Part shown: positions 1-64,000 of the stretch, one piece after another
How positions within the stretch are numbered: position 1 is the stretch's first letter
Layout: every line of letters begins with the position of its first letter
DNA from: Psammoneis japonica
Lineage: Eukaryota
DNA length: 64,000 nucleotides
Direction: 5' to 3'
NCBI GenBank assembly: GCA_008632985.1
Contig: QPGO01000027.1
Coordinates: forward strand, 186,001 to 250,000
Translations under genes and position numbers: made by a program
The notes under the pieces: model-generated
Seen by the model: the letters and a program-made list of their open reading frames with translations, nothing else
What the model was told of the DNA's origin: nothing
Database searches by the model: none

Positions 1-3000
1 GGATCTCAACAAAGATTGCTGCAAAGAAGTCATCACCCCATTCATTAAAAAGGAGCTTGAAGTGGCCGTCTGACGCATGCTTTCATTGTCAAGAATAAAA
101 TGTCAGTGAAGGCAGTGTGTCTTGCTTTTGATTTGGCAACATGTTCTCCAGCTCCAGCGACAAAAGATGGCGCCACAGACAAATGTGAAAGGCTTTCAAT
201 TTCCAAGCAATTCTCTCTCCTCTTGAGCCATCAAGCTCCATTTTCTTTGTGCAGCCAGGTGGAAGATGCTGATGGTTGCACACCAGGCAGATGGCACCAA
301 TTTTTTGGCCTTTCCAACACAGCCAACCAGAACCCTGTGGCTCCCAAAACCCAAAACGCCCCAGAAAGATGATTTGATTCTCTTGAACTTGATGCTGAAT
401 GATGCCAACATTGTGTTCATGATCTGCTCTGTGCCCTCTTCCTTTGCAAGCTGTTCTCTGTTTGGTTTCTTGACAGAAGCTGTTGCTCATGATGAGTGTG
501 GGATGATTGAGTGAAAAGCTCATGCAGCATTCTCACATTTGCAATTTACATTTTTAAGACTTGATGTGTTTGGCCTGTGGCTCTTTTGTTGCTTTGTCCA
601 GAGCCAGTTTGGTCATGCCACAGACTTGTTTTGCCAACTCAAAGCCAGCTCATGCCAAGAGTTTGGTTGGCGAGACATTGCGCACCACATGGACAGCATC
701 TTTGTGCTTTGTTGGGCTTTGGAACATTGTTGCATCACCTCTGCCTGTCATGACTTTTTTTCACAAAGCAACAGGAAGGAGACATGAGTCATGATGGGTT
801 GAGAAGGTCATCCCAGAATGAACCTAAAATTCTGGGGCCAGCATGATTGGCAAATTCAGTGCAAAGTGATGAACCTTGATGGACAAATGCGCGAGCATCC
901 ACATTGTGAATTTCTTGCAGATCATGACACATGTTGTGCTTTGCACTGATTTGGAAATCATTGTGACAAATGGGGCTCAAATCATTGGTGCAAACTTCTT
1001 GCACATTGTGACTTTTGGCAAGGGACGCTGCAAAGGGCCCCACTCCCACCATGCAACCCACCACAACAGTGCCAGTGGATTCTTCTTGCCTCATGATTTG
1101 ACCCACCCATTGAGCATGCTTGTGAACAAGACAAGAGCTCCAGCACACATTGCCAAAATCCAAATCAAAAACACACCCCTCCTTCTCACTTTGCAGTGCC
1201 AGACTCCAGTGGTGCCTTGAATGTCCTGCCAACACCTCCACTTCAAATGTCTGACACATTGTGCTCATGTGGTGTGCACCTTGTTTGCTGTTCTTTTGAC
1301 TTTGGTGCTCTTGTCCAACAAGCCATTGCCAATGTGCTCAAAACACAAGAGTTGTTGTCTGAAATTGATGTGAGCCACATGAGCCACCACCCCTTTAAAT
1401 GCCCACAGGATTTCGAACATGCTGGTCAGCAAGAGGCATTTCAACACCTGTCTGTTCTGCAAATGAACCCTTGTGCCTCAATGTCATTGCATGCATGGTT
1501 GGTTCTGCCTCCATGTCATCTTGCAAAAACTTTGCAATGACATCAATGTCCTTTGTGTTGGTCAATTGTTTGAGTGACAGCATGTGCTTGCTCTTGTCCT
1601 CATGAGCAAAGACATTTTTTGTCTCGTGGTGCAATGCAACAACTTGGATGAAAGGTTGCAACACAGCTTGGCTGTGCAACATGACAGAGAACAATTGATG
1701 CCTTCTTGTGACAATGTTGCTTCTCAAACTCTCCAAAGGAAATTCTGAGATGGGGTGGCAGCAGGAAGGATTGGCAGGAACTCAAACCTGGCAAGGAGTT
1801 GTGCTGCTGTTGTCAACACAACATGATGAATCCATTGTCTTCTGTGGTGCTGGCAGGAGACAAACATGAGATGAAAATGTCCTGAGAGTTGTTTGAGTGT
1901 TGAGCATTCAAAATTGAGTGCTGTGTGTGCATGCAAGTCTGCTCAGCACCAACTGTTTTGCTTTGGCTCCCACTCATGCAACATTTTTTTTTCATTTTGC
2001 CTCCCCCCCATTCACCACATTGCTTCTCCCTCCTCCAGTCTTGGACCATTTTTTCCTTCAAAAGCCCTCCGAATGCACCATTTGAAACAGCCTCACACTC
2101 TCATTTCTTGTTGTTTCTCCATTTGTTCCATGTCTGCAAACTGCTTCCTTGCCCTCATCTCAGCCCTCTCTTTTTGTCTTCTGTGTTGCCAGCTTGTCTC
2201 TGTTTTTGACTGTTCAAAATTTTGAGAATTGGAGATGTGTCTTCAACTCATCTCATTGTTCTTCTGCAAAATGGCTGACATGGAATGCATTTTTCCTTCA
2301 TTGTTTGGCATTTGACTGAAAATGGATTGCCTCTTTGTTTTCTTGCCTTTTCCTGTCCACTGCTTTGCAACCCAAATCATTGCTTGCCCTCACCTCTCTT
2401 TTCTCCTCATGTGTCTGCCAATCCAACAGAGTGCTTGCTTTGCCCTCTTCTCATGTCACTCAGTTTTTGGGGCACACAACAATCAGCACTTCTTTTTTCA
2501 TTGCCAAAAATGCAATTTCCAAAACTTTTGTCCACCCAATTGCTTTGCTGCTGCAAATCCAAATTGCTGCTCCTTTGAGTGTTGTGCCATGTGGTTTCAG
2601 CTTCTGTGCTGGAGCTTCTTTGTGGCTTGCCGGCTGGTGTGCATTTGGTCTCACCATCTCCTGGCTGACTCGCCACGTGGTTTGCAAACACACCGGCTGT
2701 TGTCACCAGTGGCTGTCATTGCCATGCCAGCCGGGAGGTGCAGAAGCCAAAAAGTGACCACAAAACCCACAACTCAATCCAAGTCATGAGCACAAACTTG
2801 CAATGTTGTCAACAATTGTCAGTGTGTCTTGCACTGCAACTCTTTCTGTCCACATGACAAAAACTGCCTCTGGTCCTGAGATGTTTGAACACTGCAGTCA
2901 ATGAGTGTGCAAACCAAGTGCAGCATTTGAAGCTGGAGTTGTTTTGCAGAATGCCAGTGCCCACCCACGAGTGAACAACAGCATCATGATGACAACAAGG

Positions 3001-4080
3001 ATGCTCGCCATTCTGCAGCATCCTTTGCACCCAAAAGCTCTTTGCACTGCTTGTTGTCACTTGCTGTTGGCTGTCATTGATTTTTGTTGCTTTCAGGGCA
3101 TCATGACATGACAGTCAATGCGGCATGCCTGGTTTGTCATCAGATGACAGCATGGATTTCTGGAGATTTCCAGTGAGATTTGCAGAAATGACTGGGATTT
3201 CTGGAGGGTTTTCTGAAACATTTTTTTCTGATTCTCACAGAACTCCAGTGGAAAAAGAATGGGAGCTGTGTTCTTCCAGAATTTCTGTGCCTCAGAGACC
3301 GGACACATTGGAAGCTGGAAGACCCATCCAAGCGGAGAACAGCAGGAGGCAACATGGCAGATGTGTTGCAAAAAACAACTGTGCACAAAGCATCAGATGG
3401 AGTGCCAGAGTTGATGAGCTGATGGCAAAGATTGTCAAGCAGACATGGCTTTTCAGCAGATGCTGCGGCAAAACTGTTTCTTGGTGTTGGTGACAGCAGG
3501 TTCTTGACTGTCACATCTGGAGCAACTGTTTGTTGAAGATGTTTGCAATGAAAGCACATTTTTTGGGAATCTTTGTTTTGCCAGCTAGCTGCAAGGTTGA
3601 CAATGTTGACAAATGTCTCTGGCTCAACAAGGCTGGTGAAGTCATTGTGACATCAATTGCAGTTTTTCATCATTGATGGCAGCCACCGGATGCCATTCTT
3701 GCATTCACAAGAACAAGAAAAAGCTGCAAAATGGTGAAAGGACTGGCTCTGGTGTGTGGAGCATTCGTTGACAATGTCAAATGAAAGCAGCATGAGGCTG
3801 TGGACAGAATTTGATCATCAAGAAAACCTGGGTCATCAAGGAGAATTGTTGCTCTCTTTCAAATCATGCTTCTCAGTCAAATTGGACTTCATCAGGCATT
3901 GAAAGGAAAGAATGGCTCTGCTCAAAGCATGTTCCATTTTTCTCAGCATTCCAATGTTGTCAGTGATTGTCCTCATGGTGATGTGAAGCATGGTTGGACC
4001 TTTTCATCATTTTTTGAGTTGCTAATTGAGATGTTTGCACTGCTTCAGATGCATTGTCCTGACAATGACAGAGTCAGATC
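1..4080. repeat. Degenerate repeat/pseudogene block, strongly TpA- and CpG-depleted
   Basis: Almost no TA or CG dinucleotides and an excess of CA/TG. Many overlapping Cys/His/Gln-rich spurious ORFs. Normal composition resumes at about 4080. Confidence 0.7.
800..1750 (-). pseudogene. TRM5: Decayed copy of tRNA (guanine37-N1)-methyltransferase (Trm5/Met-10+ family)
   Basis: Frameshifted ORF pieces retain Trm5-like motifs: AFKGVVAHVAHINFRQQLL..IG..LLDK..K..ANK, CQTFEVEVLAG, EGCVFDLDFGNVCWSS (cf. F.LDF..VYWNSRL), MVGVGPFA..LAK, VCTNDLSP (VYANDLNP), HNVDARAF (YN.DAR.F). Tyr residues are replaced by Cys/His. Confidence 0.75.
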
Positions 4081-4669
4081 AGTCTAATAAACTGGCAAAG
4101 GACAACGCTGATCCACATTGTGATGGCACAAGGGACAAAATGCATCATAATTGGCTGACCAAATCTGTTGTGAGCTGACCAGATTGGGCCAAAACAGGGG
4201 GAAACGAGTGAGCGTCGTGCCATCAGGTGACATCTTTCCTCCAACATGCCGTGCTTTTAGAAGGCCACTGAGATGATGCAATTCAGTCAACATGACAACA
4301 GAGTTGGAGTAAGCTGGATAAACAATGAAAAAGTACAAGGAGCCAAATGTTCAAGCCATGATCTAACTTGAAATAAAACGCAAGAAAGACCCGAATATCC
4401 TTTGAGTGTTGTCGCTAGCTGTTTGCGGGCCGACGTGAAAGACGCCACTGTGAGTCCTCTCATGTGCTCTAATCGAGGGGAGAAGTGCACCGTTCCTTCC
4501 CCACAAGTGTGCCTCAACCCAACAGAAAGAAGAGCCCATCCGGTCCAGCAGTGCGTGACGCTGATTGCTATAAACCGCGGCAATGAAGGCTCACATTCGA
4601 CGGAAACTCGTACGAATCAACCAGAAAAGGTCTAGCTGCAAAAGTAAAGCAGAACAAGCGAGTCGTCGT

Positions 4670-7600
4670 TCATTTCTTGTTCGAATCTGACAGATAGTCC
4701 GAGTAAGCTCCTTTAAGTTGCTCGGTCTTGCCAAAGGCTTCCCACTCCATGTACAGGGAATAAGCACTTGTCAAGTAATTTGCGGCCCAAAACACTCCCT
4801 CTTGGCCGCTTGCAGTCGACACGCAATAAATACCAGCCCGTTCGTTTGCCAAGGCTTGGTCATTTAAGAAACCGACCCTTCTCGCAGATGCAATTGCTAA
4901 ATCAAAGCCTTGACGCACTTCGTTGAAGCCACGCCCATCGAGGACAGCTTTCTCTGCCATTAACAGATGCATAATGTGAACGCAATTGAGGTTTCCTTTG
5001 GATATCCATACCTTGACGCGACCCATTACTTTTGCAGCACGCTTTCGCCAAATCCTTTTCCCCGTGCTACTGGCAAGCGCAAACGCAGTTAGTCCCTCAA
5101 AAAGGGCAGAACGCCACACCACACTCTGCCCGAGGTTTGTCTTGGGCAAATCCGCCGTAGCCTCTACCATGGACCACGCCAAATAGTAGTCGCCAAAATA
5201 GTATGCAAGCCACATTCTTGCGGCACACGTAATGCTTCGAAGAAACGGAACATCGTTTCCGGCAGCCAGCATTGCTTCTTGCTCCATTGCCGTACCTGTG
5301 AGAACCTTGGGATCGGCGCAAGAGCCCATTAGATTCAATGCAAACTGCCACGGGACGATACTAATTTGATAATTGTATTCCAGTTCATAGTCCTTCATTT
5401 GACGGGTGTACGCTTCATAGTCGGCAACCACACGTGACAGGGGGCGCCCGGTATGCATGGCGACATCGCAGTGATAGGTTATGCAAAACATGGCAAACTC
5501 CACGTCGCCCGTCTCGAGTCCACATTCGTAGCCTTGAAGGTACGGTTTAAAGCTGAGCGGCAGCGGATCATTCCAATGTAGAACAAAGCAGTATGCAATA
5601 AAAATGGTCCGGGCCTCCATTTCCTTCAATTCCATTCGCTTATTCAGCTTTAAGCCGACTTCGGCATACACATTTCCCTTCTTTAAATCCCCGAGAACGC
5701 TCCCTGTTAAGATTCCAATCCGACAAAATGAGGGAGGCGAATACTTGCACAAGCCATACTTGACACTGCGCCGAGTCATTTTGTTAATAAGGAGAACCAT
5801 CAAATCTTGATTGGCGGCGTAAGTATATGTAAGCAGAGTGTCCATGATGCCCATCGTGGCTATCATGGTCTCGTCTTCCATCTGCGGTAAGTCAAGGAGA
5901 GCATTCGCATCATATCGGTCGAGTAGCCTTTTTGTTTTAATCATGTCTCGCAGAACTGTCAGCTTGGATACCTTAGTTGACATTTTGATTCCCAGTTCGC
6001 CCAGTACGTACAGAGAAGTATCAATTGCCTCGAGCAACTTGTTTTGTGTTCCCAAAGAGTGGAGCTGCGTCGAATACGCTCGAAGCTTGTCGAGAAACGA
6101 GAGAGAGTCTTGCGCAATCATTTCATTGATATAATCTTCCATCTCTTCGAGATGGCCTTGACAAAAGGCCGCGTCAGCGGCACTGCCAAATAAATCCAAA
6201 CAAAGTTCACGATGCGATTTCCAATATTCACTCGGCGGACCAAGGCGTCTCAGTACGGCAATGGCTGCCCTTAGGTAGGAGAGGGCGGGAGAAAAGGCCA
6301 ACCCAGCAATGGCTTTCTTGCCAGCTTTGAGATTGAGCCTAGCCAAGGTCATGCGCTTGGCAAAGGCGCTTGGCGGGACAAACTCGAGTCCACGATTCCA
6401 CAAGTCGGCCGCCACAAACACACAATTGTCGTGTCCCTCCAATATTTCACCCATGTGCAATTGCAACAAACCCTTTTGATTCTCAGATATCAAGGAGTAT
6501 GCTGCAATCTGAACATGATCGTGAGCAAAGCGAAACTGGGTGTTGGACTCAACATTTCTTTGCACGGGTTCTAGCAGTCCCTCTCGGACACACCAACTCA
6601 AGTATTTCTGCACCAAGGCCTCAATATCTTTCGTGGACGGCGCCTCCTTTTTCTCCAATTTGGATTCTCTTGTTTTCAAACCATGCACCACGACAGTCAA
6701 TATTTCCTTGTCAAACGTAGAGCCGATACACGATGCTATGCGCAAAATATCTCGCGCCTCATCTGGTAATTTGTTTTCGATTTTGTCTGCCATTAAATCT
6801 GCCACATTATCTGCCAAGGACATTTCCGATTGAATCTTGTCCGCATCAAATTGCCATGCCATTTTGGACGTGTCGTACGTCAACATGTCATCGTCATGCA
6901 AAAACATGACAAATTGTTTGACAAAGAATGCATTGCCCATCGTTTTCTTGTGAATCACCATTGCTAACTCCAACACCGTGACACCGTCCATATGTAGCAC
7001 ATCCTCCAAGAATTCTTGGATATCCTCAACAGTCAAATTAGAAACTTCAATCTTGGTGACGGGAAAAATGTTGTTGCGGTCAATCACATCAAGACAGCTC
7101 GAGAGAATGTCGGTGGCTTCATCCGACCGGTAGCATCCAATCAAGACGACGCCTCGGCTTTGACGATCAGTTGCTAGATTGAGCAAAAGATCAAGTGAGC
7201 TTTGATCAGCCCATTGCAAATCATCCAACACTACAACAACGGGATGGCCCTTGTCTGCGCACACGGAAATGGAGCGCAAAAACTTTCGCACCAAGAAATA
7301 CAAGATTTTTTTGCTTCGGCTTCCATCAAATTGTCCTCCAAGAGTTGCCCCCCCAGATTCACGGGGAGTAAAGGATGATGAATCCTTTTTCTGGTCTGCA
7401 TGCACTTTACGCATATCGAGTAGAGATTCCAAAGCCGGCCTTGGGGCATGTTCCGTGGCTTCCTTGATCTCTTCATTGAAATTTAAAAGAGATGCAATAT
7501 TGGGCACGACAGTTTGAATAGCACTTTGTTCGGCTTCACCCGCAAAGTTGGCCAGGAGCTGTTCCATGATAGCATCAAAAGATGCTCGATCGGAGGACCG

Positions 7601-8443
7601 TAAACACATGATGCGATTCACCAATAGAGAAAAGGCGTCACAAAAGGCCTTGAACGGCATGCGATGTTGCATGTCGGCCATTTCTTGATCGAATTTCCCC
7701 GAAGCAAACATTGTCCTGACATTATTTTGTGGCGTTTTTACAGAACTACGTCGATTGATCGTGCTGGCTCTCGTGTGTAAATCTCGTTGGGAAAGAAGAT
7801 TGACAAGCGCAGTCTTTCCAGTCCCAGCGAGTCCCGACACAAAGGCTGCTTCCGACAAACCAGCATCACTGTTGTTTTCATTTCCATTGGAAGATTTCTC
7901 AACTCGTTTGAGAATATTGCGTAGCGTCTGGATTTCCCCGTCTCTTCCCACGAGATGTTTGTCATCAATTTCAAGTCCCATAAAGATAGATGAGAGGGAT
8001 GTTTGCGAAAAGAGTGATGCCGATCGTGCCGGAAGAGCTTGACTCTGTCGTTGTGACGATCGTAGTCGCAGCGAACTACTGCTGCTCCGGTTCAAATTGC
8101 CGGAGGAACCGGGTTCGCTGCTACTTGATCCCGAACTTCGCTGTCGGCTCGATCCTTGATGGGACGGGGGACCGGGTAAGCTATCCAACGTCAAATTGCC
8201 CCGGCTTTCGACCGAGCCAGAACTCACATGTCGTCCCGCTAGTCCGGGCTGAGGTCGAGGCGGTAAATCCTCAAGAGAAAGACTGACGCGACGTCGTTGA
8301 GAATTGATAGCTTCTCCCGATTCTTGTCTTTGTTGAATTTCTTCCTCATCCTTCTTGACATTATTATGCAATGGAGGTGCGGCCGACTGCAACTCTTCAG
8401 ATTGACCATTTTCCAATGGAGATTCCATTGTATCATCAGTCAC
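4670..8443 (-). CDS. STAND-class AAA_16 ATPase with C-terminal helical/TPR-like region (resembles the ATPase module of bacterial multi-sensor kinases), 1257 aa
   Basis: Intact long ORF with LVGRDGEI, Walker A GLAGTGKT, SGKFDQ, Walker B VVVVLDDLQWAD, KTMGNAFFV, FRFAHDHVQ.AAY and ALANERAG...Y.EW.A.GK. Low-complexity Ser/Arg N-terminus. Confidence 0.85.
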   Translation of the reverse strand: MTDDTMESPLENGQSEELQSAAPPLHNNVKKDEEEIQQRQESGEAINSQRRRVSLSLEDLPPRPQPGLAGRHVSSGSVESRGNLTLDSLPGPPSHQGSSRQRSSGSSSSEPGSSGNLNRSSSSSLRLRSSQRQSQALPARSASLFSQTSLSSIFMGLEIDDKHLVGRDGEIQTLRNILKRVEKSSNGNENNSDAGLSEAAFVSGLAGTGKTALVNLLSQRDLHTRASTINRRSSVKTPQNNVRTMFASGKFDQEMADMQHRMPFKAFCDAFSLLVNRIMCLRSSDRASFDAIMEQLLANFAGEAEQSAIQTVVPNIASLLNFNEEIKEATEHAPRPALESLLDMRKVHADQKKDSSSFTPRESGGATLGGQFDGSRSKKILYFLVRKFLRSISVCADKGHPVVVVLDDLQWADQSSLDLLLNLATDRQSRGVVLIGCYRSDEATDILSSCLDVIDRNNIFPVTKIEVSNLTVEDIQEFLEDVLHMDGVTVLELAMVIHKKTMGNAFFVKQFVMFLHDDDMLTYDTSKMAWQFDADKIQSEMSLADNVADLMADKIENKLPDEARDILRIASCIGSTFDKEILTVVVHGLKTRESKLEKKEAPSTKDIEALVQKYLSWCVREGLLEPVQRNVESNTQFRFAHDHVQIAAYSLISENQKGLLQLHMGEILEGHDNCVFVAADLWNRGLEFVPPSAFAKRMTLARLNLKAGKKAIAGLAFSPALSYLRAAIAVLRRLGPPSEYWKSHRELCLDLFGSAADAAFCQGHLEEMEDYINEMIAQDSLSFLDKLRAYSTQLHSLGTQNKLLEAIDTSLYVLGELGIKMSTKVSKLTVLRDMIKTKRLLDRYDANALLDLPQMEDETMIATMGIMDTLLTYTYAANQDLMVLLINKMTRRSVKYGLCKYSPPSFCRIGILTGSVLGDLKKGNVYAEVGLKLNKRMELKEMEARTIFIAYCFVLHWNDPLPLSFKPYLQGYECGLETGDVEFAMFCITYHCDVAMHTGRPLSRVVADYEAYTRQMKDYELEYNYQISIVPWQFALNLMGSCADPKVLTGTAMEQEAMLAAGNDVPFLRSITCAARMWLAYYFGDYYLAWSMVEATADLPKTNLGQSVVWRSALFEGLTAFALASSTGKRIWRKRAAKVMGRVKVWISKGNLNCVHIMHLLMAEKAVLDGRGFNEVRQGFDLAIASARRVGFLNDQALANERAGIYCVSTASGQEGVFWAANYLTSAYSLYMEWEAFGKTEQLKGAYSDYLSDSNKK

Positions 8444-8659
8444 GTTCGTTGTGCCTTCTTACAAAGTTGTTTCGAACAGACACGTTAGTCGCCGCGGACA
8501 TCACTGAAGAACACAAACAGAACAAATCACAAAACAGGCACCAAATCCAAAATAGCGTACTGTATCCAAAAATTCCAAAAAGGCACCCCCACATCAAAGG
8601 CTTCGACGTCACGGAATTTTCTATGCTGTATGTTATTACCGGCACTGTATTTTGAATTT

Positions 8660-10880
8660 GTTTTCACAAATGCCGATGGCCTCAAGGGAAAAAGCTGGCA
8701 TCGCATGCTGTGGAAGCAAGATCAAATGGTGAAACTTGTGCGCAATGCCATTTCCAAGGAGAGAGTTTAGCAAAGAAGAACTTGTGCGAGAACAACTGAC
8801 CTCATGAATCCCACCAAAGTTCATCGATTGTTTAAGCAGCTGCTAAATCGAAAAAAGGCACCTCCTTCACATCATGATGCACGTTTGCAATTCCATGACA
8901 CCAAAAGACCACGGCCATCATCTGTTGTCCTCAACTTGTTTGTTTTAGTTAGAGGACAGAAAGCCAAGACAAATTCATTCAAAACTGGAAAAACAAAACA
9001 AAATTCACTCATGTGTTTGGGCTCAGTCTGTTCTGTGTTTTTGTTGGGGCATGCTTTGTCCATCTGCCGTGGAGGCAGGCCTTCTTTGTGCTGGTGCTTG
9101 CAAGTGGGCTGGAAAGCAGCTGTGCCTAAAATCAGCAACTTTTTTGCCTTTCGGCCATCGAAGTGCACTTTTGCATCTTGAGAGGGGAGATTGGCTCAAA
9201 CTGGAATGCCATGGTCACCACCAACCCCTCTTTGTTTTGGCCAGCACAGCTTTCAATTCACCAGACTTGGGCAATGGCGGCAAACCCGGGTTGTCATTGC
9301 AGCCACCAACACAACTGCCCTTGACAAAGATGGATGGAACCAAAGTGCAGTCGGTCTTCTTGCCCAGTGTGGCTTGAACTTCATTCCAGTGATTTTGTCC
9401 AAAAAAGGTCTGGCTCCACAGCATTGCAATGAATGCCCTCCTCATCCAGGTGGTCCTTGGTGCATTGACAAAAGGGGCACATGCCAAAGGATGACATGGC
9501 AATGGGTGCCAATTTGTCTTGCAAGAAAGAACCCATCTTTGTGTTTGCTGCTTCCTCATCAAAGTCACCTGCCACCATCTTGGCTGCAAACTGTTTGAAT
9601 TTTCAACCCAGCAAGTTGGAGGCAACAGCTTCAGAAAATTGGTTTGCCATTAAAGAAGACTCACTTCCTGCCAGAGGTTCACCCATCCTGCCCTTGTTGT
9701 TCATTTTGGAGCTGGCTTTGATGTGCGCATCAAGGTTGGGTCACTTCATGCCACCGAGCTCCCTAGAAGTGGAAGAATGGTCACAACATCCAGGCCTCTT
9801 GGCAGCAAAATCATCCATGTTGACTTGCAGCATGTGACTGGAGGTTTCTCGATGAGCAGAAATGATGCTGCATCACAACTGAAATCATCTGCTTGCCTCC
9901 AATGGCCACTCTGGCTCCTCTGCCAAAAGCCTGGACAAGCAAACATCCAGGAAGTGAAGCTCAAATGACTCTGAGTTGCCCGCCCAAATGACGGTGAGTG
10001 CTGCAGCCTCCCTGTCTTGTTGTGTTGACACCTCACAAGGGTTCACCACTGCAGCCCCTTCTTTTGTGTGTCTGTCAATTGTGGTCATCTTGCATGTCTC
10101 TGACAGCAACTTGCGCCACCTTTCAGCAGTGAGCACTGTGGGGACATGTGCTTTTCTGTGGGTGCTTCCAGATGAGACACACCTTCGTTGCACTGGCACA
10201 ACTGGTTGCAGAGCAAAGTGAAAGGTTCTGTGCATTTGGTGTTTTGCTGCAATGGCACTTTGCATCATTGGCCAGGTGGACCAGAAACCCCTCCGTCAGG
10301 TTGGCATTGATGTTTTGGTGTCTGAGATCTTTGATGCAAACATTTGAGTGCCTGCAGTGCTTCAGGCAGTGACAGAAATGTTTAAGAGCCTTCCTCTTCT
10401 TTTTTAAACAAACGAATGAATGAACAAAATTGGCAAAGCCAATTTTCTTCTGCCAAATGTGACAAACAAGAAATGCAAGTGGCTGAGGCAGAGCCGCTGG
10501 TTTGGATGTTTGTCCAACTATTTCGACAAACAGTGGAGGCTTCGCCATTTTGCTCTGTTGTCATTTGTGTGAGAATTTTCTGTTGCTCTTGTGCTGTTTT
10601 TCTTGGGCCTGTGGTGTGGTGTGTTGTTGGCATCTTGTTGGACTCCAATCTTGTGGTGTCCAATGTGCTCAGCTGAGAATGTTTGTGTTTGTTGTTCTCA
10701 GCTGATGACTCATGCCCAGTGGAGATCTCAGCTGCTCAGCTGAGAATGTTGTTGCTTGTTTTGCTCAGCCAGTTTCCTGTGCTCAGCTGACATCGCTCAG
10801 CGCTGAACTCCTGTCATCCATTCTGCTCAGCTGAGAATGTTGTTGTTTGTTCACGATCTTTCATGTTTCACAGGTGAAAA
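8660..10880. repeat. Degenerate repeat-derived block (TpA/CpG depleted), probable transposon remnant
   Basis: Sharp composition switch relative to the flanking genes. No recognisable intact protein. Confidence 0.6.
10665..10850. repeat. Cluster of palindromic CTCAGCTGAG(AATGTT) motifs
   Basis: Full copies of CTCAGCTGAGAATGTT start at ~10668, ~10735 and ~10826, with several partial CTCAGC(TG) copies between them. Confidence 0.75.
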
Positions 10881-11227
10881 AAGGAGAATGCCATGCAGCG
10901 TGATCTGGTGAGACTTGAAGACGAGGTGGAGGAACAGCAGTTGAAAGAAGGCCTGGAAGATGCCACCAGATGGAATGACCAAGGTCGCACCTTGAATCCG
11001 GACAATCAAAGCCGGTCTAGAAGAGTCGGAAAACGGAAACAAGAACTGGATGTGAGAAAGCACTTGATGGAACTTTTCTGCAAGACGAGCTACATCGCCA
11101 TTAAGGATTAACATTTTATTTCCAGGATAGATGTATGAGGCTATGCAGAGCACGCACGACAGAAAAGTCCAGTTTAGAATTGAAATAATGGGTCCGTGAT
11201 TACCCAACTCGCATGCAGTCTACCGTG

Positions 11228-12464
11228 CTACTCAGCCTGAACTGGGTCCTGGTCCCAAACAGGATCACCTTTTGTTATGATTGTAACAACGTCACCAACG
11301 GAAACCGCATGTTTTGAGTGGCTGATTTGCGGCACAGCATTCTGCGCAAAGTAAACATCTGTGTTGCTCCGTCCCAGCGCTCGAAAGTCGGCAAGGGTAG
11401 CCAGAGGCTCTTTGCTTACTTCGCCAGTGACTTGGTCTGTACAGCTTTGCTTGCATCGTGGGCAGCCCTTAACAACATGAAAAATAGTTGTCGTTTCATC
11501 ATTTTTCCCTATTCGAATCGCCTTCCAGGAATCTTCTTCAAAGGGTTGGGTATTCTTTATCACAATGTTGGGACGAAATCGACTCATGGGTATTGCTGGC
11601 TGGCCCTTGGCATTTAGTCTTTTATTCAGCTCTTGCAATGATGCTTCACAGGCAATCAAGATTGGAAATCCATCATTTAGTGACGTTTGTGGCGCGTCTC
11701 CCGATAAGGTTCTTGCAGCTGCTGGTACATAAGCATCATTTACAGTCTTGGGTAACTTCATAGCCACAAGTCGTATGCCGTCGCTGTAGTTGTCGTCATG
11801 GCCTAGGATGGATTGAATAAAGTCAGCCACCTCATCACCCACATCCACGACATCCACAACATCATCCCATATGCCAGCGTGATAGATAGGCTCGTTCTCC
11901 AGTGCTCGAGTTGACACGTCTACTGCAATTGATGTTTCCTTTGTGGAGCAACTCAATTTCAGCGTGTCGGAATCGACCTTGGCGTCAATTGTAGCCAGCA
12001 ACGGGCATTGGCGTTGTGTCACAAATCGATGTGACTCTTTACCAATATAAAAGGAGCCTGCGAGTCGTGGTGGAGATGGAGTAACCAGCATGAACCGCCG
12101 ATCACCGACAAAGCCCAACGAGTCTAATTCGGCAGTCTCCAAAGATACCGCTCGAAGCGATTTGACTAGAAAGAGACACACAAATTCCAGAGCGTGAGCA
12201 TCACATCCAAAGGTTCGCTTCAAACGATCTGCTTATCACCGACTTACCTGGGTATATGCACACATTGCTTACTACAGGACACTGACTGATCGTATCCAAT
12301 GGTTTCTGCTTGCGTTCCAACCTGCGCAGTCGGAAACGAGCAATCCATGCTGCCAACGCTCGACGCGCCTTGACGCTAAGTAACGGAATAGCAAAAGGAG
12401 TAGTAACGAGGACCACCAACAGTGCAGTACCGACGCCATCTTGGTTGATGCTACCGCTAACCAT
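11228..12464 (-). CDS. MOSC-domain protein (mARC-like) with N-terminal membrane anchor; exons 12464-12248 and 12165-11228
   Basis: Removing the GTAAG...CTAG intron at 12247-12166 restores IYPVKSLRAV. Other motifs: GDRRFML, TQRQCPLLA, DGFPILI, MSRFRPNIV, PFEEDSW, KGCPRCKQSCTDQ.TG. Exon 1 has a hydrophobic segment. Confidence 0.9.
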
Positions 12465-12694
12465 CGTCAACACTCAACACCCGCCGTCATCGAGAATCTC
12501 CTTCCGCGCCGCATCCGCAAGATTTTTTTCGGAATTTCAATGTCATATTCAGACATGATGGCTTGGATAAAGAGCAATTGATTCCAAATCTTCGACACGT
12601 ATAAAGGATTGAATTTTCAAATGTTGCCCGGCCGCAAGTCTTCTCTTGTATGTATGGATACCGGTATGATACTAGAGAGTAGGGACCCACCGAC

Positions 12695-12904
12695 GTGGTG
12701 CACATGCAAATGTTAACGCTGTCTGCGGAGAACGCCAGTCTAACGGAGGCGCTCTACTTTTTAGACAAGGCCTTGGTTAAGGGTACGGTGGATTGCACCA
12801 CGCACCAAAAGCATGTTCGACGGCTGGCGAAAAAGCAATTTTTGGCAAGGGCGCACTTGGTCAAGATTTTGCAAGTATTGAAAGAACAGTCGTATTTGCG
12901 GTAA
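12695..12904 (+). pseudogene. Isolated Vps23/TSG101 C-terminal steadiness-box (SB/Vps23_core) fragment
   Basis: QMLTLSAENASLTEALYFLDKAL.KG.VD..TH.KHVRRLAKKQF.ARA matches the ESCRT-I SB helical hairpin. There is no room upstream for the UEV domain, because the MOSC start lies about 230 bp away. Confidence 0.55.
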
Positions 12905-12914
12905 AGAGGATATT

Positions 12915-13934
12915 TTAATAAAAGATACTAGTCGTCTTGTGATGCATTTGTAGTTGTCCCGATTGATGCAACTCTTCTCCCAATTGCCATAGATACCAAT
13001 CCAACGTGACGTCTGTAATTTTGTCAGTGTTTAGCTTTTGCACCAACTGTTCCACAGCACAAATGGTGGCCGCTCGAATCGAAACTTCCTCCTCCGCATG
13101 AGCGGGAATTTCGAGTTCGTTTTGGATTTTCTCGGATAGTTCCTTCGAGTACTGCAAGATACCGTAGTGATGTAGAATTTGTGGAACGCGATAATCGGCA
13201 AACATGGTGAGTTGGTCCATTTCTGCTAGATTCAATTGGAGAGCGGCATTCAAGTCGCCCACGGCAATTTGTGCACGCTTGTAAAAGAAAACTTGCATGG
13301 CATTACCCTTGATGTTGTAAATAGATTCATCGCGAAAGCCTGGAAAATTGGAAATTAGCAATTTCACCAATTCCACGGCATTGGAGTTGGCCTTGCTGAT
13401 GAATTCTATAGCGCTGCCACCAAACTTTGTCAGCAGTCCAGCACCCAGTTCGTTCCACAGGCGCGCTCGTTCTTTAGCATTGGGCAAGTCGTGACCTTGC
13501 AAATGGGGTTGTAGTAGGGATGTAAACTCAGATTCCGTCATGTACGCCAATTTTCTCGGAGACAAGGCAAACTCGTCGTCTTGTTCAGAATCATCATTAC
13601 AGACACGAGCCAGTGCCGTCGCCAAGTGCTCATACTCGAGACTTGTGCTTGAAGGCCAAAAGCAAAAATTTATTGCATCCAAGGCCAAGACGTAGAGCGC
13701 CATACATTCGCGTCGTTGCGATTCATCCTTTATATGTTTGCCGGTATAGTGCCATTGCTCCGCGTCCCATTCACCAAACTTTTTGGAGGGACACGACGAA
13801 ATGTCATATGCCAATTCGGCGAGTTTTGTGGAATTAATCGAAACAGATTTGGAACGCTGTACCACGACACGACAAGACCTTCGAACTTGTGCACAGGGAT
13901 TCGCAATGTCAGACAGGTTGTCATCGTCGCTCAT
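12915..13934 (-). CDS. QNG1: Queuosine salvage protein (Q_salvage/DUF2419, QNG1/C9orf64-like); the ORF is open to 14009 but the start at 13934 (MSDDD) is preferred
   Basis: Motifs LDAINFCFWP, FPGFRD, FYKRAQI, LTMFADYRVPQ, EEVSIRA, LDWYLWQ.G and terminal HHKTTSIFY. Confidence 0.9.
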   Translation of the reverse strand: MSDDDNLSDIANPCAQVRRSCRVVVQRSKSVSINSTKLAELAYDISSCPSKKFGEWDAEQWHYTGKHIKDESQRRECMALYVLALDAINFCFWPSSTSLEYEHLATALARVCNDDSEQDDEFALSPRKLAYMTESEFTSLLQPHLQGHDLPNAKERARLWNELGAGLLTKFGGSAIEFISKANSNAVELVKLLISNFPGFRDESIYNIKGNAMQVFFYKRAQIAVGDLNAALQLNLAEMDQLTMFADYRVPQILHHYGILQYSKELSEKIQNELEIPAHAEEEVSIRAATICAVEQLVQKLNTDKITDVTLDWYLWQLGEELHQSGQLQMHHKTTSIFY

Positions 13935-14139
13935 GGTCGTGGCCACTCCCGGCTTGGGAGGTCTGTACATGATGCAAATAAATGAGCATCCGCCATCGTC
14001 TGCATGCACGCAGTGTGCATCGGGAGTACCGGTACCGGTAGAATTTTACGTGCCAGACTGAAGAGTGCAACGCTCCGGCCGCGTGGCTGGCCGAAAAAAG
14101 GAAGCAACTATGTACCGGCAGTAGCTACGGTACCTTCAG

Positions 14140-15786
14140 ATAGACGCACGCACAGACACGCAGAGATGCAGAGCCCGATCTTTGAAACTTTTGCGTTGAG
14201 CACATCGGCGCATCCTCCCATCTCTGCTGTTCCATGGCATGTCAAGCCCAGCCAGTGTTTCTTCATCCTCAACTCCCAGGGTGCTCATCCAAGGAGTGCA
14301 GGAGTGGCTCAAATTGAAGCAGGACATTAACTCACAAGACATTCTTGCCCCAACTTCCTTCAGCGCAAGTTGTGGCAAAGCTGTGAGGGCTGGCCTGAGG
14401 ACAAAAATGAAAGCTGTCAAGAAGGCAGGGGCATTGTGATTGTTGTCACTGGGTGGGCCAATTTAATTCATGTTGCTGCTGCCATCAACATCATCTTGAG
14501 ACAGCATCCAACTGAAAGCTGTCCAGCCTTGAAATGCGCTGTAGCGCTTTTTTGAAATGGTGCTCTTGCGGCGGCTTGCTGCCGTGCAGGAGCAGCCACC
14601 ATGCAAAAGCAGGCAAGGATCAAGACTCTTTTGCCTCTTTTTTGTCTTTCGTTGATTGCTCACAAGGCAGCCCCACAAACCAAACAGGTGCACCATTTTT
14701 GTGCGTTGGCATGATGTGTTGATGAGCTCAGTCTTTTGGTGTTTGGCAAGGCACTGCCATCTCACACTGTTCTTCTGGGGACTGCTCATTCACCCAACAA
14801 CACAGCTCCTTTTGTTGAAATGACAAGGCTGGTGTGATTTTTGGCAGCTCAACAATCCAACAGCTCTGGGATGTGCCCACTTGATTTTGGAGCCATTGTT
14901 GCCATGGGTGGCAAGCAGCAAGGCAAGATCACATGAACACAACAAAGTGAGCTGTCACAATTGCTCACAGATCATCACACTTTGTTGCTCTCAGTTTGCT
15001 GTTCCACAGTTGTTGGCTGTTTTCTGGCCATTGAAAAATCTCTCTTTCTTTTGCTCTCTTTTTTCTCCTCTCTTCTTCTCCCTTGCTCTCCCGGCATTTC
15101 TTTTCCAAGCAGTTGGAGGCCTTTGGGGGTGTTGCTGCTGTGTGCAAACCAACCACACCTGTGTTGGGCTTTTTTGCATTCTTCCTTGTGGCAACATTGT
15201 CAGCTGGTCAGGGTGTGCCTTTGTGGGGTGGAGCATGACAAAGACTTTTTTGCTGGTGGGTGTTGAGCTCCAACAGGCAACATGACACCAAGCCCAAGCC
15301 CTCCCATTTTTCTTCTGCAGCAAAGAAAAAAGAAAAGCAAAAATGATTGCATGAGTTTGAGGTTGCACTCTTGGTGGTCTCAAAAACAAAAAAGTTGCAC
15401 AAGCTGTGATTTCACATCAACACATGATCCAAGAATTGCCATGACAGCGTGCCCCAGAGGAGAGTGCAGGGCTGTTGCTGCCCAAGCCACTGCTTGTGGC
15501 TGGCTTGCACATGTGGGGCATCTGTTGCAGCTCCCAGCCCTCTGCCACACACACTCTCCAGCTGTGAAGCTGACAGCTGAGTGAAAACAGGCATTTCCTT
15601 TTATTCAACTGACCTGCTTCTGAGATGTGAGCAAGTGCCACTCAGCTCCTCCTGCATGTGCAAGACAAGAAGACACTGCCATTTTCGGCAGTGCATGTCA
15701 GCATCAATGAAGCCATGCTCACCTCATCTCATGATCTCTCTGCATGAGCTTCAGGGCTCCAGCAGAGAAGACGCTGCCCCAAACCC
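14140..15786. repeat. Degenerate TpA/CpG-depleted block into which the copia element inserted (continues 23069-23830)
   Basis: Composition matches the other eroded blocks, and the same style of sequence lies on both sides of the LTR element. Confidence 0.55.
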
Positions 15787-15791
15787 TGTGC

Positions 15792-16067
15792 TGACAGGAT
15801 TTGAACAGGATTTGGGTGCGCGCGAAGTGTCGCGCGCTGTTTAGTTTACCGCGCACAGTTTTGTGTGCTTTAGTTCCACGCGTTCACGCGCGATGTAGTT
15901 TGCTTTCGAGCCACAAGGCTCACAAGAATGACAACAGTAGCCCGATTGTGCCGACTTGCACGTCTTTCGGCTCCTGCAACGGTCTCTGAGCGGAGACTCA
16001 TCTGCCATTTAGACAGCAGCAAGGAGTTGTTGTTTGAATCCTTGCCATTTGCCTTCAATTTCTGTCA
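15792..16067 (+). repeat. 5' LTR
   Basis: Direct repeat of 22788-23063 with TG...CA termini. I count 14 substitutions between the two LTRs. Confidence 0.97.
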
Positions 16068-16084
16068 GATTAACAGTCTTGCTC
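16068..16084 (+). other. Putative primer-binding site complementary to a tRNA-Asn(GUU) anticodon arm (half-tRNA priming)
   Basis: GATTAACAGTCTTGCTC directly follows the LTR. Its reverse complement GAG-CAAGA-CTGTTAA-TC reads as an anticodon stem plus a CT-GTT-AA loop. There is no canonical TGG start. Confidence 0.5.
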
Positions 16085-17006
16085 ATTGTCAACCCATTGA
16101 GCAACCGCCATCGTCGTCGTTGATTTACCAACAATGCTGTTTCAATCCCACGTGGACCTCCGTGTGTGTTCTACATGCATCGGCAAGTCTGCGCGCATTC
16201 AACACCAGGGCATCGGCAGGAAGTTAATGTCACCGTCAAGTCTCCTCACCGCTGGATGTCTGGATTGATTGCACTGCCTTTGATCGCTGAAGACATGTGT
16301 TCAACGGTCACATCCAAGTCCATCCTTGATCAACATCCCTTGACATGCCTGTTCCTCGGTTGACGGTCAAGAACCCCACATGTTCAAGGATCTTAGTCGC
16401 TGAAGACACATGCACACACACACATCTTCACGGCCAAGAACCTTTGCCCACTCTTCGGACTGCGGTTTTGCTGCCACTCTACAAGCACACCGAGTCCATT
16501 GCACCTGATCTGCCCCGGACTGCTGGTGCTCTGCAGTTCTGCTGGGTCCACGAGGACGACTGTGAGAGCAAGTGGCCGTGATTGCAGCCTGCGTTGGGGC
16601 GAGGGTGCTTTCCCGCGTTTGTTCGTTCGTCCACAGCGCCTGACGCCCACGTCAACTGGCCAGCCTGATCGGGAAATCCAACCGACATAAAATGAGAACG
16701 GTTCGGGGGTCTTGTCCACCTCTGGTCAGCTTGCCTGCAGGGGTTTACAACCCGCTGCTCCGCTCGTAAGCAACCCAAAGCGCCACCAGCTGCGGGTTCG
16801 GACGTGCCGGCACAACTCTACGGACCGGACAGGAAGTTTAGCACTTGACAACGAACGGGACAGCAAAGCCCGGCGACTTCTGATTTTAAGACAGTTCAAG
16901 ATTTCAAGTCAAGTCCATTTCAAGTCAAGTCCATTCTCACCCAAGTTTCGAGTCTGCCTTCGCTTCCCAACCAGAATTGATTGTCCTGACACCACTTTTG
17001 TCTACC

Positions 17007-20000
17007 ATGGTTCTCACTCGTCAGCAACAAACCGATGGTTTCAAGCACGTTGTTGGAACCATGCTTGCCCATGGTGCTGGGAGTCCTCTTCATTTGGCTT
17101 TGGCCCAAGACGGCACGGACTTGCATCAGGAACTGTTCACATTCATGCCGTCCCAAATCGACTCGCTTGAGTGCGACAACGGCACCAATGTGATCCCTTT
17201 GCCCCGTGGTTATAAGAACATGTTAGCAGCACCAGTCAGTCTGTACATTGTCAAAGCACACAAAGGTCTTGACGTTGCCAACGACTCCTCTTTGTTCACG
17301 CATGACGAGTTCCTTGCCTGCCGCCTCAGCCCCGACTGCATGTCTTCTGTGTCCATCGGCAGCTCACCCCTTGCACCTCCGCATGTCACCAACCCGACCA
17401 AGGCACGCGACCCGGTGCGGGACTTCAAGCGAGGCATCAAGCGTGATCCCACTGCTTTCACGGCTCTCAAATCCAACAAGCAGTGGCACACTTGGCACAC
17501 CTCACTTGTGGCACAAGCCCGTGCCCAAGACGTCGAGTGCACTCTAAACTCGTCGTACAAACCGACCAGCCCCGAAGACAAACTGCTCTTTGCTGAACAG
17601 CAAAAGCACATGTTCGCCGTCTTCGAACGCATCCTTCTCACCGACAAGGGCAAGGCTCTCATTCGCGAAAATGTGGGGTCTTCTGACGCACAGACCGTCC
17701 ACCGCGCCTTGTCTGAGTGCGCGCTTGCCTCCACCCGCGCATCTGTCGAGTCCTCCACCCTGCTCACGCACCTCACCACCGCACGTCTTGGTGATGGTGC
17801 TTGGAAAGGTCCGACCCACGGGTTCATCCTTCATTGGCAAGATCAGTTGCGCAAGTACGAGGCACTCATCCCGGCCAGTGACCACTTCTCTGAAGGACAG
17901 AAGCGCGTCATGCTCGAGAATGCCGTGCACCCTGTCGAGGAACTCCGTGCTGTCAAGAACCAAGCTGATCAGCGTCGTACGCAGAGTGGCAAGAGCCTCA
18001 CATACGATCAACACTGTGGCTTGCTCCTCTCCGTGGCAGCTCAGCACGACAGTGTGTTTCAACCCAAGATGACACCTCGAGCTCCCCGATGCGCCATGTG
18101 CGCACACGACGTCTGCTCCGAGGAACCGTCCGACGATGTGTTCTGCGACATTGACAGCGACATTGACGTCCTTCAGGCCAATGCTGCCTGCACCCGCAAT
18201 CCCAGCCTCACCGGTGACCAATGGAGACGTCTCCCTCCCGACCACCAACGGATCTGGGATTCGTTGCCCGACTCCTCCAAGGCGATCATCCTTGAGCATT
18301 CTCGTCCGCCTCCCCGCAACCCGCGAGCCAGCAACTGCCATGAGTCTGTTACGGCCAACCTTCACGACCAACGCCTTGGGAGTGACGGTGATGTCAACTT
18401 GTCCAACACGACTCCTGCTGACTCTGGTGACTCCGCTCCAAATGTGGACGCCAATTCGGATGGTCCCATCATGGCGCACCTCACCAAGCGCAAGTCACTG
18501 CCACCCGGTGATCTGCAACGTCTGTTGTCTCCTAACCAAGCCCCCAATGCTGGTCGACCGGGGCCATCCGCCGCTTCCTCTGCCCCGCCAGCTTCTGCAG
18601 ATGACGTGGAACTTAACGGCCGCACTTGCCGCCGCGTCGACAACCACAATGTCATTTGCTCTGCCTCTGCTCATCGCTCCACACGCACTGGCGCTCTAGT
18701 CGATCGTGGGGCCAACGGCGGCATTGCTGGCGACGACGTTCGCGTCATTGCACGCACCTCTCGCCAAGTCGACGTTCAGGGCATTGACGATCATCAATTG
18801 GTGGACATCCCCATTGTCACCGCTGGTGCCGTCATTGAGACCCAGCGTGGTCCCGTCATCGCCATCCTCCATCAGTGCGCATGCACGGGCAAGGGCAAGA
18901 CCATCCATTCCTGCGGCCAGCTCGAATGGCACAAACAGGATGTCAACGATCGCTCTGTCAAGGTGCCCAACGGCTTGCAACGCATTGCCACTCCTGATGG
19001 CTGTGTCATCCCCATTGACATCAAGGCCGGCCTGCCTTGTGTTGCCATGCGACCTTACACTGACGCCGAATGGGACACCCTGCCCCATGTCATCCTCACC
19101 GGTGATGACACATGGGACCCTTCCGTCCTCGATCACTCTGTCACTGACGACGACCAGTGGTGCGACGCGATCTCTGACCTGCAGGACGATCCCACTGCCA
19201 ACCTGTTTGACGAGTGCGGCAACTACCGTCATCGTGTCGTTGTCAACGAGACCATCATGTCCGCTTCCTTGTCTGCCGATCACGCGTCCGCCCTCGATGA
19301 TCACCTCATTCCGAACAACAACGTGTTCTACGAGTGTCATCTACATGCGATTGACCCCAAGGGCGATGACGTTCCGCCTCCGGAGCGCACTGTACAGCCC
19401 AAGGACCCCCCCTTCGAGTCTCTTCGGCCTCACTTTGGCTTCCCACCTGCCGATGCGGTCCGTCGTACTTTTGACTGCACCACGCAGTGCGCCCGCATGC
19501 CCGCCGGCACACACCTTTGGAAGGCCTGCAAATCACCCAACCCCGCCCTTAATGTGCACCGCCGCAACGAGCCTGTCGCCACTGACACCGTTTGTGCCGA
19601 CACCCCGGCCGTCGACTCTGGTTGCACCAGTGCCCAACTGTTTGTTGGCACCGAGTCTACCGTCACTGACGTCTACGGCACTAAGACGGACAAAGAGTTT
19701 GTCAACACACTCGAGGATCAGATCCGTGAACGTGGTGCCCCATCCAAACTCATTAGCGACCGTGCTCAAGTTGAGATCAGCAACAAAGTGCTCGGGATCC
19801 TACGCGCCCTCTTCATCTCCAGCTGGCAAAGTGAGCCTCACCAGCAACACCAAAACTTTGCCGAGCGTCGACACCAGACCGTGAAGCGCATGGCGTGCAC
19901 TGTCATGGATCGTTTTGGTTCGCCCGCCCACACATGGCTGCTGGCGCTCATGTGCGTGTGCTTCACACTCAACCACACAGCGTCCCCACGTCTCCACTGG

Positions 20001-22780
20001 TGCACGCCCCTCGAGACTCTCACTGGCTCCACCCTGGACATCAGCCCATTGCTTCGCTTTCACTGGTGGGAACCCGTGTGCTTCCACCTCGATGACTCCG
20101 ATTGGCCGTCCGAATCCCGTGAGTTGCATGGACGCTTCGTTGGCATTGCTGAGCACGTCGGCCACCAGATGACCTTCAAGATTCTATCTGACGAGACTCA
20201 GAAGATCCTCTGCCGGTCCAACGTCCGCTCTGCTGCCACCGATCCTGCCGTTTGAAACCTGCGTCTTGATCCTCCTGATGGGGAGCCACCTGAACCCATC
20301 ATCAAATCTCGCCATGACGACAACCCCGTCGATTCTCCTGATGGGGAGATCAGGACACCCAAGATGCCAGTTTTCGATCTGCAAGACATCATTGGACGTA
20401 CCTTCCTCATGCAGCCACAAGAGGACGGACAACGCCACAGAGCTCGCATCGTCAAGGCCGTCGAAGACCACAAATGGAAAGTGAACGGCAATCCCGAGCT
20501 CACTAAGTTCGTCTGCTCTGTCAACAATGATGAACACGAGGAAGTCCTTGCCTGCAATGACATCATGAATCACATTGAGCAAGAAGACGAAGACACTGCC
20601 ATTTGGAAATTTCGACGCATCGTGTCACACGAAGGACCTCTGAAGCCTCACGACCCAACCTGGAAAGGCTCAAGCTACAACATCATGCTTGAATGGGAAA
20701 GTGGGGAGATCACGTCCAAGCCTCTTGCCATCATCGCCAAGGACGACCCCGTCACCTGTGCCATCTACGCACGAGAGAACGGACTCCTCGACACGGATGG
20801 CTGGAAGCGGTTCCGCACCATCGCGAGGCGCCAAAAGAAGCCATTTCGCATGGCCAACCAAGCCAAGCTTCACTCCTTCCGCACTGCACCTCGCTGCAAG
20901 TGTGGATACGAAGTTCCCCGGAACCACAAACACGCCATGTCACTAGACGAACGCAACGGCAACCGCAAGTGGGGAGACGCAACTAATCTCGAGATGGACC
21001 AACTCAACGAATACGAAGTCTTCCATGACTGCGGGCCCTTCAAGTCTTCCACTCCTCCTGCAGGACACAAGAAGATCCGAGTGCACCTGGTGTACGACGT
21101 GAAACACGACGGTCGCCACAAGGCACGACTTGTAGCCGACGGGCACCTCACGGACGTACCTGTCGACAGTGTCTGCTCCGGAGCACCATGACTGCGGGCC
21201 CTTCAAGTCTTCCACTCCTCCTGCGGGACACAAGAAGATCCGAGTGCACCTGGTGTACGACGTGAAACACGACGGTCGCCACAAGGCACGACTCGTAGCC
21301 GACGGGCACCTCACAGACGCACCTGTCGACAGTGTCTGCTCCGGAGCAGTCTCCCTCCGTGGCCTTCGGCTGATGATTTTCCTGGCCGAACTCAACGAGT
21401 TGGAGACATGGGCCACCGACATTGGCAATGCCCACCTTGAAGCCACCACCAAGGAGAAGCTTTACATTGCAGCCGGACCCGAATTTGGCAAACTCGAAGG
21501 ACACATCCTTGTCATCCACAAGGCACTGTATGGACTGCGCAGCTCCGGTCTCCGCTGGCACGAGCGCTTCGCCGACTGCCTGCGAGCTGAAGGCTTCTTC
21601 CCCTGCCGCGCCGAACCCGACATTTGGATGCGCAGGAACGGCGACCACTGTGAACACATTGCCGTTTATGTGGATGACCTCGCCATTGCCATGAAGGACC
21701 CTCAATCTTTCGTCGACACTCTCACGGAAAAGCACAAGTTCAAGCTCAAGGGTGCGGGACCCATTGAGTTCCATCTGGGTTGCGACTTTTCCCGGGATCC
21801 CGACGGAACCTTGTGCCTGTCTCCGCGCAAGTACATCGAGCGCATGGTCGACAGCTGCGCCCGACTGTTTGGGGAGAAACCTGCCACCAACGCCCTGTCA
21901 CCTCTGGAGAAGGGTGACCACCCCGAACTGGACACTTCCGAACTGCTGGGACCCGATGGCATTCACAAGTTCCAGTCTCTTGTTGGTTCACTCCAATGGG
22001 CAGTGTCCCTTGGTCGAATTGACATCACCACGGCCGTCATGTCACTCTCTAGCTTCCGAGCTGCACCCCGTCAAGGCCACTTGGATCGTGCCAAACGCGT
22101 CTGTGGGCACCTCTCCAAGATGCGACACGGTGCTCTCCGCGTTCGCACGGAAGAGCCCGACCATTCGGATCTCCCTGCTCCGGCCTGTGAATGGATGCAT
22201 TCCGTGTGTGGCGAATCAGAAGAGATGATCCCGAAGGATGCTCCACCAACCCCTTGGCAAGTTCGTCACCACCACCCACTGCGTCGATGCAAACTTGTGC
22301 CATTGCATGCTCACCGGACGCTCTGTCATGGGAATGCTCCACTTCCTCAACAAATTCCCGGCTGATTGGTTCTCTGAGAAGCAAGCCACCGTGGAGACTG
22401 CGACCTGCGGGTCTGAATTTGTTGCCGCAAGGACTTGTGTTGAGCAGATTGTCGACCTGCGCATCACCCTGCGCCACCTTGGCGTCCCGATCCGCAATGT
22501 CAGTTGCATGTTCGGTGACAACAAGTCGGTTGTGGACAGTGCCACCATCCCGCACTCCAAGTTACACAAGCGACACACCGCACTGTCGTTCCACCGTGTG
22601 CGTGAGGCAATTGCCTCTGGTTGCCTTGAGCTCCACTTCATCGAAGGCTCCCGCAACCCTGCTGACATTCTCAGCAAGCATTGGGGTCACTCCCAAATCT
22701 GGGACCTTCTCCGCCCCCTCATGTTCTGGAACTTCATTCCATCCGAAGTTGAATCTGTTTCTGTGACTCCTCAAGCAAAC
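17007..22780 (+). pseudogene. Copia gag-pol polyprotein (Gag, aspartic protease, integrase, RT, RNase H) with a nonsense codon and frameshifts
   Basis: PR: ALVDRGANGG. IN: VATDTV, LISDRAQVE, SEPHQQHQNFAERR. RT: HKARLVADG, TDIGNAHL, LYGLRSSG, VYVDDL. RH: ETATCGSEF, FGDNKSV, NPADILSK. Lesions: in-frame TGA at 20253-20255 (likely from CGA), a 163-bp duplication and a frameshift near 22250. Confidence 0.93.
21023..21348 (+). repeat. 163-bp tandem duplication inside RT
   Basis: 21023-21185 is repeated at 21186-21348 with 4 substitutions. The length is not a multiple of 3, so it frameshifts RT. Confidence 0.95.
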
Positions 22781-22787
22781 TGGGGAG

Positions 22788-23063
22788 TGACAGGATTTGA
22801 ACAGGATTTGGGTGCGCGCGAAGTGTCGCGCGCTGTTCAGTTTACCGCGCACAGTTTTGTGTGCTTTGGCTCCGCGCGTTCACGCGCGATGTAGTTTGCT
22901 TTCGAGCCACAAGGCTCACAAGAACAACAACAGCAGCCTGATTGTGCCAACTTGCACATCTTTCGGCTCCTGTGACGGTCTCTGAGCGGAGACTCATCTG
23001 CCATTTAGACAGCAGTGAGGAGTTGTTGTTTGAATCCTTGCCATTTGCCTTCAATTTCTGTCA
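22788..23063 (+). repeat. 3' LTR
   Basis: Direct repeat of the 5' LTR, followed by TSD TGTGC. Confidence 0.97.
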
Positions 23064-23994
23064 TGTGCTGCTGGCAAATTTGCTCACAACCTCCTCTTCT
23101 TCTTGGCCTTCACCCACACGTTTGTTCCTTCTGACAAAACCACAGCTCATCTTCAGACAACCACATTGTGGCATGGCCCAGTCAAAGTTGTTTGGCCAAA
23201 CAACAGCAGAGCAGTGTTTGTGAGCAGACAACCTGATTTTCTGAGTTCCAGGGGCTGGCTGCAGCCACGGCAGCCAATGCAGAAAAAAGAAGCGCTGCAA
23301 AAAAAGGAGATTGCTCAACCAGCCAACAAAATGTGCTGGTTGACCCTTGCACCACTTCCACCCCATTTTTTTTCTGAAAAAACAAAAGGTTCAGAGACTG
23401 GCAACTCCACAGTGCACACCGCTTTCTCCACAGAGTGGTTGGGCACCCAGAGAAACTTGGTGTGCAGCATGTTGCAAAAGCACATGTGTGTGGACTGGCG
23501 CTTGCACTCTCTTTGCAAACTGGCAAGATGAACAAAGCCCAAATGGTGATGAAAAGAATTGTGTGGTGGAAGCCGAGTGTGGCACGTCAATGGCACCCCC
23601 CGAAACATCTCCGGTGCGCAGAGGACACGACCTTGAGAGAAAGCCAGACCATTGGAGTGAGCAAGAAAAGTGCACAGCAGCTGCTGCTCTCTGCTCTAGA
23701 TCAGCCGCTGCTCTCTGCTAGAGCAGAGAGACAGAGAGTGTGTGTGCATTCTGGGGGGGGTCTCCAGCCAGCTGCTGGCTGAAGAATTTTGTGTGCCAGT
23801 AGAAATTGCGCTGAAAGAGTCTGTGAATCTGTGCGTTAGGGGGTTTTGGTGAACGCTGGACGACGGACTCGTCTTCTCTTGCGTAGGGGGAACCTACGTA
23901 AAAATTGTACCTACCGGTACTTGCAAAACCCCAAACGGTGTCTGTTTTTGTTGTCATCTCACATTCATCAATGTCTCAACACTATTGACTCCAT

Positions 23995-24737
23995 ATGAAG
24001 ACCATCGTGCTTTTCCTTTTCTTGTTTACTAGCCTTTCGAGTGCCTTTGTCTTCCCTCCCGTTGTGTTCCATACATCACCAACACCAATTCCATTGCAAA
24101 TGTCGTCAGATCATCCCTTTTGCAATCTTCCGGGTGATCCATCGCTCATTCTCACCACCAATGTCGATTTGGGTGACAAAAAGATGGAAATAATGAAGGG
24201 TAATGAAAGAATGGAAAAAATTGCAGCTGTCATGTACAAGTAGATTAGGCTCGAGACTCACTCACATCTTTCTTTCTTCAGCCATTTCCAAGGCGATTGC
24301 CAACCGAACGGGCAAACCCGAATCTTATGTTGGTGCGTTGTGTTGATGCACTCTTGCTCTAAAAGTCTCTCGGTGATGTAAGGCATTCTCATCTCAATAT
24401 TCTTCTACTCATATACTCAACACAGCTGTTTCCATTAATGACAAGGCTGACGTGATTTTTGGTGGTTCCGACGATCCAACGGCTCTGGGGTGTGTCTACT
24501 CGATTGGTGCCATTGCCACGGAAAGCAATGGACAAATCACAAACGATGTGAGTTTTAATTGATTGGAAAATGTTATTGCATGATTCATAGTTCTCACCTT
24601 TGAGAAACGTCTCGTCTCTGTTTTAGGTTTCCGAGCAATTGGAGGCCTTTGGTGTCGCTGCGAACCGCATCTACATTAACTTCTTCGACATGCCCCGTGG
24701 CAATGTCGGTTGGTCGGGACGTACCTTTGCGGGGTAG
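23995..24737 (+). CDS. MIF: MIF/D-dopachrome tautomerase family protein with bipartite plastid-targeting presequence; exons 23995-24199, 24282-24332, 24426-24547, 24627-24737
   Basis: Three GT-AG introns splice to PSLILTTNV...[18 protein letters not shown]...FGGSDDPTA...SIGAI...[22 protein letters not shown]. The signal peptide ends SSA|FVF (ASAF-like motif). Confidence 0.9.
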
Positions 24738-25309
24738 AACTTGACGACCATTTGTCCGTTGGGGAAACGTCCAAGGATAGTGGAGCAAGACCCAGGCTTT
24801 ACGTGAGTGTTGGTATCAAGCTGCAGTTAGTAATCGTAGTAAGTTCGAATCTTTTCTCGACTTTAGTTTATAAAATGGAAAATTAGAAAATCGTCATTGC
24901 GACTTTCAAGTTGCACTCTAGGGGTTTAGCTTGGAGAAAACGAGAGCTTGGTTTTGATCTTAACTGCTGTCAACGGTTGATTCCTCGGAAATTTCGAAAA
25001 CAGAGAGTTGCACAAGTCGACATCGCATCAACGCCTGATCCAACAATCCTAAAGAGCGTAGGACTCTCATCGCCCAAGCCACTTGAAAACGAGGACCTAC
25101 CCTGCGCACCATATACAGTGTAGCATAGCATCCGCCATGGTTCCGAATCTTTCGCCAGATGTGCCCGACGACAATCGAGTGTTCTAAGGAGGAACGCAAG
25201 CCCATCAGTTTGTGGAAAACGTTGGCGTGAACAATAGTGTGGCGGCGGTAAGAAAGAAGGCAAAATGTGGTATCAAAGGTTTCTCGAGTGCAAGAAGGTG
25301 ACGTGACTG

Positions 25310-25450
25310 CCGGTGTAGTATGATTACAGGCCTTGTTCGTGACAGGATCAACAAAGAGTGTTCCCATAATGGGACACACAAGCGACTCTCCACCACCCAG
25401 CACCTGAAGGTCAACATCGTCATCATCGTTGCTATTGCGAGCAGCAGCTT
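25310..25450 (-). pseudogene. Short fragment resembling an NSE2/MMS21 SP-RING zinc finger
   Basis: An acidic stretch is followed by SLVCPIMGTLFVDPVTNKACNHT (CPI....F.DPV....C.HT). The rest of the domain is not recognisable. Confidence 0.4.
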
Positions 25451-25605
25451 TGTCAGTGACACAAAAATTGATTCTATCTAAAAAGTCTAGTAGCTAGAGC
25501 TAGAGAGGCTGGTGGCTCTCTACTAGAGTCCCGCTAAAAATGATGTGTACATCGGGAAAGCCGCTTTCCAGCGGATAGTTCACATAAAAGGAAAATTTCG
25601 CTTGC

Positions 25606-28600
25606 TCAGCGAACCTCCCGCTTTCGTGCGAGAGAGAACATGGTGCCAAGCGCAAGCACCAAAAAGAATGCCAGCAGTACTCCGATGTTGCCACTAACTG
25701 AAGGCGGGTTATCAAATGCATAAATCTCGTTTACAAGGTCCTCATGCATAGTACCCCGAAAGAAACTCAGCGCAAGACCCTGCAACGTGTACTTGCAAGG
25801 GCTCACCCACTGTAACCAACTGATAAAGCTTTCCATGGATGGGAACGGGACAAAGCCACCCGATAAAGCGAGGCTCACAGTCACCACACCCGATCCCATT
25901 AAGAATGCCAAGTCCTGAGACGGGAGAATGATTGAATGAAAAAGCACCATGGCACTTCCGGTCAGTCCGCTCGTTATCAGAACGGCCAGATAAGTGAAGA
26001 ATGATTCCCACTTCTCCATCACAGGACTCCACAGGTTGCACATGTTGACAATAATTATGGTTTCGATTGTCGCCGCAATTATAATCACCCATGTTTCCAG
26101 AATGATTTGTGAAAGACAGTAAAGCCAAGGAGAATACAAACCAAGCGCACTTTCCGCCAGGTAGAACTTCTTGTCGTGGACAAACACCGGGATCATCGCA
26201 AAGGGTAACAGGTACGAAACCAATATGATAAATGTCATGGCCCCGACAACGGCGTTGATATCCACACCGATGTTCATGCCACCTTCAATATTGCCAACAT
26301 CCCAGAAAAGTAGTCCGTCCACTAAAGAGCATGCGGCATAGAGAACAATCCTACAGGCGAAATTCGCAATGTTGCGAATGTAGTGGTTTGTGAGATTGCG
26401 CTTGACTACAACTCGGAACTTCCACCATGAACCTGGGGGTTCTGCAATGTCGTAGTTCTTGTGCTCAATTGTAGAGACTAGGTCCTTGGATACATCTTGA
26501 CCTAGCGACAATGACGCCCTGGTTTCGTCTGATAGATTAGTAGCTTGAGCCACAATGTCTGACGGTAGATCGTACCAATCCGGCATCTGTACATGAAAAA
26601 CATCCTGGTAAAGATCTTCCAACAACAACGTCTCGTCGGAAAACACAGTTGTGCCTTTGTCGAGAAGCACGAGGCGGTCAAACTCGCGAAAAAGAGCTCC
26701 ACTGGGTTGATGAATCACCAACATAGCAGCCACCTTCTTTGATCTGCATAGTCGCTTCAGAAGGCGGGTCACCGACAATGCATTCTCTGAGTCCAGGCCA
26801 CTACGGCATCAAAAACAGCGATCAGCGCTTTTCTATTACAAAACCTCCAATTGCAAATTAAGATTAAGCATGAGATCGATAATTGTTACGGCACATACCT
26901 GGTGATCTCATCCAGAAATAATACCCGCGGCTTAAGGGCAAGAGCGCAAGCCACAGCGAGTCGCTTCCGCTCACCACCAGACATACCGCGAATAACAAGA
27001 CCGCCTGCGAGCTCGCCTCCGATTGGTCGCTGACAAGTCTCTCGACTACGTTTGAGCAACGGGGCACAAAATCAAAAAGGGTCAGAAAGAGTTTCCAAGA
27101 GCATTCATGTTCACGGAAGGCACAAAATCAGCACCGCACCTCAGCCCGACTTCATGCAGCACAGTTCGAATCCGGGACATGCGCACAGCATCGCCGCGAG
27201 GGTCCTTGCCAAGTTTTAGATTCGCCGCGAACGCAACAGCTTCCTCTGGAGTTTGCGTCGGGAAGAACGCTTCCTGCTGTGGTACATATGCGGCAACAGA
27301 ATAAAGAATGCTGTCTGCTATCCTATTCTGAGCCTCTCCAGCATAGCATTCATTGCCAAGTACTGAAAGTCTACCAGAGAGCGTCCCAAGAACCTTTCGC
27401 CCCGACAAAATGTCAAGAAGGGTGCTTTTACCAGAGCCGCTGCCTCCCATAATCGCTGTCAACTCCCCCGGGCGCAGCTCTCCGTGCGATTTCGTGAGAC
27501 TTATAATGTCGGCATCCGACGCACGCTTTCCACGATAGGAGCACGAAACACCCGACCACGACAGTAGTGCTGCTGGCGTCTCCGTAGCTTCTTGGTCCTC
27601 GAGACGTTCCATAGGATCATACTCTTCTCCCGCACGAGATGGGACTTTAGACTCCCTTCTGCTGTCCACAACCCCAACCCATGATGATGTCAATGTCGAT
27701 AGATTCCGCCAGCTTCCCCGTCTAGGTGTTACTGGCGCACTTTTACTTTTCTTGCTCCGAAGGAGTGTTATCGTAAAAACATATGCACTGAACAGAAATG
27801 CGATTGCTAGCAAAAAAATGGAAAATACCAGAGGAAATACTTCCGAAGCATTCTCGGCGTACCGATTCGCGTATTCCTCAAGAAACTGGTCAGACATGAA
27901 TTCGGCAAGCATATACACGGACGAAAGTACACCGGCGGACAATGGGAAACTTCGAAGAACCGACGAGTCAATGACACGAACTCCAGTCAGGCCTCCCATT
28001 AGCTTCAAGTCACCGTCGACGACACTGCCAACTGCACAGCCACCCACGAAATGGAAGTTGGTGCTCGACGACACGGACAGCCATTCTTGCATCGTCAAGT
28101 TTCCAGGGCCCAATTCCTTCATTTCAAAGTCCGGTGGAAAACTGCTGACGACCTCTTGCATCGCTTCGGTGCACTCTGCAGCTATTAAAAAGTCTCGGGG
28201 ATCTCCAAGGAAGTTGGTGTGGATTTTTGGCTCGGCGAAAGGGTCCTCGGCACTTGAAATACTCATGTTTCCAGTACTAACCGAGTTCATTTCACAAAGC
28301 GCCGCAAAAATGGGCTGATCTCTAGCCACGGAAGCGGCAAATGTGGATGTGTGATATGCCATGAGACCCGCTTTCCCTAGAGTACAGGTCGTTGCAACAC
28401 CGTATGGGCCACCTTCCCCAGCTTCAAATTGTTGCCGCGCATCGTTTGTCAGAAGGGTTGAATTATTAGCCCAGTCCAAAGGCCGCCCTTGGTATTCACC
28501 CAGAGCACCTACCACCAATCTTGCCTTAGTCTGCATACCAACGGGAAGGTCTGCAAGTATCTCAGTGACGCCCTTCTCCTTCAGCAATTCTGAAGGTCCA

Positions 28601-29541
28601 ATTCCCGACAGCTGCAGTAACTTGGGCGAACCGAATGGCCCTGCTGACAGAATAATTTCCTCATGTGCTGAAATCCTAATTCGATTATCAAGATCACCAG
28701 AGGAAGTTACAACAAACTCGATCGTATCAACATGCTTGGTCCCTTCGTGTGACTCAAGTAGTCTTGTGACTGTGGCCTCCTGAATAACAATGAGTGAACT
28801 TTTGCACGCGCCCTGGAGAGCTGGCTTCAAATGTACATCCTCGGCACTTAATCTACGACCATCTTCGTTACCAAACAGGAAATTCAGCTCAACTGTGTCC
28901 CCACCAGAGCCTCCTGGAACCAGCTCCTCTTCGTTGAGTTCAAAGCCTGTACGTACAAAAGCGTCAACTGCTTCTTTCGTGTAGTTTTGTTGAACCTTTT
29001 CAGCCGGCTGGGAGACAACCAAAGCTTTGCTCACCCGCTCAAAGACCCGGTTGGCAATTGGGGTGATCAAGCCATTAATCCCCCATTGCTCAACAGTGCC
29101 ATCGAGAGGAAGAGAGTATTGAAAAGCAATGTTGCTGGCCCCACCCAGAGTGGCCGCGTCATACATCATGACTTTTCGCCCCAATTCACCAGACATAGTG
29201 TCAAACAGACTTGGGTTCGGCTGAGATAAAATGCTGTTGTAGATGTCGTTTTGAGAAGCGCTTGGATTACGCAGGTATAGCAGCTCGTTTTGTCTGAAAT
29301 TGTTTGTAGGGAATTCTTGATCGGCAGTACGAGGAGCGCCACGTTCCAGCATAACAATCTTTGCTTTCGGAAGATCTTGACACAATCTTGAAGCCAAAAC
29401 ACAGCCGGCTGAACCTCCTCCCACAATTACAAAATCCGCTGATGTCGGAAGATTGTCCTTGCCGGCAACCAACATGGCTGCTTCGGTCAGTTGACCGGTC
29501 CAGAAGGGGGGGAAGCTCAGTAGCAGCAGTACAAGCAGCAT
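25606..29541 (-). CDS. GMC (glucose-methanol-choline) oxidoreductase / ABCG half-transporter fusion, ~1247 aa; exons 29541-27140, 27045-26899, 26800-25606
   Basis: Domain order: signal peptide; FAD motif DFVIVGGGSAGCVLASRL; EIILSAG.FGSPKLLQLSGIGP; C-terminal HFVGGCAVG..VVD..L...G..GVRVIDSS; one TM helix; Walker A GGSGSGKST in the same exon and frame. Spliced exon 2 gives MSGGERKR and LFLDEITSGLDS. Then H-loop VIHQPS and a six-helix ABC2 membrane domain. Exon lengths sum to 3744 nt, which is in frame. Confidence 0.9.
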
Positions 29542-30655
29542 GGTGATGCACGCAAAATGGAGATCATCCAGCAAAACGTATCTTCCTCCTTCTGGTCCCA
29601 GAAAGCGCTCGCTGAGAACAGCGGGGCTATCGATCGAGGCAGATGCCGCGGTTTGGGTTGTTGCAACTTCGTACCAGACGTAGTAGGAGTATGATGATGT
29701 GATGTGTTGGAAGTTCGAAGTTGCAATCTGTTGTTTTCTTTCTCAGAATTTTCATCACGGTCAGGCAGCGTGCGGTACAGTAACAGTAACGGTAGACGGA
29801 CGGACCGTGCGCAAAAGACGTAGAGTCTGTCCTGCGTTCACCGAAAACGCACTGCTCGACTGACTGATTCAATGCAAACACTGCACTCATGGCGCTGAGC
29901 CAACAACATGGCAAGTGCAATGTGACCTCTGCACCAAGGTTAACACCACCTTCAATGTTGCCAACATTCTAGAACTGCAGGCTGTCCATCAAAGAGCATG
30001 CACTGCAAAGAACAATCTGGTGCTCTGGGCACAAAGGAGTTTGCTGCACAGCGCATCTGGGACGCCAACAATCTGGGTCTGACCGTCTGCCACAATCTGG
30101 GCATTTCTTGACTTTAATGCCAGATTATTGTTAACTTATGAGCCAATTCTCTCCTTAAACATGACATGAGAACTGTGTGAGTTTATGAGCTTCTAAAACC
30201 TGGGTCGCTTCTCACTTTTTTAAGTGTGGTCATTCTTTTCACACAATGCTGACCTGCACCCCAATCAACATTTGCGGTTTCTCGTCATTTTAACACAAAT
30301 GTTGCCACTTATAATCCACCCTCCTTTTCCACCAACTCGTCCTACATTTCATCTCTTTGCCATGTCATTTTCAAATCCAAGTTCCCAATTGCCACACGTT
30401 CTTGCATCTAAACCGCATTGCAGAATGTTTTTTTTTATTTTCGCTTGTCCAGATTTTATTGTTTGTTTCAAATTGCGTTTACACACCAGTTTGGTTGGTG
30501 GCCATTTCGGCATTTGCTGCCGCTCCGTTGCCTGCAGCCACCGCCTGCAATGGCAGGTCCTCTCCCATCGGCGCCGCCCATCCTTCCTCTCTCTCCTTTC
30601 TTTTTTCCTCTCTCTTGCGTTTCTTGTTTTCCTCCTGAGACAAGTTGGTCTTCTC

Positions 30656-31591
30656 TCACCTTCTCTCCTTGAACCATGCACAGAATCCCTGGTTGCTCTC
30701 TCTGTCTTTCACCACCCACTGACATGGATCATTGTGCTTCTTGATCCCCTCCTTGCTCCATCCTTGGTTCCTCTTTGCCGATTCCCCCGCCGCCTGCGCT
30801 GTGCACTTTGCAGGAGCAGCATCTTTCACAGTTGGCTTTCTTCTCCTTGCAACATTTTCTTCCTTTTCCAATTTCTCTGCCATGTCCTTCACCTTGTTGC
30901 AGCAGTTCAAGCACACCAGCAGAGCAAACGCCTCTGACGAAACAGAAAGCCACTCCTGAAGCATGTCGGCTGTGCTTCCACCAAACTGCGCTTGTCCCAC
31001 CACCGTTGGCACCACAGTTTCCAAGAACCACATGCATGTGTCCTTGTCATTTCTTCCCTTTGTCAAATCTTTGTAATCCACCAGCAATCCCTCTAAAGCA
31101 GCAACTGCACAGATGAAAGCAAAGGAAGTGACACTCATCCCGTTGGACAATCGCCTCCAACACAATCAATGACATGCACACATCTGCTTGCCTGTCATTC
31201 TCCTCCCAATGTTGTCCTGCACATTGTTCCTCTTTTGGTTGAGTTTGGTCCTGAACTGCCAGAATGCCTTTGGCAAAGACGCCATGCTCCTCAACTCCTG
31301 CAGAACCAATTTCATGCAATCTCCTCCTACGGCGAGTTCATGATTGAAGATTGTGAACTTGCGACATGGCCAAACACTCTCATTGACAACCTTTGTCAAC
31401 ATTGATGCCATCAATTTCTTGCCCACCGCCGGTGCATGATCCAACACAAGACATCCCTCTGTGGGAGTCACCAACGAACTTGAATCCCCACCTGCGCACT
31501 GGAATCTGTTCAATTCCCCATGTTCGTTTCTTTGTGCATGCAACAAGGCCGCCACCGCAGGACTCATGGTGACTTCATGTGACACCACCAC
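30656..31591 (-). pseudogene. Transposon accessory ORF (SEAFALLV...GWSKEGIK..N.L type), left-arm copy
   Basis: RTKLN.KRNNVQ, a probable intron with an eroded donor (GCAAG for GTAAG), then WFLETVVP.VVG, SVSSEAFALLV.LN, K(Y>C)T and GWSKEGIKK(Y>H)ND. Confidence 0.55.
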
Positions 31592-32332
31592 ACAGATGAA
31601 TCCAAGAATTCTGTTGGCTCATCAGCAACTCTTTGTCATGTCCTTTCTCAACCTCACTTGCTGCTGGAAGTTGCACTTCCTCCCTCCGTCACTCCTGTGA
31701 GAACCGTGTCCTCCATCTTTTTTGCCTTCCCAATGGCTTCCTCTCATTTGGAACTTCCGTCCTTTCCTGTCGCTTTATGAAAGGCAAGTTGCAAAATGAA
31801 TGCACTTTGCATGTGATTTTCTTGGTTTTGTTGTTGCTCGCGTGTCCTCTCTCGATTCAAACAGGTCTTTGCATCATTTTTGAGTGCTCATTCCCAACCC
31901 CATGTTTGAATTTTTATCAACGTTAAACTGTTTTGAATTGCGCACCTTTGTCGGCCAATCCAGTGCGCCAATGAAGATTGCAACATCATTTGAATCAACA
32001 TCGAACAATGTGTTGCATCTCCTTGTGTTGGTGTGTGCATTGCGCCTGCTTCCTGATGCAACATCTGTTTCATTTGGTTTGTTGAGTCGTGTCAAACCTC
32101 CCATTTGTTTGCACAAATCCATGTCGCTCACTGTCTCACATCAATTTGTCCCTGTCTTAACAGGTCATTCTCTCCACTTCCCCGACACCACATCTCTCCA
32201 ATTGCTCTCTCTTTTGCCCAAATTGTCCAACCCACTTTCAATGGCCACTGAAGGGTTTTATTTTCACGACTGAGACATGGTTGTTGTGAGTCGTTCCCGT
32301 TGCAGGAATGCGCATTCCCTCTGTTGCAATCA

Positions 32333-33440
32333 CATGCCGCCAATTGATGATCAAGTTGGTCATTTTGCTGGTGGTGGTGTGGAATCACACGGTGGTGCGG
32401 CAAGCTTTGCCTTCTTCACCGAGGTCATTTGCAACCCTGCTCTCCTTGCGGCCCAAATTCGAAGCCCCTTTAATTTCCTCGATGTTGGTGGTGGTGTTGG
32501 TGGTTTTGCGATTGCCTGTCGTTTGCTTGTTCCTGCCTGTGATGCCTGCAGCATTGAGTTCCACTGCCCCCATCATGATTTGGGCTCTCAGTGGTGTGAT
32601 GCCATCTGGCACAACCATGCCAGTTGCTGTCCTGCCCTGATCAATCAGGACTTCCTCTCTGAAGATGATGCTGTGCGTCGGTTGCACCGTCTGAACAACT
32701 TAAAGATTTTCTTCAACAACTGCAATTGGCGAATGCTTTTTGACAACAATGCAACACAGAACCAACTCGAGGAGACACTGTCCAACGAGTGTCCTGAAGG
32801 TGCTGTCATCATTTCACTGGACGTGATGTTTTGTGTGTGTGCCCACAAATGGAGTCATGAAGCATTCTTTGTTCCTGCCCATCCAGACAATCTAGAGTCC
32901 ATCGCAGAACAAGACCCGGCACAAATTAAGACCCGTCGTGGGTTGCAGCACAAAAAGCGCGTAAAATTTTCTTTTGGTCAAAAAAATTTGAGAGGCATCG
33001 CGTTCGAAAGAGCACGGCGAGAGCAGTCGATTGCCGCCCTTTTTACCCCCCAGAAAAATCTTGGCCCTTGCGTGGCGCGGTCCAATCTCCAGCACTCAAA
33101 TCACGTGCATTTCTGCGTGGGTCTTAAATCACAACCTCTGTGTCAGCCTTGGCTTGTCGGGCATTTTGGTTCACGTGCTGAAACTCTTCAACCATTCGGA
33201 TTTGAAAAAAAAGTGAAGATTTTTTTGTGACAAGTTCGATGTGTTCTTTCACATTCAGGCGCGCAATTCCGAAATGCACGAACATTGCGGCATCTGCATG
33301 GATGGAGATCTTAGGTGGGTCTTGCTGTGTGATGGACTCTGTCGTGGGGAGGTGGTGTCGACAGGCACCTGCTTCACAAGCACACCAAGAAAAGAGACGA
33401 TGCCATGGAGCCAAGGCATTCCACTGGGAACAACCTGGGG
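32333..33440 (+). pseudogene. DOT1-like class I SAM-dependent methyltransferase (cargo), interrupted by a MITE
   Basis: ES(Y>H)GG, FNFLDVGGGVG, SIEF, QDFL, KIFFNN(Y>C), PEGAVIISLD. The motif order matches DOT1 (YGE, F.DLGSGVG, G.E, GDF, IF.NN, G..IIS). Confidence 0.6.
32895..33339. mobile_element. 445-bp MITE with ~23-bp TIRs and TA target-site duplication (Tc1/mariner-type)
   Basis: TIRs GAGTCCATCGCAGAACAAGACCC and GGGTCTTGCTGTGTGATGGACTC, flanked by TA (32893-4) and TG (33340-1). It is absent from the orthologous empty site in the right arm (~47400). Confidence 0.9.
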
Positions 33441-33637
33441 TCTGATGTCAAACGAAAATTCAAGCCTGCCAAAAGTGGGCAACTTTGCAATTCCCCTTTG
33501 TTTGCAATGCAACTTTCTTCCATGAAAGCAATGCATTGTTAACTGGCCCTTTGCACAAACCCACTTTTTGCCTCTGCTGACTTGCTGCTTTGCTGGTTTC
33601 GCATTCCAACAACTGCTTGTTCACACACTTGCCATGT

Positions 33638-34410
33638 TCACATGCTTGCCATGTCGAAATTGTGGACTGGACATGCCATGTTCCTTCGACCCGAATTTGT
33701 TTTGTCAGGCAAAGCCTGGTGCAACATTCTTGCATCAAAAACAAATGCAGTGCCTGCTTCTCCAACCAGCAATTGTTTTTCCAAACCCAACCTGACCAAG
33801 TGTCTTTCACATTCCTTCTCATTCAATGTTGCCTCACAACTGTCCAGCCATGTCTCAGCTGCACCATTGTGCTCCGTTGTGTCATCAAGGAACAGAAACA
33901 TGGTGAAAATTTTGTTGCCAGGTGATGATTTTGTTTCCATGTAATCACGATGAATTCCCCCCTTTGACCAGAAGTTTGATCTTGAACTTGAAGCAGGAGC
34001 GTTTGCCGCTGTGTGCCGGGACATCTTTCTGCACAAATCACCTGCTGGGGGAAAGCCAGGAATTGACTCCAACATTTTTTCTGCCAATCCAATGCCTTCC
34101 TCCTTGTCCTTTTTGTCAATGGCAAACTCACCAACAAAATGGTGTCCTTCGTTCTCTTGCTTGCTGCTTGGTGCCTTGTTTGCCAGTGTTGTTGTCTGGT
34201 TGAGCAGGGGCAGTGGTGTTTTGAATTTTTGCAAGCAGCCTTTTTTTCCTTCCTGGTGCACTCTTTCTTTGGACCTGGCCGTCTCACTCTTGACGACATG
34301 AGATTTCATTTTGCCAGGTTGTGTCAGCAACTTGCCATGTTTCTGACATGATGTTGTCAGCCAACGGGCAAATTTCCGGCATCCATTCACAGAACACTTC
34401 CGCGCCATTC
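33638..34410 (-). pseudogene. PhyH-like 2OG-Fe(II) dioxygenase with N-terminal Cys/His finger (cargo), left-arm copy
   Basis: IHRD (HxD), MFLFLDDTTEHNGA, GEAGTAFVFDARMLH.A..K..S.RR (distal His and 2OG-binding Arg). N-terminal CSVNGCRK...CQKHG. Confidence 0.7.
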
Positions 34411-36249
34411 TCTGGAAATGCCTGTTCCACAAAATCAAATGGCACCCAGTCTTTTTTTTAAGTGGAGCAGACCCAATCCAGCAAAAGTCCGCATCCATTG
34501 CTGTGCAACAAAAACGGCTTTCTCGCCAAACATGTGTTGCCAATGGCAGCCCATCTGTTGTGTGCACCACAGACATTTTTTTCACAAACAGTCCCGTGTG
34601 ATGTGTTGCCAACGGCAGTCTGTCTCTTGGGTGCACCACAGACATTTTTTTCGTAAACAGTCCCATGTGATGTGATCTTCGTTGATCCTGTTTGCTGCAT
34701 GATCTCATCAAATGGGTCATCCCAGCCATCTCAAAAGTGCAGAAAACAATTTTGTCACACGCTGTCCTGTTGGTGCTGTTGTGAGATGTTTTCACATCGC
34801 CACCGCGGCAGACACAGAGAACAGCTGCCATCCACCATTCATTCTGCACCACAAACAAACTCTTTTAGAAGAATGCACACAATGAATGATTGCAAATGAC
34901 AGGTGTCACTTTTTTGGCAACACCCCCATCTGTTGACAGAGCAATTTGGCATCACTTTTTTGTTGTCACAACTGTGTGTTGACAAAGCAATTTGGTGTCA
35001 CTTTTCTGTTGTTGTGCACATTTGTCAACAGAAGAATTTGGCATCAGTTTTTCATTGACACACGTGTCTGTCAACACATGCCTTTGGCATCACTTTTTTG
35101 TTTGCGCACTTGACACCAGCCTGTGCGTTGTCGTGACACAAAGCACATCTCCCACAGCAAACCACATTCTCCTGAATCTTGTCCAAGTCGCTGATCAACT
35201 CATGTTGAGCAGTGAACAGATGACATTTGGGCAACTCTGTCTCTTGTCCTCTGCAGCCTTGTCATTCCCTTTGCAGGGCAACAACCTCAAAATGATCCCA
35301 CCCCGAAGAATGCTGCCCAACCCCTCACCTGTTACACCACATCACCGAAATGGAACCGACAAATCTTTTTTCGTCCGATGCATCACACTTCTTTCCTGCT
35401 GACATTCCACCTGACTCAACCTGCAGCATTGACCAACAATCCATCTGGCCATTGTCCCCCGCCGGTGCATCTGGCCCCGTTCAGCACAGAAAACAGCCTT
35501 GACACCAAATTGAGGCTGCATCATTCTCCCACACGTTGGGCAAATGAACGCAGTCATGTTCATTCATCACTCAAAAAAAGGGGTTTGACCGATCACTCAA
35601 TCCGTGGCATTGTGCTGATGATGTTTGATGCGAAAATCTTTGCGTTTGAGAGCAGTGGGAAGAGCAATGCACACAACCCAAACCACCTTGGTGAATTTGC
35701 AAAATGGCCGGTACACCCAAGCTGCGCTCGATTGGCTTTGAAGGAGGCAGCCCTCCCAGAGCTGGCTCAAAGAAAGAAAAAAATGACGCGCACAAAAATC
35801 ATTGATGCTCGCTGCTTCCAAACCAAAAAATGCAAAACATCTGCAGCGGCACAGGTGAGGGATTGCATCTTGCGCACTGCTTCCAATTCCCATCTGTTTC
35901 TTGCCTGACAAATTTGTTGTTGATGCTTCCTAGAATGAAAGCCTTGCCAAAAGTCCAACGATTGCAACTGGTGTCGATTCCTGTGTGGAGGGCACCAATG
36001 ACGACAACAATGACACAACATGGGCGGAGACAGATGTCATGGATGACGAACAACAAATTTTTGCTGTTGCAGACAGTGAGGAAGTTTCGCCAGCAAGGGA
36101 TTTCATCTGTCGTGCTGCTTCCCTTTCCTGTCTGTTCCCCACCTGACAAAGTGCATGTTGATGTCTCCTGGAATGAAAGCAAAGCTCAAAGTCAAACGAT
36201 TGCCGCCGGTGTCGACTCCGTTCAGGAGGCACCCACAACAACAACAATG

Positions 36250-39200
36250 ACTCTGCATGGGTGGAGACAGATGACATGGCTGACGAACATCCAATTGATG
36301 CCAGCAGATTGTTGGCAATTGGCATGGAAGTTGGTGGTGATTTAAATGGAAGTGACAAAGATGCATGCGATGGCATTTGAGCTCAACGCCTGCTGGATCT
36401 TGGATGTGAAGTTTGCACAATTGACAAGAGGATGCGCTGTGCTTCCTTGCCGAAGCACATAGAGTGCGATGTTCTAAGTTTGCACAGATCAGCGAAATGG
36501 AAGAGATCATCCAAAGGACAAAGCTCGATCACATTTGCTTTGACTGCGTGCAATCAAACCCGGCCTGTCTCTTGGCTTCAGTTCTAAAGGGACCTTTTTT
36601 CCAAGATGCACTCAGGGAGCTGCTGCGGTTGCTGACAGATGATGGGATGTTCTTCCTGCCTGTGTGCAATCTTGCGTTTTCCGAGTTTTGGATCGAATGG
36701 AAGAAACAACGCATGTCGGAAGAGTGCCCAACTCGCTTCTTGCGTGAAGAGCAAGCACACGACGAGGTCCCCATCCTTCGAGATGAGGCACAAGTGGACA
36801 TCTCTGCCTGCAGAAAGTTTTGTACAAGGGAAGAATGCATCAAGGATTGTGAGTTAAAACATGAAGAAGTGAGGTGGCTCACAGCAACAGATGAAGCTAC
36901 ATTGGCGCATTTTCCAGATTTCAGGGGTCCAGTCAAATGCATCGGATTAACTGGAAGAAGAAAGGACCCTTGCCATGTGCCAGTTTTCACCGGTGACAAC
37001 TGTGTGTGTTGTCCAACATGCAGTCTCAAGAGACACGAGCGCTTTCTGCGATGCCCACATTGCAGGCCAGTTCCCATCCGGAATGCTGTGCAGTTTGATC
37101 TTGACTACAAAGACGCACCTGACTCAGCATGTGGAATGAAAAACAGCAAGAAAACAAAGGAAGAATTTCTCCTCCAGCAAATCAAAAAGTGCAACTCCGA
37201 TCTTGTCAGCTGTTGGAGGCAGAAGGACCAACCAAATGGGGTGGGTGGAAAGAACTGGGGTTTGTCGTTAATGCATCCCAAAAGCATCAGCAAAAGTTCG
37301 AACAACAAAAGAGAACTCAAGCGAAAATTCTGCCTGAAACAACCTTGCCGGAAGTCCAACAAGCTGTCTGACACGTTCGACAATGACATTCCATTCATTG
37401 AAAAACCAGGCAGGGAGGGAACGAGGTGTTCCCTCATCATCCACTTCAAGCCACATGTGATGGCACATGGTGCTGTGGGTCCGAATGCTTTGAAGCAAAT
37501 GTGTCAGCACCTTCAAAGCAAGGCAGAGATTCTGCGTTCAGATGCTGACCACCCGTGCAGGGCAAGTGATCCAACTCGTCCATTTGTTTTGAACCTGGAT
37601 GCAATGGAGGGAATTGCCGACAATGCCGTCTTCAGGTCGTGCAAGTTTGACAAAAGAATTCTTGGATTGGGTTTGTCAATGCAGCTCAGAACCATTGTTG
37701 AACAGGGGCTGAGCAGTGGGTTGGCAAGAGAGTTTTTGCTTGCAGCAAAGTTTGACCATTCATTTCAAGGGACTGTTGCCAAAGATTTTGGCATGAATGG
37801 AGTGATTGCTCAAGGTTGGAGCTGCCATGGTGGATCAGGTGTTGCAAGGCCTGGAACAACAGAAAAGGAAAAAGACCTCTCTCCGAGATGCAGACAGTGG
37901 ATTTTGCAACTGACCGTGATTTTGATTCACATCATGTGCCAAAAAGCTTTGCAGGGAACACCAAGGTCTTCCCAAGGAGAAATGTTGGAGGAAAGACGAA
38001 GGTTGTCTGAGAAATGCCAAGTCTGGCTGGGTTGCCAGAACGATTGCAAGGTGTGTTAAAGCTCAATGAGGCAGGATCTCACATTGCCGGTTTTGCTTTC
38101 ACACACTTCGACGGGGAAAATGAGTGGGAATTCCTCTTGGATGAGGTTGGCAACAGTGTTGACTTCATTGATGATTGGCGGGATTACAACATTGGCAAAG
38201 ATTTGGTGGACAAGCTGAAAAGGCACTTGGTCCCCATCACCAACACCATGTTTGACCATCTGTCGTACAACAGAGAGATTGTCAGAATTCAGTTGCGAAA
38301 GCTGCTGTTCAAGACGGATTGTGAACATGCAAATGCCCTGTTTGAACAACTGGAATCCCCAACAGATGGCTTCAACCTTTCCACTGTGGAGAACAAAGAT
38401 GATGTTCAGTGCACTGCCCAGCATGTCAGGGATCACCTAAAGCGATTTGACAGTGGCAACCACAAAGGCATGTTGGGATTGCTTGTTGACGAAGGCAAAG
38501 ACAGAGACCTCCTCCTGGGATTGATCACCCACATCTGGTTCAATTTCACATTTCACCATGAGGGGCACGTCACTTTTCACCATGGAGACGAATTTGCGGC
38601 ATTTGTGGGTGTGGAATTCAATGGTGCACCTCTTGTTTCTCTTGTTGCATTGAGAGAATCTGTGAAACCCGAAAACCAAGAAAAAATCTGTGAAAACTTT
38701 AATGCAGAAAAATGAGATGGGATTGTTGCATTGCCGGCTGGTGTCGATGACGAAGCAATTGAAGAACAACGGTGACATGAGCAGAATGACGTGTTCAACA
38801 TTACAGAGATTTCAACACATGGATCCTTTGTTGACCAACATTGAGGAGATGCGAATCTACTGTGTGTTCATTTCCAGTCAATTTGATGTTCTGCGGGCAA
38901 AGGACACCATTGGAAGTCACGAATCTGCTGGGGAACATTTGTTTTGTTGCGAAGCCAGGAAGAACAAACCACCAAAGCAGTGGCTGCCAAGCACAAGGTT
39001 GGGTGATGTGTGTGCAGCTTTGACGATCCAATCGGCTTCCGTCATGGGACAAATCCCCCCTCAAAATGCAGCAGTGGTGCGCATGTCCAAGGGTGATTCT
39101 GGATTTCATCTGTTTGTCAACATGTGTGTTGTCGGGAAAGAAGCACACGCGAGAGGCGAATGGATCTCCTCATTGAAGGCAAGGGAAGTTGTTCAAAATG

Positions 39201-39559
39201 CAATTGAAGTTGCAAGAAAAAATGGCAGAAGACCAACTTGGGCCAAATGTGACCAACTGGGCTGCAGGGAATGTCGATCGATGAACAACAAGTTGTGCAA
39301 GGATCCACACCACCTCGTGTCGAGCGATCGAGGTGTGTCACCCGTTCGCTCTCTAGAACATTTGAGTGAGTCAACAAGCGGTTTGTGGCCTGATGAATCA
39401 GAACACAGGATTGAACACTTTGCTTGTGATCAATGGCATGATTTGTCAACTCATGTCGATGTTTGCTCTCATGTCAAGTCAAAGCATGACTTGACAAAGC
39501 AGAAGGGTTTGTTCCAATTCCAAGAATCGAAACTGAGCAGGACCAACCAGTGCTTTTAG
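36250..39559 (+). pseudogene. Long uncharacterised cargo ORF(s), fragmented, containing a CxxC-x9-CxxC finger
   Basis: ORF pieces 36464-38059, 38014-38715 and 38690-39559 are mirrored in the right arm (42221-44721). Contains CPTCSLKRHERFLRCPHC. No family recognised. Confidence 0.4.
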
Positions 39560-39814
39560 ACATGTTGGCATGCCATTGCTCTTCAATGCACTTGCTGATG
39601 GAAGGAGCAACATTGCTCTTCAACGCACTTGCTGATGGAAGGAGCAACAATGAGTGGCACCAACAGATGCTGTCAGATGGGTTGACACACCTTTTGCAGC
39701 AAACTCGTTGTGAACATTTCCTTTTTCCCAAGGTGCGTTGTCGTTTCTCTTTGTCTTGCTTCCTGCATTCATCTGGATGAAGCTGGATCACTTTGTTGGA
39801 CAGGAAACAATTTG

Positions 39815-41250
39815 TGTTTGTTTTGCCGGTTTGTTCATTGGATGGTTCAACGGGCTCAGTGTCCTCATCGTCGGGTTCACTTTCTGACGATTTGGTCAGT
39901 TGTTCATCTTGTTGCTTCTTTCCTTTAAAGCCATCAGCCGTCTTTTTCTTTTTGCTGTCAAAGGATGGATCACACCTTTTTTCCAGCAGTTTTCTGCCAG
40001 CGTGTGTGTGACCAATGATTGCAAGTGCCAGAAGCTTTCCCATCTTCTCGTCACACGTGAGTTGACCAAGTGTGGAAAGTCCCCCGTTAACTTGAATTCG
40101 CGGGTGGTCACTTCTCTGACCTGGACGACAATGGGATGTGCAGAATGGCTCAGATGCAATCCGGTCACACTCCTCTTTCTGTTTGGCAGACATCTCTCCG
40201 ATGATTGCCTCCATCATTTGAGGGACAATGCCGCCTCCAATGCATGCATTGTGTCAGCAACGGTCATGCCAAATGCACCACATGGGTTGTTGCCCATGTC
40301 AAGTGGAAAGCAAGCATTGTCCACCGCGTGCTGTCCAAACACTTTTCTCAAAATTTTGGAGCATGCAGTCATTCGGCAAATGAGCGATGAAGCCAGCTCA
40401 GTCTCAGCCTTTTTTTTTGATGTCATTGTACGATGTTTCTGGGAAACGCTTTCAACATGCTGGTGCCAACGGCTGTTGTCATCCTCTGGATCCGGACCCA
40501 ATGCAGCTGCAGTGAGCAACTCCATGAAAGCTTGGTCAAAGAATTGGCAGACATGGAGGGGATCATCAGAACGGTGGGAGGGCACATGGCAGTTGTGAGA
40601 CAACCTCTCGGTCTTGCTTTGGCCCATGACTCTTCCACAAATGCGTTCTTGATTGAGGATGTCCCCCAACAGGGAGTTGCAATGCATCACAGCTCTGACA
40701 CAGCAGTGTTGAGTGCCTGTCATTGCATGAACAATGGGTGGATTTGCCTGGCAATGAAGCAGACCACAGAGAACCTCCTTGAGAATGCAGTGACAGTTGG
40801 CAACAACAAGGCACCCAAGCTTGTCTTTCTTGTCTTTCCTGTCCAAATTGGGCATGAGTCCAAGTGGACGCCAACAACGGCAGTCACGGCGTGCATCCTC
40901 TCGAATCATGGCAAGTGAGCACATTGCAGGCTCCATCCCGCGAGGATTGACTGCATCAACTCCGGTCTTGTCTGAGGGATCAACAAGGTGAACGTGAAAA
41001 TCAGAGGCCGTTTCCTTGGCATTGGAGCAATGTTGTTGCCACTCGCCATCACCCATGTCTTGACTTTGACATTGGGTGCAGACAATTTCTTGGACCAACT
41101 CGTTGTTCGTTTGCATGACATGGCAGTTCTTGAGAAGGCACACAGCCTTCTCATCCCTTCCACGGTTGGACAGGCGAGCGTAAATTCCTCTGAAGAAAAA
41201 TTGATGCACCCCTTGTTTGTTGTGAACAGAACCACACGAACTTGCCATCA
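39815..41250 (-). pseudogene. Plavaka/CMC-like transposase, central catalytic region
   Basis: SDKTG....EPAMCSL....R....WRPLGLMP...H.IL..VL..L...LGD..NQERICGR...P.GAFG.TVADTMHALE...D......PR.....GLS.L..LT.DEK.G.L, the motif succession typical of Plavaka transposases. Confidence 0.65.
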
Positions 41251-41269
41251 GTGTTCAGGCAGCAACAAG

Positions 41270-41900
41270 ATCCGTGTCATCCCGGAAACTGCAGAATTGG
41301 ACTCTGCCCTGCTTCAGTTTTTGTTGTCGCCAACAGAGGAACTTTCCGCCAACCGTGATGAAGCAGTTGTTTGCTCGGAGTTTGCCATGCCAGAGAAAGG
41401 GATTTTAATGTGTGGACACCCCAATTACAACAACAATGGGTTGTGGCACGACACACCCAGGGTCTTGTACAAAGAGGGAGCCGGTCAGAAAAAAAGGCAC
41501 CCGTTTGTGCTCCGTGGTTTTGTGTCAGCTGATGACGGAACAATGCCGCTTGCTGCAGGAGAGTCATGCAAGGAACAGACGAAGACGTTGCGTGACAAGT
41601 CTTCCAACAGTGTGGTTGAGCACTGGGAACTTAAAACAACAACTGTTGGTCATGGCAGAGAGTCTCAGACGATCCCAAAATTTCGGCATGCCAGCAGAGA
41701 CGCAATGGCAGCGGGTGGTTTCTCTGTCCTTGTTCCTGACAACTGCAATGAAGACAACGTTGAAGCGTTGGGACACTGAACTCAATGTTGTTTGTTGCAG
41801 ACAGACACAATGACTGGCCAAATTATTTCCTGTCCAACAAAGTGATCCAGCTTCATCCAGATGAACGCAGGAAGCAAGACAAAGAGAAACGACAATGCAC
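41270..41900 (+). pseudogene. Plavaka-like transposase C-terminal region running into the right arm
   Basis: MCGHPNYNNNGLWHD (cf. R.HPNY...G.WYD), P..LRGFV and DR.NDWPNYFL. Confidence 0.55.
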
Positions 41901-44900
41901 CCCTTGGGAAAAAGGAAACGTTCACAACGAGTTTGCTGCAAAAGGTGTGTCAACCCATCTGACAGCATCTGTTGGTGCCACTCATTGTTGCTCCTTCCAT
42001 CAGCAAGTGCGTTGAAGAGCAATGTTGCTCCTTCTATCAGCAAGTGCATTGAAGAGCAATGGCATGCCAACATGTCTAAAAGCACTGGTCAGTCCCGCTC
42101 AGTTTCGATTCTTGGAATTGGAACAAACCCTTCTGCTTCATCAAGTCATGCTTTGACTTGACACAAGAGCAAACATCAACATGAGTTGACAAATCATGCC
42201 ATTGATCAAAAATGAAATGTTCAATCCTGTGCTCTGATTCGTCGGGCCACAAACCGCTTGTCGACCCACTCGAATGTTCCAGAGAGCAAAACGGGTGACA
42301 CACCCTGATCGCTCAACACAAGGTGGTGTGGATCCTTGCGCAACTTGTTGTTCATCGATCGACATTCCCTGCAGCCCAGTTGGTCACATTTGGCCCAAGT
42401 TGGTCTTCTGCCATTTTTTCTTGCAACTTCAATTGCATTTTGAACAACTTCCCTTGCCTTCAACAAGGAGATCCGTTCGCCTCTCTCGTGTGCTTCTTTC
42501 CCGACAACACACATGTCAACAAACAGATGAAATCCAGAATCACCCTTGGACATGCGCGCCACTGCTGCATTTTGAGGGGGGATTTGTCCCATGACGGAAG
42601 CCAATTGGATTGTCAAAGCCCCACGCACATTGGCCAACCTTGTGCTTGGCAGCCACTGCTTTGGCAGTTCGTTCTTCCTGGCTTCGCGACAAAACAAAAG
42701 TTCCCCAGCAGATTCGTGACTTCCATTGGTGTCCTTTGCCTGCAGAACATCAAATTGACTGGAAATGAATGCACAGTGGATTCGCATCTCCTTGATGTTG
42801 GTCAAAGAAGGATCCATGCATTGAAATCTCTGTAACGTTGAACATGTCATTCTGCTCATGTCACCGTTGTTCTTCAATTGCTTCATCATTGACACCAATC
42901 GGTGGTGCAACAATCCCATCTCATTTTTCTGCAACAAAGTTTTCATAGATTCTTGGTTTTCGGGTTTCACAGATTCTCTCAATGCAACAAGAGCAACAAG
43001 AGGTGCACCATTGAATTCCACACCCACAAATGCGGCAAATTCGTCTCCATGGTGAAAAGCAATGCACCCCTCACAGTGGAATGTGAAATTGAACCAGCTG
43101 TGGGCGATTGATCCCAGGAGGAGGTCTCTGTCTTTGCCTTCGTCAACAAGCAATCCCAACATGCCTTTGTGGTCACCACTGTCAAATCGCTGCAGGTGAT
43201 CCCTGACATGCTGGGTCACGCACTGAACGTCATCTTTGTTCTCCATGGTGGAAAGGTTGAAGCTGTCTGTCGGGGATTCCAGTTGTTCAAATGGGGCATT
43301 TGCATGTTCACAATCCATCTTGAACAGCAGCTTTCGTAACTGAATTCCAACAATCTCTCGGTTGTACGACAGATGGCCAAACGTTGTGTTGGTGATGGGG
43401 ACCGAATGCCTTTTCAGCTTGTCCACCAAATCTTTGCCAATGTTGTAATCCCACCAATCATCAATGAAGACAACACCGTTGCCAATGTCATCCAAGAGGA
43501 ATTCCCACTCATTTTCCCTGTCGAAGTGTGTGAAAGCAAAACCGGCAATGTGAGATCCCGCCTCATTGAGCTTCAACACACCTTGCAATCTTCCTTGGTT
43601 TTCTTGCTGTTTTTAACCCCACATGCTGAGTCAGGCACATCTTTGCAGTCAAGATCAAACTGCACAGCATTCCGGATGGGAACTGGCCTGCAATGTGGGC
43701 ATCACAGAAAACGCTCGTGTCTCTTGAGACTGCATGTTGGACAATGCACACAGTCATCACCAGTGAAAACTGGTGCATGACAAGGGTCCTTTCTTCTTCT
43801 GGTTAATCCGATGCATTTGACTGGACCCCCAAAATCTAGAAAATGCACCAGTGTAGCTTCATCTGTTGCTGTGAGCCATTTCACTTCTTTGTGTTTTAAC
43901 TCATGATCCTCAATGCATTCTTCCCTTGTACAAAACTTTCCGCAGGCAGAGATGTCTGCTTGTGCCTCGTCTCGAAGGATGGGGACCTCATCGTGTGCTT
44001 GTTCTTCACACAGGAACCAAATTGGGTGCTCTTCCGACATGTGTTGTTTCTTCCATTTGATCCAAAACTTGGAAAATGCAAGATTGCACGCAGGCAGGAA
44101 GAACATCCCATCATCCGTCAGCAACCGCAGCAGCTCCCTGAGTGCATCTTGGAAAAAAGGTCCCTTTGGAACTGAAGCCGAGAGATGGGCCAGATTTGAA
44201 TGCACGCAGTCAAAGCAAATGTGATCGAACTTTGTCTCTTTGGATGATCTCTTCCACTCCGCTGATCTGTGCAAACTTAGAACATTGCACTCCATGTGCT
44301 TTGGCGAGGAAGCACAGCGCATCCTCTTGTCAATTGTGTGAACGTCACATCCAAGATCCTGCAGGCATTGAGTTTGAATGCCATCGCGTGCATCTTTGTC
44401 ACTTCCATTTAAATCACCACCAACTTCCATGCCAATTGCCAACAATCTGCCAGCATCAATTGGATGTTTGTCAGCCATGTCATCTGTCTCCGCCCATGTG
44501 GAGTCATTGTCGTTGTTGTGGGTGGCCTCCTGATTGGAGTCGACACCAGTGGCAATCGTTTGACTTTGAGCTTTGCTTTCATTCTGGGAGACATCAACAT
44601 GCACTTTGTCAGGTTGGGAACAGATGGGAAAGGGAAGCAGTGTGACAGATGAAATCCCTTGCCGGCGAAACATCTTTGCTGTCTGCAACAGTAAAAATTT
44701 GTTGTTTGTCATCCATGACATCTGTCTCCGCCCATGTCATGTCATTGTCGTCGTCATTGGCACCCTCCACACACGAATCAACACCAGTTGCAATCGCTGG
44801 ACTTTTGGCATGGCTGTCATTCTAGGAAACATCAACAATGATTTTGTCAGGTGAGAAACAGATGGAAATTGGAGGCAGTGTGCAAGATGCAATCCCTCGC

Positions 44901-46332
44901 CTGTGCCGCCACAGATCTTTTGCATTTTTTGTTTTGGAAGTGGCGAGCATCAATGATTTTTTTGCATGCCTTTTTTTTCTTTCGTTGAGCCAGCTCTGGC
45001 AGGGCTGCCTCCTTCAAAGCCAATCTAACGCAGCTTGGGTGCACCGGCCATTTTGCAAATTCACCAAGGTGGTTTGGGTTGCATGCATTGCTCTTCCCAC
45101 TGCTCTCGAACATAAAGATTTTCGCATCAAACATCATCAGCACAATGCCGCGGACCAAGTGATCTGTCAAACCCCTTTTTTTGAGTGACAAACAAACATG
45201 ACCGCATTCATTTGCCCAACATGTGGGAGAATGACACAGCCTCAATTTGGTGTCAAGGCTGTTTTCTATGCCAAACGGGGCCAGATGCACCGGCGGGAGA
45301 CAACAGCCAGATGGATCATTGGTCAACGCTGCAGGTTGAGTCAGGTGGAATGTCATCATGAGAGAAGTGCAATGCATCGGACGAAAAAGAGATTTGTCGG
45401 TTCCATTTTGGCAACGTGGCCTAGCAGGTGAGGGATTGGGTGGCATTCTTTGGGGTGGGATCATTTTGAGGTGGTTGTTTTGCAAAGGGAATGACAAGGC
45501 TGTGGAGGACAAGAGACAGAGTTGCCCAAATGTCATCTGTTCACTGCTCAACATGAGTTGATCAGCGACTTGGACAAGATTCGGGAGAATGTGGTTTGCT
45601 GCGGGAGATGCACTTTGTGTCACGACACTGTGCAGGCCAGCATTGAGTGCACACACAAAAAAGTGATGCCAAAGCCATTTGTTGGCAGACACATGTGTTG
45701 GTGAAAAACTGACACCAAATTCTTCTGTCAACAAATGTGTTTGACAACAGAAAGATGATGCCAAATTACTTTGTTGACACACAGTTGTGACAATAAAAAA
45801 CTGACACCAAATTGCTGTGTTGACAGACAGGTGCATTGCCAAAAAAGAAATGCCTGTCATTTGCAATTGTTCATTGCACACAAAATTCCAAAAGAGACAG
45901 TTTGTGGTGCGGAATGAACGGTGGATGGCAGCTGTTCCTTTGTGTCTGCCGCTGTGGCAATGTGAAAACATCTCACAAGATCACCAACAGGACAGTGTGC
46001 AACAAAATTGTTTTCCATGCTTTTGAAATGGCTGGGATGACCCATTCAATGAGATCATGCAGCAAACAGGATCAACGAAGATCACATCACACGGGACTGT
46101 CTACAAAAAAAACGTCTGTGGTGCACCCGACAGACAGACTGCCGTTGTCTGCACATCACACGGGACGTCCGTGGTGCACACAACAGATGGACTGCCGTTG
46201 GCAACACACATTTGGCAAAACAGCCATTTTTGTTGCACAGCAATGGATGTGGACTTTTGCTTGATTGTTTCTGTTCCACTTAAAGAAAAAGACTGGGTGC
46301 CATTTAATTGGGCAGAACAGGCATTTTCAGAG

Positions 46333-47103
46333 AATGGCACGCAAGTGTTCTGTGAACGGATGCCAGAAATTTGCCCACTGGCTGACAACGTCATGCCAGA
46401 AACATGGCAAGTTGCCAACTCAACTGGGTGAAATGAAATCTCATGTCGTCAAGAACAAGATGGCCGGGTCCAAAGAAAGAGTGAACCAGGAAAGAAAAAA
46501 AGGCCACTTGCAAAAATTCAAAACACCACTGCCCCTGCTCAACCAGATGACAACACTGGCAAACAAGGCACCAAGCAGCAAGGGAGAGAAGGAAGGACAC
46601 CGTTTTGTCGGTGAGTTTGCCAGCAACAAAAAGGACAAGGCGGAAGGCATTGGGTTGGCAGAAAAAAGTTGGAGTCAATTCCTGGCTTTCCCCTGGCAGG
46701 TGATTTGTGCAGAAAGACATCCCGGCACACAGCAGCAAACGCTCCTGCTTCAAGTTCAAGATCAAACTTCTGGTCAAAGGGGGAAATTCATCGCAATTGT
46801 GTGGAAACCAAATTGTTGCCTGGTGACAAAATTTTCACCATGTTTCTGTTCCTCGATGACACAATGGAGCACAATGGTGCAGTTGAGATGTGGCCGGACA
46901 GTTGTGAGGTGACATTGAATGAGAAGGAACGTGAAAGACACTTGGTTGGGTTGGGTTTGGAAAAACAATTGCTGGTTGGAGAAGCAGGCACTGCATTTGT
47001 TTTTGATGCAAGAATGTTGCACCGAGCTTTGCCTGACAAAACGAACTCGGATCGAAGGAACATGGCATGTCTGGTCCACAATTTTGACATGGCAAGCATG
47101 TGA
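46333..47103 (+). pseudogene. PhyH-like dioxygenase, right-arm copy (frameshifted)
   Basis: Inverted copy of 33638-34410; includes FVFDARMLHRALPDKTNSDRR. Confidence 0.7.
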
Positions 47104-47339
47104 ACACAGTGACCGTGTGAACAATTGGGTGTTGGAATGCAAAACCAGCAAAGCAGCAAGTTAACGCAGGTGAAAAGTGGGTTTGTGTAAAGGGCCAATC
47201 AACAATGCATTGCTTGCACAGACGAAAGTTGCATTGCAAACAAAGGGGAATTGCAAAGTCACCCACTTTTGGCAGGCTTGAATTTGCATTTGATGTCAGA
47301 CCCCAGGTCGTTCAAAGTGGAATGCCTTGTCTCCACGGC

Positions 47340-47960
47340 TCCATCTCTTTTCTTGGTGTGCTTGTGAAGCAGGTGCCTGTCAACACCACCTCTCCACGAC
47401 AGATCATCTGGACAGGCAGGAACAAAGAATGCTTCATGCCTCCATTTGTGGGCATGCACACAAAACATCACATCCAGTGAAATGACAACAGCACCTTCAG
47501 GACACTCGTTGGACAGCATCTCCTCGAGTTGGTTCTGTGTCGCGTTGTTGTCAAAAAGCACTCGCCCATTGCAGTTGTTGAAGAAAATCTTTAAGTTGTT
47601 CAGACGGCACAACCGATGCACAGCATCATCTTCAGAGAGGAAGTCCTGATTGATCAGGGTGGGAAAGCGGCTGGCATTGTCATGCCATGTGGCATTGCAC
47701 CACTGAGAGCCCAGATCATGACGGGGATGGTGGAACTCAATGCTGCAGGCATTGCAGGCAGGAACAAGCAAACGACAGGCAATCGCAAAACCGTCAACAC
47801 CACCACCAACGTCAAGGAAATTAAAACGGCTTCAAATTTGTGCCGCAAAGAGAGCGGGGTTACAAATGACCTCGGCGGAGAAGGCAAAGCTTGCCGCACC
47901 ACCGTGTGATTCCACACCACCACCAGCAAAACGACCAATTTGATCATCAATTGGTGGCAT
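47340..47960 (-). pseudogene. DOT1-like methyltransferase, right-arm copy (no MITE)
   Basis: Inverted copy of 32333-33440; includes NQDFL, KIFFNN and PEGAVVISLD. Confidence 0.6.
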
Positions 47961-48679
47961 GTGATTGCAACAGAGGGAACACGCGTTCCTGCAACGGGAA
48001 CAACTCACAACAAGCATGTCTTGGTGACAACAACACACTTCAGTGGCCATTGAAAGTGGATTGGATAATTTGGGCAACAGAGAGAGCAGTTGGAGAGATG
48101 TGGTGTCGGGAAGCAGAGAGAATGACCTGTTAAGACAGGGACAACAAATGGGAGGTTTGACGCGACTCAATGTGCCAAATGAAGCAGATGTTGTGTCAGG
48201 AAGCAGGCGCAATGCGCAAATTAACATGAGGAGACATGATGTGTTGTTTGGCATTGATCCAAATGACATTGCAATCTTCATTGGTGCACTGGATTGGCCA
48301 ACAAAGGTGCACAATTCAAAACAGTGAAACGTTGACAGAAATGCAAATGTGGGGTTGGGAATGAGCACTCAAAAATGATGCAAAGACCTGTTCAAATCAA
48401 GAGAGGACACGCGAGCAACGACAAAACCGAGAAAATCACATGCAAAGTGCGTTCATTTTGCAACCCACCTCTTTCATAAAGCGACAGGAAAGGACGGAAG
48501 TTCCAAATGAGAGGAAGCCATTGGGAAGGTAAAAAAAATGGAGGACACGGTTCTCACAGGAGCAATGGAGGGAGGAAGTGTAACTTCCAGCGGCAAGTGA
48601 GGTTGAGAAAGGACATGACAAAGAGTTGCTGATGAACCAACACAATTGTTGGATGTGTCTGTGTGGTGTCACATGAAGT

Positions 48680-49781
48680 CACCATGAGTCCTGCGGTGGC
48701 GGCTTGTTGCATGCAAAAGAACGAACATGGGATTGACAGATTCCAGGGCAGGTGGGGATCAAGTCGGTGGTGACTCCAAGAGGGATGTCTTGTGTTGGAT
48801 CGTGCACCGGCGGGGGGCAAGAAATTGATGGCATTGATGTTGACAAAGGTCATCAATGAGTGTGTTTGGCCATGTCGCAAGTTCATGATCTTCGATCATG
48901 AACTTGCCGTGGGAGGAGATTGCATGAAATTGGTTCTGCAGGAGCCAAGGAGCATGGCGTCTTCACCGGAGAAGTTCTGGGAAGAATGCAAAGAGGTGTT
49001 CAGGACCAAACTCAACCGAAAGAGGAACAATGTGCAGGACAACATTGGGAGGAGAATGACAGGCAAGCAGATGTGTGCGTGCCGTTGACTGTGTTGGAGG
49101 CGATTGTCCAACGGGATGAGTGTCGCTTCCTTTGCTTTTGTCTGTGTGGTTGCTGCTTTAGAGGGATCACTGGTGGGTTGCAAAGATTTGATAAAGGGAA
49201 GAAATGACAAGGACACATGCGCATGGTTCTTGGAAACTGTGGTGCCTGCGGTGGTGGGACAAGTGCAGTTTGGTGGAAGCACAACCAACATGCTTCAGGA
49301 ATGGCTTTCCATTTCGTCGGAGGCGTTTGCTCTGCTGGTGCACTTGAACCACTGCAACAAGGTGAAGGACATGGCAGAGAAATTGGAAAAGGAAGAAAAT
49401 GTTGCAAGGAGAAGAAAACCAACTGTGAAAGACACTGCTCCTGCAAAGCACACAGCGCAGGCGGCGGGGGAATTGGCAAAGAGGAGCCAAGGATGGAGCA
49501 AGGAGGGGATCAAGAAGCACAATGATCTGTGTCAGTGGGTGGTGAAAGACAGAGAGAACAACCAGGGATTCGGTGCATGGTTCAAGGAGAGAAGGCAAGA
49601 GAAGACAAACTTGTCTCAGGAGGAAAACAAGAAATGCAAAAGAGAGGAAAAAAGAAAGGAGAGAGAGGAAGGATGGGCGGCGCCGATGGGAGAGGACCTG
49701 CCATTGCAGGCAGTGGCTGCAGGCAACGGAGCGGCAGCAAACACCGCATTGGCCACCAACCAAACTGGTGTGCAAACGTAA
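48680..49781 (+). pseudogene. Transposon accessory ORF, right-arm copy
   Basis: Inverted copy of 30656-31591; includes SEAFALLV and GWSKEGIKK. Confidence 0.55.
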
Positions 49782-50197
49782 TTTGAAACAAACAATAAAA
49801 TCCAGACAAGCGAAAATTAAAAAAAAAATTTGCAATGCGGTTTAGATGCAAGAACGTGTGGCAATTGGGAATTTGGATTAGAAAACGAGACAGCAAAGAG
49901 ATAAAATGTAGGACGAGTTGGTGGAAAAGGAGGGTGGATTACAAGCAGCAACATTTGTGTTAAAAGAACGAGAAACCCCAAATGTCAATTGGGGTGGAGG
50001 TCAGCATCATGTGAAAAGAATGACCACACTTAAAAGTGAGAAGCGATTTGGGTTTTAGAAGCTTGTAAACTCACACAGTTCTCATGTTATGTTTAAGGAG
50101 AGAATTGGCTTGTAAGTTGACAACAATCTGGCATTAAAGTCAAGAAATGCCCAGATTGTGGCAGACGGTCAGACCCAGATTGCTGGCGTCCCAGATG

Positions 50198-53100
50198 TCA
50201 ACTGGTGTCATCATGAGTCTGGAGCACAGAGCAATCTAAAATGGACAGTGAGTGTGTTGCTGACAAGGTCAGTGCACTCAACTGTCAGCAGCATTTTCAT
50301 TGAGCTTGAGATGTGATTTTGGATCTTTTTCATGGTTTGAATTCATTCCCAGCCTGATGCCTGCAAATGCATGAATCATGGTGCTTTTTAAAGGAGCACC
50401 ATTTGGAGATTGTTGCTGTTGCCTTTTGCAAACCCAAATGAAGTGAAAGTCATGCTTGCAGCAGAGCAACTTTTAACTTGATGGCATCATGCCACAAAGT
50501 GCACTTTCTGCTTCATTTGCCTTGCTTTTCTCTCTTCCTTTTTTCTCTTGCCAGTGGACTGCATGTTTTCTTCTGACCTTAACTGGTGTCACCATGAGTC
50601 TGGAGCACAGAGCAATCTAAAATGGACAGCGAGTGTGTTGCTGACAAGGTTTGTGCACTCAACTGTCAGTGGCATTTTCATCAAGCTTGAGGTGTGATTT
50701 TGGATCTTTTTCATGGTTTGAATTCATCCCCAGCCTGATGCTTGCAAATGCATGAATTGCGGTGCTTTTTTTCACCTGTCACCTTTTCTTGTCAAAATGC
50801 AACACTTGATGCCAGAGCTGCATCAACATGTCAGGCATTGCAAAAAATTGCAGGGCATGCAGCATTTCTTTGAGTTGTTGTGAGGAGACATGTGTCCAAC
50901 TCATTGCAATTTGCAGCCTTGGTGGTGCAAAGAGAGGCAGGAACACACAACAGCATTTCTGTGTGCTTTGGTCATCTGGTGGTGGTTGCCAGTTGCTTGT
51001 GTGGCCAGCAGAAAAGATGCAGGAAATTGTCACAAGGCATCAATCATCACTTTGAGTTAAATGAGGACATGTGTGCTTGACCCGTTGCAAGTTGAGGTCT
51101 TGGTGGTGCAATGACAAGAGACCAAAACACAACTTTTTTCACTCTTTGGTTGTTGGTTGCTGGTTGCTGGTTGCTGGTTGCCGGTGGCTTGTGGGCCCAG
51201 AAATGAGGAAGACAATTTGAGCAGGGCATCCAGTGTTGCTTTGGGTTGCTGTGATGAGACACATGTTCAACCCACTGCAATTTGCAGTCTTGGTGGTGCA
51301 ATGAGAGGTCAGAAGAACTCAACATTTTGTGCACTTTGGTCATCAGTCAGTGACTGCCAGTGGCTTGTGCTGGTGGTGGTGCTGGAAACAAAGCACACAA
51401 CTGCAACAAGGATTGTTTTGGGGCATTGTGACAAGATCAATGTTTGACCCATTGCAATTTGCAGCCTTGGCAGTGCTGAGAGGCCAGAGCACTGCACTTG
51501 CTGCTGCAGTTGGTTGTGAGTTGTGGCACCAACATTGTTTTGCTGTTGCTTTCCGGTGTCCTGCATTTTGCAACAGTGTTGGGATTTGTGCTGGGTCCTG
51601 TTGCTTTTCCAGTGTCCTGTGCTCTGTGACAGCACTGGAGGTTGTGCACAAGCCAAGTCATTGTTGTTTTACCAAGGTGCTCCATCAGCAGGAGCAAGAG
51701 CAGCACAATCTGCTGTGGTGTCATTGCTGTCTGAGCGAGGTGTTCAACAATGCTGGCGCAAGCTGTGCAAGATGTTGTGGCATCAGTGCTGTTTCAGCTT
51801 CAGTGCCCTTGGCATGTCCTGTTCAGAAACACCAATTGAACAAGCATGTGACCAGCATCAGGGAGTGCCTTTTGTGCTTGTTCACCAAAAGTCAGCAGAA
51901 ACTGCCTGTTCCCTGGCTGAAATGTTGTGCAACAATCATTGTCTTGAGCATGTGCAAAAAACAAAGACCTCAAAGATGAGTCTCAACATCCTTCTTGAGT
52001 GTTTCAAGATCATTGGTGGCCTGTTGGTCTTGCTGGACAGTGGGGCCATCATGATTGGCAGCCAGAGAAACCTCAAGGAGCTCCTTTTTGACAAGCACAC
52101 ATCTGTTGATTGACTTTCTCCCAACTTGAGCTTGTTGTGGACTTGGCTGGACAGAACATGCTGAAAGAGACCATGGAAGCTCATCTTTTTGGCCTGAAGA
52201 GTGTGCCCCCCAATGGTGTCCAGCTTGCTCATTGAGCACAATTGATGGAGTGTTCAAATTGTTTGGGGTGTTTCAGCAGCGGTGGGCTCCGCTGCCGCCC
52301 TGTGTTCAGATGAGTCAACCGCTGGACAAAAGTGCAATGTTGGCTGCAACTTGCAGCATGTTGTCATGACAATTGATTTTTCCTCATCTGGTGACATGCC
52401 CCACAATGGCATCTGCCTTGCTCATCCAATGTCATGCTCAAAGTTCTTTGGTGGCTGTGAGCTCCAGACAAGTCTGCCGCCAGATGAGTTGACACAACGT
52501 CAAAACAACCCATGCAGCAAATCATGACAATGGCCAATTTTTCCTCACCTGATTTCCTTTCTTGCCTTGTCCAAGGAAGATCAGGCCCAAATGAGGAATT
52601 CCCTGCAACAGAAAACCCTGCAACCACACGAAGATTTTCACAGCCAGCTCAAAAGTGCTCTTTGGGGGTGCAGGAAAAAACAAAATTGTCATTTTTCCTT
52701 GTTTTTCCCAAGTTTTTTCCCTCATTTTCAAACACCGCGAATGCAGAAGTTTGAATTTTCTTCAGTTTTTCTTGAGAAAATGTGACAAATCTCATTTTGA
52801 GTGGCACTGGACATCTTTTATTTTGGGGGGTCGTCCCCGAGTTTGACCCAAAATTGCCGTGACATTTGAACGAGGAGGTTGCTTGCAAGTGATTGTGTTT
52901 TTGAGTGCAAAAACAGCTCTTGCTTTTCACACCCAATTGCTGATCATGCATTGAAACAAGAGTGTCAGGTGCTGCAAATGAAGCATGACAATGATGACAC
53001 TTGCCAACATTTCTCAAAAATGCAGTTTGCCGTCTACAAACTTTTCATGCATGCAAGAGCTTTGACACACAAGAAACATGAAATGAGCAAGAATTGGTGG

Positions 53101-54122
53101 ATGGGCTGCCTCAGCCACAGCAGACTTGTGGCTTGCTGTCTCACCACAGAAAATGCCATGGGACCCTGCACAAATCCCAATGCTGTTGCAAAATGCAGGA
53201 CCCTGGAAAGCAACAGCAGCAAAACAATGTTGGTGCCACAACTCACAACTGACTGCAGCATTGAGTGCAGTGCTCAGCAGCCAGGAACCAACAACCAAAG
53301 CATGAAAAAACTGTGTGTTGGCATCTTGTTGTGGCACCACCAAGACCTCAAATTGCAATGGGCAAAGCACAAACATGTCCTCACAATGACTCAAAGTGAT
53401 GATTGATGCCCTGTGACAGTTTTTTGCGTCTTTTCCAGCCCCATGAGCAACTGGCAACCACCACCAGATGACCAAAGCACACAGAAATGCTGTTGCATTC
53501 TGGCCTCTCTTTGCACCACCAAGGCTGCAAATTGCAACAGGTCAAATGCATGTCTCCTCACAACAACTCAAAGAAATGCTGCATGAACTGCAAATTTTTT
53601 GCAATGCCTGACATGTTGACATGGCTGGCATCAAGTGTTGCATTTTGACAAGAAAAGTGACAGGTAAAAGAATGAAAAAATTGATGATGATTGGGTTGTG
53701 GGTGGTGTGAGTCACACACTTTGTTGCCTCGCATGTGAAAAAAAAAATGCACCGTGATTCATTCATTTGCAGGCATCAGGCTGGAAATGAACTCAAACCA
53801 TGAAAAAGATCAAAATCGCATCTCAAGCTTGGTGAAAATGCTGCTGGCAGTTGAGTGCACAAACCTTGTCAGCAACACTTGCTGTCCATTTTAGATTGCT
53901 CTGTGCTCCAGACTCATGATGACACCAGTTGAGGTCAGAAGAAAAACATGCAGACTGCTGGGGCAAGAGAAAAAGTGAAGAGAGAAAAGCAAGACAAATG
54001 AATCAGAAAGTGTGTTTTGTGGCATGATGCCATCAAGTTGAAAGGTGCACTGTTGCAAACATGACTTCCGCTTCGTTTGGGTTTGTAAAAGGCAACAGCA
54101 ACAATCTCCAAATGGCACTCCT
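50198..54122. repeat. Second foldback structure: inverted arms ~50390-51640 and ~53120-54122, plus a ~190-bp direct duplication (50198-50389 = 50579-50770)
   Basis: ACTGGTGTCA.CATGAGTCTGGAGCACAGAGCAATCTAAAATGGACAG occurs at ~50201 and ~50583, and as its reverse complement at ~53883-53930. 50391-50510 mirrors 54004-54122 and 51500-51600 mirrors 53160-53250. Confidence 0.8.
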
Positions 54123-57100
54123 TTGCTGCAGCTCCATTGAATGAATGCAAGCGCAATGCAGCAGCAGCGCAACAGACCAGAGCAAAGTGAAATGATGTGT
54201 CTGGGGTGACCAAAGCAGCTGAGCAAAGAAGCCCCAAGTCACAGGACACATGATGAGACCAAGCAACAAAACTCCAATGCAATCACAAAAACACTTGCAC
54301 AAATGCAAAAACAAACCTCATGGCTTAAAGATGATCTGAGTGAGTTGAGAAAATGGAACAAATGGACAACAGCACAAGGCACTGCAGTGCATGTTGCCAA
54401 AGCTGTTGTGCAACAAAACATTGACGCACACCAGTGTTGTGTCCTGACTTGCAAAACAAGGACAATGAACAAACTGCACACAGCCTTGTTCACAATCATT
54501 TTTTGTCACAATTTTGTCAATGCCCAAAATCTTTGTGTCCTTGACCCTCAAACAAATCACAGGCTTAGAAGACAACAGCTCAGAGTGCACACCAAAAAAC
54601 CACTGAAACACAATGAAATGTCAAATGTTTCTCTGTGTTGATTTGCCATCAAGCTGACAGATGTGTGGTTTGTGAAGAGCTCCAGTGAGAAATCTGAACA
54701 AGCAAAACAAAGACATCAAAAATGCTGTGGGGCAAAATGGCCATCACAAGCCACAACAACAAACATGTTCCAGCCAAGAGTGAACCAAATTGTGCACAAA
54801 AAACAAACATTTGCATGATTTTTGCATGGTCCATGACTTGCAACCAAGCTTTTGCCATCAAAAGCATGGACTCGCCCAAGTGTCAATTCTTTGTAACACC
54901 AACAAGACTCACGCAAGTGTTTCAATGTCATTGGTTTTTGTGCTGTCAATGGTTTTCATTGCACTGAATGAACCACAATGCAACAGATGATTTTTGGCAA
55001 AAATGTTGAAGATTTGTGTGCATCAAATGTTTGCATGTCAATGCAAACCAGTCAATTGAGATGTTTTCTGGCAGCACAGGCATTTTGCCCACAAGGCTTC
55101 ATTGCACCAAATGTGATGTCGTGCAATCAGCATTGAGTCCGCTGAGCAATTTATGATGCACATCCCAACTGCCCACACTCTGGACATTGTTTGCCATTGG
55201 GATGCACTGCAACTGCTGTGCTGGGTTTGCACCAAACATGCTCCACAACAATCACCAACAGCTCCAACATTGAAACACACCTTTCAATGAAACAGGCATT
55301 TTGTCATTTTCTCACATTTGGTCATTCTCAGAATGTTCCAAAAGCATTTTTGAATTGCACCCAAACCACACCCGAAGTGAATCTTTGAAAAGGCCTGTCC
55401 ATGAAACACAATTTTTGACTGCACTCTGAGCAGATGAGTGCCCAACAAGTCTGCACAAACTCAATCCACCCACAGCAACAAAAACTTTGCCTGCTGTCCA
55501 TGGTCGCAGTGGCGTGCAGTGAGCATCACATGGCAAGAACAAAAAACATCAAGCACACAACACCCACAGAAGCACACACTTGCCATGTCAATGCACCCAT
55601 CCAAAACATTGTCAAGCACCAAAAAAGAATCCAGAGGCCAGTGCAGCAGGGTTGGAATGGATTTCAGAGCAGCAGCACTGTCGGTTCTTCATTTGTGCCA
55701 TGCTTTGCTCTGCAAGATGACACACAAGAAGGCATGCTGTGCAACTGTGTGGTGTTTGAAAAAAGGGGAAAAATGAAGAATTTTGATTTTTCTTGCACTT
55801 CCTTGTGTGAAGGAACACACCATCAGATTCACAGCACAGAGTTGCAAGGCAACAGTGAACTGGTGTTTTCATGACTTGAAGCTTTTCATTGACTCATTTG
55901 TTCATGAGGACAAATGTAAATTTGATCCCCAGAACAATGACCCTTGTGCCACAATGCTTTCAACTCAATGAAAATGGGAAACAAGGAGCAACCACTTGTT
56001 TGGGTGCACCCTGGCAGGTCTTGTCAGTGCAACCAAACATTTGCAAATGCGCGAGACATCATTTTGGATTTGCAAGTTTGTTCCCCAGTTGGTGACCATG
56101 CAAAATCTGTGTTTGCACATGGAAATGTCTGTTTTTGCACTTTTTTTGTTCACACAGCTGGAACACGTCAAACGCATGGCATGCCAAACATCAGAAAACA
56201 CTTTTTGGTGTTGTGCCATCCATGTTGCAGGGTGCAACTTGTGTGTGCAGGGTTGCCACAAGGTCCTCGCCCTCTTTCAGATTGTGCTCTGGAGCTTGTG
56301 TTAGAAAGAAAGACTTGCGTCATGGAGCATGTGATGATGTGTGGCACAACAGAGTGCCTGACATCACATTGGCCACCTGCAGTGGAAGTTCTGCTGACAA
56401 TTGTCACTGACTCTCCCAGTTGCAGCTCACCCAGAAGCACCCGCCACAGCTTCTTCAGCTTTTTGGTGCACTCCATCAGGAGACAAGCACACTCTCAATC
56501 TGCACAGGGTGGGATTTTTGATCCTTTTGTGTTTCCCCATGCCCAATCTAGCCACAACAACATCTGCTGGTTGTGATCCATGCCTTGGCAGAGCAGGAGC
56601 ATCTTTGACTTTCTCCCTCTGAAAAGGAGGAGCATTGTTGCATGCCAAACAATGCTGCTCTGAATGTGGATGGGACAACAAGCAGCAACGCAATTGTGAG
56701 CACCAGTGGGGACACCTGCACAAAGCATTCTCAGCATGTTGGTTGTTGTGCTTCTCTGGAAACTGGCCCAACAAATGCTCTGCCAGCACACTCCTGGCAG
56801 ATGAAGACAAACAAATGGAAAGCTGGAAATGTTTTAGAGCCAATGGGTCAATTTTGTGTGCACTGATCAAGCCTTTTGCCAGCCTCAAGTTGTCTTTGAG
56901 AATGCTGTCAACTGTGCATCCACCTGTCAAGTGCCAGAGTTGGTGCTCAACAAGGCTGTTGACTGGCCTCTTGCATGAATTTGACTGCACAGTCTGTCAT
57001 GACAAGAAAGTTTTGAAGATCTCTCAGAAAGTTGGTGTGTGGACCTCCAACCAAGCAAAAGCATCCTCCACAATTGAGGTGCTGATGCTTCCAGCTTCCA

Positions 57101-60100
57101 GTGCCAACTGAGTTTGGCTCATGGACAGCTGCAGTTGTTGGCTGGTCTCTTTTGTTGCAGAGTTCTTTGTGCAAAAGAGGATGTTTGAGTCAAAATCCCA
57201 AGGCCACATGGACCACCTTCTTTGCCAGTTTCAAACTGCCACCACTTTGCCTTGAATGCTGGAAGCATGCAGAGTCGTGATTTGCCTGGTCTGCTCTGGG
57301 CCATCTTCTCTTGTCATTCACACAGCACACCATCAAGAAGTCTTGCTGCTCTGGCATCCAACAGGAAGATCATCTTCTGCAAGAGTTTCCATGACACCCT
57401 CCATGTTGCTCAGCAACTCTGAGCCTGTGGTCTGTTGCCTGGAAACTGGGGCCATTTGGGTGCCCCACAGGGCCCTGCTGCTGACACCAGAGCAATCAAT
57501 TTCCTCTTCTTTGTTGAAAAATCATTGCTCTTGGACTCATTTCTCAAGATGCTGGCTGGCAGAGGACACCACAGACTGTGCCATCATGCCCTGACCCTTT
57601 TTGCAACTCAGGTGTTTTTTGATGGCAGCATTTTCCAAACAACAGAGAGCAAATTCTTGCAAACACTCAAGGGACTGTTCACTTTCAAAAGCACACCTCA
57701 CAAGAAACTCAACACAGCTGTGTTTGCTCACCCCCCACCCCCTGGAGCCAGTTTCTCTCAAAGCCATTGGCTGAAAAGGTGCTGGTTGCATCTTGTGCTG
57801 TTTGCTGTGCAACTTCTGCAAGCTCTGCAGTTCATGCACTGGGTGATGAATGTTTTTGTCTTTGACACAACCAAGTTTGTGGTGCAATCACACCTCTTCA
57901 CACTCACAAAATTTGACAATCAACCTGCTCTGTGCCATGATTGCAGTGCACAACAAAATGACACAAAATGACACCACCAAAGTTGCAAAGAATTGAGAGG
58001 GGGCTTGTGCACATGTGGAGCATGTGGCACATGACAAAAAATGTCAATGTTGCAGTCCAATGGTGCAAGGTCCCACCCAGAACCAGAGTGCATCTGCTGC
58101 TGAGCTGTGGAGCAACCAAAGTTTTGCTGACATGCTCCAAGACTTGGTTTGCAGCTTGGGCAATGAGGCCATCAATGCCCCGCTGTTGAGTCATGCCATC
58201 AAGCAGGAAAGTTGTTTTGTCCAAAAGTGTTTGCAGGGAGTTCTTGTTCACAGCAGAGCAACAGGAGCATGCTTGCTGCCACACTCCATTGTGACAAACC
58301 TTTGCTCCCAGAAGATCTTGGCACAATCTTGCCACAACTGCACAACCAGCTGAGCTTCCTCCTGTGACCACAAAGTTTGCCAATGCAGACAGGAAGTCCA
58401 TCCTTTTCTGCAACTGGCACATCTGCTCTTCAGCCAACTGGGCCAGCAGCACTGTGATGCAGCAAGGAAAGTTGCTCTCTGCAGCAATGGCTCAGTTTAA
58501 TGAAATGCCAACAGCTTCTCTTTTGGGCCTTTCAATGCTTGAAATGATTTGGTGTGACACCAAAAAAGCAACCACAAATGATGCTCAAAGGCTGTTTCCA
58601 TGACAAGTCTTTCAACATCTGCTTTGTGAGTCTTTGAGTGATGTCACAGCACTGCTGTGTGCAATTTTCAAACCCCACTTTTTGTTCTGCCTGTCATCCC
58701 AACTCATCAATTGCACCAAGGGGTCAACGTCAAATGAAATTTGGGGTGCACAGTTGAGGACTGGTGGAGAGGTTGGTTGGCAGTCGTCAAGTTTGGTTCC
58801 TTGGTCTGGCTCAGGTTAAAAAGCTGCCCTTGGAGAAGTTTTTACCAATTCAACAAACCCAGTTGCATTGACCCCACATGCCCATCACATGCTCCAGAGG
58901 CACTGCAGCAACAAGCTGCAGGAGATTGGCAATCCTTGTGGCACTCATGCTTGTGGTTCTAGAGAGGGGGTCAAAAGAATGTTGCTGTGTTGGGCCACTT
59001 TTCCATCCCAACTTGTGACTCATTGAGTTGACTTGATCATTCTTTGAGTCAACTCAATCACCAATCATTCACACATCATGACTGAAACATGACTGGATGC
59101 TCCATTGATGCACCCACACTTCCAAGCAAAAGGGGTCAAATCAACAACAGCAGGTGACCCAAGTCAGTTGAATGCAATCTAACTGGGCTCTTCCTTCATG
59201 TCCACAGACTCATCAAGGCCAAATGGTGGTTCCTTGGATGCAATCAAAAATGACAGCATGCTCACTCAGCTCACAAATCAAATTTGTTGCGGTGGGACCA
59301 TCAACACAGAGGAGTGTCAACCTGACAAGGCCACAACCTGACAGAATGCCGGTGTCACCTGTCACTGAAAAGAGCTGTGTCATCTTTCTTTGAGTTGTGG
59401 CAGTGCTGGCAGCTTTTGCACACTCCAATCCCATCCCAGCTTGTGCAGCTGCATGTGCACTCTCCAAAACCCATTGGCACACAACTCTTTCTGACAAATG
59501 ACGAGACATTGAGCTTCAAAATTCAGCCAGGTTTTGTTGTCAGTGGTCACTGACAGGAGCAACTGGCCATGCAACTCTCTGTTGCTTGTGACTTGTGAGG
59601 CAAATGACTGCCATTGGACAGTGTTGTTTTGCTGCCAGAGCATTCATTGGCATTGTTGGAAGCCTCCAAACTGATGTCTTAACTGAACTTGATTGTTTTG
59701 ATGTCAGCTTGAGAGCTCCTCAGAGCCACAGAGTCACAAGGTCTTCTGGATTGCAGCTCCAAGCCGCCGAGCAATTTTCCAAAAGAAAAGCAGCTGTTCC
59801 AAGATGATGATGCTGTGAGCTGAAGCAAAAATGCTGTCAAACATTCTGCCAAATGCCTTGGCCATGCAATCACCATCTGCAGTTTCTGCTTCAGCACCAG
59901 TCCCGTGAATGGTGAAATTTGTCCCCAAAGCTGGGGAGATCCATTTGCCAAATGCTTTTGCTGAGCTGCTTCTTCAAGGAACTTTTTCTGCCCATTTCTT
60001 CCAGCCAGCTTGCTGCCTGGCATTTGCATCTTTGTCTTTGATCTGTGCCTGGCTTGGTGTCAAAGCTGATTCCTCACTGTTGACATCTCAGTTGGAAACA

Positions 60101-61000
60101 TCTCTTTCATTCCATGATGTCAGGTGACAATTTCATGTGCTGCCAGTGCCTGCTCCCCTTGTTGGCATCAACAACCACCCCCACAAACTTGTCTCCTGAG
60201 CTGTCTGTTCAGGGCAAGAGCATCCTCCAAACAGAGTTCATTTGTGAGTGCTGCTTCTCACCACCACCATTTTAAACATGTGTTTTGTAGTCTTTTTGTT
60301 GCTGCCAACTTTGACGAGGTGGAAGACAAAAATCTGGTGTGTGGCACTGTTTGGCACAGGAGGAACAAAAGTGCACCAGAATCATGCCATCTTTTGGGTG
60401 ACTTGTTTCTCAGCAACAAAGGCAACATCAAGGCAATGCTCACAGCATTTGGTCAATTGCAATGAGATTGGACAATGTGTGAGGGTCACTTCAGAAAGGT
60501 GGTGCACCACATGATGAAGTTTTTGTCGATGACAGCCAGTGTTGCCATTGTCGTGCACCAGCTTGACATCATTTCATTGCAATGCACCATGGTAAAAAGC
60601 AGATGCTGGCTGATGCAAAATTGTCTTCAGCAGTTTTTTTGTCACTCAAGCAATGGCACCCACAGCAGCATGAGACTGGCAATGATCAGCACATTTGAAC
60701 ATGCTCTCATTTTTCATCATGATGGCAAAAGCAAAACTGAACGGACACGAGCAAAAAGCAAGCACAAAGTCAACAGTTGATTGATTGATTGTGTCCCATG
60801 TGCAGCACCACTTGGCCAACTCCACAGCAAGAAACAACAAGAGAACATGTGAAAAAAATGAGAAGATGTCCTGTGATCACCACCGTGGTCAATCTGAGCA
60901 CACACACATGTTTGCTTCCAACTCTGATGGTGTTTGCATCATCATTTTCACATCATCTGTCCATTGCACCAATGCCATGCAAAGTTGCACAGCAGATTGT
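54123..61000. repeat. Old, heavily eroded repeat/pseudogene block (TpA and CpG nearly absent)
   Basis: Composition as in the other eroded blocks; contains the decayed GMC gene copy. Confidence 0.65.
58090..58490 (-). pseudogene. Decayed partial duplicate of the GMC-ABCG gene 5' end
   Basis: ANFVVTGGSSAGCAVVARLCQDLLGAK...LLDGMTQQRGIDGLIAQAANQVLEHVSKTLVAPQ aligns with ADFVIVGGGSAGCVLASRLCQDLPKAK...LPLDGTVEQWGINGLITPIANRVFERVSKALVVSQ, with an internal deletion. Confidence 0.85.
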
Positions 61001-61129
61001 TGCGGTGTTGCCAAGATTTGTCCACAACGAAACTCACCTCTCCGACAGCCACCACATCACTCGCCACGCGAAAAACTTTCAAGCTGGATCTTTTCTGCAC
61101 CTCACGCGACTTCGTGCGGTTTACCCGCC

Positions 61130-61460
61130 ATTTTTTCTGCTCGTGATTTCACTGGTTAGTTGGTCATTGCGAATGGACTGTGCCGTTTTAATTGTTGCTT
61201 CACCGGTTTTTACGTGCAATGACCACCATCGCAACAAAAAGGATAGATGAAGAATCTAGGCGGCATGTACGTGGTCCATCTACTGCATCGGAGAGACGCA
61301 AGCCAAGATGACTGTGACAATGCCATTTTTTCTGCTCGTGGTTTCACCGGTTAGTTGGTCATTGCCAAAGGATATATTATGCTGTTCCAATCGTTATTTC
61401 GCCGGTTTGTACGTAAATGACCGCCAATGTGGCAGCGACAAGAATATAGATGGTAGATGA
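61130..61460. repeat. Two diverged copies of a ~150-bp non-coding unit (third copy at ~62570-62705)
   Basis: CTCGTG.TTTCAC.GGTTAGTTGGTCATTGC...AAT.GTT..TTC.CCGGTTT.TACGT..ATGACC at ~61140 and ~61336, with a similar sequence at ~62576. Confidence 0.75.
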
Positions 61461-61657
61461 CGAGAGAGACAAGAGGAACTAGCCAGAATCTTCTGGTGGC
61501 ATCTGGGACGCACAGCAGCGCAAACGAATGGAAAGCGGAGAACGCTGTTGCTAATAATGTTTAGTTACGTACCTATGATTCATACTCGTCTTATGTCATC
61601 TCTCTCAAGGAAGCCATTCCGATTTGTTCTTCTTAGAATGGTGCTGACATCGCTTTG

Positions 61658-62314
61658 TTAGGCACATCTCTTGTTGCACAAGGGACAGGGTTTCTCGGTG
61701 ATTTCTGGAGAGCAACCGGCCCTTGCGCAAATGCTACAGAGCCAACTATGATTGACCCTATCGAACCTGGGGCCACGACGACCTGTCCTAAGCAAAGGCT
61801 TGGGGGCATCTAAACCACCAGCATTGCCGCTTGAAACACTACTAACTCCGCCGGAAGAACTGACAGAGTCCGAAACTCCGTTTCCACCCGAACCGCTACT
61901 TACTCCACCGGAACTGATAGAGTTTCCGCTAGTAGAAGCATTCTCTCCATCATCCTCAAAGATGGAGTGCTTTACTGCTGGCTTCACCCCGTCTCCGGTT
62001 GGAGCGCTTTCTGCGCCATTGCTCGAGGCGGCTCCGTCGGTTCCGCTTGAAGCGCTCTCACGGCCACCAGTGTTCGAAGCGGATCCGCTCGAAGCGCTGT
62101 TACTACCACTGCTGGAGCCCCCGCCACCACGTGAAGTCCCACTGGAACCTATTTGTTTAAAAGGTTCAAGGCAAAGAGTTTTTGAGCATCATGCTTTCAT
62201 AAGGCAAGAGAACAAGAGAGGAACATGTCAATAACGTAGCAACTTACTTCCCGTGGCGGCGCTAATCAATCCAAGAAAGGCAACGAAGAGGAGGATCTTT
62301 GGAGAGAGCTTCAT
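61658..62314 (-). CDS. Secreted Ser/Gly-rich protein with C-terminal six-Cys module; exons 62314-62248 and 62148-61658
   Basis: Signal peptide MKLSPKILLFVAFLGLISAATG, phase-1 GTAAG...TAG intron, SSG-rich repeats, ending DRVNHSWLCSICARAGCSPEITEKPCPLCNKRCA. Confidence 0.8.
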
Positions 62315-62965
62315 GATATCGTCTAGATGGACCTAAATTTTGTTGTCTCGGACGATTTATGGCAGCAAAGTGAGATTTTGTGTGTGGGCTGAGGTAAGTA
62401 TGTTATGTCGGAAAAGTCATAAAAAGTGATCCCCGTTTCTCGATTCGGTCTTGGTTTCGCTGGAGACATTCTGAACACATGTATTGAAGCGTCCAGCCAT
62501 GAGGAATTTGGCAATATTAAAAATGCTTTTTGACCTCATAGTACGATTATTGCCCTGTCTTTTTCAATCTGTTGTCGTGGTTTCGCCGGTTAGGTCTGCC
62601 AATGGAATTCTTCCGTTCTAATCGTTGCTTCACCGGTTTGTACTTGTAGGACTACCAACGAAGTGAAACTAGGCTAATAGATGGAAAATCTAGGTGGGCC
62701 ATGCGGGGTCTACCGGATTTTCTTTGCATCTGACGAAACGGTAGTAAACGACTGGAAATCAAACAACACCGTATCTAATGATAATTAGTCACTCTCTACT
62801 AGAGAGCTTCTCACCAAAAACCTTTATAGAATAGATTCGGGAGTCATTCGGCTGTTGTTGCAACCTAGCCTCCCATACAATTACAATACAAACTAAAATG
62901 TATGCAAGGATGCTGCAGCATCTCAATCAACAATCATGATAGGGATGCATTTAGAAGTCTTGTCT

Positions 62966-63509
62966 CTAGCCTTCTCGCTTGCATTCGATGCCGACGCAGG
63001 CTTCGCAACCGTCACCGGACATGTCTTCGAAGCAGCCACACACTTTGCAGAGACGGCAGGCAGCACGATGTTCAATTCTGTCAGTTTTGGTTCCCTCTCT
63101 GGCCTCTTTCATACCATCCCTAACCGAGTCAACACCGTCCTTGACACCCTGCCTTACTGCTTTCTTGACAGCTGCTTTCTTGACCGCTTTCTTGACCGCT
63201 GCTTTCTTGACGGGCGCAATTTTGCCGCCCCCCTTCCTTAGCATTTTCTTGACAGAGCCCTTCATACCATCATTGACTTTATCCCTAATCTTCTTCACCC
63301 TGTGCTTACCATCGCCGTCTCCTTTGGCGAGAAAACATAGAATCGAGAACCAACAAGCGTCAGTTCATGATCAAGAATCAGGACGCACAAACGGTGAACA
63401 ACAAACAACGGTGATGAAAATTGCCGTGCAACGTACCGTGGGTAGCATGGGCAATGGCAATAAAGCCAAAAAAGGTGAAGAAAAAGACAGTCCTGGAAGA
63501 CAGCTGCAT
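62966..63509 (-). CDS. Secreted Lys-rich (KKA(A)V repeat) protein with C-terminal six-Cys module; exons 63509-63437 and 63321-62966
   Basis: Signal peptide MQLSSRTVFFFTFFGFIAIAHATHG, phase-1 GT...AG intron, VKKAAVKKAVKKAAVKKAV, ending DRIEHRAACRLCKVCGCFEDMSGDGCEACVGIECKREG. Confidence 0.8.
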
Positions 63510-64000
63510 GTTTTTGGATGCTTTTTCTTGTTGAGTTGTGAGATTGTGGGAGATCTTTTGGCTAGGTACGGTACTCGTAGCGTCAAAAGTTCGGTCACAC
63601 CCAACACGGTCAAACGGTATTGTAGTCATAGATAGAAGACACTCAAAAAGTCAAAGGGCTTAATGATTTGTGTCATTTAGGGCTTATGTAATTTTTCCAA
63701 TGTCTTGCAGAAGTCATTTTCGCATATTCGAATATCACTTTTTATTTTTTCCCGAAAGATGTCAAGTACATACAGTTAGACTAGTAGCCCGCCCTACCGT
63801 ACTAGGCGTCTATGACTGGAATAAGACTTTAGAAAGTGTTTCGGATTCAAGCCCTTCTTACTTGGAGTGAGAGAGTACATCATGGTACAGTACTACCGGT
63901 ACAGAGGCTCTAGTTCCGTCGAGTTTTTTCCCGTGATTGCCCGGGATCGTCGTCTCTCTCTACTAGGGCTCTACTAGCTCTAGAATCTCTACGTAGTACC

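Follow-up and report, generated by a model that had tools for sequence, protein, structure and literature searches.

Hypermutation restricted to the dinucleotide TpA has been described in the rhizarian Bigelowiella natans, where integrated NCLDV and virophage DNA undergoes almost exclusively T/A to C/G changes, at TpA only, giving TpG or CpA according to the strand, and only within certain regions that are silent or not of host origin (Mettrop et al., bioRxiv 10.64898/2026.01.13.699255). In the passages of that preprint cited here, de novo TpA mutations arise at a rate raised ~1000-fold in some of the cultured lines; the region chiefly hit is present in one copy and mutates in asexual lines, and the authors put forward an adenine deaminase. 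The preprint supersedes the view of the earlier note on this DNA that no such system had been described; a literature search returned no report of TpA hypermutation for diatoms. Fungal RIP (Neurospora and others) likewise produces saturating, dinucleotide-specific transitions in chromosomal repeat copies on both strands, with sharp regional limits and inactivated elements, but by the opposite chemistry and in the opposite direction: C is turned into T, chiefly in CpA, which becomes TpA, and the result is AT-rich DNA and stops. Diatoms possess DNMT4 enzymes related to fungal RID, with a function described as not established in the cited part of PMC9998398. APOBEC3 (on cDNA) and ADAR (on dsRNA) also make clustered transitions with a neighbour-base preference in selfish elements; they act on single-stranded cDNA or RNA, before integration and with a strand bias. 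Finally, dinoflagellates use a TET/JBP homologue to produce 5hmU, a base that accumulates on transposons and represses them, and older work cited in the discussion of the same article found a preference of 5hmU for taking the place of T in TA and TC (PMC11572971). This is a chemical targeting of repeats within the SAR lineage that favours the T of TpA, but 5hmU is an epigenetic mark, and the article passages considered here report no hypermutation.

We analysed a window of 64,000 nucleotides from a host that is probably a stramenopile (diatom), as opposed to a rhizarian. Over the whole window the observed/expected ratios (o/e) are 0.21 for TA, 0.57 for CG, 1.54 for CA and 1.57 for TG. The TA deficit is confined to four blocks with limits, read off the TA positions, of 1–4022, 8649–11017, 14142–23836 and 30481–61121, which hold 7, 10, 73 and 136 TA against 171, 79, 283 and 1241 expected. 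The earlier note had drawn the blocks at closely similar coordinates and had described repeat or pseudogene DNA as TA-poor, the interleaved genes as normal and the edges as sharp. The block counts and 1-kb bins agree: TA o/e is 0.00–0.28 within its blocks versus 0.33–0.76 in the gene blocks, and the transitions occur within ~100–200 bp. Pooled depleted DNA (35,903 bp) has o/e values of 0.05 for TA, 0.33 for CG and 1.76 for CA/TG, compared with 0.58, 0.94 and 1.19 in pooled gene blocks (16,704 bp). AT, AA and the remaining dinucleotides are approximately normal in this depleted DNA; CpG is depleted as well in three of the four blocks (CG o/e 0.02–0.5 in blocks), a feature on which the earlier note laid no emphasis.

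Block 1 (TA o/e 0.00–0.07, CG 0.06–0.18) extends beyond the window start, is reproduced by an X1 read-contig and includes the longest stretch without any TA (2190 bp, 1396–3586). It is separated from block 2 by an unaffected neighbour with normal TA and CpG, an AAA_16 ATPase gene (4673–8458, reverse strand) covered by an X2 contig. Block 2 (TA ~0.05, CG 0.18–0.25) yielded no recognisable domain in a domain search of 8649–11017. A MOSC gene, with an 82-nt intron (12166–12247, reverse strand), and a queuosine-salvage gene occupy 11231–14045 on the reverse strand and have normal TA. In block 3, a Ty1/copia LTR retrotransposon (15792–23063, forward strand) is inserted into an older depleted flank. 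A gene block encoding zf-Nse, ABC2 membrane and GMC oxidoreductase plus ABC_tran (23837–30480, reverse strand; TA and CpG normal) leads to block 4, where TA o/e is 0.01–0.25 and CG is ~0.5 at 30–50 kb and ~0.1 at 50–61 kb; DNA of normal TA content follows at the right end (61122–64000). This part of the window carries a 9.7-kb inverted duplication with arm A on the reverse strand (30054–39814) and arm B on the forward strand (41819–50197), separated by a spacer that is unduplicated within the window and has a TA o/e of 0.06 (39815–41818). Arm B is followed by a foldback/long-TIR element with ~180-bp sub-repeats (50198–54124; TA 0.04, CG 0.13). A 444-bp MITE-like insertion with terminal inverted repeats, present in arm A only (32894–33337), has a TA o/e of 0.17, and its CG o/e of 1.06 indicates that it is younger.

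The copia element gives the direction of the change. It belongs to a highly repeated family (9187 X1 contigs match 15.3–20 kb), has a TA o/e of 0.19, a CG o/e of 0.89 and a GC content of 56.5%, and is bounded by 276-bp LTRs (15792–16067 and 22788–23063) with TG..CA ends and a 5-bp target duplication, TGTGC. Its polyprotein remnant (17007–22756, forward strand) lies in three frames (17007–21209, 21190–22245 and 22247–22756), with RVT_2 at 21136–22362. At 11 conserved tyrosine columns of the reverse transcriptase, the window retains tyrosine in 3 and has histidine (CAC) in 4, cysteine (TGY) in 3 and phenylalanine in 1, while 108 of 119 other conserved residues are retained (Fisher p=6e-6). The conversion of tyrosine (TAY) to cysteine (TGY) or histidine (CAY) that the earlier note had read from the sequence is thus seen column by column. 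Over the whole polyprotein, tyrosines of the homologue P0121 face cysteine 18 times, histidine 15 times and tyrosine 11 times, and no window tyrosine faces a P0121 cysteine or histidine. In a DNA alignment with 12 TA-normal relatives, sites where the relative has TA and the window CA or TG number 49–140, and the reverse 0–6; for one such relative the figures are 105 and 2. These polarised comparisons with homologues that keep tyrosine or TA establish that TA became CA or TG, as had been claimed. The signature of fungal RIP, namely TA gain, AT enrichment and stops, is not what the element displays: TA is destroyed, GC initially rises, and the polyprotein alignment contains 0–2 stops in total.

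The two LTRs place the change after integration. They differ at 14 sites, all transitions, 13 of which are interconversions among TA, CG, CA and TG; the differences comprise three CA/TG doubles, three TA versus CA/TG, four CG versus CA/TG and one other. LTRs of a single insertion differ by the TpA signature, and the changes therefore arose post-integration. TA loss in the copia interior exceeds the prediction from LTR divergence; either some of this loss predates the insertion, or the LTR contexts are slow.

The inverted duplication provides an independent pair of sister copies. Arms A and B align over 8354 columns at 90.6% identity, with 789 differences, 660 of them transitions. Among these are 161 double differences of CA against TG, whereas 1000 shuffles give 10.5 on average and never more than 20; outside the TA and CG classes the arms differ by just 122 transitions and 128 transversions. 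The comparison gives ~335 ancestral TA in 8354 bp at duplication (4.0%, versus 3.95% in the present gene blocks), which indicates that the duplication was TA-normal when formed and that TA loss came afterwards. Each copy has since lost ~93% of its TA against a background divergence of ~1.5% per copy. Together with the LTR pair, the sister arms bear out the suggestion that the process acts at the DNA level. Both strands are affected, as the earlier note had held: the 161 informative sites split 76 to 85, in no tracts (runs-test z=-0.83), and the polyprotein outcomes are near equal (18 cysteines, 15 histidines). Loss depends on the flanking bases, since TA survival is 0/82 in ATAT, 0.054 in GTAC, 0.113 in CTAG and 0.62 in TTAA. 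ATAT is also lost earliest in partly mutated copies; the sparing of TTAA is clear-cut in saturated blocks, though not in partly mutated metagenome copies. The outer 350–480 bp of both arms retain many TA.

CpG decay is a second, separable component that proceeds more slowly than TA loss. Within the inverted repeat, the per-copy loss is 0.41 for CpG versus 0.93 for TA, and CpG is predicted to supply only ~29 of the 161 CA/TG doubles. Decay of 5mC, known from diatom transposons, resembles the present process in its TG and CA products, which occur in the same blocks, but it cannot remove TA. It has left no trace in the young copia and MITE, both already TA-poor at near-normal CG, and many metagenome relatives show the converse, CpG decay with normal TA. 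The values for the copia and the MITE and the count of doubles rule out a derivation of all excess CA and TG from methylated CG. TA loss is distinct from 5mC deamination and opposite to fungal RIP, as the earlier note had proposed.

An independent read assembly gives the same sequence. One X1 contig matches window positions 1–10273 with 7 letters differing, which speaks against an artefact of this assembly; in depleted single-copy DNA, 6 of 8 differences between window and read-contig are TA versus CA/TG and are still segregating. Every read run derives from a single sample, which is probably also the source of the assembly, with the library type unrecorded. Beyond the window, the signature is found at 4 of 79 related metagenome loci and in 3 database proteins. 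Most related copia loci in metagenomes are TA-normal, including some with a CpG o/e of 0.1–0.25, and silencing and methylation alone are therefore insufficient to produce it. The reported tyrosine-to-cysteine change in a duplicated host gene, the Trm5/Tyw2 methyltransferase relic in block 1 (792–1337, reverse strand), is thinner: the match to Pfam PF02475 scores 28.2–28.6 bits, barely at the cut-off of 28, a homologue search for the relic found none, and the comparison with PDB 3a27_A (E=0.14) offers a single checkable column, which does read Tyr/Cys.

We consider it highly probable that the window records a DNA-level, TpA-specific hypermutation of silenced non-genic DNA, of the same kind as the B. 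natans process. It has struck LTR retrotransposons, MITE and foldback elements, old relics and a segment that was duplicated. In integrated chromosomal copies, T:A is converted to C:G at 5'-TA-3' on either strand with equal likelihood, so that each TA ends as CA or TG, until TA is almost gone; ATAT and ATAN are hit first and TTAA last. Tyrosine codons and TAA/TAG stops are removed, and no stops created. Ordinary decay of CpG, presumably methylated, proceeds in the same blocks ~5x more slowly. The comparisons above show the specificity, the direction, the timing after integration, the equal use of both strands, the ranking of contexts and the confinement to blocks. The agent would be an enzyme, most plausibly a deaminase that converts adenine to hypoxanthine in 5'-T-A and is recruited to silent chromatin. 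A role in genome defence is suggested by one thing, the choice of sequences that are mutated.

Whether duplication itself is sensed bears on how far the comparison with RIP can be taken. A strict version, in which both copies are recognised and mutated in a sexual or pre-meiotic stage, would account for arms that were TA-normal at duplication and later lost ~93% of their TA; the copia family is highly repeated, and diatom DNMT4 is related to fungal RID (PMC9998398). Yet the inter-arm spacer of 2 kb is as depleted as the arms, and so are single-depth blocks: 1–4022 and 8649–10273 lie with a gene on one read-contig of uniform depth, and the two show no present-day repetition at read-contig level. 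The outer arm ends are duplicated but less mutated, and the main B. natans target is single-copy in asexual lines. We regard this version as doubtful; of the earlier claim of repeat targeting, the confinement to transposons and non-genic blocks stands; for a homology trigger the observations point both ways. The same regional depletion, including the spacer and the currently unrepeated blocks, would suit a passive by-product of heterochromatin, for instance errors of replication or repair at the TpA step, which stacks weakly, in methylated DNA that replicates late, with which the co-occurring CpG decay also fits. Such an origin appears improbable against a TA loss of ~93% over a ~1.5% background, the strict dinucleotide and flank specificity, and the normal TA of most copia relatives even at low CpG.

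An enzymatic origin could also start from the other base of the pair. A TET/JBP-type dioxygenase may mark the T of TpA in silenced repeats as 5hmU or as oxidised or hypermodified forms, with mispairing or faulty repair leading to C; in duplex DNA, T to C and A to G at T-A are indistinguishable. 5-Formyluracil is mutagenic, but 5hmU itself pairs with A, and 5hmU is not known to us from diatoms. SAR unites diatoms with dinoflagellates and chlorarachniophytes, and dinoflagellate 5hmU lies on transposons with T in TA and TC favoured (PMC11572971); the arm comparison gives no sign of loss at TpC, and we judge a thymine lesion unlikely, if worth keeping in view. Editing of element transcripts by an ADAR-like A to I activity, fixed through reverse transcription, would draw on the 5' U preference of ADARs (noted in bioRxiv 10.64898/2026.01.13.699255) and on the best-annotated target being a retroelement. 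Pre-integration editing by ADAR or APOBEC is contradicted by the signature at 13 of the 14 LTR differences and by the inverted-repeat data; the inverted duplication, MITE and foldback element are not retroelements, and the strands are hit equally. We give RNA editing almost no credence. Hardly any weight attaches either to a sequencing, base-calling or polishing artefact, or to selection against TA. The single sample and unrecorded library type would allow an artefact, but the independent contig build, the metagenome contigs of other projects that share the signature and a pattern that follows element boundaries, LTR pairs and codons all speak against it, and pseudogenised, frameshifted copies, changed as well, speak against selection.

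The preferred reading, TpA-specific hypermutation of silenced DNA, shares with B. natans the T:A to C:G transitions, the restriction to TpA, the action on either strand and the regional confinement. Relative to the parts of the preprint cited, the present depletion is saturated (TA o/e 0.00–0.05 over tens of kb, versus rho 0.45 in the B. natans NCLDV region), falls on transposable elements and an inverted duplication in place of integrated viral DNA, is accompanied by CpG decay, and has a measurable flank hierarchy, for which that text gives no counterpart. The B. natans mutations were followed in real time; ours are deduced from sequence. A wider proposal, which we advance tentatively and hold to be somewhat less than an even prospect, is that diatoms have a heritable, enzyme-driven defence that edits 5'-TA-3' in silenced or duplicated DNA and is switched on after duplication. 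It would be homologous to that of Bigelowiella, an old SAR-wide counterpart of RIP, and might be linked to a TpA base modification comparable to dinoflagellate 5hmU.

Natural editing that is aimed at chromosomal DNA and turns A:T into G:C has hitherto been described in one preprint, that on B. natans. A saturated case on transposons and a duplicated segment offers a signature for genome scans: TA o/e, CA-versus-TG doubles between sister copies, and tyrosine to cysteine or histidine in element proteins. It also explains the very long spurious open reading frames and unrecognisable element proteins that annotation meets in depleted blocks. Most metagenome copia relatives lack the signature, even with decayed CpG, which provides a presence/absence contrast for finding the gene, and the host group may prove amenable to genetic work. 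A natural TpA-specific editor of double-stranded DNA, if such it is, would be of interest to base editing, and a second, phylogenetically distant case would mean that the process is not peculiar to one alga.

Across the whole window, the TA observed/expected ratio (o/e) is 0.21, with 1.54 for CA and 1.57 for TG. In 1-kb bins, TA o/e is 0.00–0.28 in four blocks and 0.33–0.76 in the DNA between them. Mapping the 917 TA dinucleotides one by one sets the depleted blocks at 1–4022, 8649–11017, 14142–23836, and 30481–61121, with a TA transition of ~100–200 bp at the edges and a longest run without TA of 2190 bp. Relative to counts computed per block from the gene-block o/e of 0.58, blocks 1 to 4 contain 7 TA for 171 expected, 10 for 79, 73 for 283, and 136 for 1241. 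Pooled depleted DNA (35.9 kb) has o/e values of 0.05 for TA, 0.33 for CG, and 1.76 for CA/TG, versus 0.58, 0.94, and 1.19 in the pooled gene blocks (16.7 kb). CpG is also low, unevenly so: o/e is 0.02–0.25 in 1–4, 9–11, and 50–61 kb, ~0.5 in 30–50 kb, and ~0.9 in the copia element. The earlier note described TA-depleted repeat and pseudogene blocks with sharp edges; the binned TA and CG ratios and the individual TA positions agree on this picture, with normal TA in the genes between the four blocks.

Ordinary eukaryotic genes occupy the TA-normal stretches, encoding an AAA_16 ATPase, a MOSC protein, a queuosine-salvage protein, an ABC2 membrane protein, and a GMC oxidoreductase with ABC_tran, and Pfam places a zf-Nse ORF at 24963–25493 in a gene block. 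The nearest named relatives of the queuosine-salvage protein are diatom proteins (Nitzschia, Cylindrotheca, Fistulifera, and Mayamaea; 42–45% identity), and its top match overall reaches 55%. On the strength of this one gene, the window is probably nuclear DNA from a diatom that lacks near relatives in the databases; a protein-atlas check of the ABC2 gene resolved its taxon no further than Eukaryota. The AAA_16 (STAND-like) ORF (4673–8458, minus strand) is intron-less, encodes ~1260 residues, lies between two erased blocks, and has no Pfam match outside the ATPase domain. At 27085–29742 (minus strand), N and C domains of a GMC oxidoreductase are followed by an ABC_tran ATPase in one open frame, with the ABC2 membrane ORF (25609–26808, minus strand) next downstream; this frame may be a GMC-oxidoreductase/ABCG-type fusion or a read-through of two genes. 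In the MOSC gene, 82 nt with GT..AG ends (12166–12247, minus strand) are absent from a contig of X2, a sequencing run stored as contigs, and represent a spliced intron. The skipped intron suggests that X2, not recorded as RNA, is an RNA run. Its contigs cover gene blocks only and none of the depleted blocks, which is missing cover and no evidence of silence.

Most of the depleted DNA is left without annotation by a Pfam scan, which in 120 further ORFs returned for these blocks just TRM5, RVT_2, and a weak PhyH/2OG match. Block 1 carries the marginal Trm5 relic, for which a protein search found no homologues and a PDB search gave E=0.14 at best. Block 3 contains a Ty1/copia element (15792–23063) with 276-bp LTRs, TG..CA ends, a 5-bp target duplication (TGTGC), and an RVT_2 domain (E 4e-28). 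Its polyprotein, traced against full-length relatives, runs through three frames (17007–21209, 21190–22245, and 22247–22756), and a 163-bp tandem duplication (21023–21348, 97.5% identical) sits at the first frame change; its four differences are three CG<>CA/TG and one TA<>CA/TG. The copia family is highly repeated, as 9187 contigs of a second run, X1, map to 15.3–20 kb at 90% identity or more. Block 4 includes an inverted duplication of 9.7 kb (arms at 30054–39814 and 41819–50197, with a 2-kb spacer), a 444-bp MITE-like insertion present in one arm only, and a foldback/long-TIR element (50198–54124). No homologues were found for a 408-residue ORF in the inverted repeat (33641–34864), the source of the weak PhyH/2OG match. 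GC and AT skews are mirrored in the outer arm parts (−0.27 and −0.20 at 30000–32000, +0.29 and +0.24 at 48000–50000); they reflect a purine-rich strand inherited through the duplication, which the TA process, being strand-symmetric, does not explain.

The direction of change was read from the copia element and its relatives. The reverse transcriptase (RT) region was taken from the best 150 representatives matching the RT ORF, 86 of which overlap it by at least 250 residues; two Tyr-poor homologues were left out, and in the remaining 84, 130 columns reach a conservation threshold of 60%. The window copy keeps 3 of 11 conserved Tyr, the others being His (CAC) in four columns, Cys (TGC/TGT) in three, and Phe in one, versus 108 of 119 other conserved residues kept (Fisher p=6e-6), and conserved His is kept in 5 of 5. 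Over 1809 aligned polyprotein residues (53% identity), Tyr of the database homologue P0121 stands opposite Cys 18 times, His 15, Tyr 11, and Phe 8, with no case of a window Tyr opposite a P0121 Cys or His, and nine further relatives give the same Tyr pattern. At the nucleotide level, the closest TA-normal relative, metagenome locus L001 (69.6% identity, 4159 bp), has TA at 105 sites where the window has CA or TG, and the reverse at 2; across 12 relatives these counts are 49–140 and 0–6. The CG counterpart is roughly symmetric (80 versus 57 with L001). These polarized counts make TA the ancestral state and place its loss in the window copy, not family-wide. The replacement of conserved copia tyrosines by Cys and His proposed earlier is thus upheld, and a Cys/His family consensus does not account for it. 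Elements so altered lose TAA and TAG, exchange Tyr for Cys or His and ATA for ATG or ACA, and gain no stop codons, whereas RIP makes stop codons. These changes account both for the many long spurious ORFs in the blocks and for the failure of Pfam over most of the copia polyprotein.

Contigs built from reads of the same sample argue against a polishing artefact. The four runs that contain the window share a single sample and study, from which the assembly was probably also made, and have no library type on record. An X1 contig of 18,879 nt over window positions 1–10273 (all of block 1 and the greater part of block 2) differs from the window by 7 letters and 2 gaps. Among the eight differences listed between window and read-contigs in depleted single-copy DNA, six are TA<>CA/TG and two CG<>CA/TG; the sole difference within a gene belongs to neither class. 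These differences look like allelic variation from a process that is running now or stopped recently.

An insertion starts out with two identical LTRs; those of this element now differ at 14 sites, all transitions: three doubles with CA in one copy and TG in the other, three TA<>CA/TG, four CG<>CA/TG, and one other. Since these differences carry the signature, RNA or cDNA editing is ruled out as its source. The inverted-repeat arms (8354 aligned columns, 90.6% identity) differ by 660 transitions and 129 transversions and contain 161 CA<>TG doubles; 1000 shuffled placements of the same 660 transitions give a mean of 10.5 and a maximum of 20. Each double arises when one ancestral TA (or CG) mutates separately in the two copies, on one strand in the first and on the other strand in the second. 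The CG classes (125 CG/CG and 171 CG<>CA/TG) give a per-copy CG loss of ~0.41, so ~29 doubles are expected from CpG, and the remaining ~132 imply ~264 TA gone from both arms. Together with the 42 TA missing from a single arm and the 29 that survive, this gives an estimate of ~335 TA for the ancestor, or 4.0% of dinucleotides. Gene-block TA today is 3.95%; the segment was therefore TA-normal at duplication and then lost ~93% of its TA per copy. Outside the TA and CG classes, the arms differ by 122 transitions and 128 transversions (~3%), and smaller repeat pairs show the same difference classes. TA was lost roughly 5 times faster than CpG from the same DNA. As to the order of decay, the MITE (TA 0.17, CG 1.06) and copia (TA 0.19, CG 0.89) are depleted of TA but not of CG, and the oldest-looking blocks of both.

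Both strands are struck, as the earlier note held: informative sites gave 76 CA versus 85 TG, and Tyr became Cys 18 times versus His 15. A processive one-strand mechanism is unsupported, as CA and TG outcomes in the inverted repeat form no significant strand tracts by a runs test (z=−0.83). Survival of TA in saturated relative to gene blocks depends on its flanks: it is 0 for ATAT (0 versus 82 counts) and ATAC, 0.03 for ATAG, 0.04 for CTAC, 0.05 for GTAC, 0.07 for ATAA, 0.11 for CTAG, 0.15 for CTAA, 0.16 for GTAA, and 0.62 for TTAA. A model calculated from this table, in which each strand mutates independently at a rate governed by the 3′ neighbour of A (T > C > G >> A), fits mixed contexts reasonably well. 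In partly mutated copies ATAT is lost earliest (all ATAN contexts in the window copia) and the sparing of TTAA is less clear than in saturated blocks. The outer arm ends (30054–30539 and 49715–50300) retain 7–9 TA per 184–300 aligned columns, mainly in TAA/TTA and TAG contexts and with some TA<>CA/TG differences; that of arm B is a TA island with erased DNA on either side.

Other copia copies, as independent material, also speak against an artefact, and they separate the TA and CpG processes. Conserved Tyr columns carry Cys or His in 9 of 9, 8 of 10, and 5 of 9 cases in the copia RT fragments of the metagenome proteins P0156, P0136, and P0158. In P0158 all five changes are Tyr to Cys, in a row and with His absent; this pattern differs from the window and may reflect a one-strand tract. 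We scanned metagenome loci, taking the best 80 tblastn matches, a choice that disfavours mutated copies. Among 79 copia RT loci from these best matches, TA o/e is 0.02 in L079, 0.31–0.33 in L035, L051, and L054, and 0.43–0.94 in the other 75. A polarity index (relative TA against locus CA or TG, versus the reverse) is 1.00, 0.89, 0.85, and 0.83 for these four, and 0.26–0.70 (median 0.49) for the rest. Most hosts of related copia elements are without TA erasure. L017 and L059 have CG indices of 0.95–0.96 and CG o/e ~0.2, yet ordinary TA, so CpG decay and TA loss are separable. With L010, L007, L044, and L052, they combine CpG o/e of 0.10–0.24 with TA o/e of 0.43–0.57; CpG in these elements seems to be methylated and to decay in their hosts with no erasure of TA, making these six loci useful negative controls.

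The core interpretation of the earlier note is supported and its observation confirmed: a TpA-specific T:A to C:G process alters chromosomal copies that have already integrated or duplicated, strikes both strands with a flank hierarchy, and is restricted to non-genic blocks. We infer an enzyme as the agent, and the most economical chemistry would be adenine deamination, whose product, hypoxanthine, pairs with C. The tRNA adenosine deaminases (TadA, ADAT2/3) target A34, which is preceded by a nearly universal U33, so a DNA-acting TadA/ADAT derivative would naturally want a 5′ T. The main alternative to adenine deamination is a lesion on thymine, as 5hmU or a related base. According to one article, a dinoflagellate TET/JBP enzyme makes 5hmU, transposons are enriched in it and silenced, and older work found it chiefly in place of T within TA and TC (PMC11572971). 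In Phaeodactylum, as another article describes, DNMT5a methylates transposons; the article also counts DNMT4 of diatoms as a relative of fungal RID, with no function assigned to it (PMC9998398).

Full-text searches turned up a single relevant work and nothing on TpA loss or hypermutation in diatoms. A preprint on mutation-accumulation lines of Bigelowiella natans reports 231 of 302 single-nucleotide mutations within two integrated viral regions, 230 of the 231 being A to G or T to C changes, each of these at TpA, at ~1000 times the background rate and in some lines only; an ADAT2-like protein is proposed as a candidate, and the text mentions neither diatoms nor flanking context (bioRxiv 10.64898/2026.01.13.699255). 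The earlier suggestion that no such system had been described is overturned by this preprint. That TA loss in the inverted repeat came after its duplication argues for a trigger that follows duplication. A signal based on chromatin or foreignness is favoured by depletion of the spacer and of blocks at single depth, and by the B. natans target being single-copy. We file the window process as the same kind as that of B. natans; it differs in belonging to another major lineage, in being saturated, and in affecting transposons together with a duplicated segment. To the B. natans description it contributes timing, context, and the relation to CpG decay.

Follow-up and report, generated by a model that had tools for sequence, protein, structure and literature searches.

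Retroelements of animals are hypermutated by APOBEC3 (G-to-A) and ADAR (A-to-G), which strike cDNA or RNA ahead of integration, on a single strand. RIP of Neurospora and other ascomycetes, as described in excerpts of PMC9998398 and PMC7296669, is a local, very fast and transition-only process that strikes repeat and mobile DNA, destroys coding capacity and leaves dinucleotide-skewed islands with sharp borders; it converts CpA to TpA, enriches TA and lowers GC. Hypermutation restricted to TpA has been reported for giant-virus and virophage DNA integrated in the genome of Bigelowiella natans (Mettrop et al., bioRxiv 10.64898/2026.01.13.699255), and hypermutation of TpA to TpG/CpA is not known to have been described outside this 2026 preprint. 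In that system, A-to-G or T-to-C changes at TpA on either strand of chromosomal DNA occur solely in foreign or mobile DNA and are accompanied over the long term by clustered windows poor in TpA and rich in CpA+TpG. Transposons of diatoms are methylated by DNMT5a, according to excerpts of Hoguin et al. 2023 (PMC9998398) and of PMC12344493.

The locus described here lies in a 64,000-nucleotide stretch of the genome of the diatom Psammoneis japonica (the window). As in B. natans, TpA has undergone transitions to TpG/CpA on both strands, within bounded regions of mobile DNA that are low in TpA and high in CpA+TpG. The hosts differ, B. natans being a chlorarachniophyte (rhizarian) and the present host a diatom (stramenopile), as do the targets, in that LTR retrotransposons and entire repeat islands are hit in the diatom and integrated viral DNA in B. 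natans. Erasure is more complete in the diatom, with TA observed/expected ratios of 0.00-0.1 compared with a Rho of 0.45 in the preprint for the NCLDV region of B. natans, and CpG is also lost from the diatom islands, whereas no part for CpG is mentioned in the B. natans preprint. The B. natans evidence consists of de novo mutations in mutation-accumulation lines, the process there being characterised as episodic and as orders of magnitude faster than background; the evidence here is comparative only and comes from an LTR pair, duplicates and codons. The diatom process resembles RIP in being local, very fast and made up of transitions, in destroying the coding capacity of repeated or mobile DNA and in leaving sharply bordered islands of skewed dinucleotide content. 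In contrast to RIP, TA is removed here, with little departure of GC from the genome average. The conversion of CG to TG/CA on both strands, in transposon DNA only, while genes keep CG ratios of ~0.8-1.2, resembles CpG decay of the 5-methylcytosine type, which cannot account for the loss of TA. The changes share with those of APOBEC3 and ADAR the character of deaminase-type, context-dependent transitions that inactivate retroelements, but these enzymes can neither give both-strand discordance between LTRs nor mutate flanking and non-retroelement DNA.

A Ty1/copia element within TA- and CG-poor islands

Sharply bounded islands were found at positions 1-4000, 9001-11000, 14501-15791, 23064-23500 and 30501-61000 of the window. 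CG observed/expected ratios in the islands were 0.03-0.6 and those of TG+CA 1.4-2.1, and TA was nearly absent, whereas the neighbouring genes had TA ratios of 0.3-1.0 and CG ratios of 0.8-1.2. A 500-bp profile gave 0-3 TA per 500 bp in islands and 12-41 in adjoining genes, and only 26 TA were present in the 10.5 kb between 50501 and 61000. The GC content of the islands (0.44-0.50) was like that of the genes; the TpA excess and AT enrichment that mark RIP were thus absent from the islands. Stop codons TAA and TAG numbered 0-3.6 per kb in islands and 6.5-15.8 per kb in genes, and the shortage of these stops results in long false open reading frames in all frames of the TA-free islands.

One of these islands is interrupted by a Ty1/copia LTR retrotransposon, which inserted into it when the island had already been mutated. 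The features of the element and its flanks are as follows.

14501-15791, no strand: left part of the older TA/CG-poor island, with 2 TA and 11 CG in 1291 bp
15787-15791, forward strand: left copy of the target-site duplication (TSD), TGTGC, read from the sequence
15792-16067, forward strand: 5' LTR, 276 bp, ends TGACAG...CTGTCA, keeping 6 TA and 20 CG
16068-22787, forward strand: internal region of the Ty1/copia-type element, TA observed/expected ~0.2, CG ~0.9
21023-21348, forward strand: tandem 163-bp unit in two copies (21023-21185 and 21186-21348), at the start of the reverse transcriptase
21136-22365, forward strand: reverse transcriptase (RT) reading frame, Pfam RVT_2, E 4.2e-28
22774-22787, forward strand: purine-rich tract ending GGGGAG and abutting the 3' LTR, the putative polypurine-tract position
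22788-23063, forward strand: 3' LTR, 276 bp, keeping 3 TA and 18 CG
23064-23068, forward strand: right-hand TSD copy, TGTGC
23064-23500, no strand: right part of the older TA/CG-poor island, with 0 TA and 5 CG in 437 bp

Assignment to Ty1/copia is based on paired LTRs with TG...CA ends, a 5-bp TSD and an RVT_2-type RT. Cylindrotheca supplies the best-matching named relatives, and the element resembles the Ty1/copia ('CoDi') elements of diatoms in all of these features. Seven intact environmental relatives each encode one single gag-pol polyprotein of 1834-1934 residues in which the integrase region precedes RT. The gag-protease-integrase part of the element (~17001-21212) is homologous to the N-terminal ~1400 residues of these polyproteins, and its C-terminal RNase H-like part (~22235-22732) to the same seven. 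A 1121-residue reading frame at 16890-20255 matched no Pfam family, including any integrase or gag model, and the integrase is therefore assigned putatively, from the polyprotein alignment. Unlike its intact relatives, the copy in the window is dead: most of its conserved Tyr codons have been converted, and its reading frame shifts at the tandem duplication because 163 is not a multiple of 3.

Divergence of the LTR pair and other duplicates after insertion

Alignment of 15792-16067 with 22788-23063, a pair also recovered by a repeat search, gave 276 columns with no gaps. The LTRs differed at 14 columns, all 14 by transitions and 13 of them within pyrimidine-purine (YR) steps, in exact agreement, class by class, with the counts of the initial annotation.

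Columns 51 and 147: TA/CA, two sites
Column 81: TA/TG, one site
Columns 87, 162 and 171: CG/CA, three sites
Column 152: CG/TG, one site
Columns 138-139, 186-187 and 229-230: TG in one LTR and CA in the other (double differences), three sites
Column 83: T/C outside a YR step, one site

The YR class is broad, since such steps cover 144 of the 276 LTR positions. Nevertheless, when 14 LTR positions were drawn at random in 200,000 trials, YR steps received 13 or more of them in only 0.12% of trials (P=0.0012), and at least three steps were struck at both positions in 0.027% (P=0.00027); the pattern is unlikely to be due to chance. Half of the TA steps (3 of 6) and 4 of the 21 CG steps differed, compared with 1 of the 132 positions outside YR steps. 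Both orientations were present among the TG/CA double differences. A difference of this kind would arise where a site mutated in both LTRs, each hit independently, on opposite strands.

The intact 5-bp duplication TGTGC at both ends of the element implies that the two LTRs stem from one insertion event. Taken with the logic of paired LTRs, this supports the initial proposal that mutation took place after integration, on chromosomal DNA, and the accompanying argument against RNA editing and reverse transcription error also holds, as neither can make the LTRs of one insertion differ. The same spectrum was found in sequences whose duplication does not require passage through RNA. The two copies of the 163-bp tandem unit differed at four positions, all of them YR-step transitions (CA/CG, TG/CG, CG/CA and TA/CA). 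A ~9-kb inverted repeat, which serves here as a second, older clock of the mutation process, consists of two arms.

30054-39814, forward strand: inverted repeat arm 1
41819-50197, reverse strand: inverted repeat arm 2, 88-93% identical to arm 1

Over 8359 aligned positions the arms showed 660 transitions and 129 transversions. TG/CA double differences numbered 157-161, with orientations in a ratio of 76:85, and CG-versus-TG/CA differences numbered 172, divided among the four combinations of arm and strand as 46, 38, 51 and 37. Only 30 TA were common to both arms, and CG/TA differences were absent from the 8.4 kb aligned. RIP requires duplicated sequence; here the 2-kb spacer (39815-41818) and the flanks that are now of single depth were equally depleted, and may once have been repeated.

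It had also been predicted that dating by LTR divergence would overestimate the age of the element. Overall divergence was 14/276 (5.1%), but at positions outside YR steps it was 1/132 (0.76%), an inflation of about 6.7-fold.

Direction of change

The initial annotation had left the direction of change between TA/CG and CA/TG open. Tyr codons, other copies of the family and the old islands, in which hardly any TA or CG is left, fix it: TA and CG have both been lost, with CA/TG as the outcome. In the element's RT, compared over 214 columns conserved among 120 RT homologues, 3 of 13 conserved Tyr residues were kept; CAY (His) codons now stand at five of the positions, TGY (Cys) codons at four and Phe at one, whereas all 16 conserved Arg residues were retained. 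With the relative P0025 as reference, 35 aligned Tyr positions read Tyr at 8, His at 9, Cys at 11 and other residues at 7 (20/35 His or Cys). Tyr was the least retained of the 20 residues against the polyproteins of all seven intact relatives (0.12-0.21), and its main fates were again Cys and His. Conversion of conserved Tyr codons to His or Cys implies that TA gave way to CA or TG with both strands affected, and the two outcomes were balanced (His:Cys 9:11 with the P0025 reference). The source copy may itself have been mutated already and have passed on some of the Tyr losses, which would then predate this insertion.

The family is of very high copy number, with 14,040 contigs of read run X1 on the window and a summed word depth of 34,000-270,000 over the element, compared with ~60-100 in the flanks. 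Change in the element was polarised against these contigs using 40 listed differences of 304, the read runs being from one sample and possibly the assembly's own data, so that their support is not independent. Among the differences listed, other copies had TA (75-93% of depth) where the element has CA or TG at 16149, 18145 and 22376, and TA was polymorphic among family copies at 16177, 16272, 16311, 16321, 16344, 16347 and 17233. All other copies had CG where the element has TG or CA at 17122, 17141, 18090, 18198 and 20380. Two of the listed sites were contrary (17857 and 18004), with TA in the element and TG in 82-100% of other copies, and the sole LTR position listed, 15938, was split (C 59%, T 41% of summed depth).

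By likelihood, the three LTR double sites are more likely to have been TA than CG (log-likelihood -21.39 for TA origin and -27.75 for CG origin). The loss rate of Tyr codons (0.57-0.73) predicts 1.5-3.5 double sites. The LTRs' own counts of unmutated and singly mutated steps predict 0.37 (TA) plus 0.12 (CG) versus three seen, which implies either that sites differ in mutability or that the loss rate lies above the single-site estimate. The LTR pair is not a pure TpA case, in that CG-type single changes were at least as frequent as TA-type (4 versus 3 in the LTR pair, 3 versus 1 in the 163-bp duplication).

The two signatures are also separable in sequences from other public records. Among 50 environmental relatives, three (L032, L029 and L020) were TA-poor with near-normal CG (0.74-0.80), and seven were CG-poor (0.30 or less) with TA at 0.52-0.85. 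Low TA together with replacement of Tyr by His or Cys was seen in the same three metagenome contigs and in protein P0074.

Two processes and their alternatives

These observations are best explained by two DNA-level processes acting after insertion, hypermutation of TpA to TpG/CpA and a slower CpG decay, a reading to which we assign a probability of about 0.78. On this model, a Ty1/copia-type element would have inserted into an already mutated transposon island, and its DNA would then have been mutated in place by two dinucleotide-directed transition processes. The faster would turn TpA into TpG or CpA through A-to-G change on either strand. The slower would convert CpG to TpG or CpA, as expected from deamination of 5-methylcytosine in methylated diatom transposons, and CpG decay accounts for 4 LTR differences, 3 of 4 in the 163-bp duplication and 172 in the inverted repeat. 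The chemistry is probably adenine deamination at TA and 5-methylcytosine deamination at CG; methylation of these particular islands is suggested by that published for diatom transposons. A dedicated enzyme, acting as a genome defence, would be a plausible agent.

A single deaminase that acts on both A and C, is aimed at silenced islands and removes TA and CG with no separate effect of methylation could explain why the two depletions have the same sharp borders and why TA- and CG-type changes occur together in one LTR pair; moreover, ADAT2 enzymes are reported to deaminate both bases in DNA (cited from others in the available text of bioRxiv 10.64898/2026.01.13.699255). We regard this as improbable, however, given that the young element has a TA ratio of ~0.2 but a CG ratio of ~0.9, that the three TA-poor and seven CG-poor environmental relatives show each loss largely apart from the other, that 230 of 231 B. 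natans hypermutations lie at TpA only according to the same text, and that transposon-restricted 5-methylcytosine in diatoms, as excerpts of PMC9998398 and PMC12344493 describe it, predicts CpG decay by itself.

Gene conversion from diverged family copies, overwriting part of one LTR, appears more doubtful still. The family's very high copy number, the transition-rich YR spectrum by which its copies differ from one another and the ease with which conversion would explain why TG/CA double sites outnumber the prediction of the simple model are all compatible with it. Against this, recombination between two elements is excluded by the TSD being intact, the differences are spread over columns 51-230 and form no single tract, and the tandem duplication and inverted repeat show the spectrum with no need of donors. 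Conversion would in any case only move the problem, as differences in the donors would need the same mutation process.

The remaining explanations carry very little weight. Decay by C-to-T change only, at CpG and CpA/TpG, of a methylation- or RIP-like kind with TA as product and not target, is compatible with C-to-T on one strand at all 14 LTR differences, with the frequency of CG-type change and with the presence in some diatoms of DNMT4, which is related to RID, the RIP protein of fungi (excerpt of PMC9998398), but it is contradicted by the direction tests: TA should be enriched in the islands but is nearly absent, conserved TAY (Tyr) codons now read CAY or TGY, other copies retain TA where the element has CA or TG among the differences listed, and CG/TA differences are missing between the arms. 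An assembly or base-calling artefact, in which the two strands of a modified CG or TA give TG and CA respectively and the consensus adopts one of them, would yield TG/CA differences between truly identical repeats and leave no TA or CG, yet is hardly credible when Logan contigs of run X1 (same sample) match the TA-free flanks at 14800-15817 and 23040-24100 with 0 differences at a word depth of ~60-100 (a single contig covering 23040-23788, also with 0 differences), when L029, L032, L020 and P0074 bear the same signature and when genes adjoining the islands are unaffected. Editing before integration, whether ADAR-like on RNA or by cDNA deamination during reverse transcription, would give TA-to-TG in new copies through the preference of ADAR for A after U (available text of bioRxiv 10.64898/2026.01.13.699255) and could still add changes shared by both LTRs, but is contradicted as a source of their differences, since edits copied from the same template would be common to both; in addition, both strands are hit about equally, and non-retrotransposed duplicates and the old flanking island carry the same signature.

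A broader version of the two-process model, which we offer tentatively as possible and short of probable, is that diatoms possess a dedicated DNA-editing genome defence that seeks out silenced mobile DNA and turns practically all TpA into TpG/CpA, and that this is the same system as in Bigelowiella; its presence in both a diatom and a rhizarian would then make it old and widespread in the SAR supergroup. Adenine deamination would be the probable chemistry, and the LTR pair would have caught the process mid-course, with unaffected positions diverged by less than 1% and a per-site rate that exceeds CpG decay several-fold and background by about two orders of magnitude.

LTR pairs start from a state known to be identical; no natural experiment on a process of this kind is cleaner, and they thereby provide a way to measure relative rates genome-wide. 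In such genomes, dating by LTR divergence is inflated and unreliable, and hypermutated transposon proteins escape profile searches, as did the 1121-residue gag-integrase reading frame. If a targeted TpA eraser does operate in diatoms and a chlorarachniophyte, it would join fungal RIP as a second kind of mutational genome defence, with the opposite chemistry (A-to-G and GC-raising) and in ecologically dominant algae.

Differences between the two LTRs

A repeat search returned the LTR pair of the Ty1/copia-type retrotransposon as one direct-repeat family with copies 6996 bp apart. The element is composed as follows:

15792-16067, 5′ LTR
16068-22787, internal region
22788-23063, 3′ LTR

Each LTR starts with TGACAG and ends with CTGTCA, and TGTGC abuts the outer ends of both as a 5-bp target-site duplication, which identifies the repeats as the LTRs of a single insertion. 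Alignment of the two was gap-free over 276 columns and revealed 14 differences, every one a transition, with per-class counts that match exactly those of the initial annotation.

Differences between the LTRs, by class and alignment column:
TA/CA, columns 51 and 147
TA/TG, column 81
CA/CG, column 87
CG/TG, column 152
CG/CA, columns 162 and 171
TG/CA double differences (TG in one copy, CA in the other), columns 138-139, 186-187 and 229-230, in both orientations
T/C outside any pyrimidine-purine (YR) step, column 83

The YR class is broad and takes in 144 of the 276 LTR positions. Random placement of 14 sites, repeated 200,000 times, put 13 or more of them in YR steps in 0.12% of placements and changed three or more steps at both positions in 0.027%. 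Among non-YR positions, 1 of 132 differed. Assuming TA and CG to be ancestral, losses numbered six in the 3′ LTR versus one in the other, an asymmetry that was not significant.

It could be argued that the TG/CA signature is an artefact of the assembly consensus. Contigs from sequencing run X1 equal the TA-free flanks at 14800-15817 and 23040-24100 with no differences at a word depth of 60-100, although X1 and its sister runs were all obtained from a single sample and may be the reads from which the assembly was built. The X1 contigs extend into the LTRs by only 26 and 24 nt, short of the 31 nt required for a contig to count as bridging a junction. The signature is also present in unrelated public contigs, has coding consequences and leaves the adjoining genes untouched, all of which argues against an artefact. 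The observation is real, and its interpretation as an in-place record of mutation is supported. The proposal that mutation acted on the integrated copy is upheld and can be sharpened as to direction, with TA and CG each changing to TG/CA after insertion.

Small counts make the rates obtained from the LTR pair rough. Four of 21 CG steps differed between the LTRs, as did three of six TA steps, or six of nine if the double sites were TA; relative to background, the approximate per-position excess was ∼12-fold at CG steps and 30-fold or more at TA steps. The naive divergence of 5.1% compares with 0.76% at unaffected positions, such that LTR dating is inflated ∼6.7-fold, consistent with the earlier expectation that it would overestimate the age of the element.

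Direction of change in the element and its family

The ORF at 21136-22365 matches Pfam RVT_2 (E = 4e-28), and among named sequences it is closest to those of the diatoms Cylindrotheca closterium and C. fusiformis. This reverse transcriptase (RT) was aligned with 120 homologues, and 214 columns with at least 80% agreement were inspected. At these columns the element retains every Arg (16) and Leu (23), all but one of 25 Gly and only 3 of 13 Tyr, the other tyrosines having become His (five, CAC/CAT), Cys (four, TGC/TGT) and Phe (one). Relative to the reference homologue P0025, 35 aligned tyrosines read as Tyr at 8, His at 9, Cys at 11 and other residues at 7. Tyr was likewise the least retained residue (0.12-0.21) in comparisons with all seven intact polyproteins of environmental relatives, with Cys and His as its main fates. 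These fates point to roughly equal rewriting of TA as CA and as TG, and hence to changes on both strands.

The seven polyproteins, each a single ORF of 1834-1934 aa, align to the element at 17001-21212 and 22235-22732, which places the putative gag-protease-integrase part upstream of RT in the copia order. No Pfam family for gag, protease or integrase was found in the 1121-aa upstream ORF, even at E up to 5. With DNA identity of 72% or less, the environmental relatives belong to different families and were rejected as outgroups for the LTRs. One further feature alters the coding region:

21023-21348, 163-bp tandem duplication that shifts the frame at the RT start

The two copies of this duplication differ at four sites, all of them YR transitions.

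Copies of the family were surveyed in four runs from one sample, and 14,040 X1 contigs were placed on the stretch. Summed word depth reached 34,000-270,000, versus ∼60-100 in the flanks, showing the family to be very abundant. Counted by place, the copies differed from the element by 259 transitions and 27 transversions. Among the 40 listed of 304 difference rows, other copies have TA where the element has CA or TG at 16149, 18145 and 22376; TA is polymorphic among copies at seven more sites; and all other copies have CG where the element has TG or CA at 17122, 17141, 18090, 18198 and 20380. The same 40 rows also contain a counter-trend, the element having TA at 17857 and 18004 where 82-100% of copies have TG. 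At 17233-17234, the element's CA is accompanied in the copies by T at 17233 (54% of depth) and by G at 17234 (31%). These states indicate that TA and CG are both being lost towards TG/CA.

The element is intermediate in depletion (TA observed/expected ∼0.2, CG ∼0.9) and sits inside an old island. A direct repeat of ∼100 bp (14798-14898 and 24418-24515, 77% identical) encloses it together with the old island and ∼900 bp more, and may be what is left of the LTRs or termini of an earlier element that received the copia insertion.

Islands, the inverted repeat and the origin of the double sites

Dinucleotide profiles revealed the window to be a mosaic of gene stretches and TA-poor islands.

Composition of the mosaic (observed/expected):
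4.5-8.5, 11-14, 24.5-30 and 61-64 kb, gene stretches, TA 0.3-1.0, CG 0.8-1.2
1-4000, 9001-11000, 14501-15791, 23064-23500 and 30501-61000, islands, TA 0.00-0.1, CG 0.03-0.6, TG+CA 1.4-2.1

The borders are sharp, with the switch occurring inside one 500-bp window, and GC is 0.44-0.50 in islands and genes alike. The 10.5 kb at 50501-61000 contain 26 TA and 62 CG versus 2498 CA+TG. The ratio to CA+TG in the oldest islands is ∼0.01 for TA and ∼0.025 for CG; at steady state, loss would be ∼100-fold (TA) and ∼40-fold (CG) faster than re-creation. The near-absence of TA leaves the islands with hardly any TAA and TAG (0.4-3.6 and 0-1.1 per kb on both strands of 30000-61000, versus 8-11 and 6.5-16 in genes). 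With stops so scarce, every frame contains numerous overlapping ORFs of 150-540 aa without a family match, which are likely to appear as false genes in automatic annotation.

Host genes of the window are long intronless ORFs and include an AAA ATPase, MOSC, queuosine-salvage, ABC transporter and GMC oxidoreductase proteins. The best named relatives of the queuosine-salvage protein are from the diatoms Nitzschia, Cylindrotheca, Fistulifera and Mayamaea (42-45% identity), which marks the host as a diatom with no near named relative in that search. On the − strand (27082-29742 and 25606-26808), an 886-aa ORF carries the N and C domains of GMC oxidoreductase and the beginning of an ABC-transporter ATPase domain, and the next ORF downstream carries an ABC-2 membrane domain; this arrangement may reflect an uncommon fusion of an oxidoreductase with ABCG, or read-through of two genes.

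Self-BLAST revealed a second, older pair of copies within the window:

30054-39814, arm 1 of an inverted repeat
39815-41818, spacer (2 kb)
50197-41819, arm 2, inverted, 88-93% identical to arm 1

The arms are ∼9.7 and 8.4 kb long, and the whole structure, spacer included, is TA-poor. It may be a large transposon present twice, or the product of palindromic duplication. The arms differed at 789 of 8359 aligned positions, by a transition at 660 and a transversion at 129. These included 157-161 TG/CA double differences (orientations 76:85), 172 of the CG-versus-TG/CA type and 42 of the TA-versus-CA/TG type, and none of the CG/TA type; the arms had 126 CG steps in common and only 30 TA steps. The TG/CA class is accordingly a major type of change in this genome, beyond one LTR pair. 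The non-YR positions (4258) contained 105 transitions and 31 transversions. Transversions, too, favoured YR positions, with 98 in 4101, ∼3 times the frequency at non-YR positions. Of the single differences at TA, 29 had TG and 13 had CA in the other arm.

Several other features lie in or beside the arms. Segments at ∼32894-33337 and ∼37165-38041 of arm 1 are without counterpart in arm 2. A 408-aa ORF within arm 1 (33638-34864, − strand) has weak similarity, below Pfam cut-offs, to 2OG-Fe(II) oxygenase (E = 3e-4) and PhyH (1.5e-3) and is a putative remnant of a dioxygenase-like gene in hypermutated repeat DNA. Bordering arm 2, at 50198-54124, short repeats form a family whose members are 190-400 bp long, 85-93% identical and arranged in direct and inverted orientation, inside the island most strongly depleted of TA and CG.

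Each TG/CA site of the LTRs had TA or CG as its ancestor and changed in both LTRs on opposite strands. Given three intact and three singly changed TA steps, 0.37 opposite double hits are expected, versus 0.12 for CG (17 intact, four single); the log-likelihood for all three sites is −21.39 with TA and −27.75 with CG. By this indirect calculation, the three sites are read with moderate confidence as former TA. A per-copy TA loss equal to the loss of Tyr codons (0.57-0.73) would give 1.5-3.5 double sites. At LTR site 15938, the sole LTR row among the 40 of 304 listed, family copies split 59:41. By the same decomposition, ∼29 double sites of the inverted repeat would derive from CG and the other ∼130 from TA.

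A homogeneous two-copy hit model yields too few double sites: 0.5 were expected versus three seen in the LTRs, and ∼37 (from unmutated and singly mutated counts) versus ∼160 in the inverted repeat. The excess is read as near-saturated TA loss together with residual TA that is either recent or protected. One-step mutation of TG to CA was not adopted as its cause. A two-step route, TG to TA to CA, was rejected as the main source because its first step would proceed at the background rate, and in the inverted repeat non-YR positions have diverged through transitions at 105/4258 (2.5%), versus ∼10% of CA/TG steps that have switched.

Separate signatures of TA and CG loss

A metagenome scan identified 50 loci encoding relatives of the element, at DNA identities of up to 72%. 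Three of these (L032, L029 and L020) have TA observed/expected of 0.13-0.31 with CG of 0.74-0.80, and Tyr-to-His/Cys changes at 19 of 29, 19 of 29 and 11 of 28 sites, respectively; the remaining 47 carry at most three such changes each. Together with P0074, the 1 of 120 database homologues bearing this signature, these loci suggest that the TA process extends beyond one element family. Seven of the 50 loci have CG of 0.30 or less with TA of 0.52-0.85. The TA-poor and CG-poor loci being distinct, the two signatures occur apart. In the young element, TA loss is advanced and CG is nearly intact.

TpA-directed hypermutation has been described in Bigelowiella natans by Mettrop et al. (bioRxiv 10.64898/2026.01.13.699255). 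In that preprint, 230 of 231 mutations found in mutation-accumulation lines within an integrated giant-virus region and a virophage region were A-to-G/T-to-C; these changes were all at TpA, arose at ∼6e-7 per site per generation and occurred in some lines only. The genome contains clustered windows poor in TpA and rich in CpA+TpG, and an ADAT2-like deaminase was proposed as the candidate enzyme. The TpA signature reported there matches ours, but the host here is a diatom, the targets are retrotransposons and whole repeat islands, TA erasure is far nearer completion, and CpG loss accompanies TA loss. Fungal RIP runs in the opposite direction, making TA where it is removed here. That preprint was the only description of TpA-directed hypermutation found, and no report from diatoms was found, in the literature searched, which covered few subscription journals.

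A minority reading is that one deaminase acting on both A and C causes the loss of TA and of CG. From the separate occurrence of the signatures, and from the TA loss with CG kept in the young element, we conclude instead that two processes are at work, namely fast erasure of TpA and slower decay of CpG. The TpA erasure would be adenine deamination by a targeted enzyme. The CpG decay would be deamination of 5-methylcytosine, as expected from the transposon-restricted cytosine methylation described for diatoms in two papers (PMC9998398, PMC12344493).

Follow-up and report, generated by a model that had tools for sequence, protein, structure and literature searches.

The locus analysed here raises the question of whether a secreted flavoenzyme and a membrane pump are encoded as one protein, and of what such a protein would do. 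It lies within 64,000 nucleotides of the Psammoneis japonica assembly (GCA_008632985.1 QPGO01000027.1:186001-250000); this whole stretch is called the window below. An initial annotation of the window had proposed a GMC oxidoreductase fused to an ABCG half-transporter. The gene model, the Pfam matches and a spliced contig over the junction bore this out, and the fusion was confirmed as a real, single spliced gene.

One spliced gene for an oxidoreductase and a transporter

The coding frame on the minus strand is stop-free from 27082 to 29742, with its first Met at 29541. Among the enumerated two-intron models, we picked the one with canonical splice sites and unbroken ABC motifs. Its three exons encode a product of 1247 aa. 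The features, counted from the first letter of the window, are listed below.

27140..29541, minus strand: exon 1, aa 1-801, with the leader, GMC domain, TM0, cytosolic linker, Walker A and Q-loop
29479..29541, minus strand: putative cleavable signal peptide, aa 1-21, read by eye; cleavage context common to the relatives P0001, P0002 and P0004
27868..29451, minus strand: GMC oxidoreductase domain, aa 31-558, of the secreted algal clade A (Pfam, model, fold match, trees)
29404..29421, minus strand: FAD-binding GxGxxG motif, aa 41-46, intact in the sequence
28051..28053, minus strand: catalytic His497, matching the His of 4ynt and 3red in the alignment
27931..27933, minus strand: Gly537, where the second catalytic His/Asn would be; 4ynt and 3red have His here
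27766..27831, minus strand: extra transmembrane helix TM0, about aa 571-592, then a basic stretch (hydropathy)
27421..27447, minus strand: Walker A, aa 699-707, canonical
27046..27139, minus strand: intron 1, 94 nt, GT-AG (gene model and run X2 contig)
26899..27045, minus strand: exon 2, ABC signature and Walker B
26801..26898, minus strand: intron 2, 98 nt, GT-AG (gene model and run X2 contig)
25606..26800, minus strand: exon 3, D-loop, H-loop, six-helix ABC2 membrane domain and stop codon
25531..29708, minus strand: three overlapping intron-free X2 contigs, read as mRNA
29932..30017, minus strand: decayed ABCG membrane-domain fragment, a relic copy that adjoins a high-depth repeat
56574..58473, minus strand: relic of one more tandem copy, with decayed GMC and TM0 sequence

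Pfam located GMC_oxred_N at aa 36-334 (E 1.5e-15), GMC_oxred_C at aa 422-546 (E 1.9e-15) and ABC_tran at aa 685-797 in exon 1 (E 1.1e-9), the last with its remainder in exon 2; exon 3 matched ABC2_membrane (E 1.7e-30). Exon 1 holds the signal peptide, the GMC domain, a transmembrane helix and Walker A in one frame, as had been annotated. The signature, Walker B and the membrane domain had been placed after both introns. The membrane domain does follow intron 2, together with the D-loop and H-loop, but the signature and Walker B are already in exon 2. Walker A, Q-loop, signature, Walker B with its catalytic Glu, D-loop and H-loop are all intact. One NBD is followed by one ABC2-type membrane domain, which is the half-size ABCG order.

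Hydropathy yielded one helix (aa 571-589) before the NBD and six further hydrophobic segments after it. The hydrophobic leader, the basic residues that follow TM0 and the requirement that the NBD be cytosolic support the topology predicted in the initial annotation: the GMC domain would face the lumen of the ER, Golgi or a vesicle, or the cell exterior, and the NBD would be cytosolic. A plastid-type bipartite signal has an aromatic residue at position +1 of the cleavage site; the putative signal peptide has none, and plastid targeting was ruled out on this basis. Half-size ABCGs homodimerise. The present protein would probably do the same, since its sole close partner in this genome is a frameshifted tandem copy.

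Sequencing runs supported the gene model at the transcript and DNA levels. Run X2 gave a single 2243-nt contig at 28610-26176 (about aa 311-1058), which omits exactly introns 1 and 2 and holds His497, TM0, the entire NBD and the first membrane helices. The contig runs from the GMC part into the membrane domain, in agreement with the annotated single mRNA and against a splicing artefact. Flanking X2 contigs overlap it by 30 nt each and reach 29708 and 25531. Run X2 is labelled 'DNA?' in its record and was read as a transcriptome from its contigs alone, because both introns are omitted exactly, the intron of a neighbouring gene is also omitted, and the depth is zero at 24902-25303 and above 29725. 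A DNA contig from run X1 (26964-28596) crosses the GMC-ABC junction with 0 differences. There is therefore no stop or misassembly at 27700-27900, the interval in which the initial annotation had advised looking for one. The X1 contig and the spliced X2 contig together all but rule out a misassembled junction. Both runs were made on a single sample in a single study, from which the assembly itself may derive, so their support is orthogonal rather than independent.

The genome (91.4 Mb, 597 contigs) contains a second copy of the fusion about 41 kb away (G000:C24:252.8-256.6 kb), with the same architecture and introns and 80% DNA identity. Its GMC frame is broken by a 14-nt deletion, which is either recent or an assembly error. 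The copy is not an allele, as judged from a dS of 0.85 and different flanks. Between the two copies, the GMC domain showed a dN/dS of 0.14 (521 codons, dS 0.85); the NBD stretch encoded by exon 1 gave 0.32, and the membrane domain 0.07-0.11. The GMC value indicates that the enzyme has been held under purifying selection while fused.

The GMC domain and its relatives

The GMC domain (aa 31-562) was modelled with a pLDDT of 93 and a pTM of 0.93, and showed the two-domain GMC fold with the N-terminal GxGxxG. Its last helix stops about 10 residues before TM0. The best structural match was 8rpg (TM 0.81, 24% identity). Since the model matches GMC structures broadly, the fold offers no clue to the substrate. 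Relatives bear only generic names in the databases. The label choline dehydrogenase, found among them, was excluded because NCBIfam scores stayed below the cut-offs (betA, 104.6 of 732 bits; PRK02106, 126.2 of 605 bits).

The putative catalytic His of the initial annotation was recovered as His497. In the sequence alignment, the second active-site His/Asn, semi-conserved in canonical GMC oxidases and dehydrogenases, is replaced by Gly537. For this reason, oxidase activity and H2O2 output are still predictions. In the rows of clade A, the first catalytic position is His in 23/24 and the second is Gly in 22/24; the rows of the type-C group described below have His/Gly in 3/3. Type B rows have His/His in 7/9 and have lost both His in 2/9 (both are missing in P0201 and P0288). 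The His/Gly pair is common to free secreted red-algal and Ulva proteins and is therefore older than the fusion. A decay to Gly537 after fusion was ruled out, the Gly being present in 22 of the 24 rows, free proteins included. The pair is thus an unusual one that was inherited from free ancestors and is compatible with activity. In the diatom subclade of clade A, the flavin-attachment loop is one residue shorter.

The nearest named relatives of both parts are from diatoms (Epithemia, Amphora, Stauroneis and Chaetoceros), which points to a diatom genome. The search for orthologues suggested in the initial annotation returned fusions of three kinds. Four further clusters carry GMC-A, and the ATPase domain was confirmed in three of them. 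These type-A proteins (P0001, P0002 and P0003) are 45-49% identical to exon 1 and have GMC and ABC_tran in one ORF. The fourth, P0004, has GMC-A, TM0 and the NBD start; its ORF ends before Walker A, which explains the missing Pfam ABC match. Its GMC is 79% identical to that of P0001 but sits on a different ABCG paralogue. The tail is closest to P0171 (44%) and L033 (49%), with P0001 outside its best 12 matches. This partial evidence suggests that P0004 is a further join.

Type B has an unrelated GMC on the same ABCG clade. With a divergent fused GMC as the query, 17 clusters were retrieved at E <= 6.5e-127, and the following match fell to E 4.5e-24. All 17 strong GMC-B relatives contain ABC_tran, and eight are long enough to show ABC2_membrane, including UniRef100_A0A7S3V5X4 of Chaetoceros debilis. 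Genomic ORFs of type B stop at the position of intron 2 of the present gene. No signal peptide is evident in type B: in 16/17, the starting Met precedes the FAD-binding strand by 5-8 residues, and P0191 is truncated. In 15/17, the last Gly of Walker A is replaced by Ala, Ser or Cys. N-glycosylation sequons are enriched in GMC-B domains (56 vs 35.8 expected, 0/1000 shuffles, in rows that are related; 9 vs 20 in a bacterial control). The enrichment was not significant for GMC-A (17 vs 11.7 expected, 76/1000 shuffles) or GMC-C (64/1000 shuffles). Type C places a third GMC on other ABCGs and comprises two clusters, P0232 (EukProt record GILJ01010466.1) and P0220. In 9/10 fusions, 19-29 residues separate TM0 from the last conserved GMC motif; in P0004 there are 75.

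The transporter tree (NBD and membrane domain, 24 rows, 592 columns) joined the present protein, six type-B and eight enzyme-less proteins in one clade (100/100), with type C outside. This tree fixed the clade, but not the order of the A, B and enzyme-less branches. The base of the clade was poorly resolved in the NBD-only tree (92/86). Named members of the clade are diatoms; identity to the other ABCG membrane domains of this genome is 20-32%.

The GMC tree contained 53 rows; nine more were dropped in trimming, and five of these were restored for a 58-row AU test. Type A fell within clade A, made up of secreted GMCs from red algae, Ulva and diatoms (100 SH-aLRT). Type B grouped with one plant mandelonitrile-lyase-like protein, P0297 (98 and 96 SH-aLRT, with a long-branch warning), and type C formed a third group, sister to clade A. 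A mixture-model tree of 24 rows gave the same grouping. The AU test rejected a single clade of A and B (p 1.7e-7, 58 rows) and of A and C (p 3e-71). Taken together, the trees and the rejections show a single ABCG lineage carrying two unrelated GMCs, with the third GMC borne by other ABCGs. One ancestral B fusion may have been replaced later by A, or A and B may be two separate gains. The replacement of one enzyme by another fits the genome searched, in which no type-B gene was found and the sole members of this ABCG clade are the two GMC-A fusions (counts are lower bounds).

The nearest transporters of the present protein are P0029 and P0034 (100/100), which are 64% and 61% identical over exon 3. 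Before TM0, they have only a signal peptide and a stub of 40-60 aa, with no enzyme. In the NBD tree, 17/38 clade rows show no GMC, some of them being partial ORFs. Elsewhere in the clade, the lumenal slot is filled by a 240-aa domain of no recognised family (P0031, P0032) or by a Cys-rich domain (P0204). The initial annotation had overlooked these enzyme-less neighbours, as well as Gly537 and the several independent joins with different GMCs. Among the 80 metagenome loci listed in a scan, three (L031-L033) belong to this ABCG clade, and no GMC was found on any of the 80. Matches in the ESM Atlas were ordinary ABCG clusters only (0.87-0.88). A 1297-aa Ascomycota cluster named 'FAD-dependent urate hydroxylase' showed ABC families only.

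Possible roles of the tethered enzyme

We tentatively favor, at somewhat under an even chance, a coupled role in which the pump supplies the outer leaflet with a lipid-like alcohol, which the attached GMC then oxidises. In the homodimer, two GMC heads would lie next to the exit side, each separated from the membrane by about 10-15 residues. ATP hydrolysis would carry an amphipathic hydroxylated substrate to the outer leaflet; a long-chain or isoprenoid alcohol, a sterol or a hydroxy fatty acid are candidates. The tethered FAD domain would then oxidise the substrate hydroxyl with His497 as the base, and the electrons would pass to O2 or another acceptor. The site would probably be the route that builds the cell surface. 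A possible analogue is the formation of the plant cuticle, in which HOTHEAD-type GMCs and ABCGs act as separate proteins; here both would be one chain. The coupled role is favored by the repeated joins of GMCs at one position, the selection on the enzyme, its full retention in type B and the plant precedent. The ABC motifs, FAD motif, His497 and GMC fold are all kept, and the GMC dN/dS is near that of the membrane domain. On the other side stand the other tethers of free clade-A enzymes, the loss of both His in two of nine type-B rows and the absence of an enzyme from P0029 and P0034, which weakens obligate coupling.

The enzyme-less members of the clade carry a hint of the route. Their 11 lumenal segments contain nine RxL[QEK] motifs, as against 0.8 expected (0/2000 shuffles); the motif was picked after the sequences were inspected, in related rows and with a twelfth row left out. 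By inspection, outside the shuffle test, none was seen in the N-terminus of the present protein. According to the accessible parts of two papers (PMC5525289, PMC5647440), RXL is typical of diatom biosilica-associated proteins. The motifs point to a place for this ABCG clade on the wall secretion route. A bolder extension, which we consider improbable, is that single-chain export-and-oxidise machines evolved at least three times, that one diatom ABCG lineage with two unrelated GMC heads works on a wall or vesicle secretion route to make an oxidised lipid layer akin to plant cutin chemistry, and that the His/Gly clade would be a new catalytic type.

In the main alternative, the transporter would serve only as an anchor, for the sorting and surface display of a secreted oxidase held in a tolerant lumenal slot. 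The substrate would then be an outside compound (a sugar, mucilage or a small alcohol) rather than the cargo of the pump. We regard this as rather unlikely, yet it has several points in its favor. The content of the slot varies from nothing to a 240-aa domain, a Cys-rich domain or a GMC. Among 25 free clade-A enzymes, eight have other tails (three a Pro/Thr spacer with a hydrophobic tail, four Lys-rich tails and one a CBM1; the search for tails did not work for several rows). The ABCG could therefore be a further tether of this kind. The free proteins P0005 and P0006 nest among the fused clade-A forms, which indicates that the parts separate easily. However, in the proteins scanned, ABCGs carry three GMC lineages and no other recognised enzyme, and anchoring accounts neither for this nor for the continued fusion of 17/17 GMC-B relatives.

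A lower probability was assigned to a non-catalytic or weakly catalytic GMC, serving as a cap for binding or redox sensing, which would either regulate the pump or pass substrate to or from it. The His/Gly pair, the shorter flavin-attachment loop of the diatom subclade, the loss of both His in P0201 and P0288 and the altered Walker A of type B could all be read in this way. Against this quite unlikely role, the His/Gly pair predates the fusion in free red-algal and Ulva proteins, and the His497 position is nearly invariant in clade A.

Oxidation followed by uptake, in which the GMC would convert an outside compound and the ABCG would import the product, had been offered in the initial annotation as an alternative to export. 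The topology permits it and a few plant ABCGs import, but most characterised ABCGs export. Moreover, the GMC-less clade members have RxL motifs, which are typical of secreted diatom wall proteins (PMC5525289, PMC5647440) and point to an outgoing route, and we consider uptake very unlikely. An artefact or neutral read-through, by merging of two genes in the assembly or by a recently lost stop codon, is scarcely credible: the shared origin of the runs and the 'DNA?' label of X2 would allow it, but one spliced contig covers the junction, and the fusion recurs in the tandem copy and, at 45-49% identity, in P0001-P0003.

Comparison with known systems

With half-size ABCGs (White/ABCG2-like), the protein shares the NBD-then-TMD order, ABC_tran and ABC2_membrane, and intact motifs; its best NCBIfam ABC match is TIGR00955, under the cut-off. 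It differs from them on the N-terminal side of the NBD, where it has a signal peptide, a flavoenzyme of 530 aa and one more helix, and in forming a distinct clade (100/100). Yeast Adp1-type ABCGs have a signal peptide, an EGF-like Cys-rich lumenal domain and an extra helix before a half-size ABCG. The resemblance to them claimed in the initial annotation holds for the topology, since hydropathy supports a signal peptide, a lumenal domain and an extra helix before the NBD here as in Adp1. It does not extend to the lumenal domain itself, which is a GMC fold in which Pfam found no EGF-like domain. ABCGs with lumenal N-terminal domains are known, but none that bears an enzyme on its outer face is known to us from eukaryotes, and none turned up in the literature searched. 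Both parts come from known families. No description of the fusion was found in the literature searched, beyond whose reach most subscription papers lay, and the accessible part of PMC8359288 mentions no such protein.

Fatty acid photodecarboxylase (FAP) lacks the catalytic His. It resembles the present GMC in being algal and in its fold (TM 0.82 to 6yrz). This identity was ruled out by about 21% sequence identity, no better than to other GMCs, by the secretory leader and by the retained His497. Closer are the secreted non-FAP algal GMCs of Gracilariopsis (P0020), Pyropia (P0019), Ulva (P0022), Epithemia (P0009) and Amphora (P0122), among which the present GMC nests and with which it shares His/Gly; they are free-standing, whereas it is fused. 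Moulin et al. described ten non-FAP GMCs in Ulva, and the accessible part of that paper mentions no fusion (10.1101/2020.06.23.166330); P0022 is probably one of these ten. No biochemical characterisation of clade-A GMCs was found in the literature. The fusion opens this secreted algal clade with its His/Gly active site, and also a diatom ABCG clade whose enzyme-less members carry the RxL motif of wall proteins. GMC-A does not join the HOTHEAD/mandelonitrile-lyase-like GMCs but belongs to algal clade A; P0297, the single plant row, is grouped with type B alone, under the long-branch warning.

ABCG substrates are hard to find, and a fused enzyme provides a direct handle: the compound oxidised by the GMC is a candidate cargo because the enzyme is fused to the pump. 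A functional parallel exists in plants. There, according to the accessible part of PMC12309059, omega-hydroxy fatty acids are substrates of GMCs, and precursors of this kind are moved by ABCGs; in the formation of cutin and sporopollenin, HOTHEAD/NP1 GMCs and ABCG exporters bring both families into one export-and-oxidise pathway. In plants they are separate genes, and the link is only implied, between separate proteins of the cuticle and pollen wall. The repeated independent joins described here make it testable and hint at a connection between the export of a molecule and its oxidation.

Tandem copy of the fusion gene and decayed relics

The GMC–ABCG fusion gene has a tandem copy about 41 kb away, and two decayed relics lie in the window itself:
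G000:C24:252771-256630 (locus L006): fusion gene, tandem copy, its GMC part carrying a 14-nt deletion
29932-30017, minus strand: decayed relic of the ABC2 membrane domain (TMD)
56574-58473, minus strand: decayed GMC relic

Comparison of the tandem copy with the query showed 97.7% identity over the final 177 codons, with a dS of 0.14, as compared with 0.5–0.9 for most other parts. This identity and low dS suggest gene conversion between the two genes in this segment. Directly downstream of the tandem copy, a class 3 lipase gene was found (L006:2358-3608, minus strand); this adjacency may be due to chance. The TMD and GMC relics share a strand and are separated by about 26 kb. They are possibly a single copy, broken apart by repeat insertions. 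The read depth in the DNA run X1 jumped to about 2000–2800 starting at 29927. At the query's start codon, an out-of-frame ATG 26 nt upstream opens a 16-codon frame running across that codon (29517-29567, minus strand).

Other genes and elements in the window

Two further features were annotated:
16890-22894, plus strand: Copia-type retroelement (RVT_2)
23992-24737, plus strand: MIF/tautomerase-like gene with several exons, the final one matching Pfam MIF

The retroelement contains a short internal duplication near 21136-21250. The tautomerase-like gene apparently encodes a bipartite leader of the plastid type, and its intron 24548-24626 is skipped in the contigs of X2, a run read as transcriptome.

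Enzyme domains on related transporters

The type-B fusions carry an unrelated GMC on the same diatom ABCG clade. In P0165, P0182, and P0280–P0288, which are of this type, a 580-aa, sequon-rich GMC precedes the extra helix TM0, and no signal peptide was visible before this GMC. The last Walker A Gly was replaced by a non-Gly residue in 15 of the 17 type-B proteins. A possible further enzyme–ABC fusion is the ORF L093:1074-4250, in which a prenyltransferase alpha-alpha toroid domain shares a single frame with a helix and ABC_tran.

P0204 (aa 351-443) and P0220 (aa 309-407) share a Cys-rich lumenal segment (E 5e-7), located on a diatom-clade ABCG in the former and before a GMC–ABCG fusion in the latter. 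The free algal GMCs P0005, P0006, P0012, P0008, P0121, P0122, and P0137 end in Lys-rich tails, in a Pro/Thr spacer followed by a hydrophobic stretch, or in a CBM1. In P0006, an RxL motif is also present, together with a Ser/Lys-rich segment reminiscent of wall proteins.
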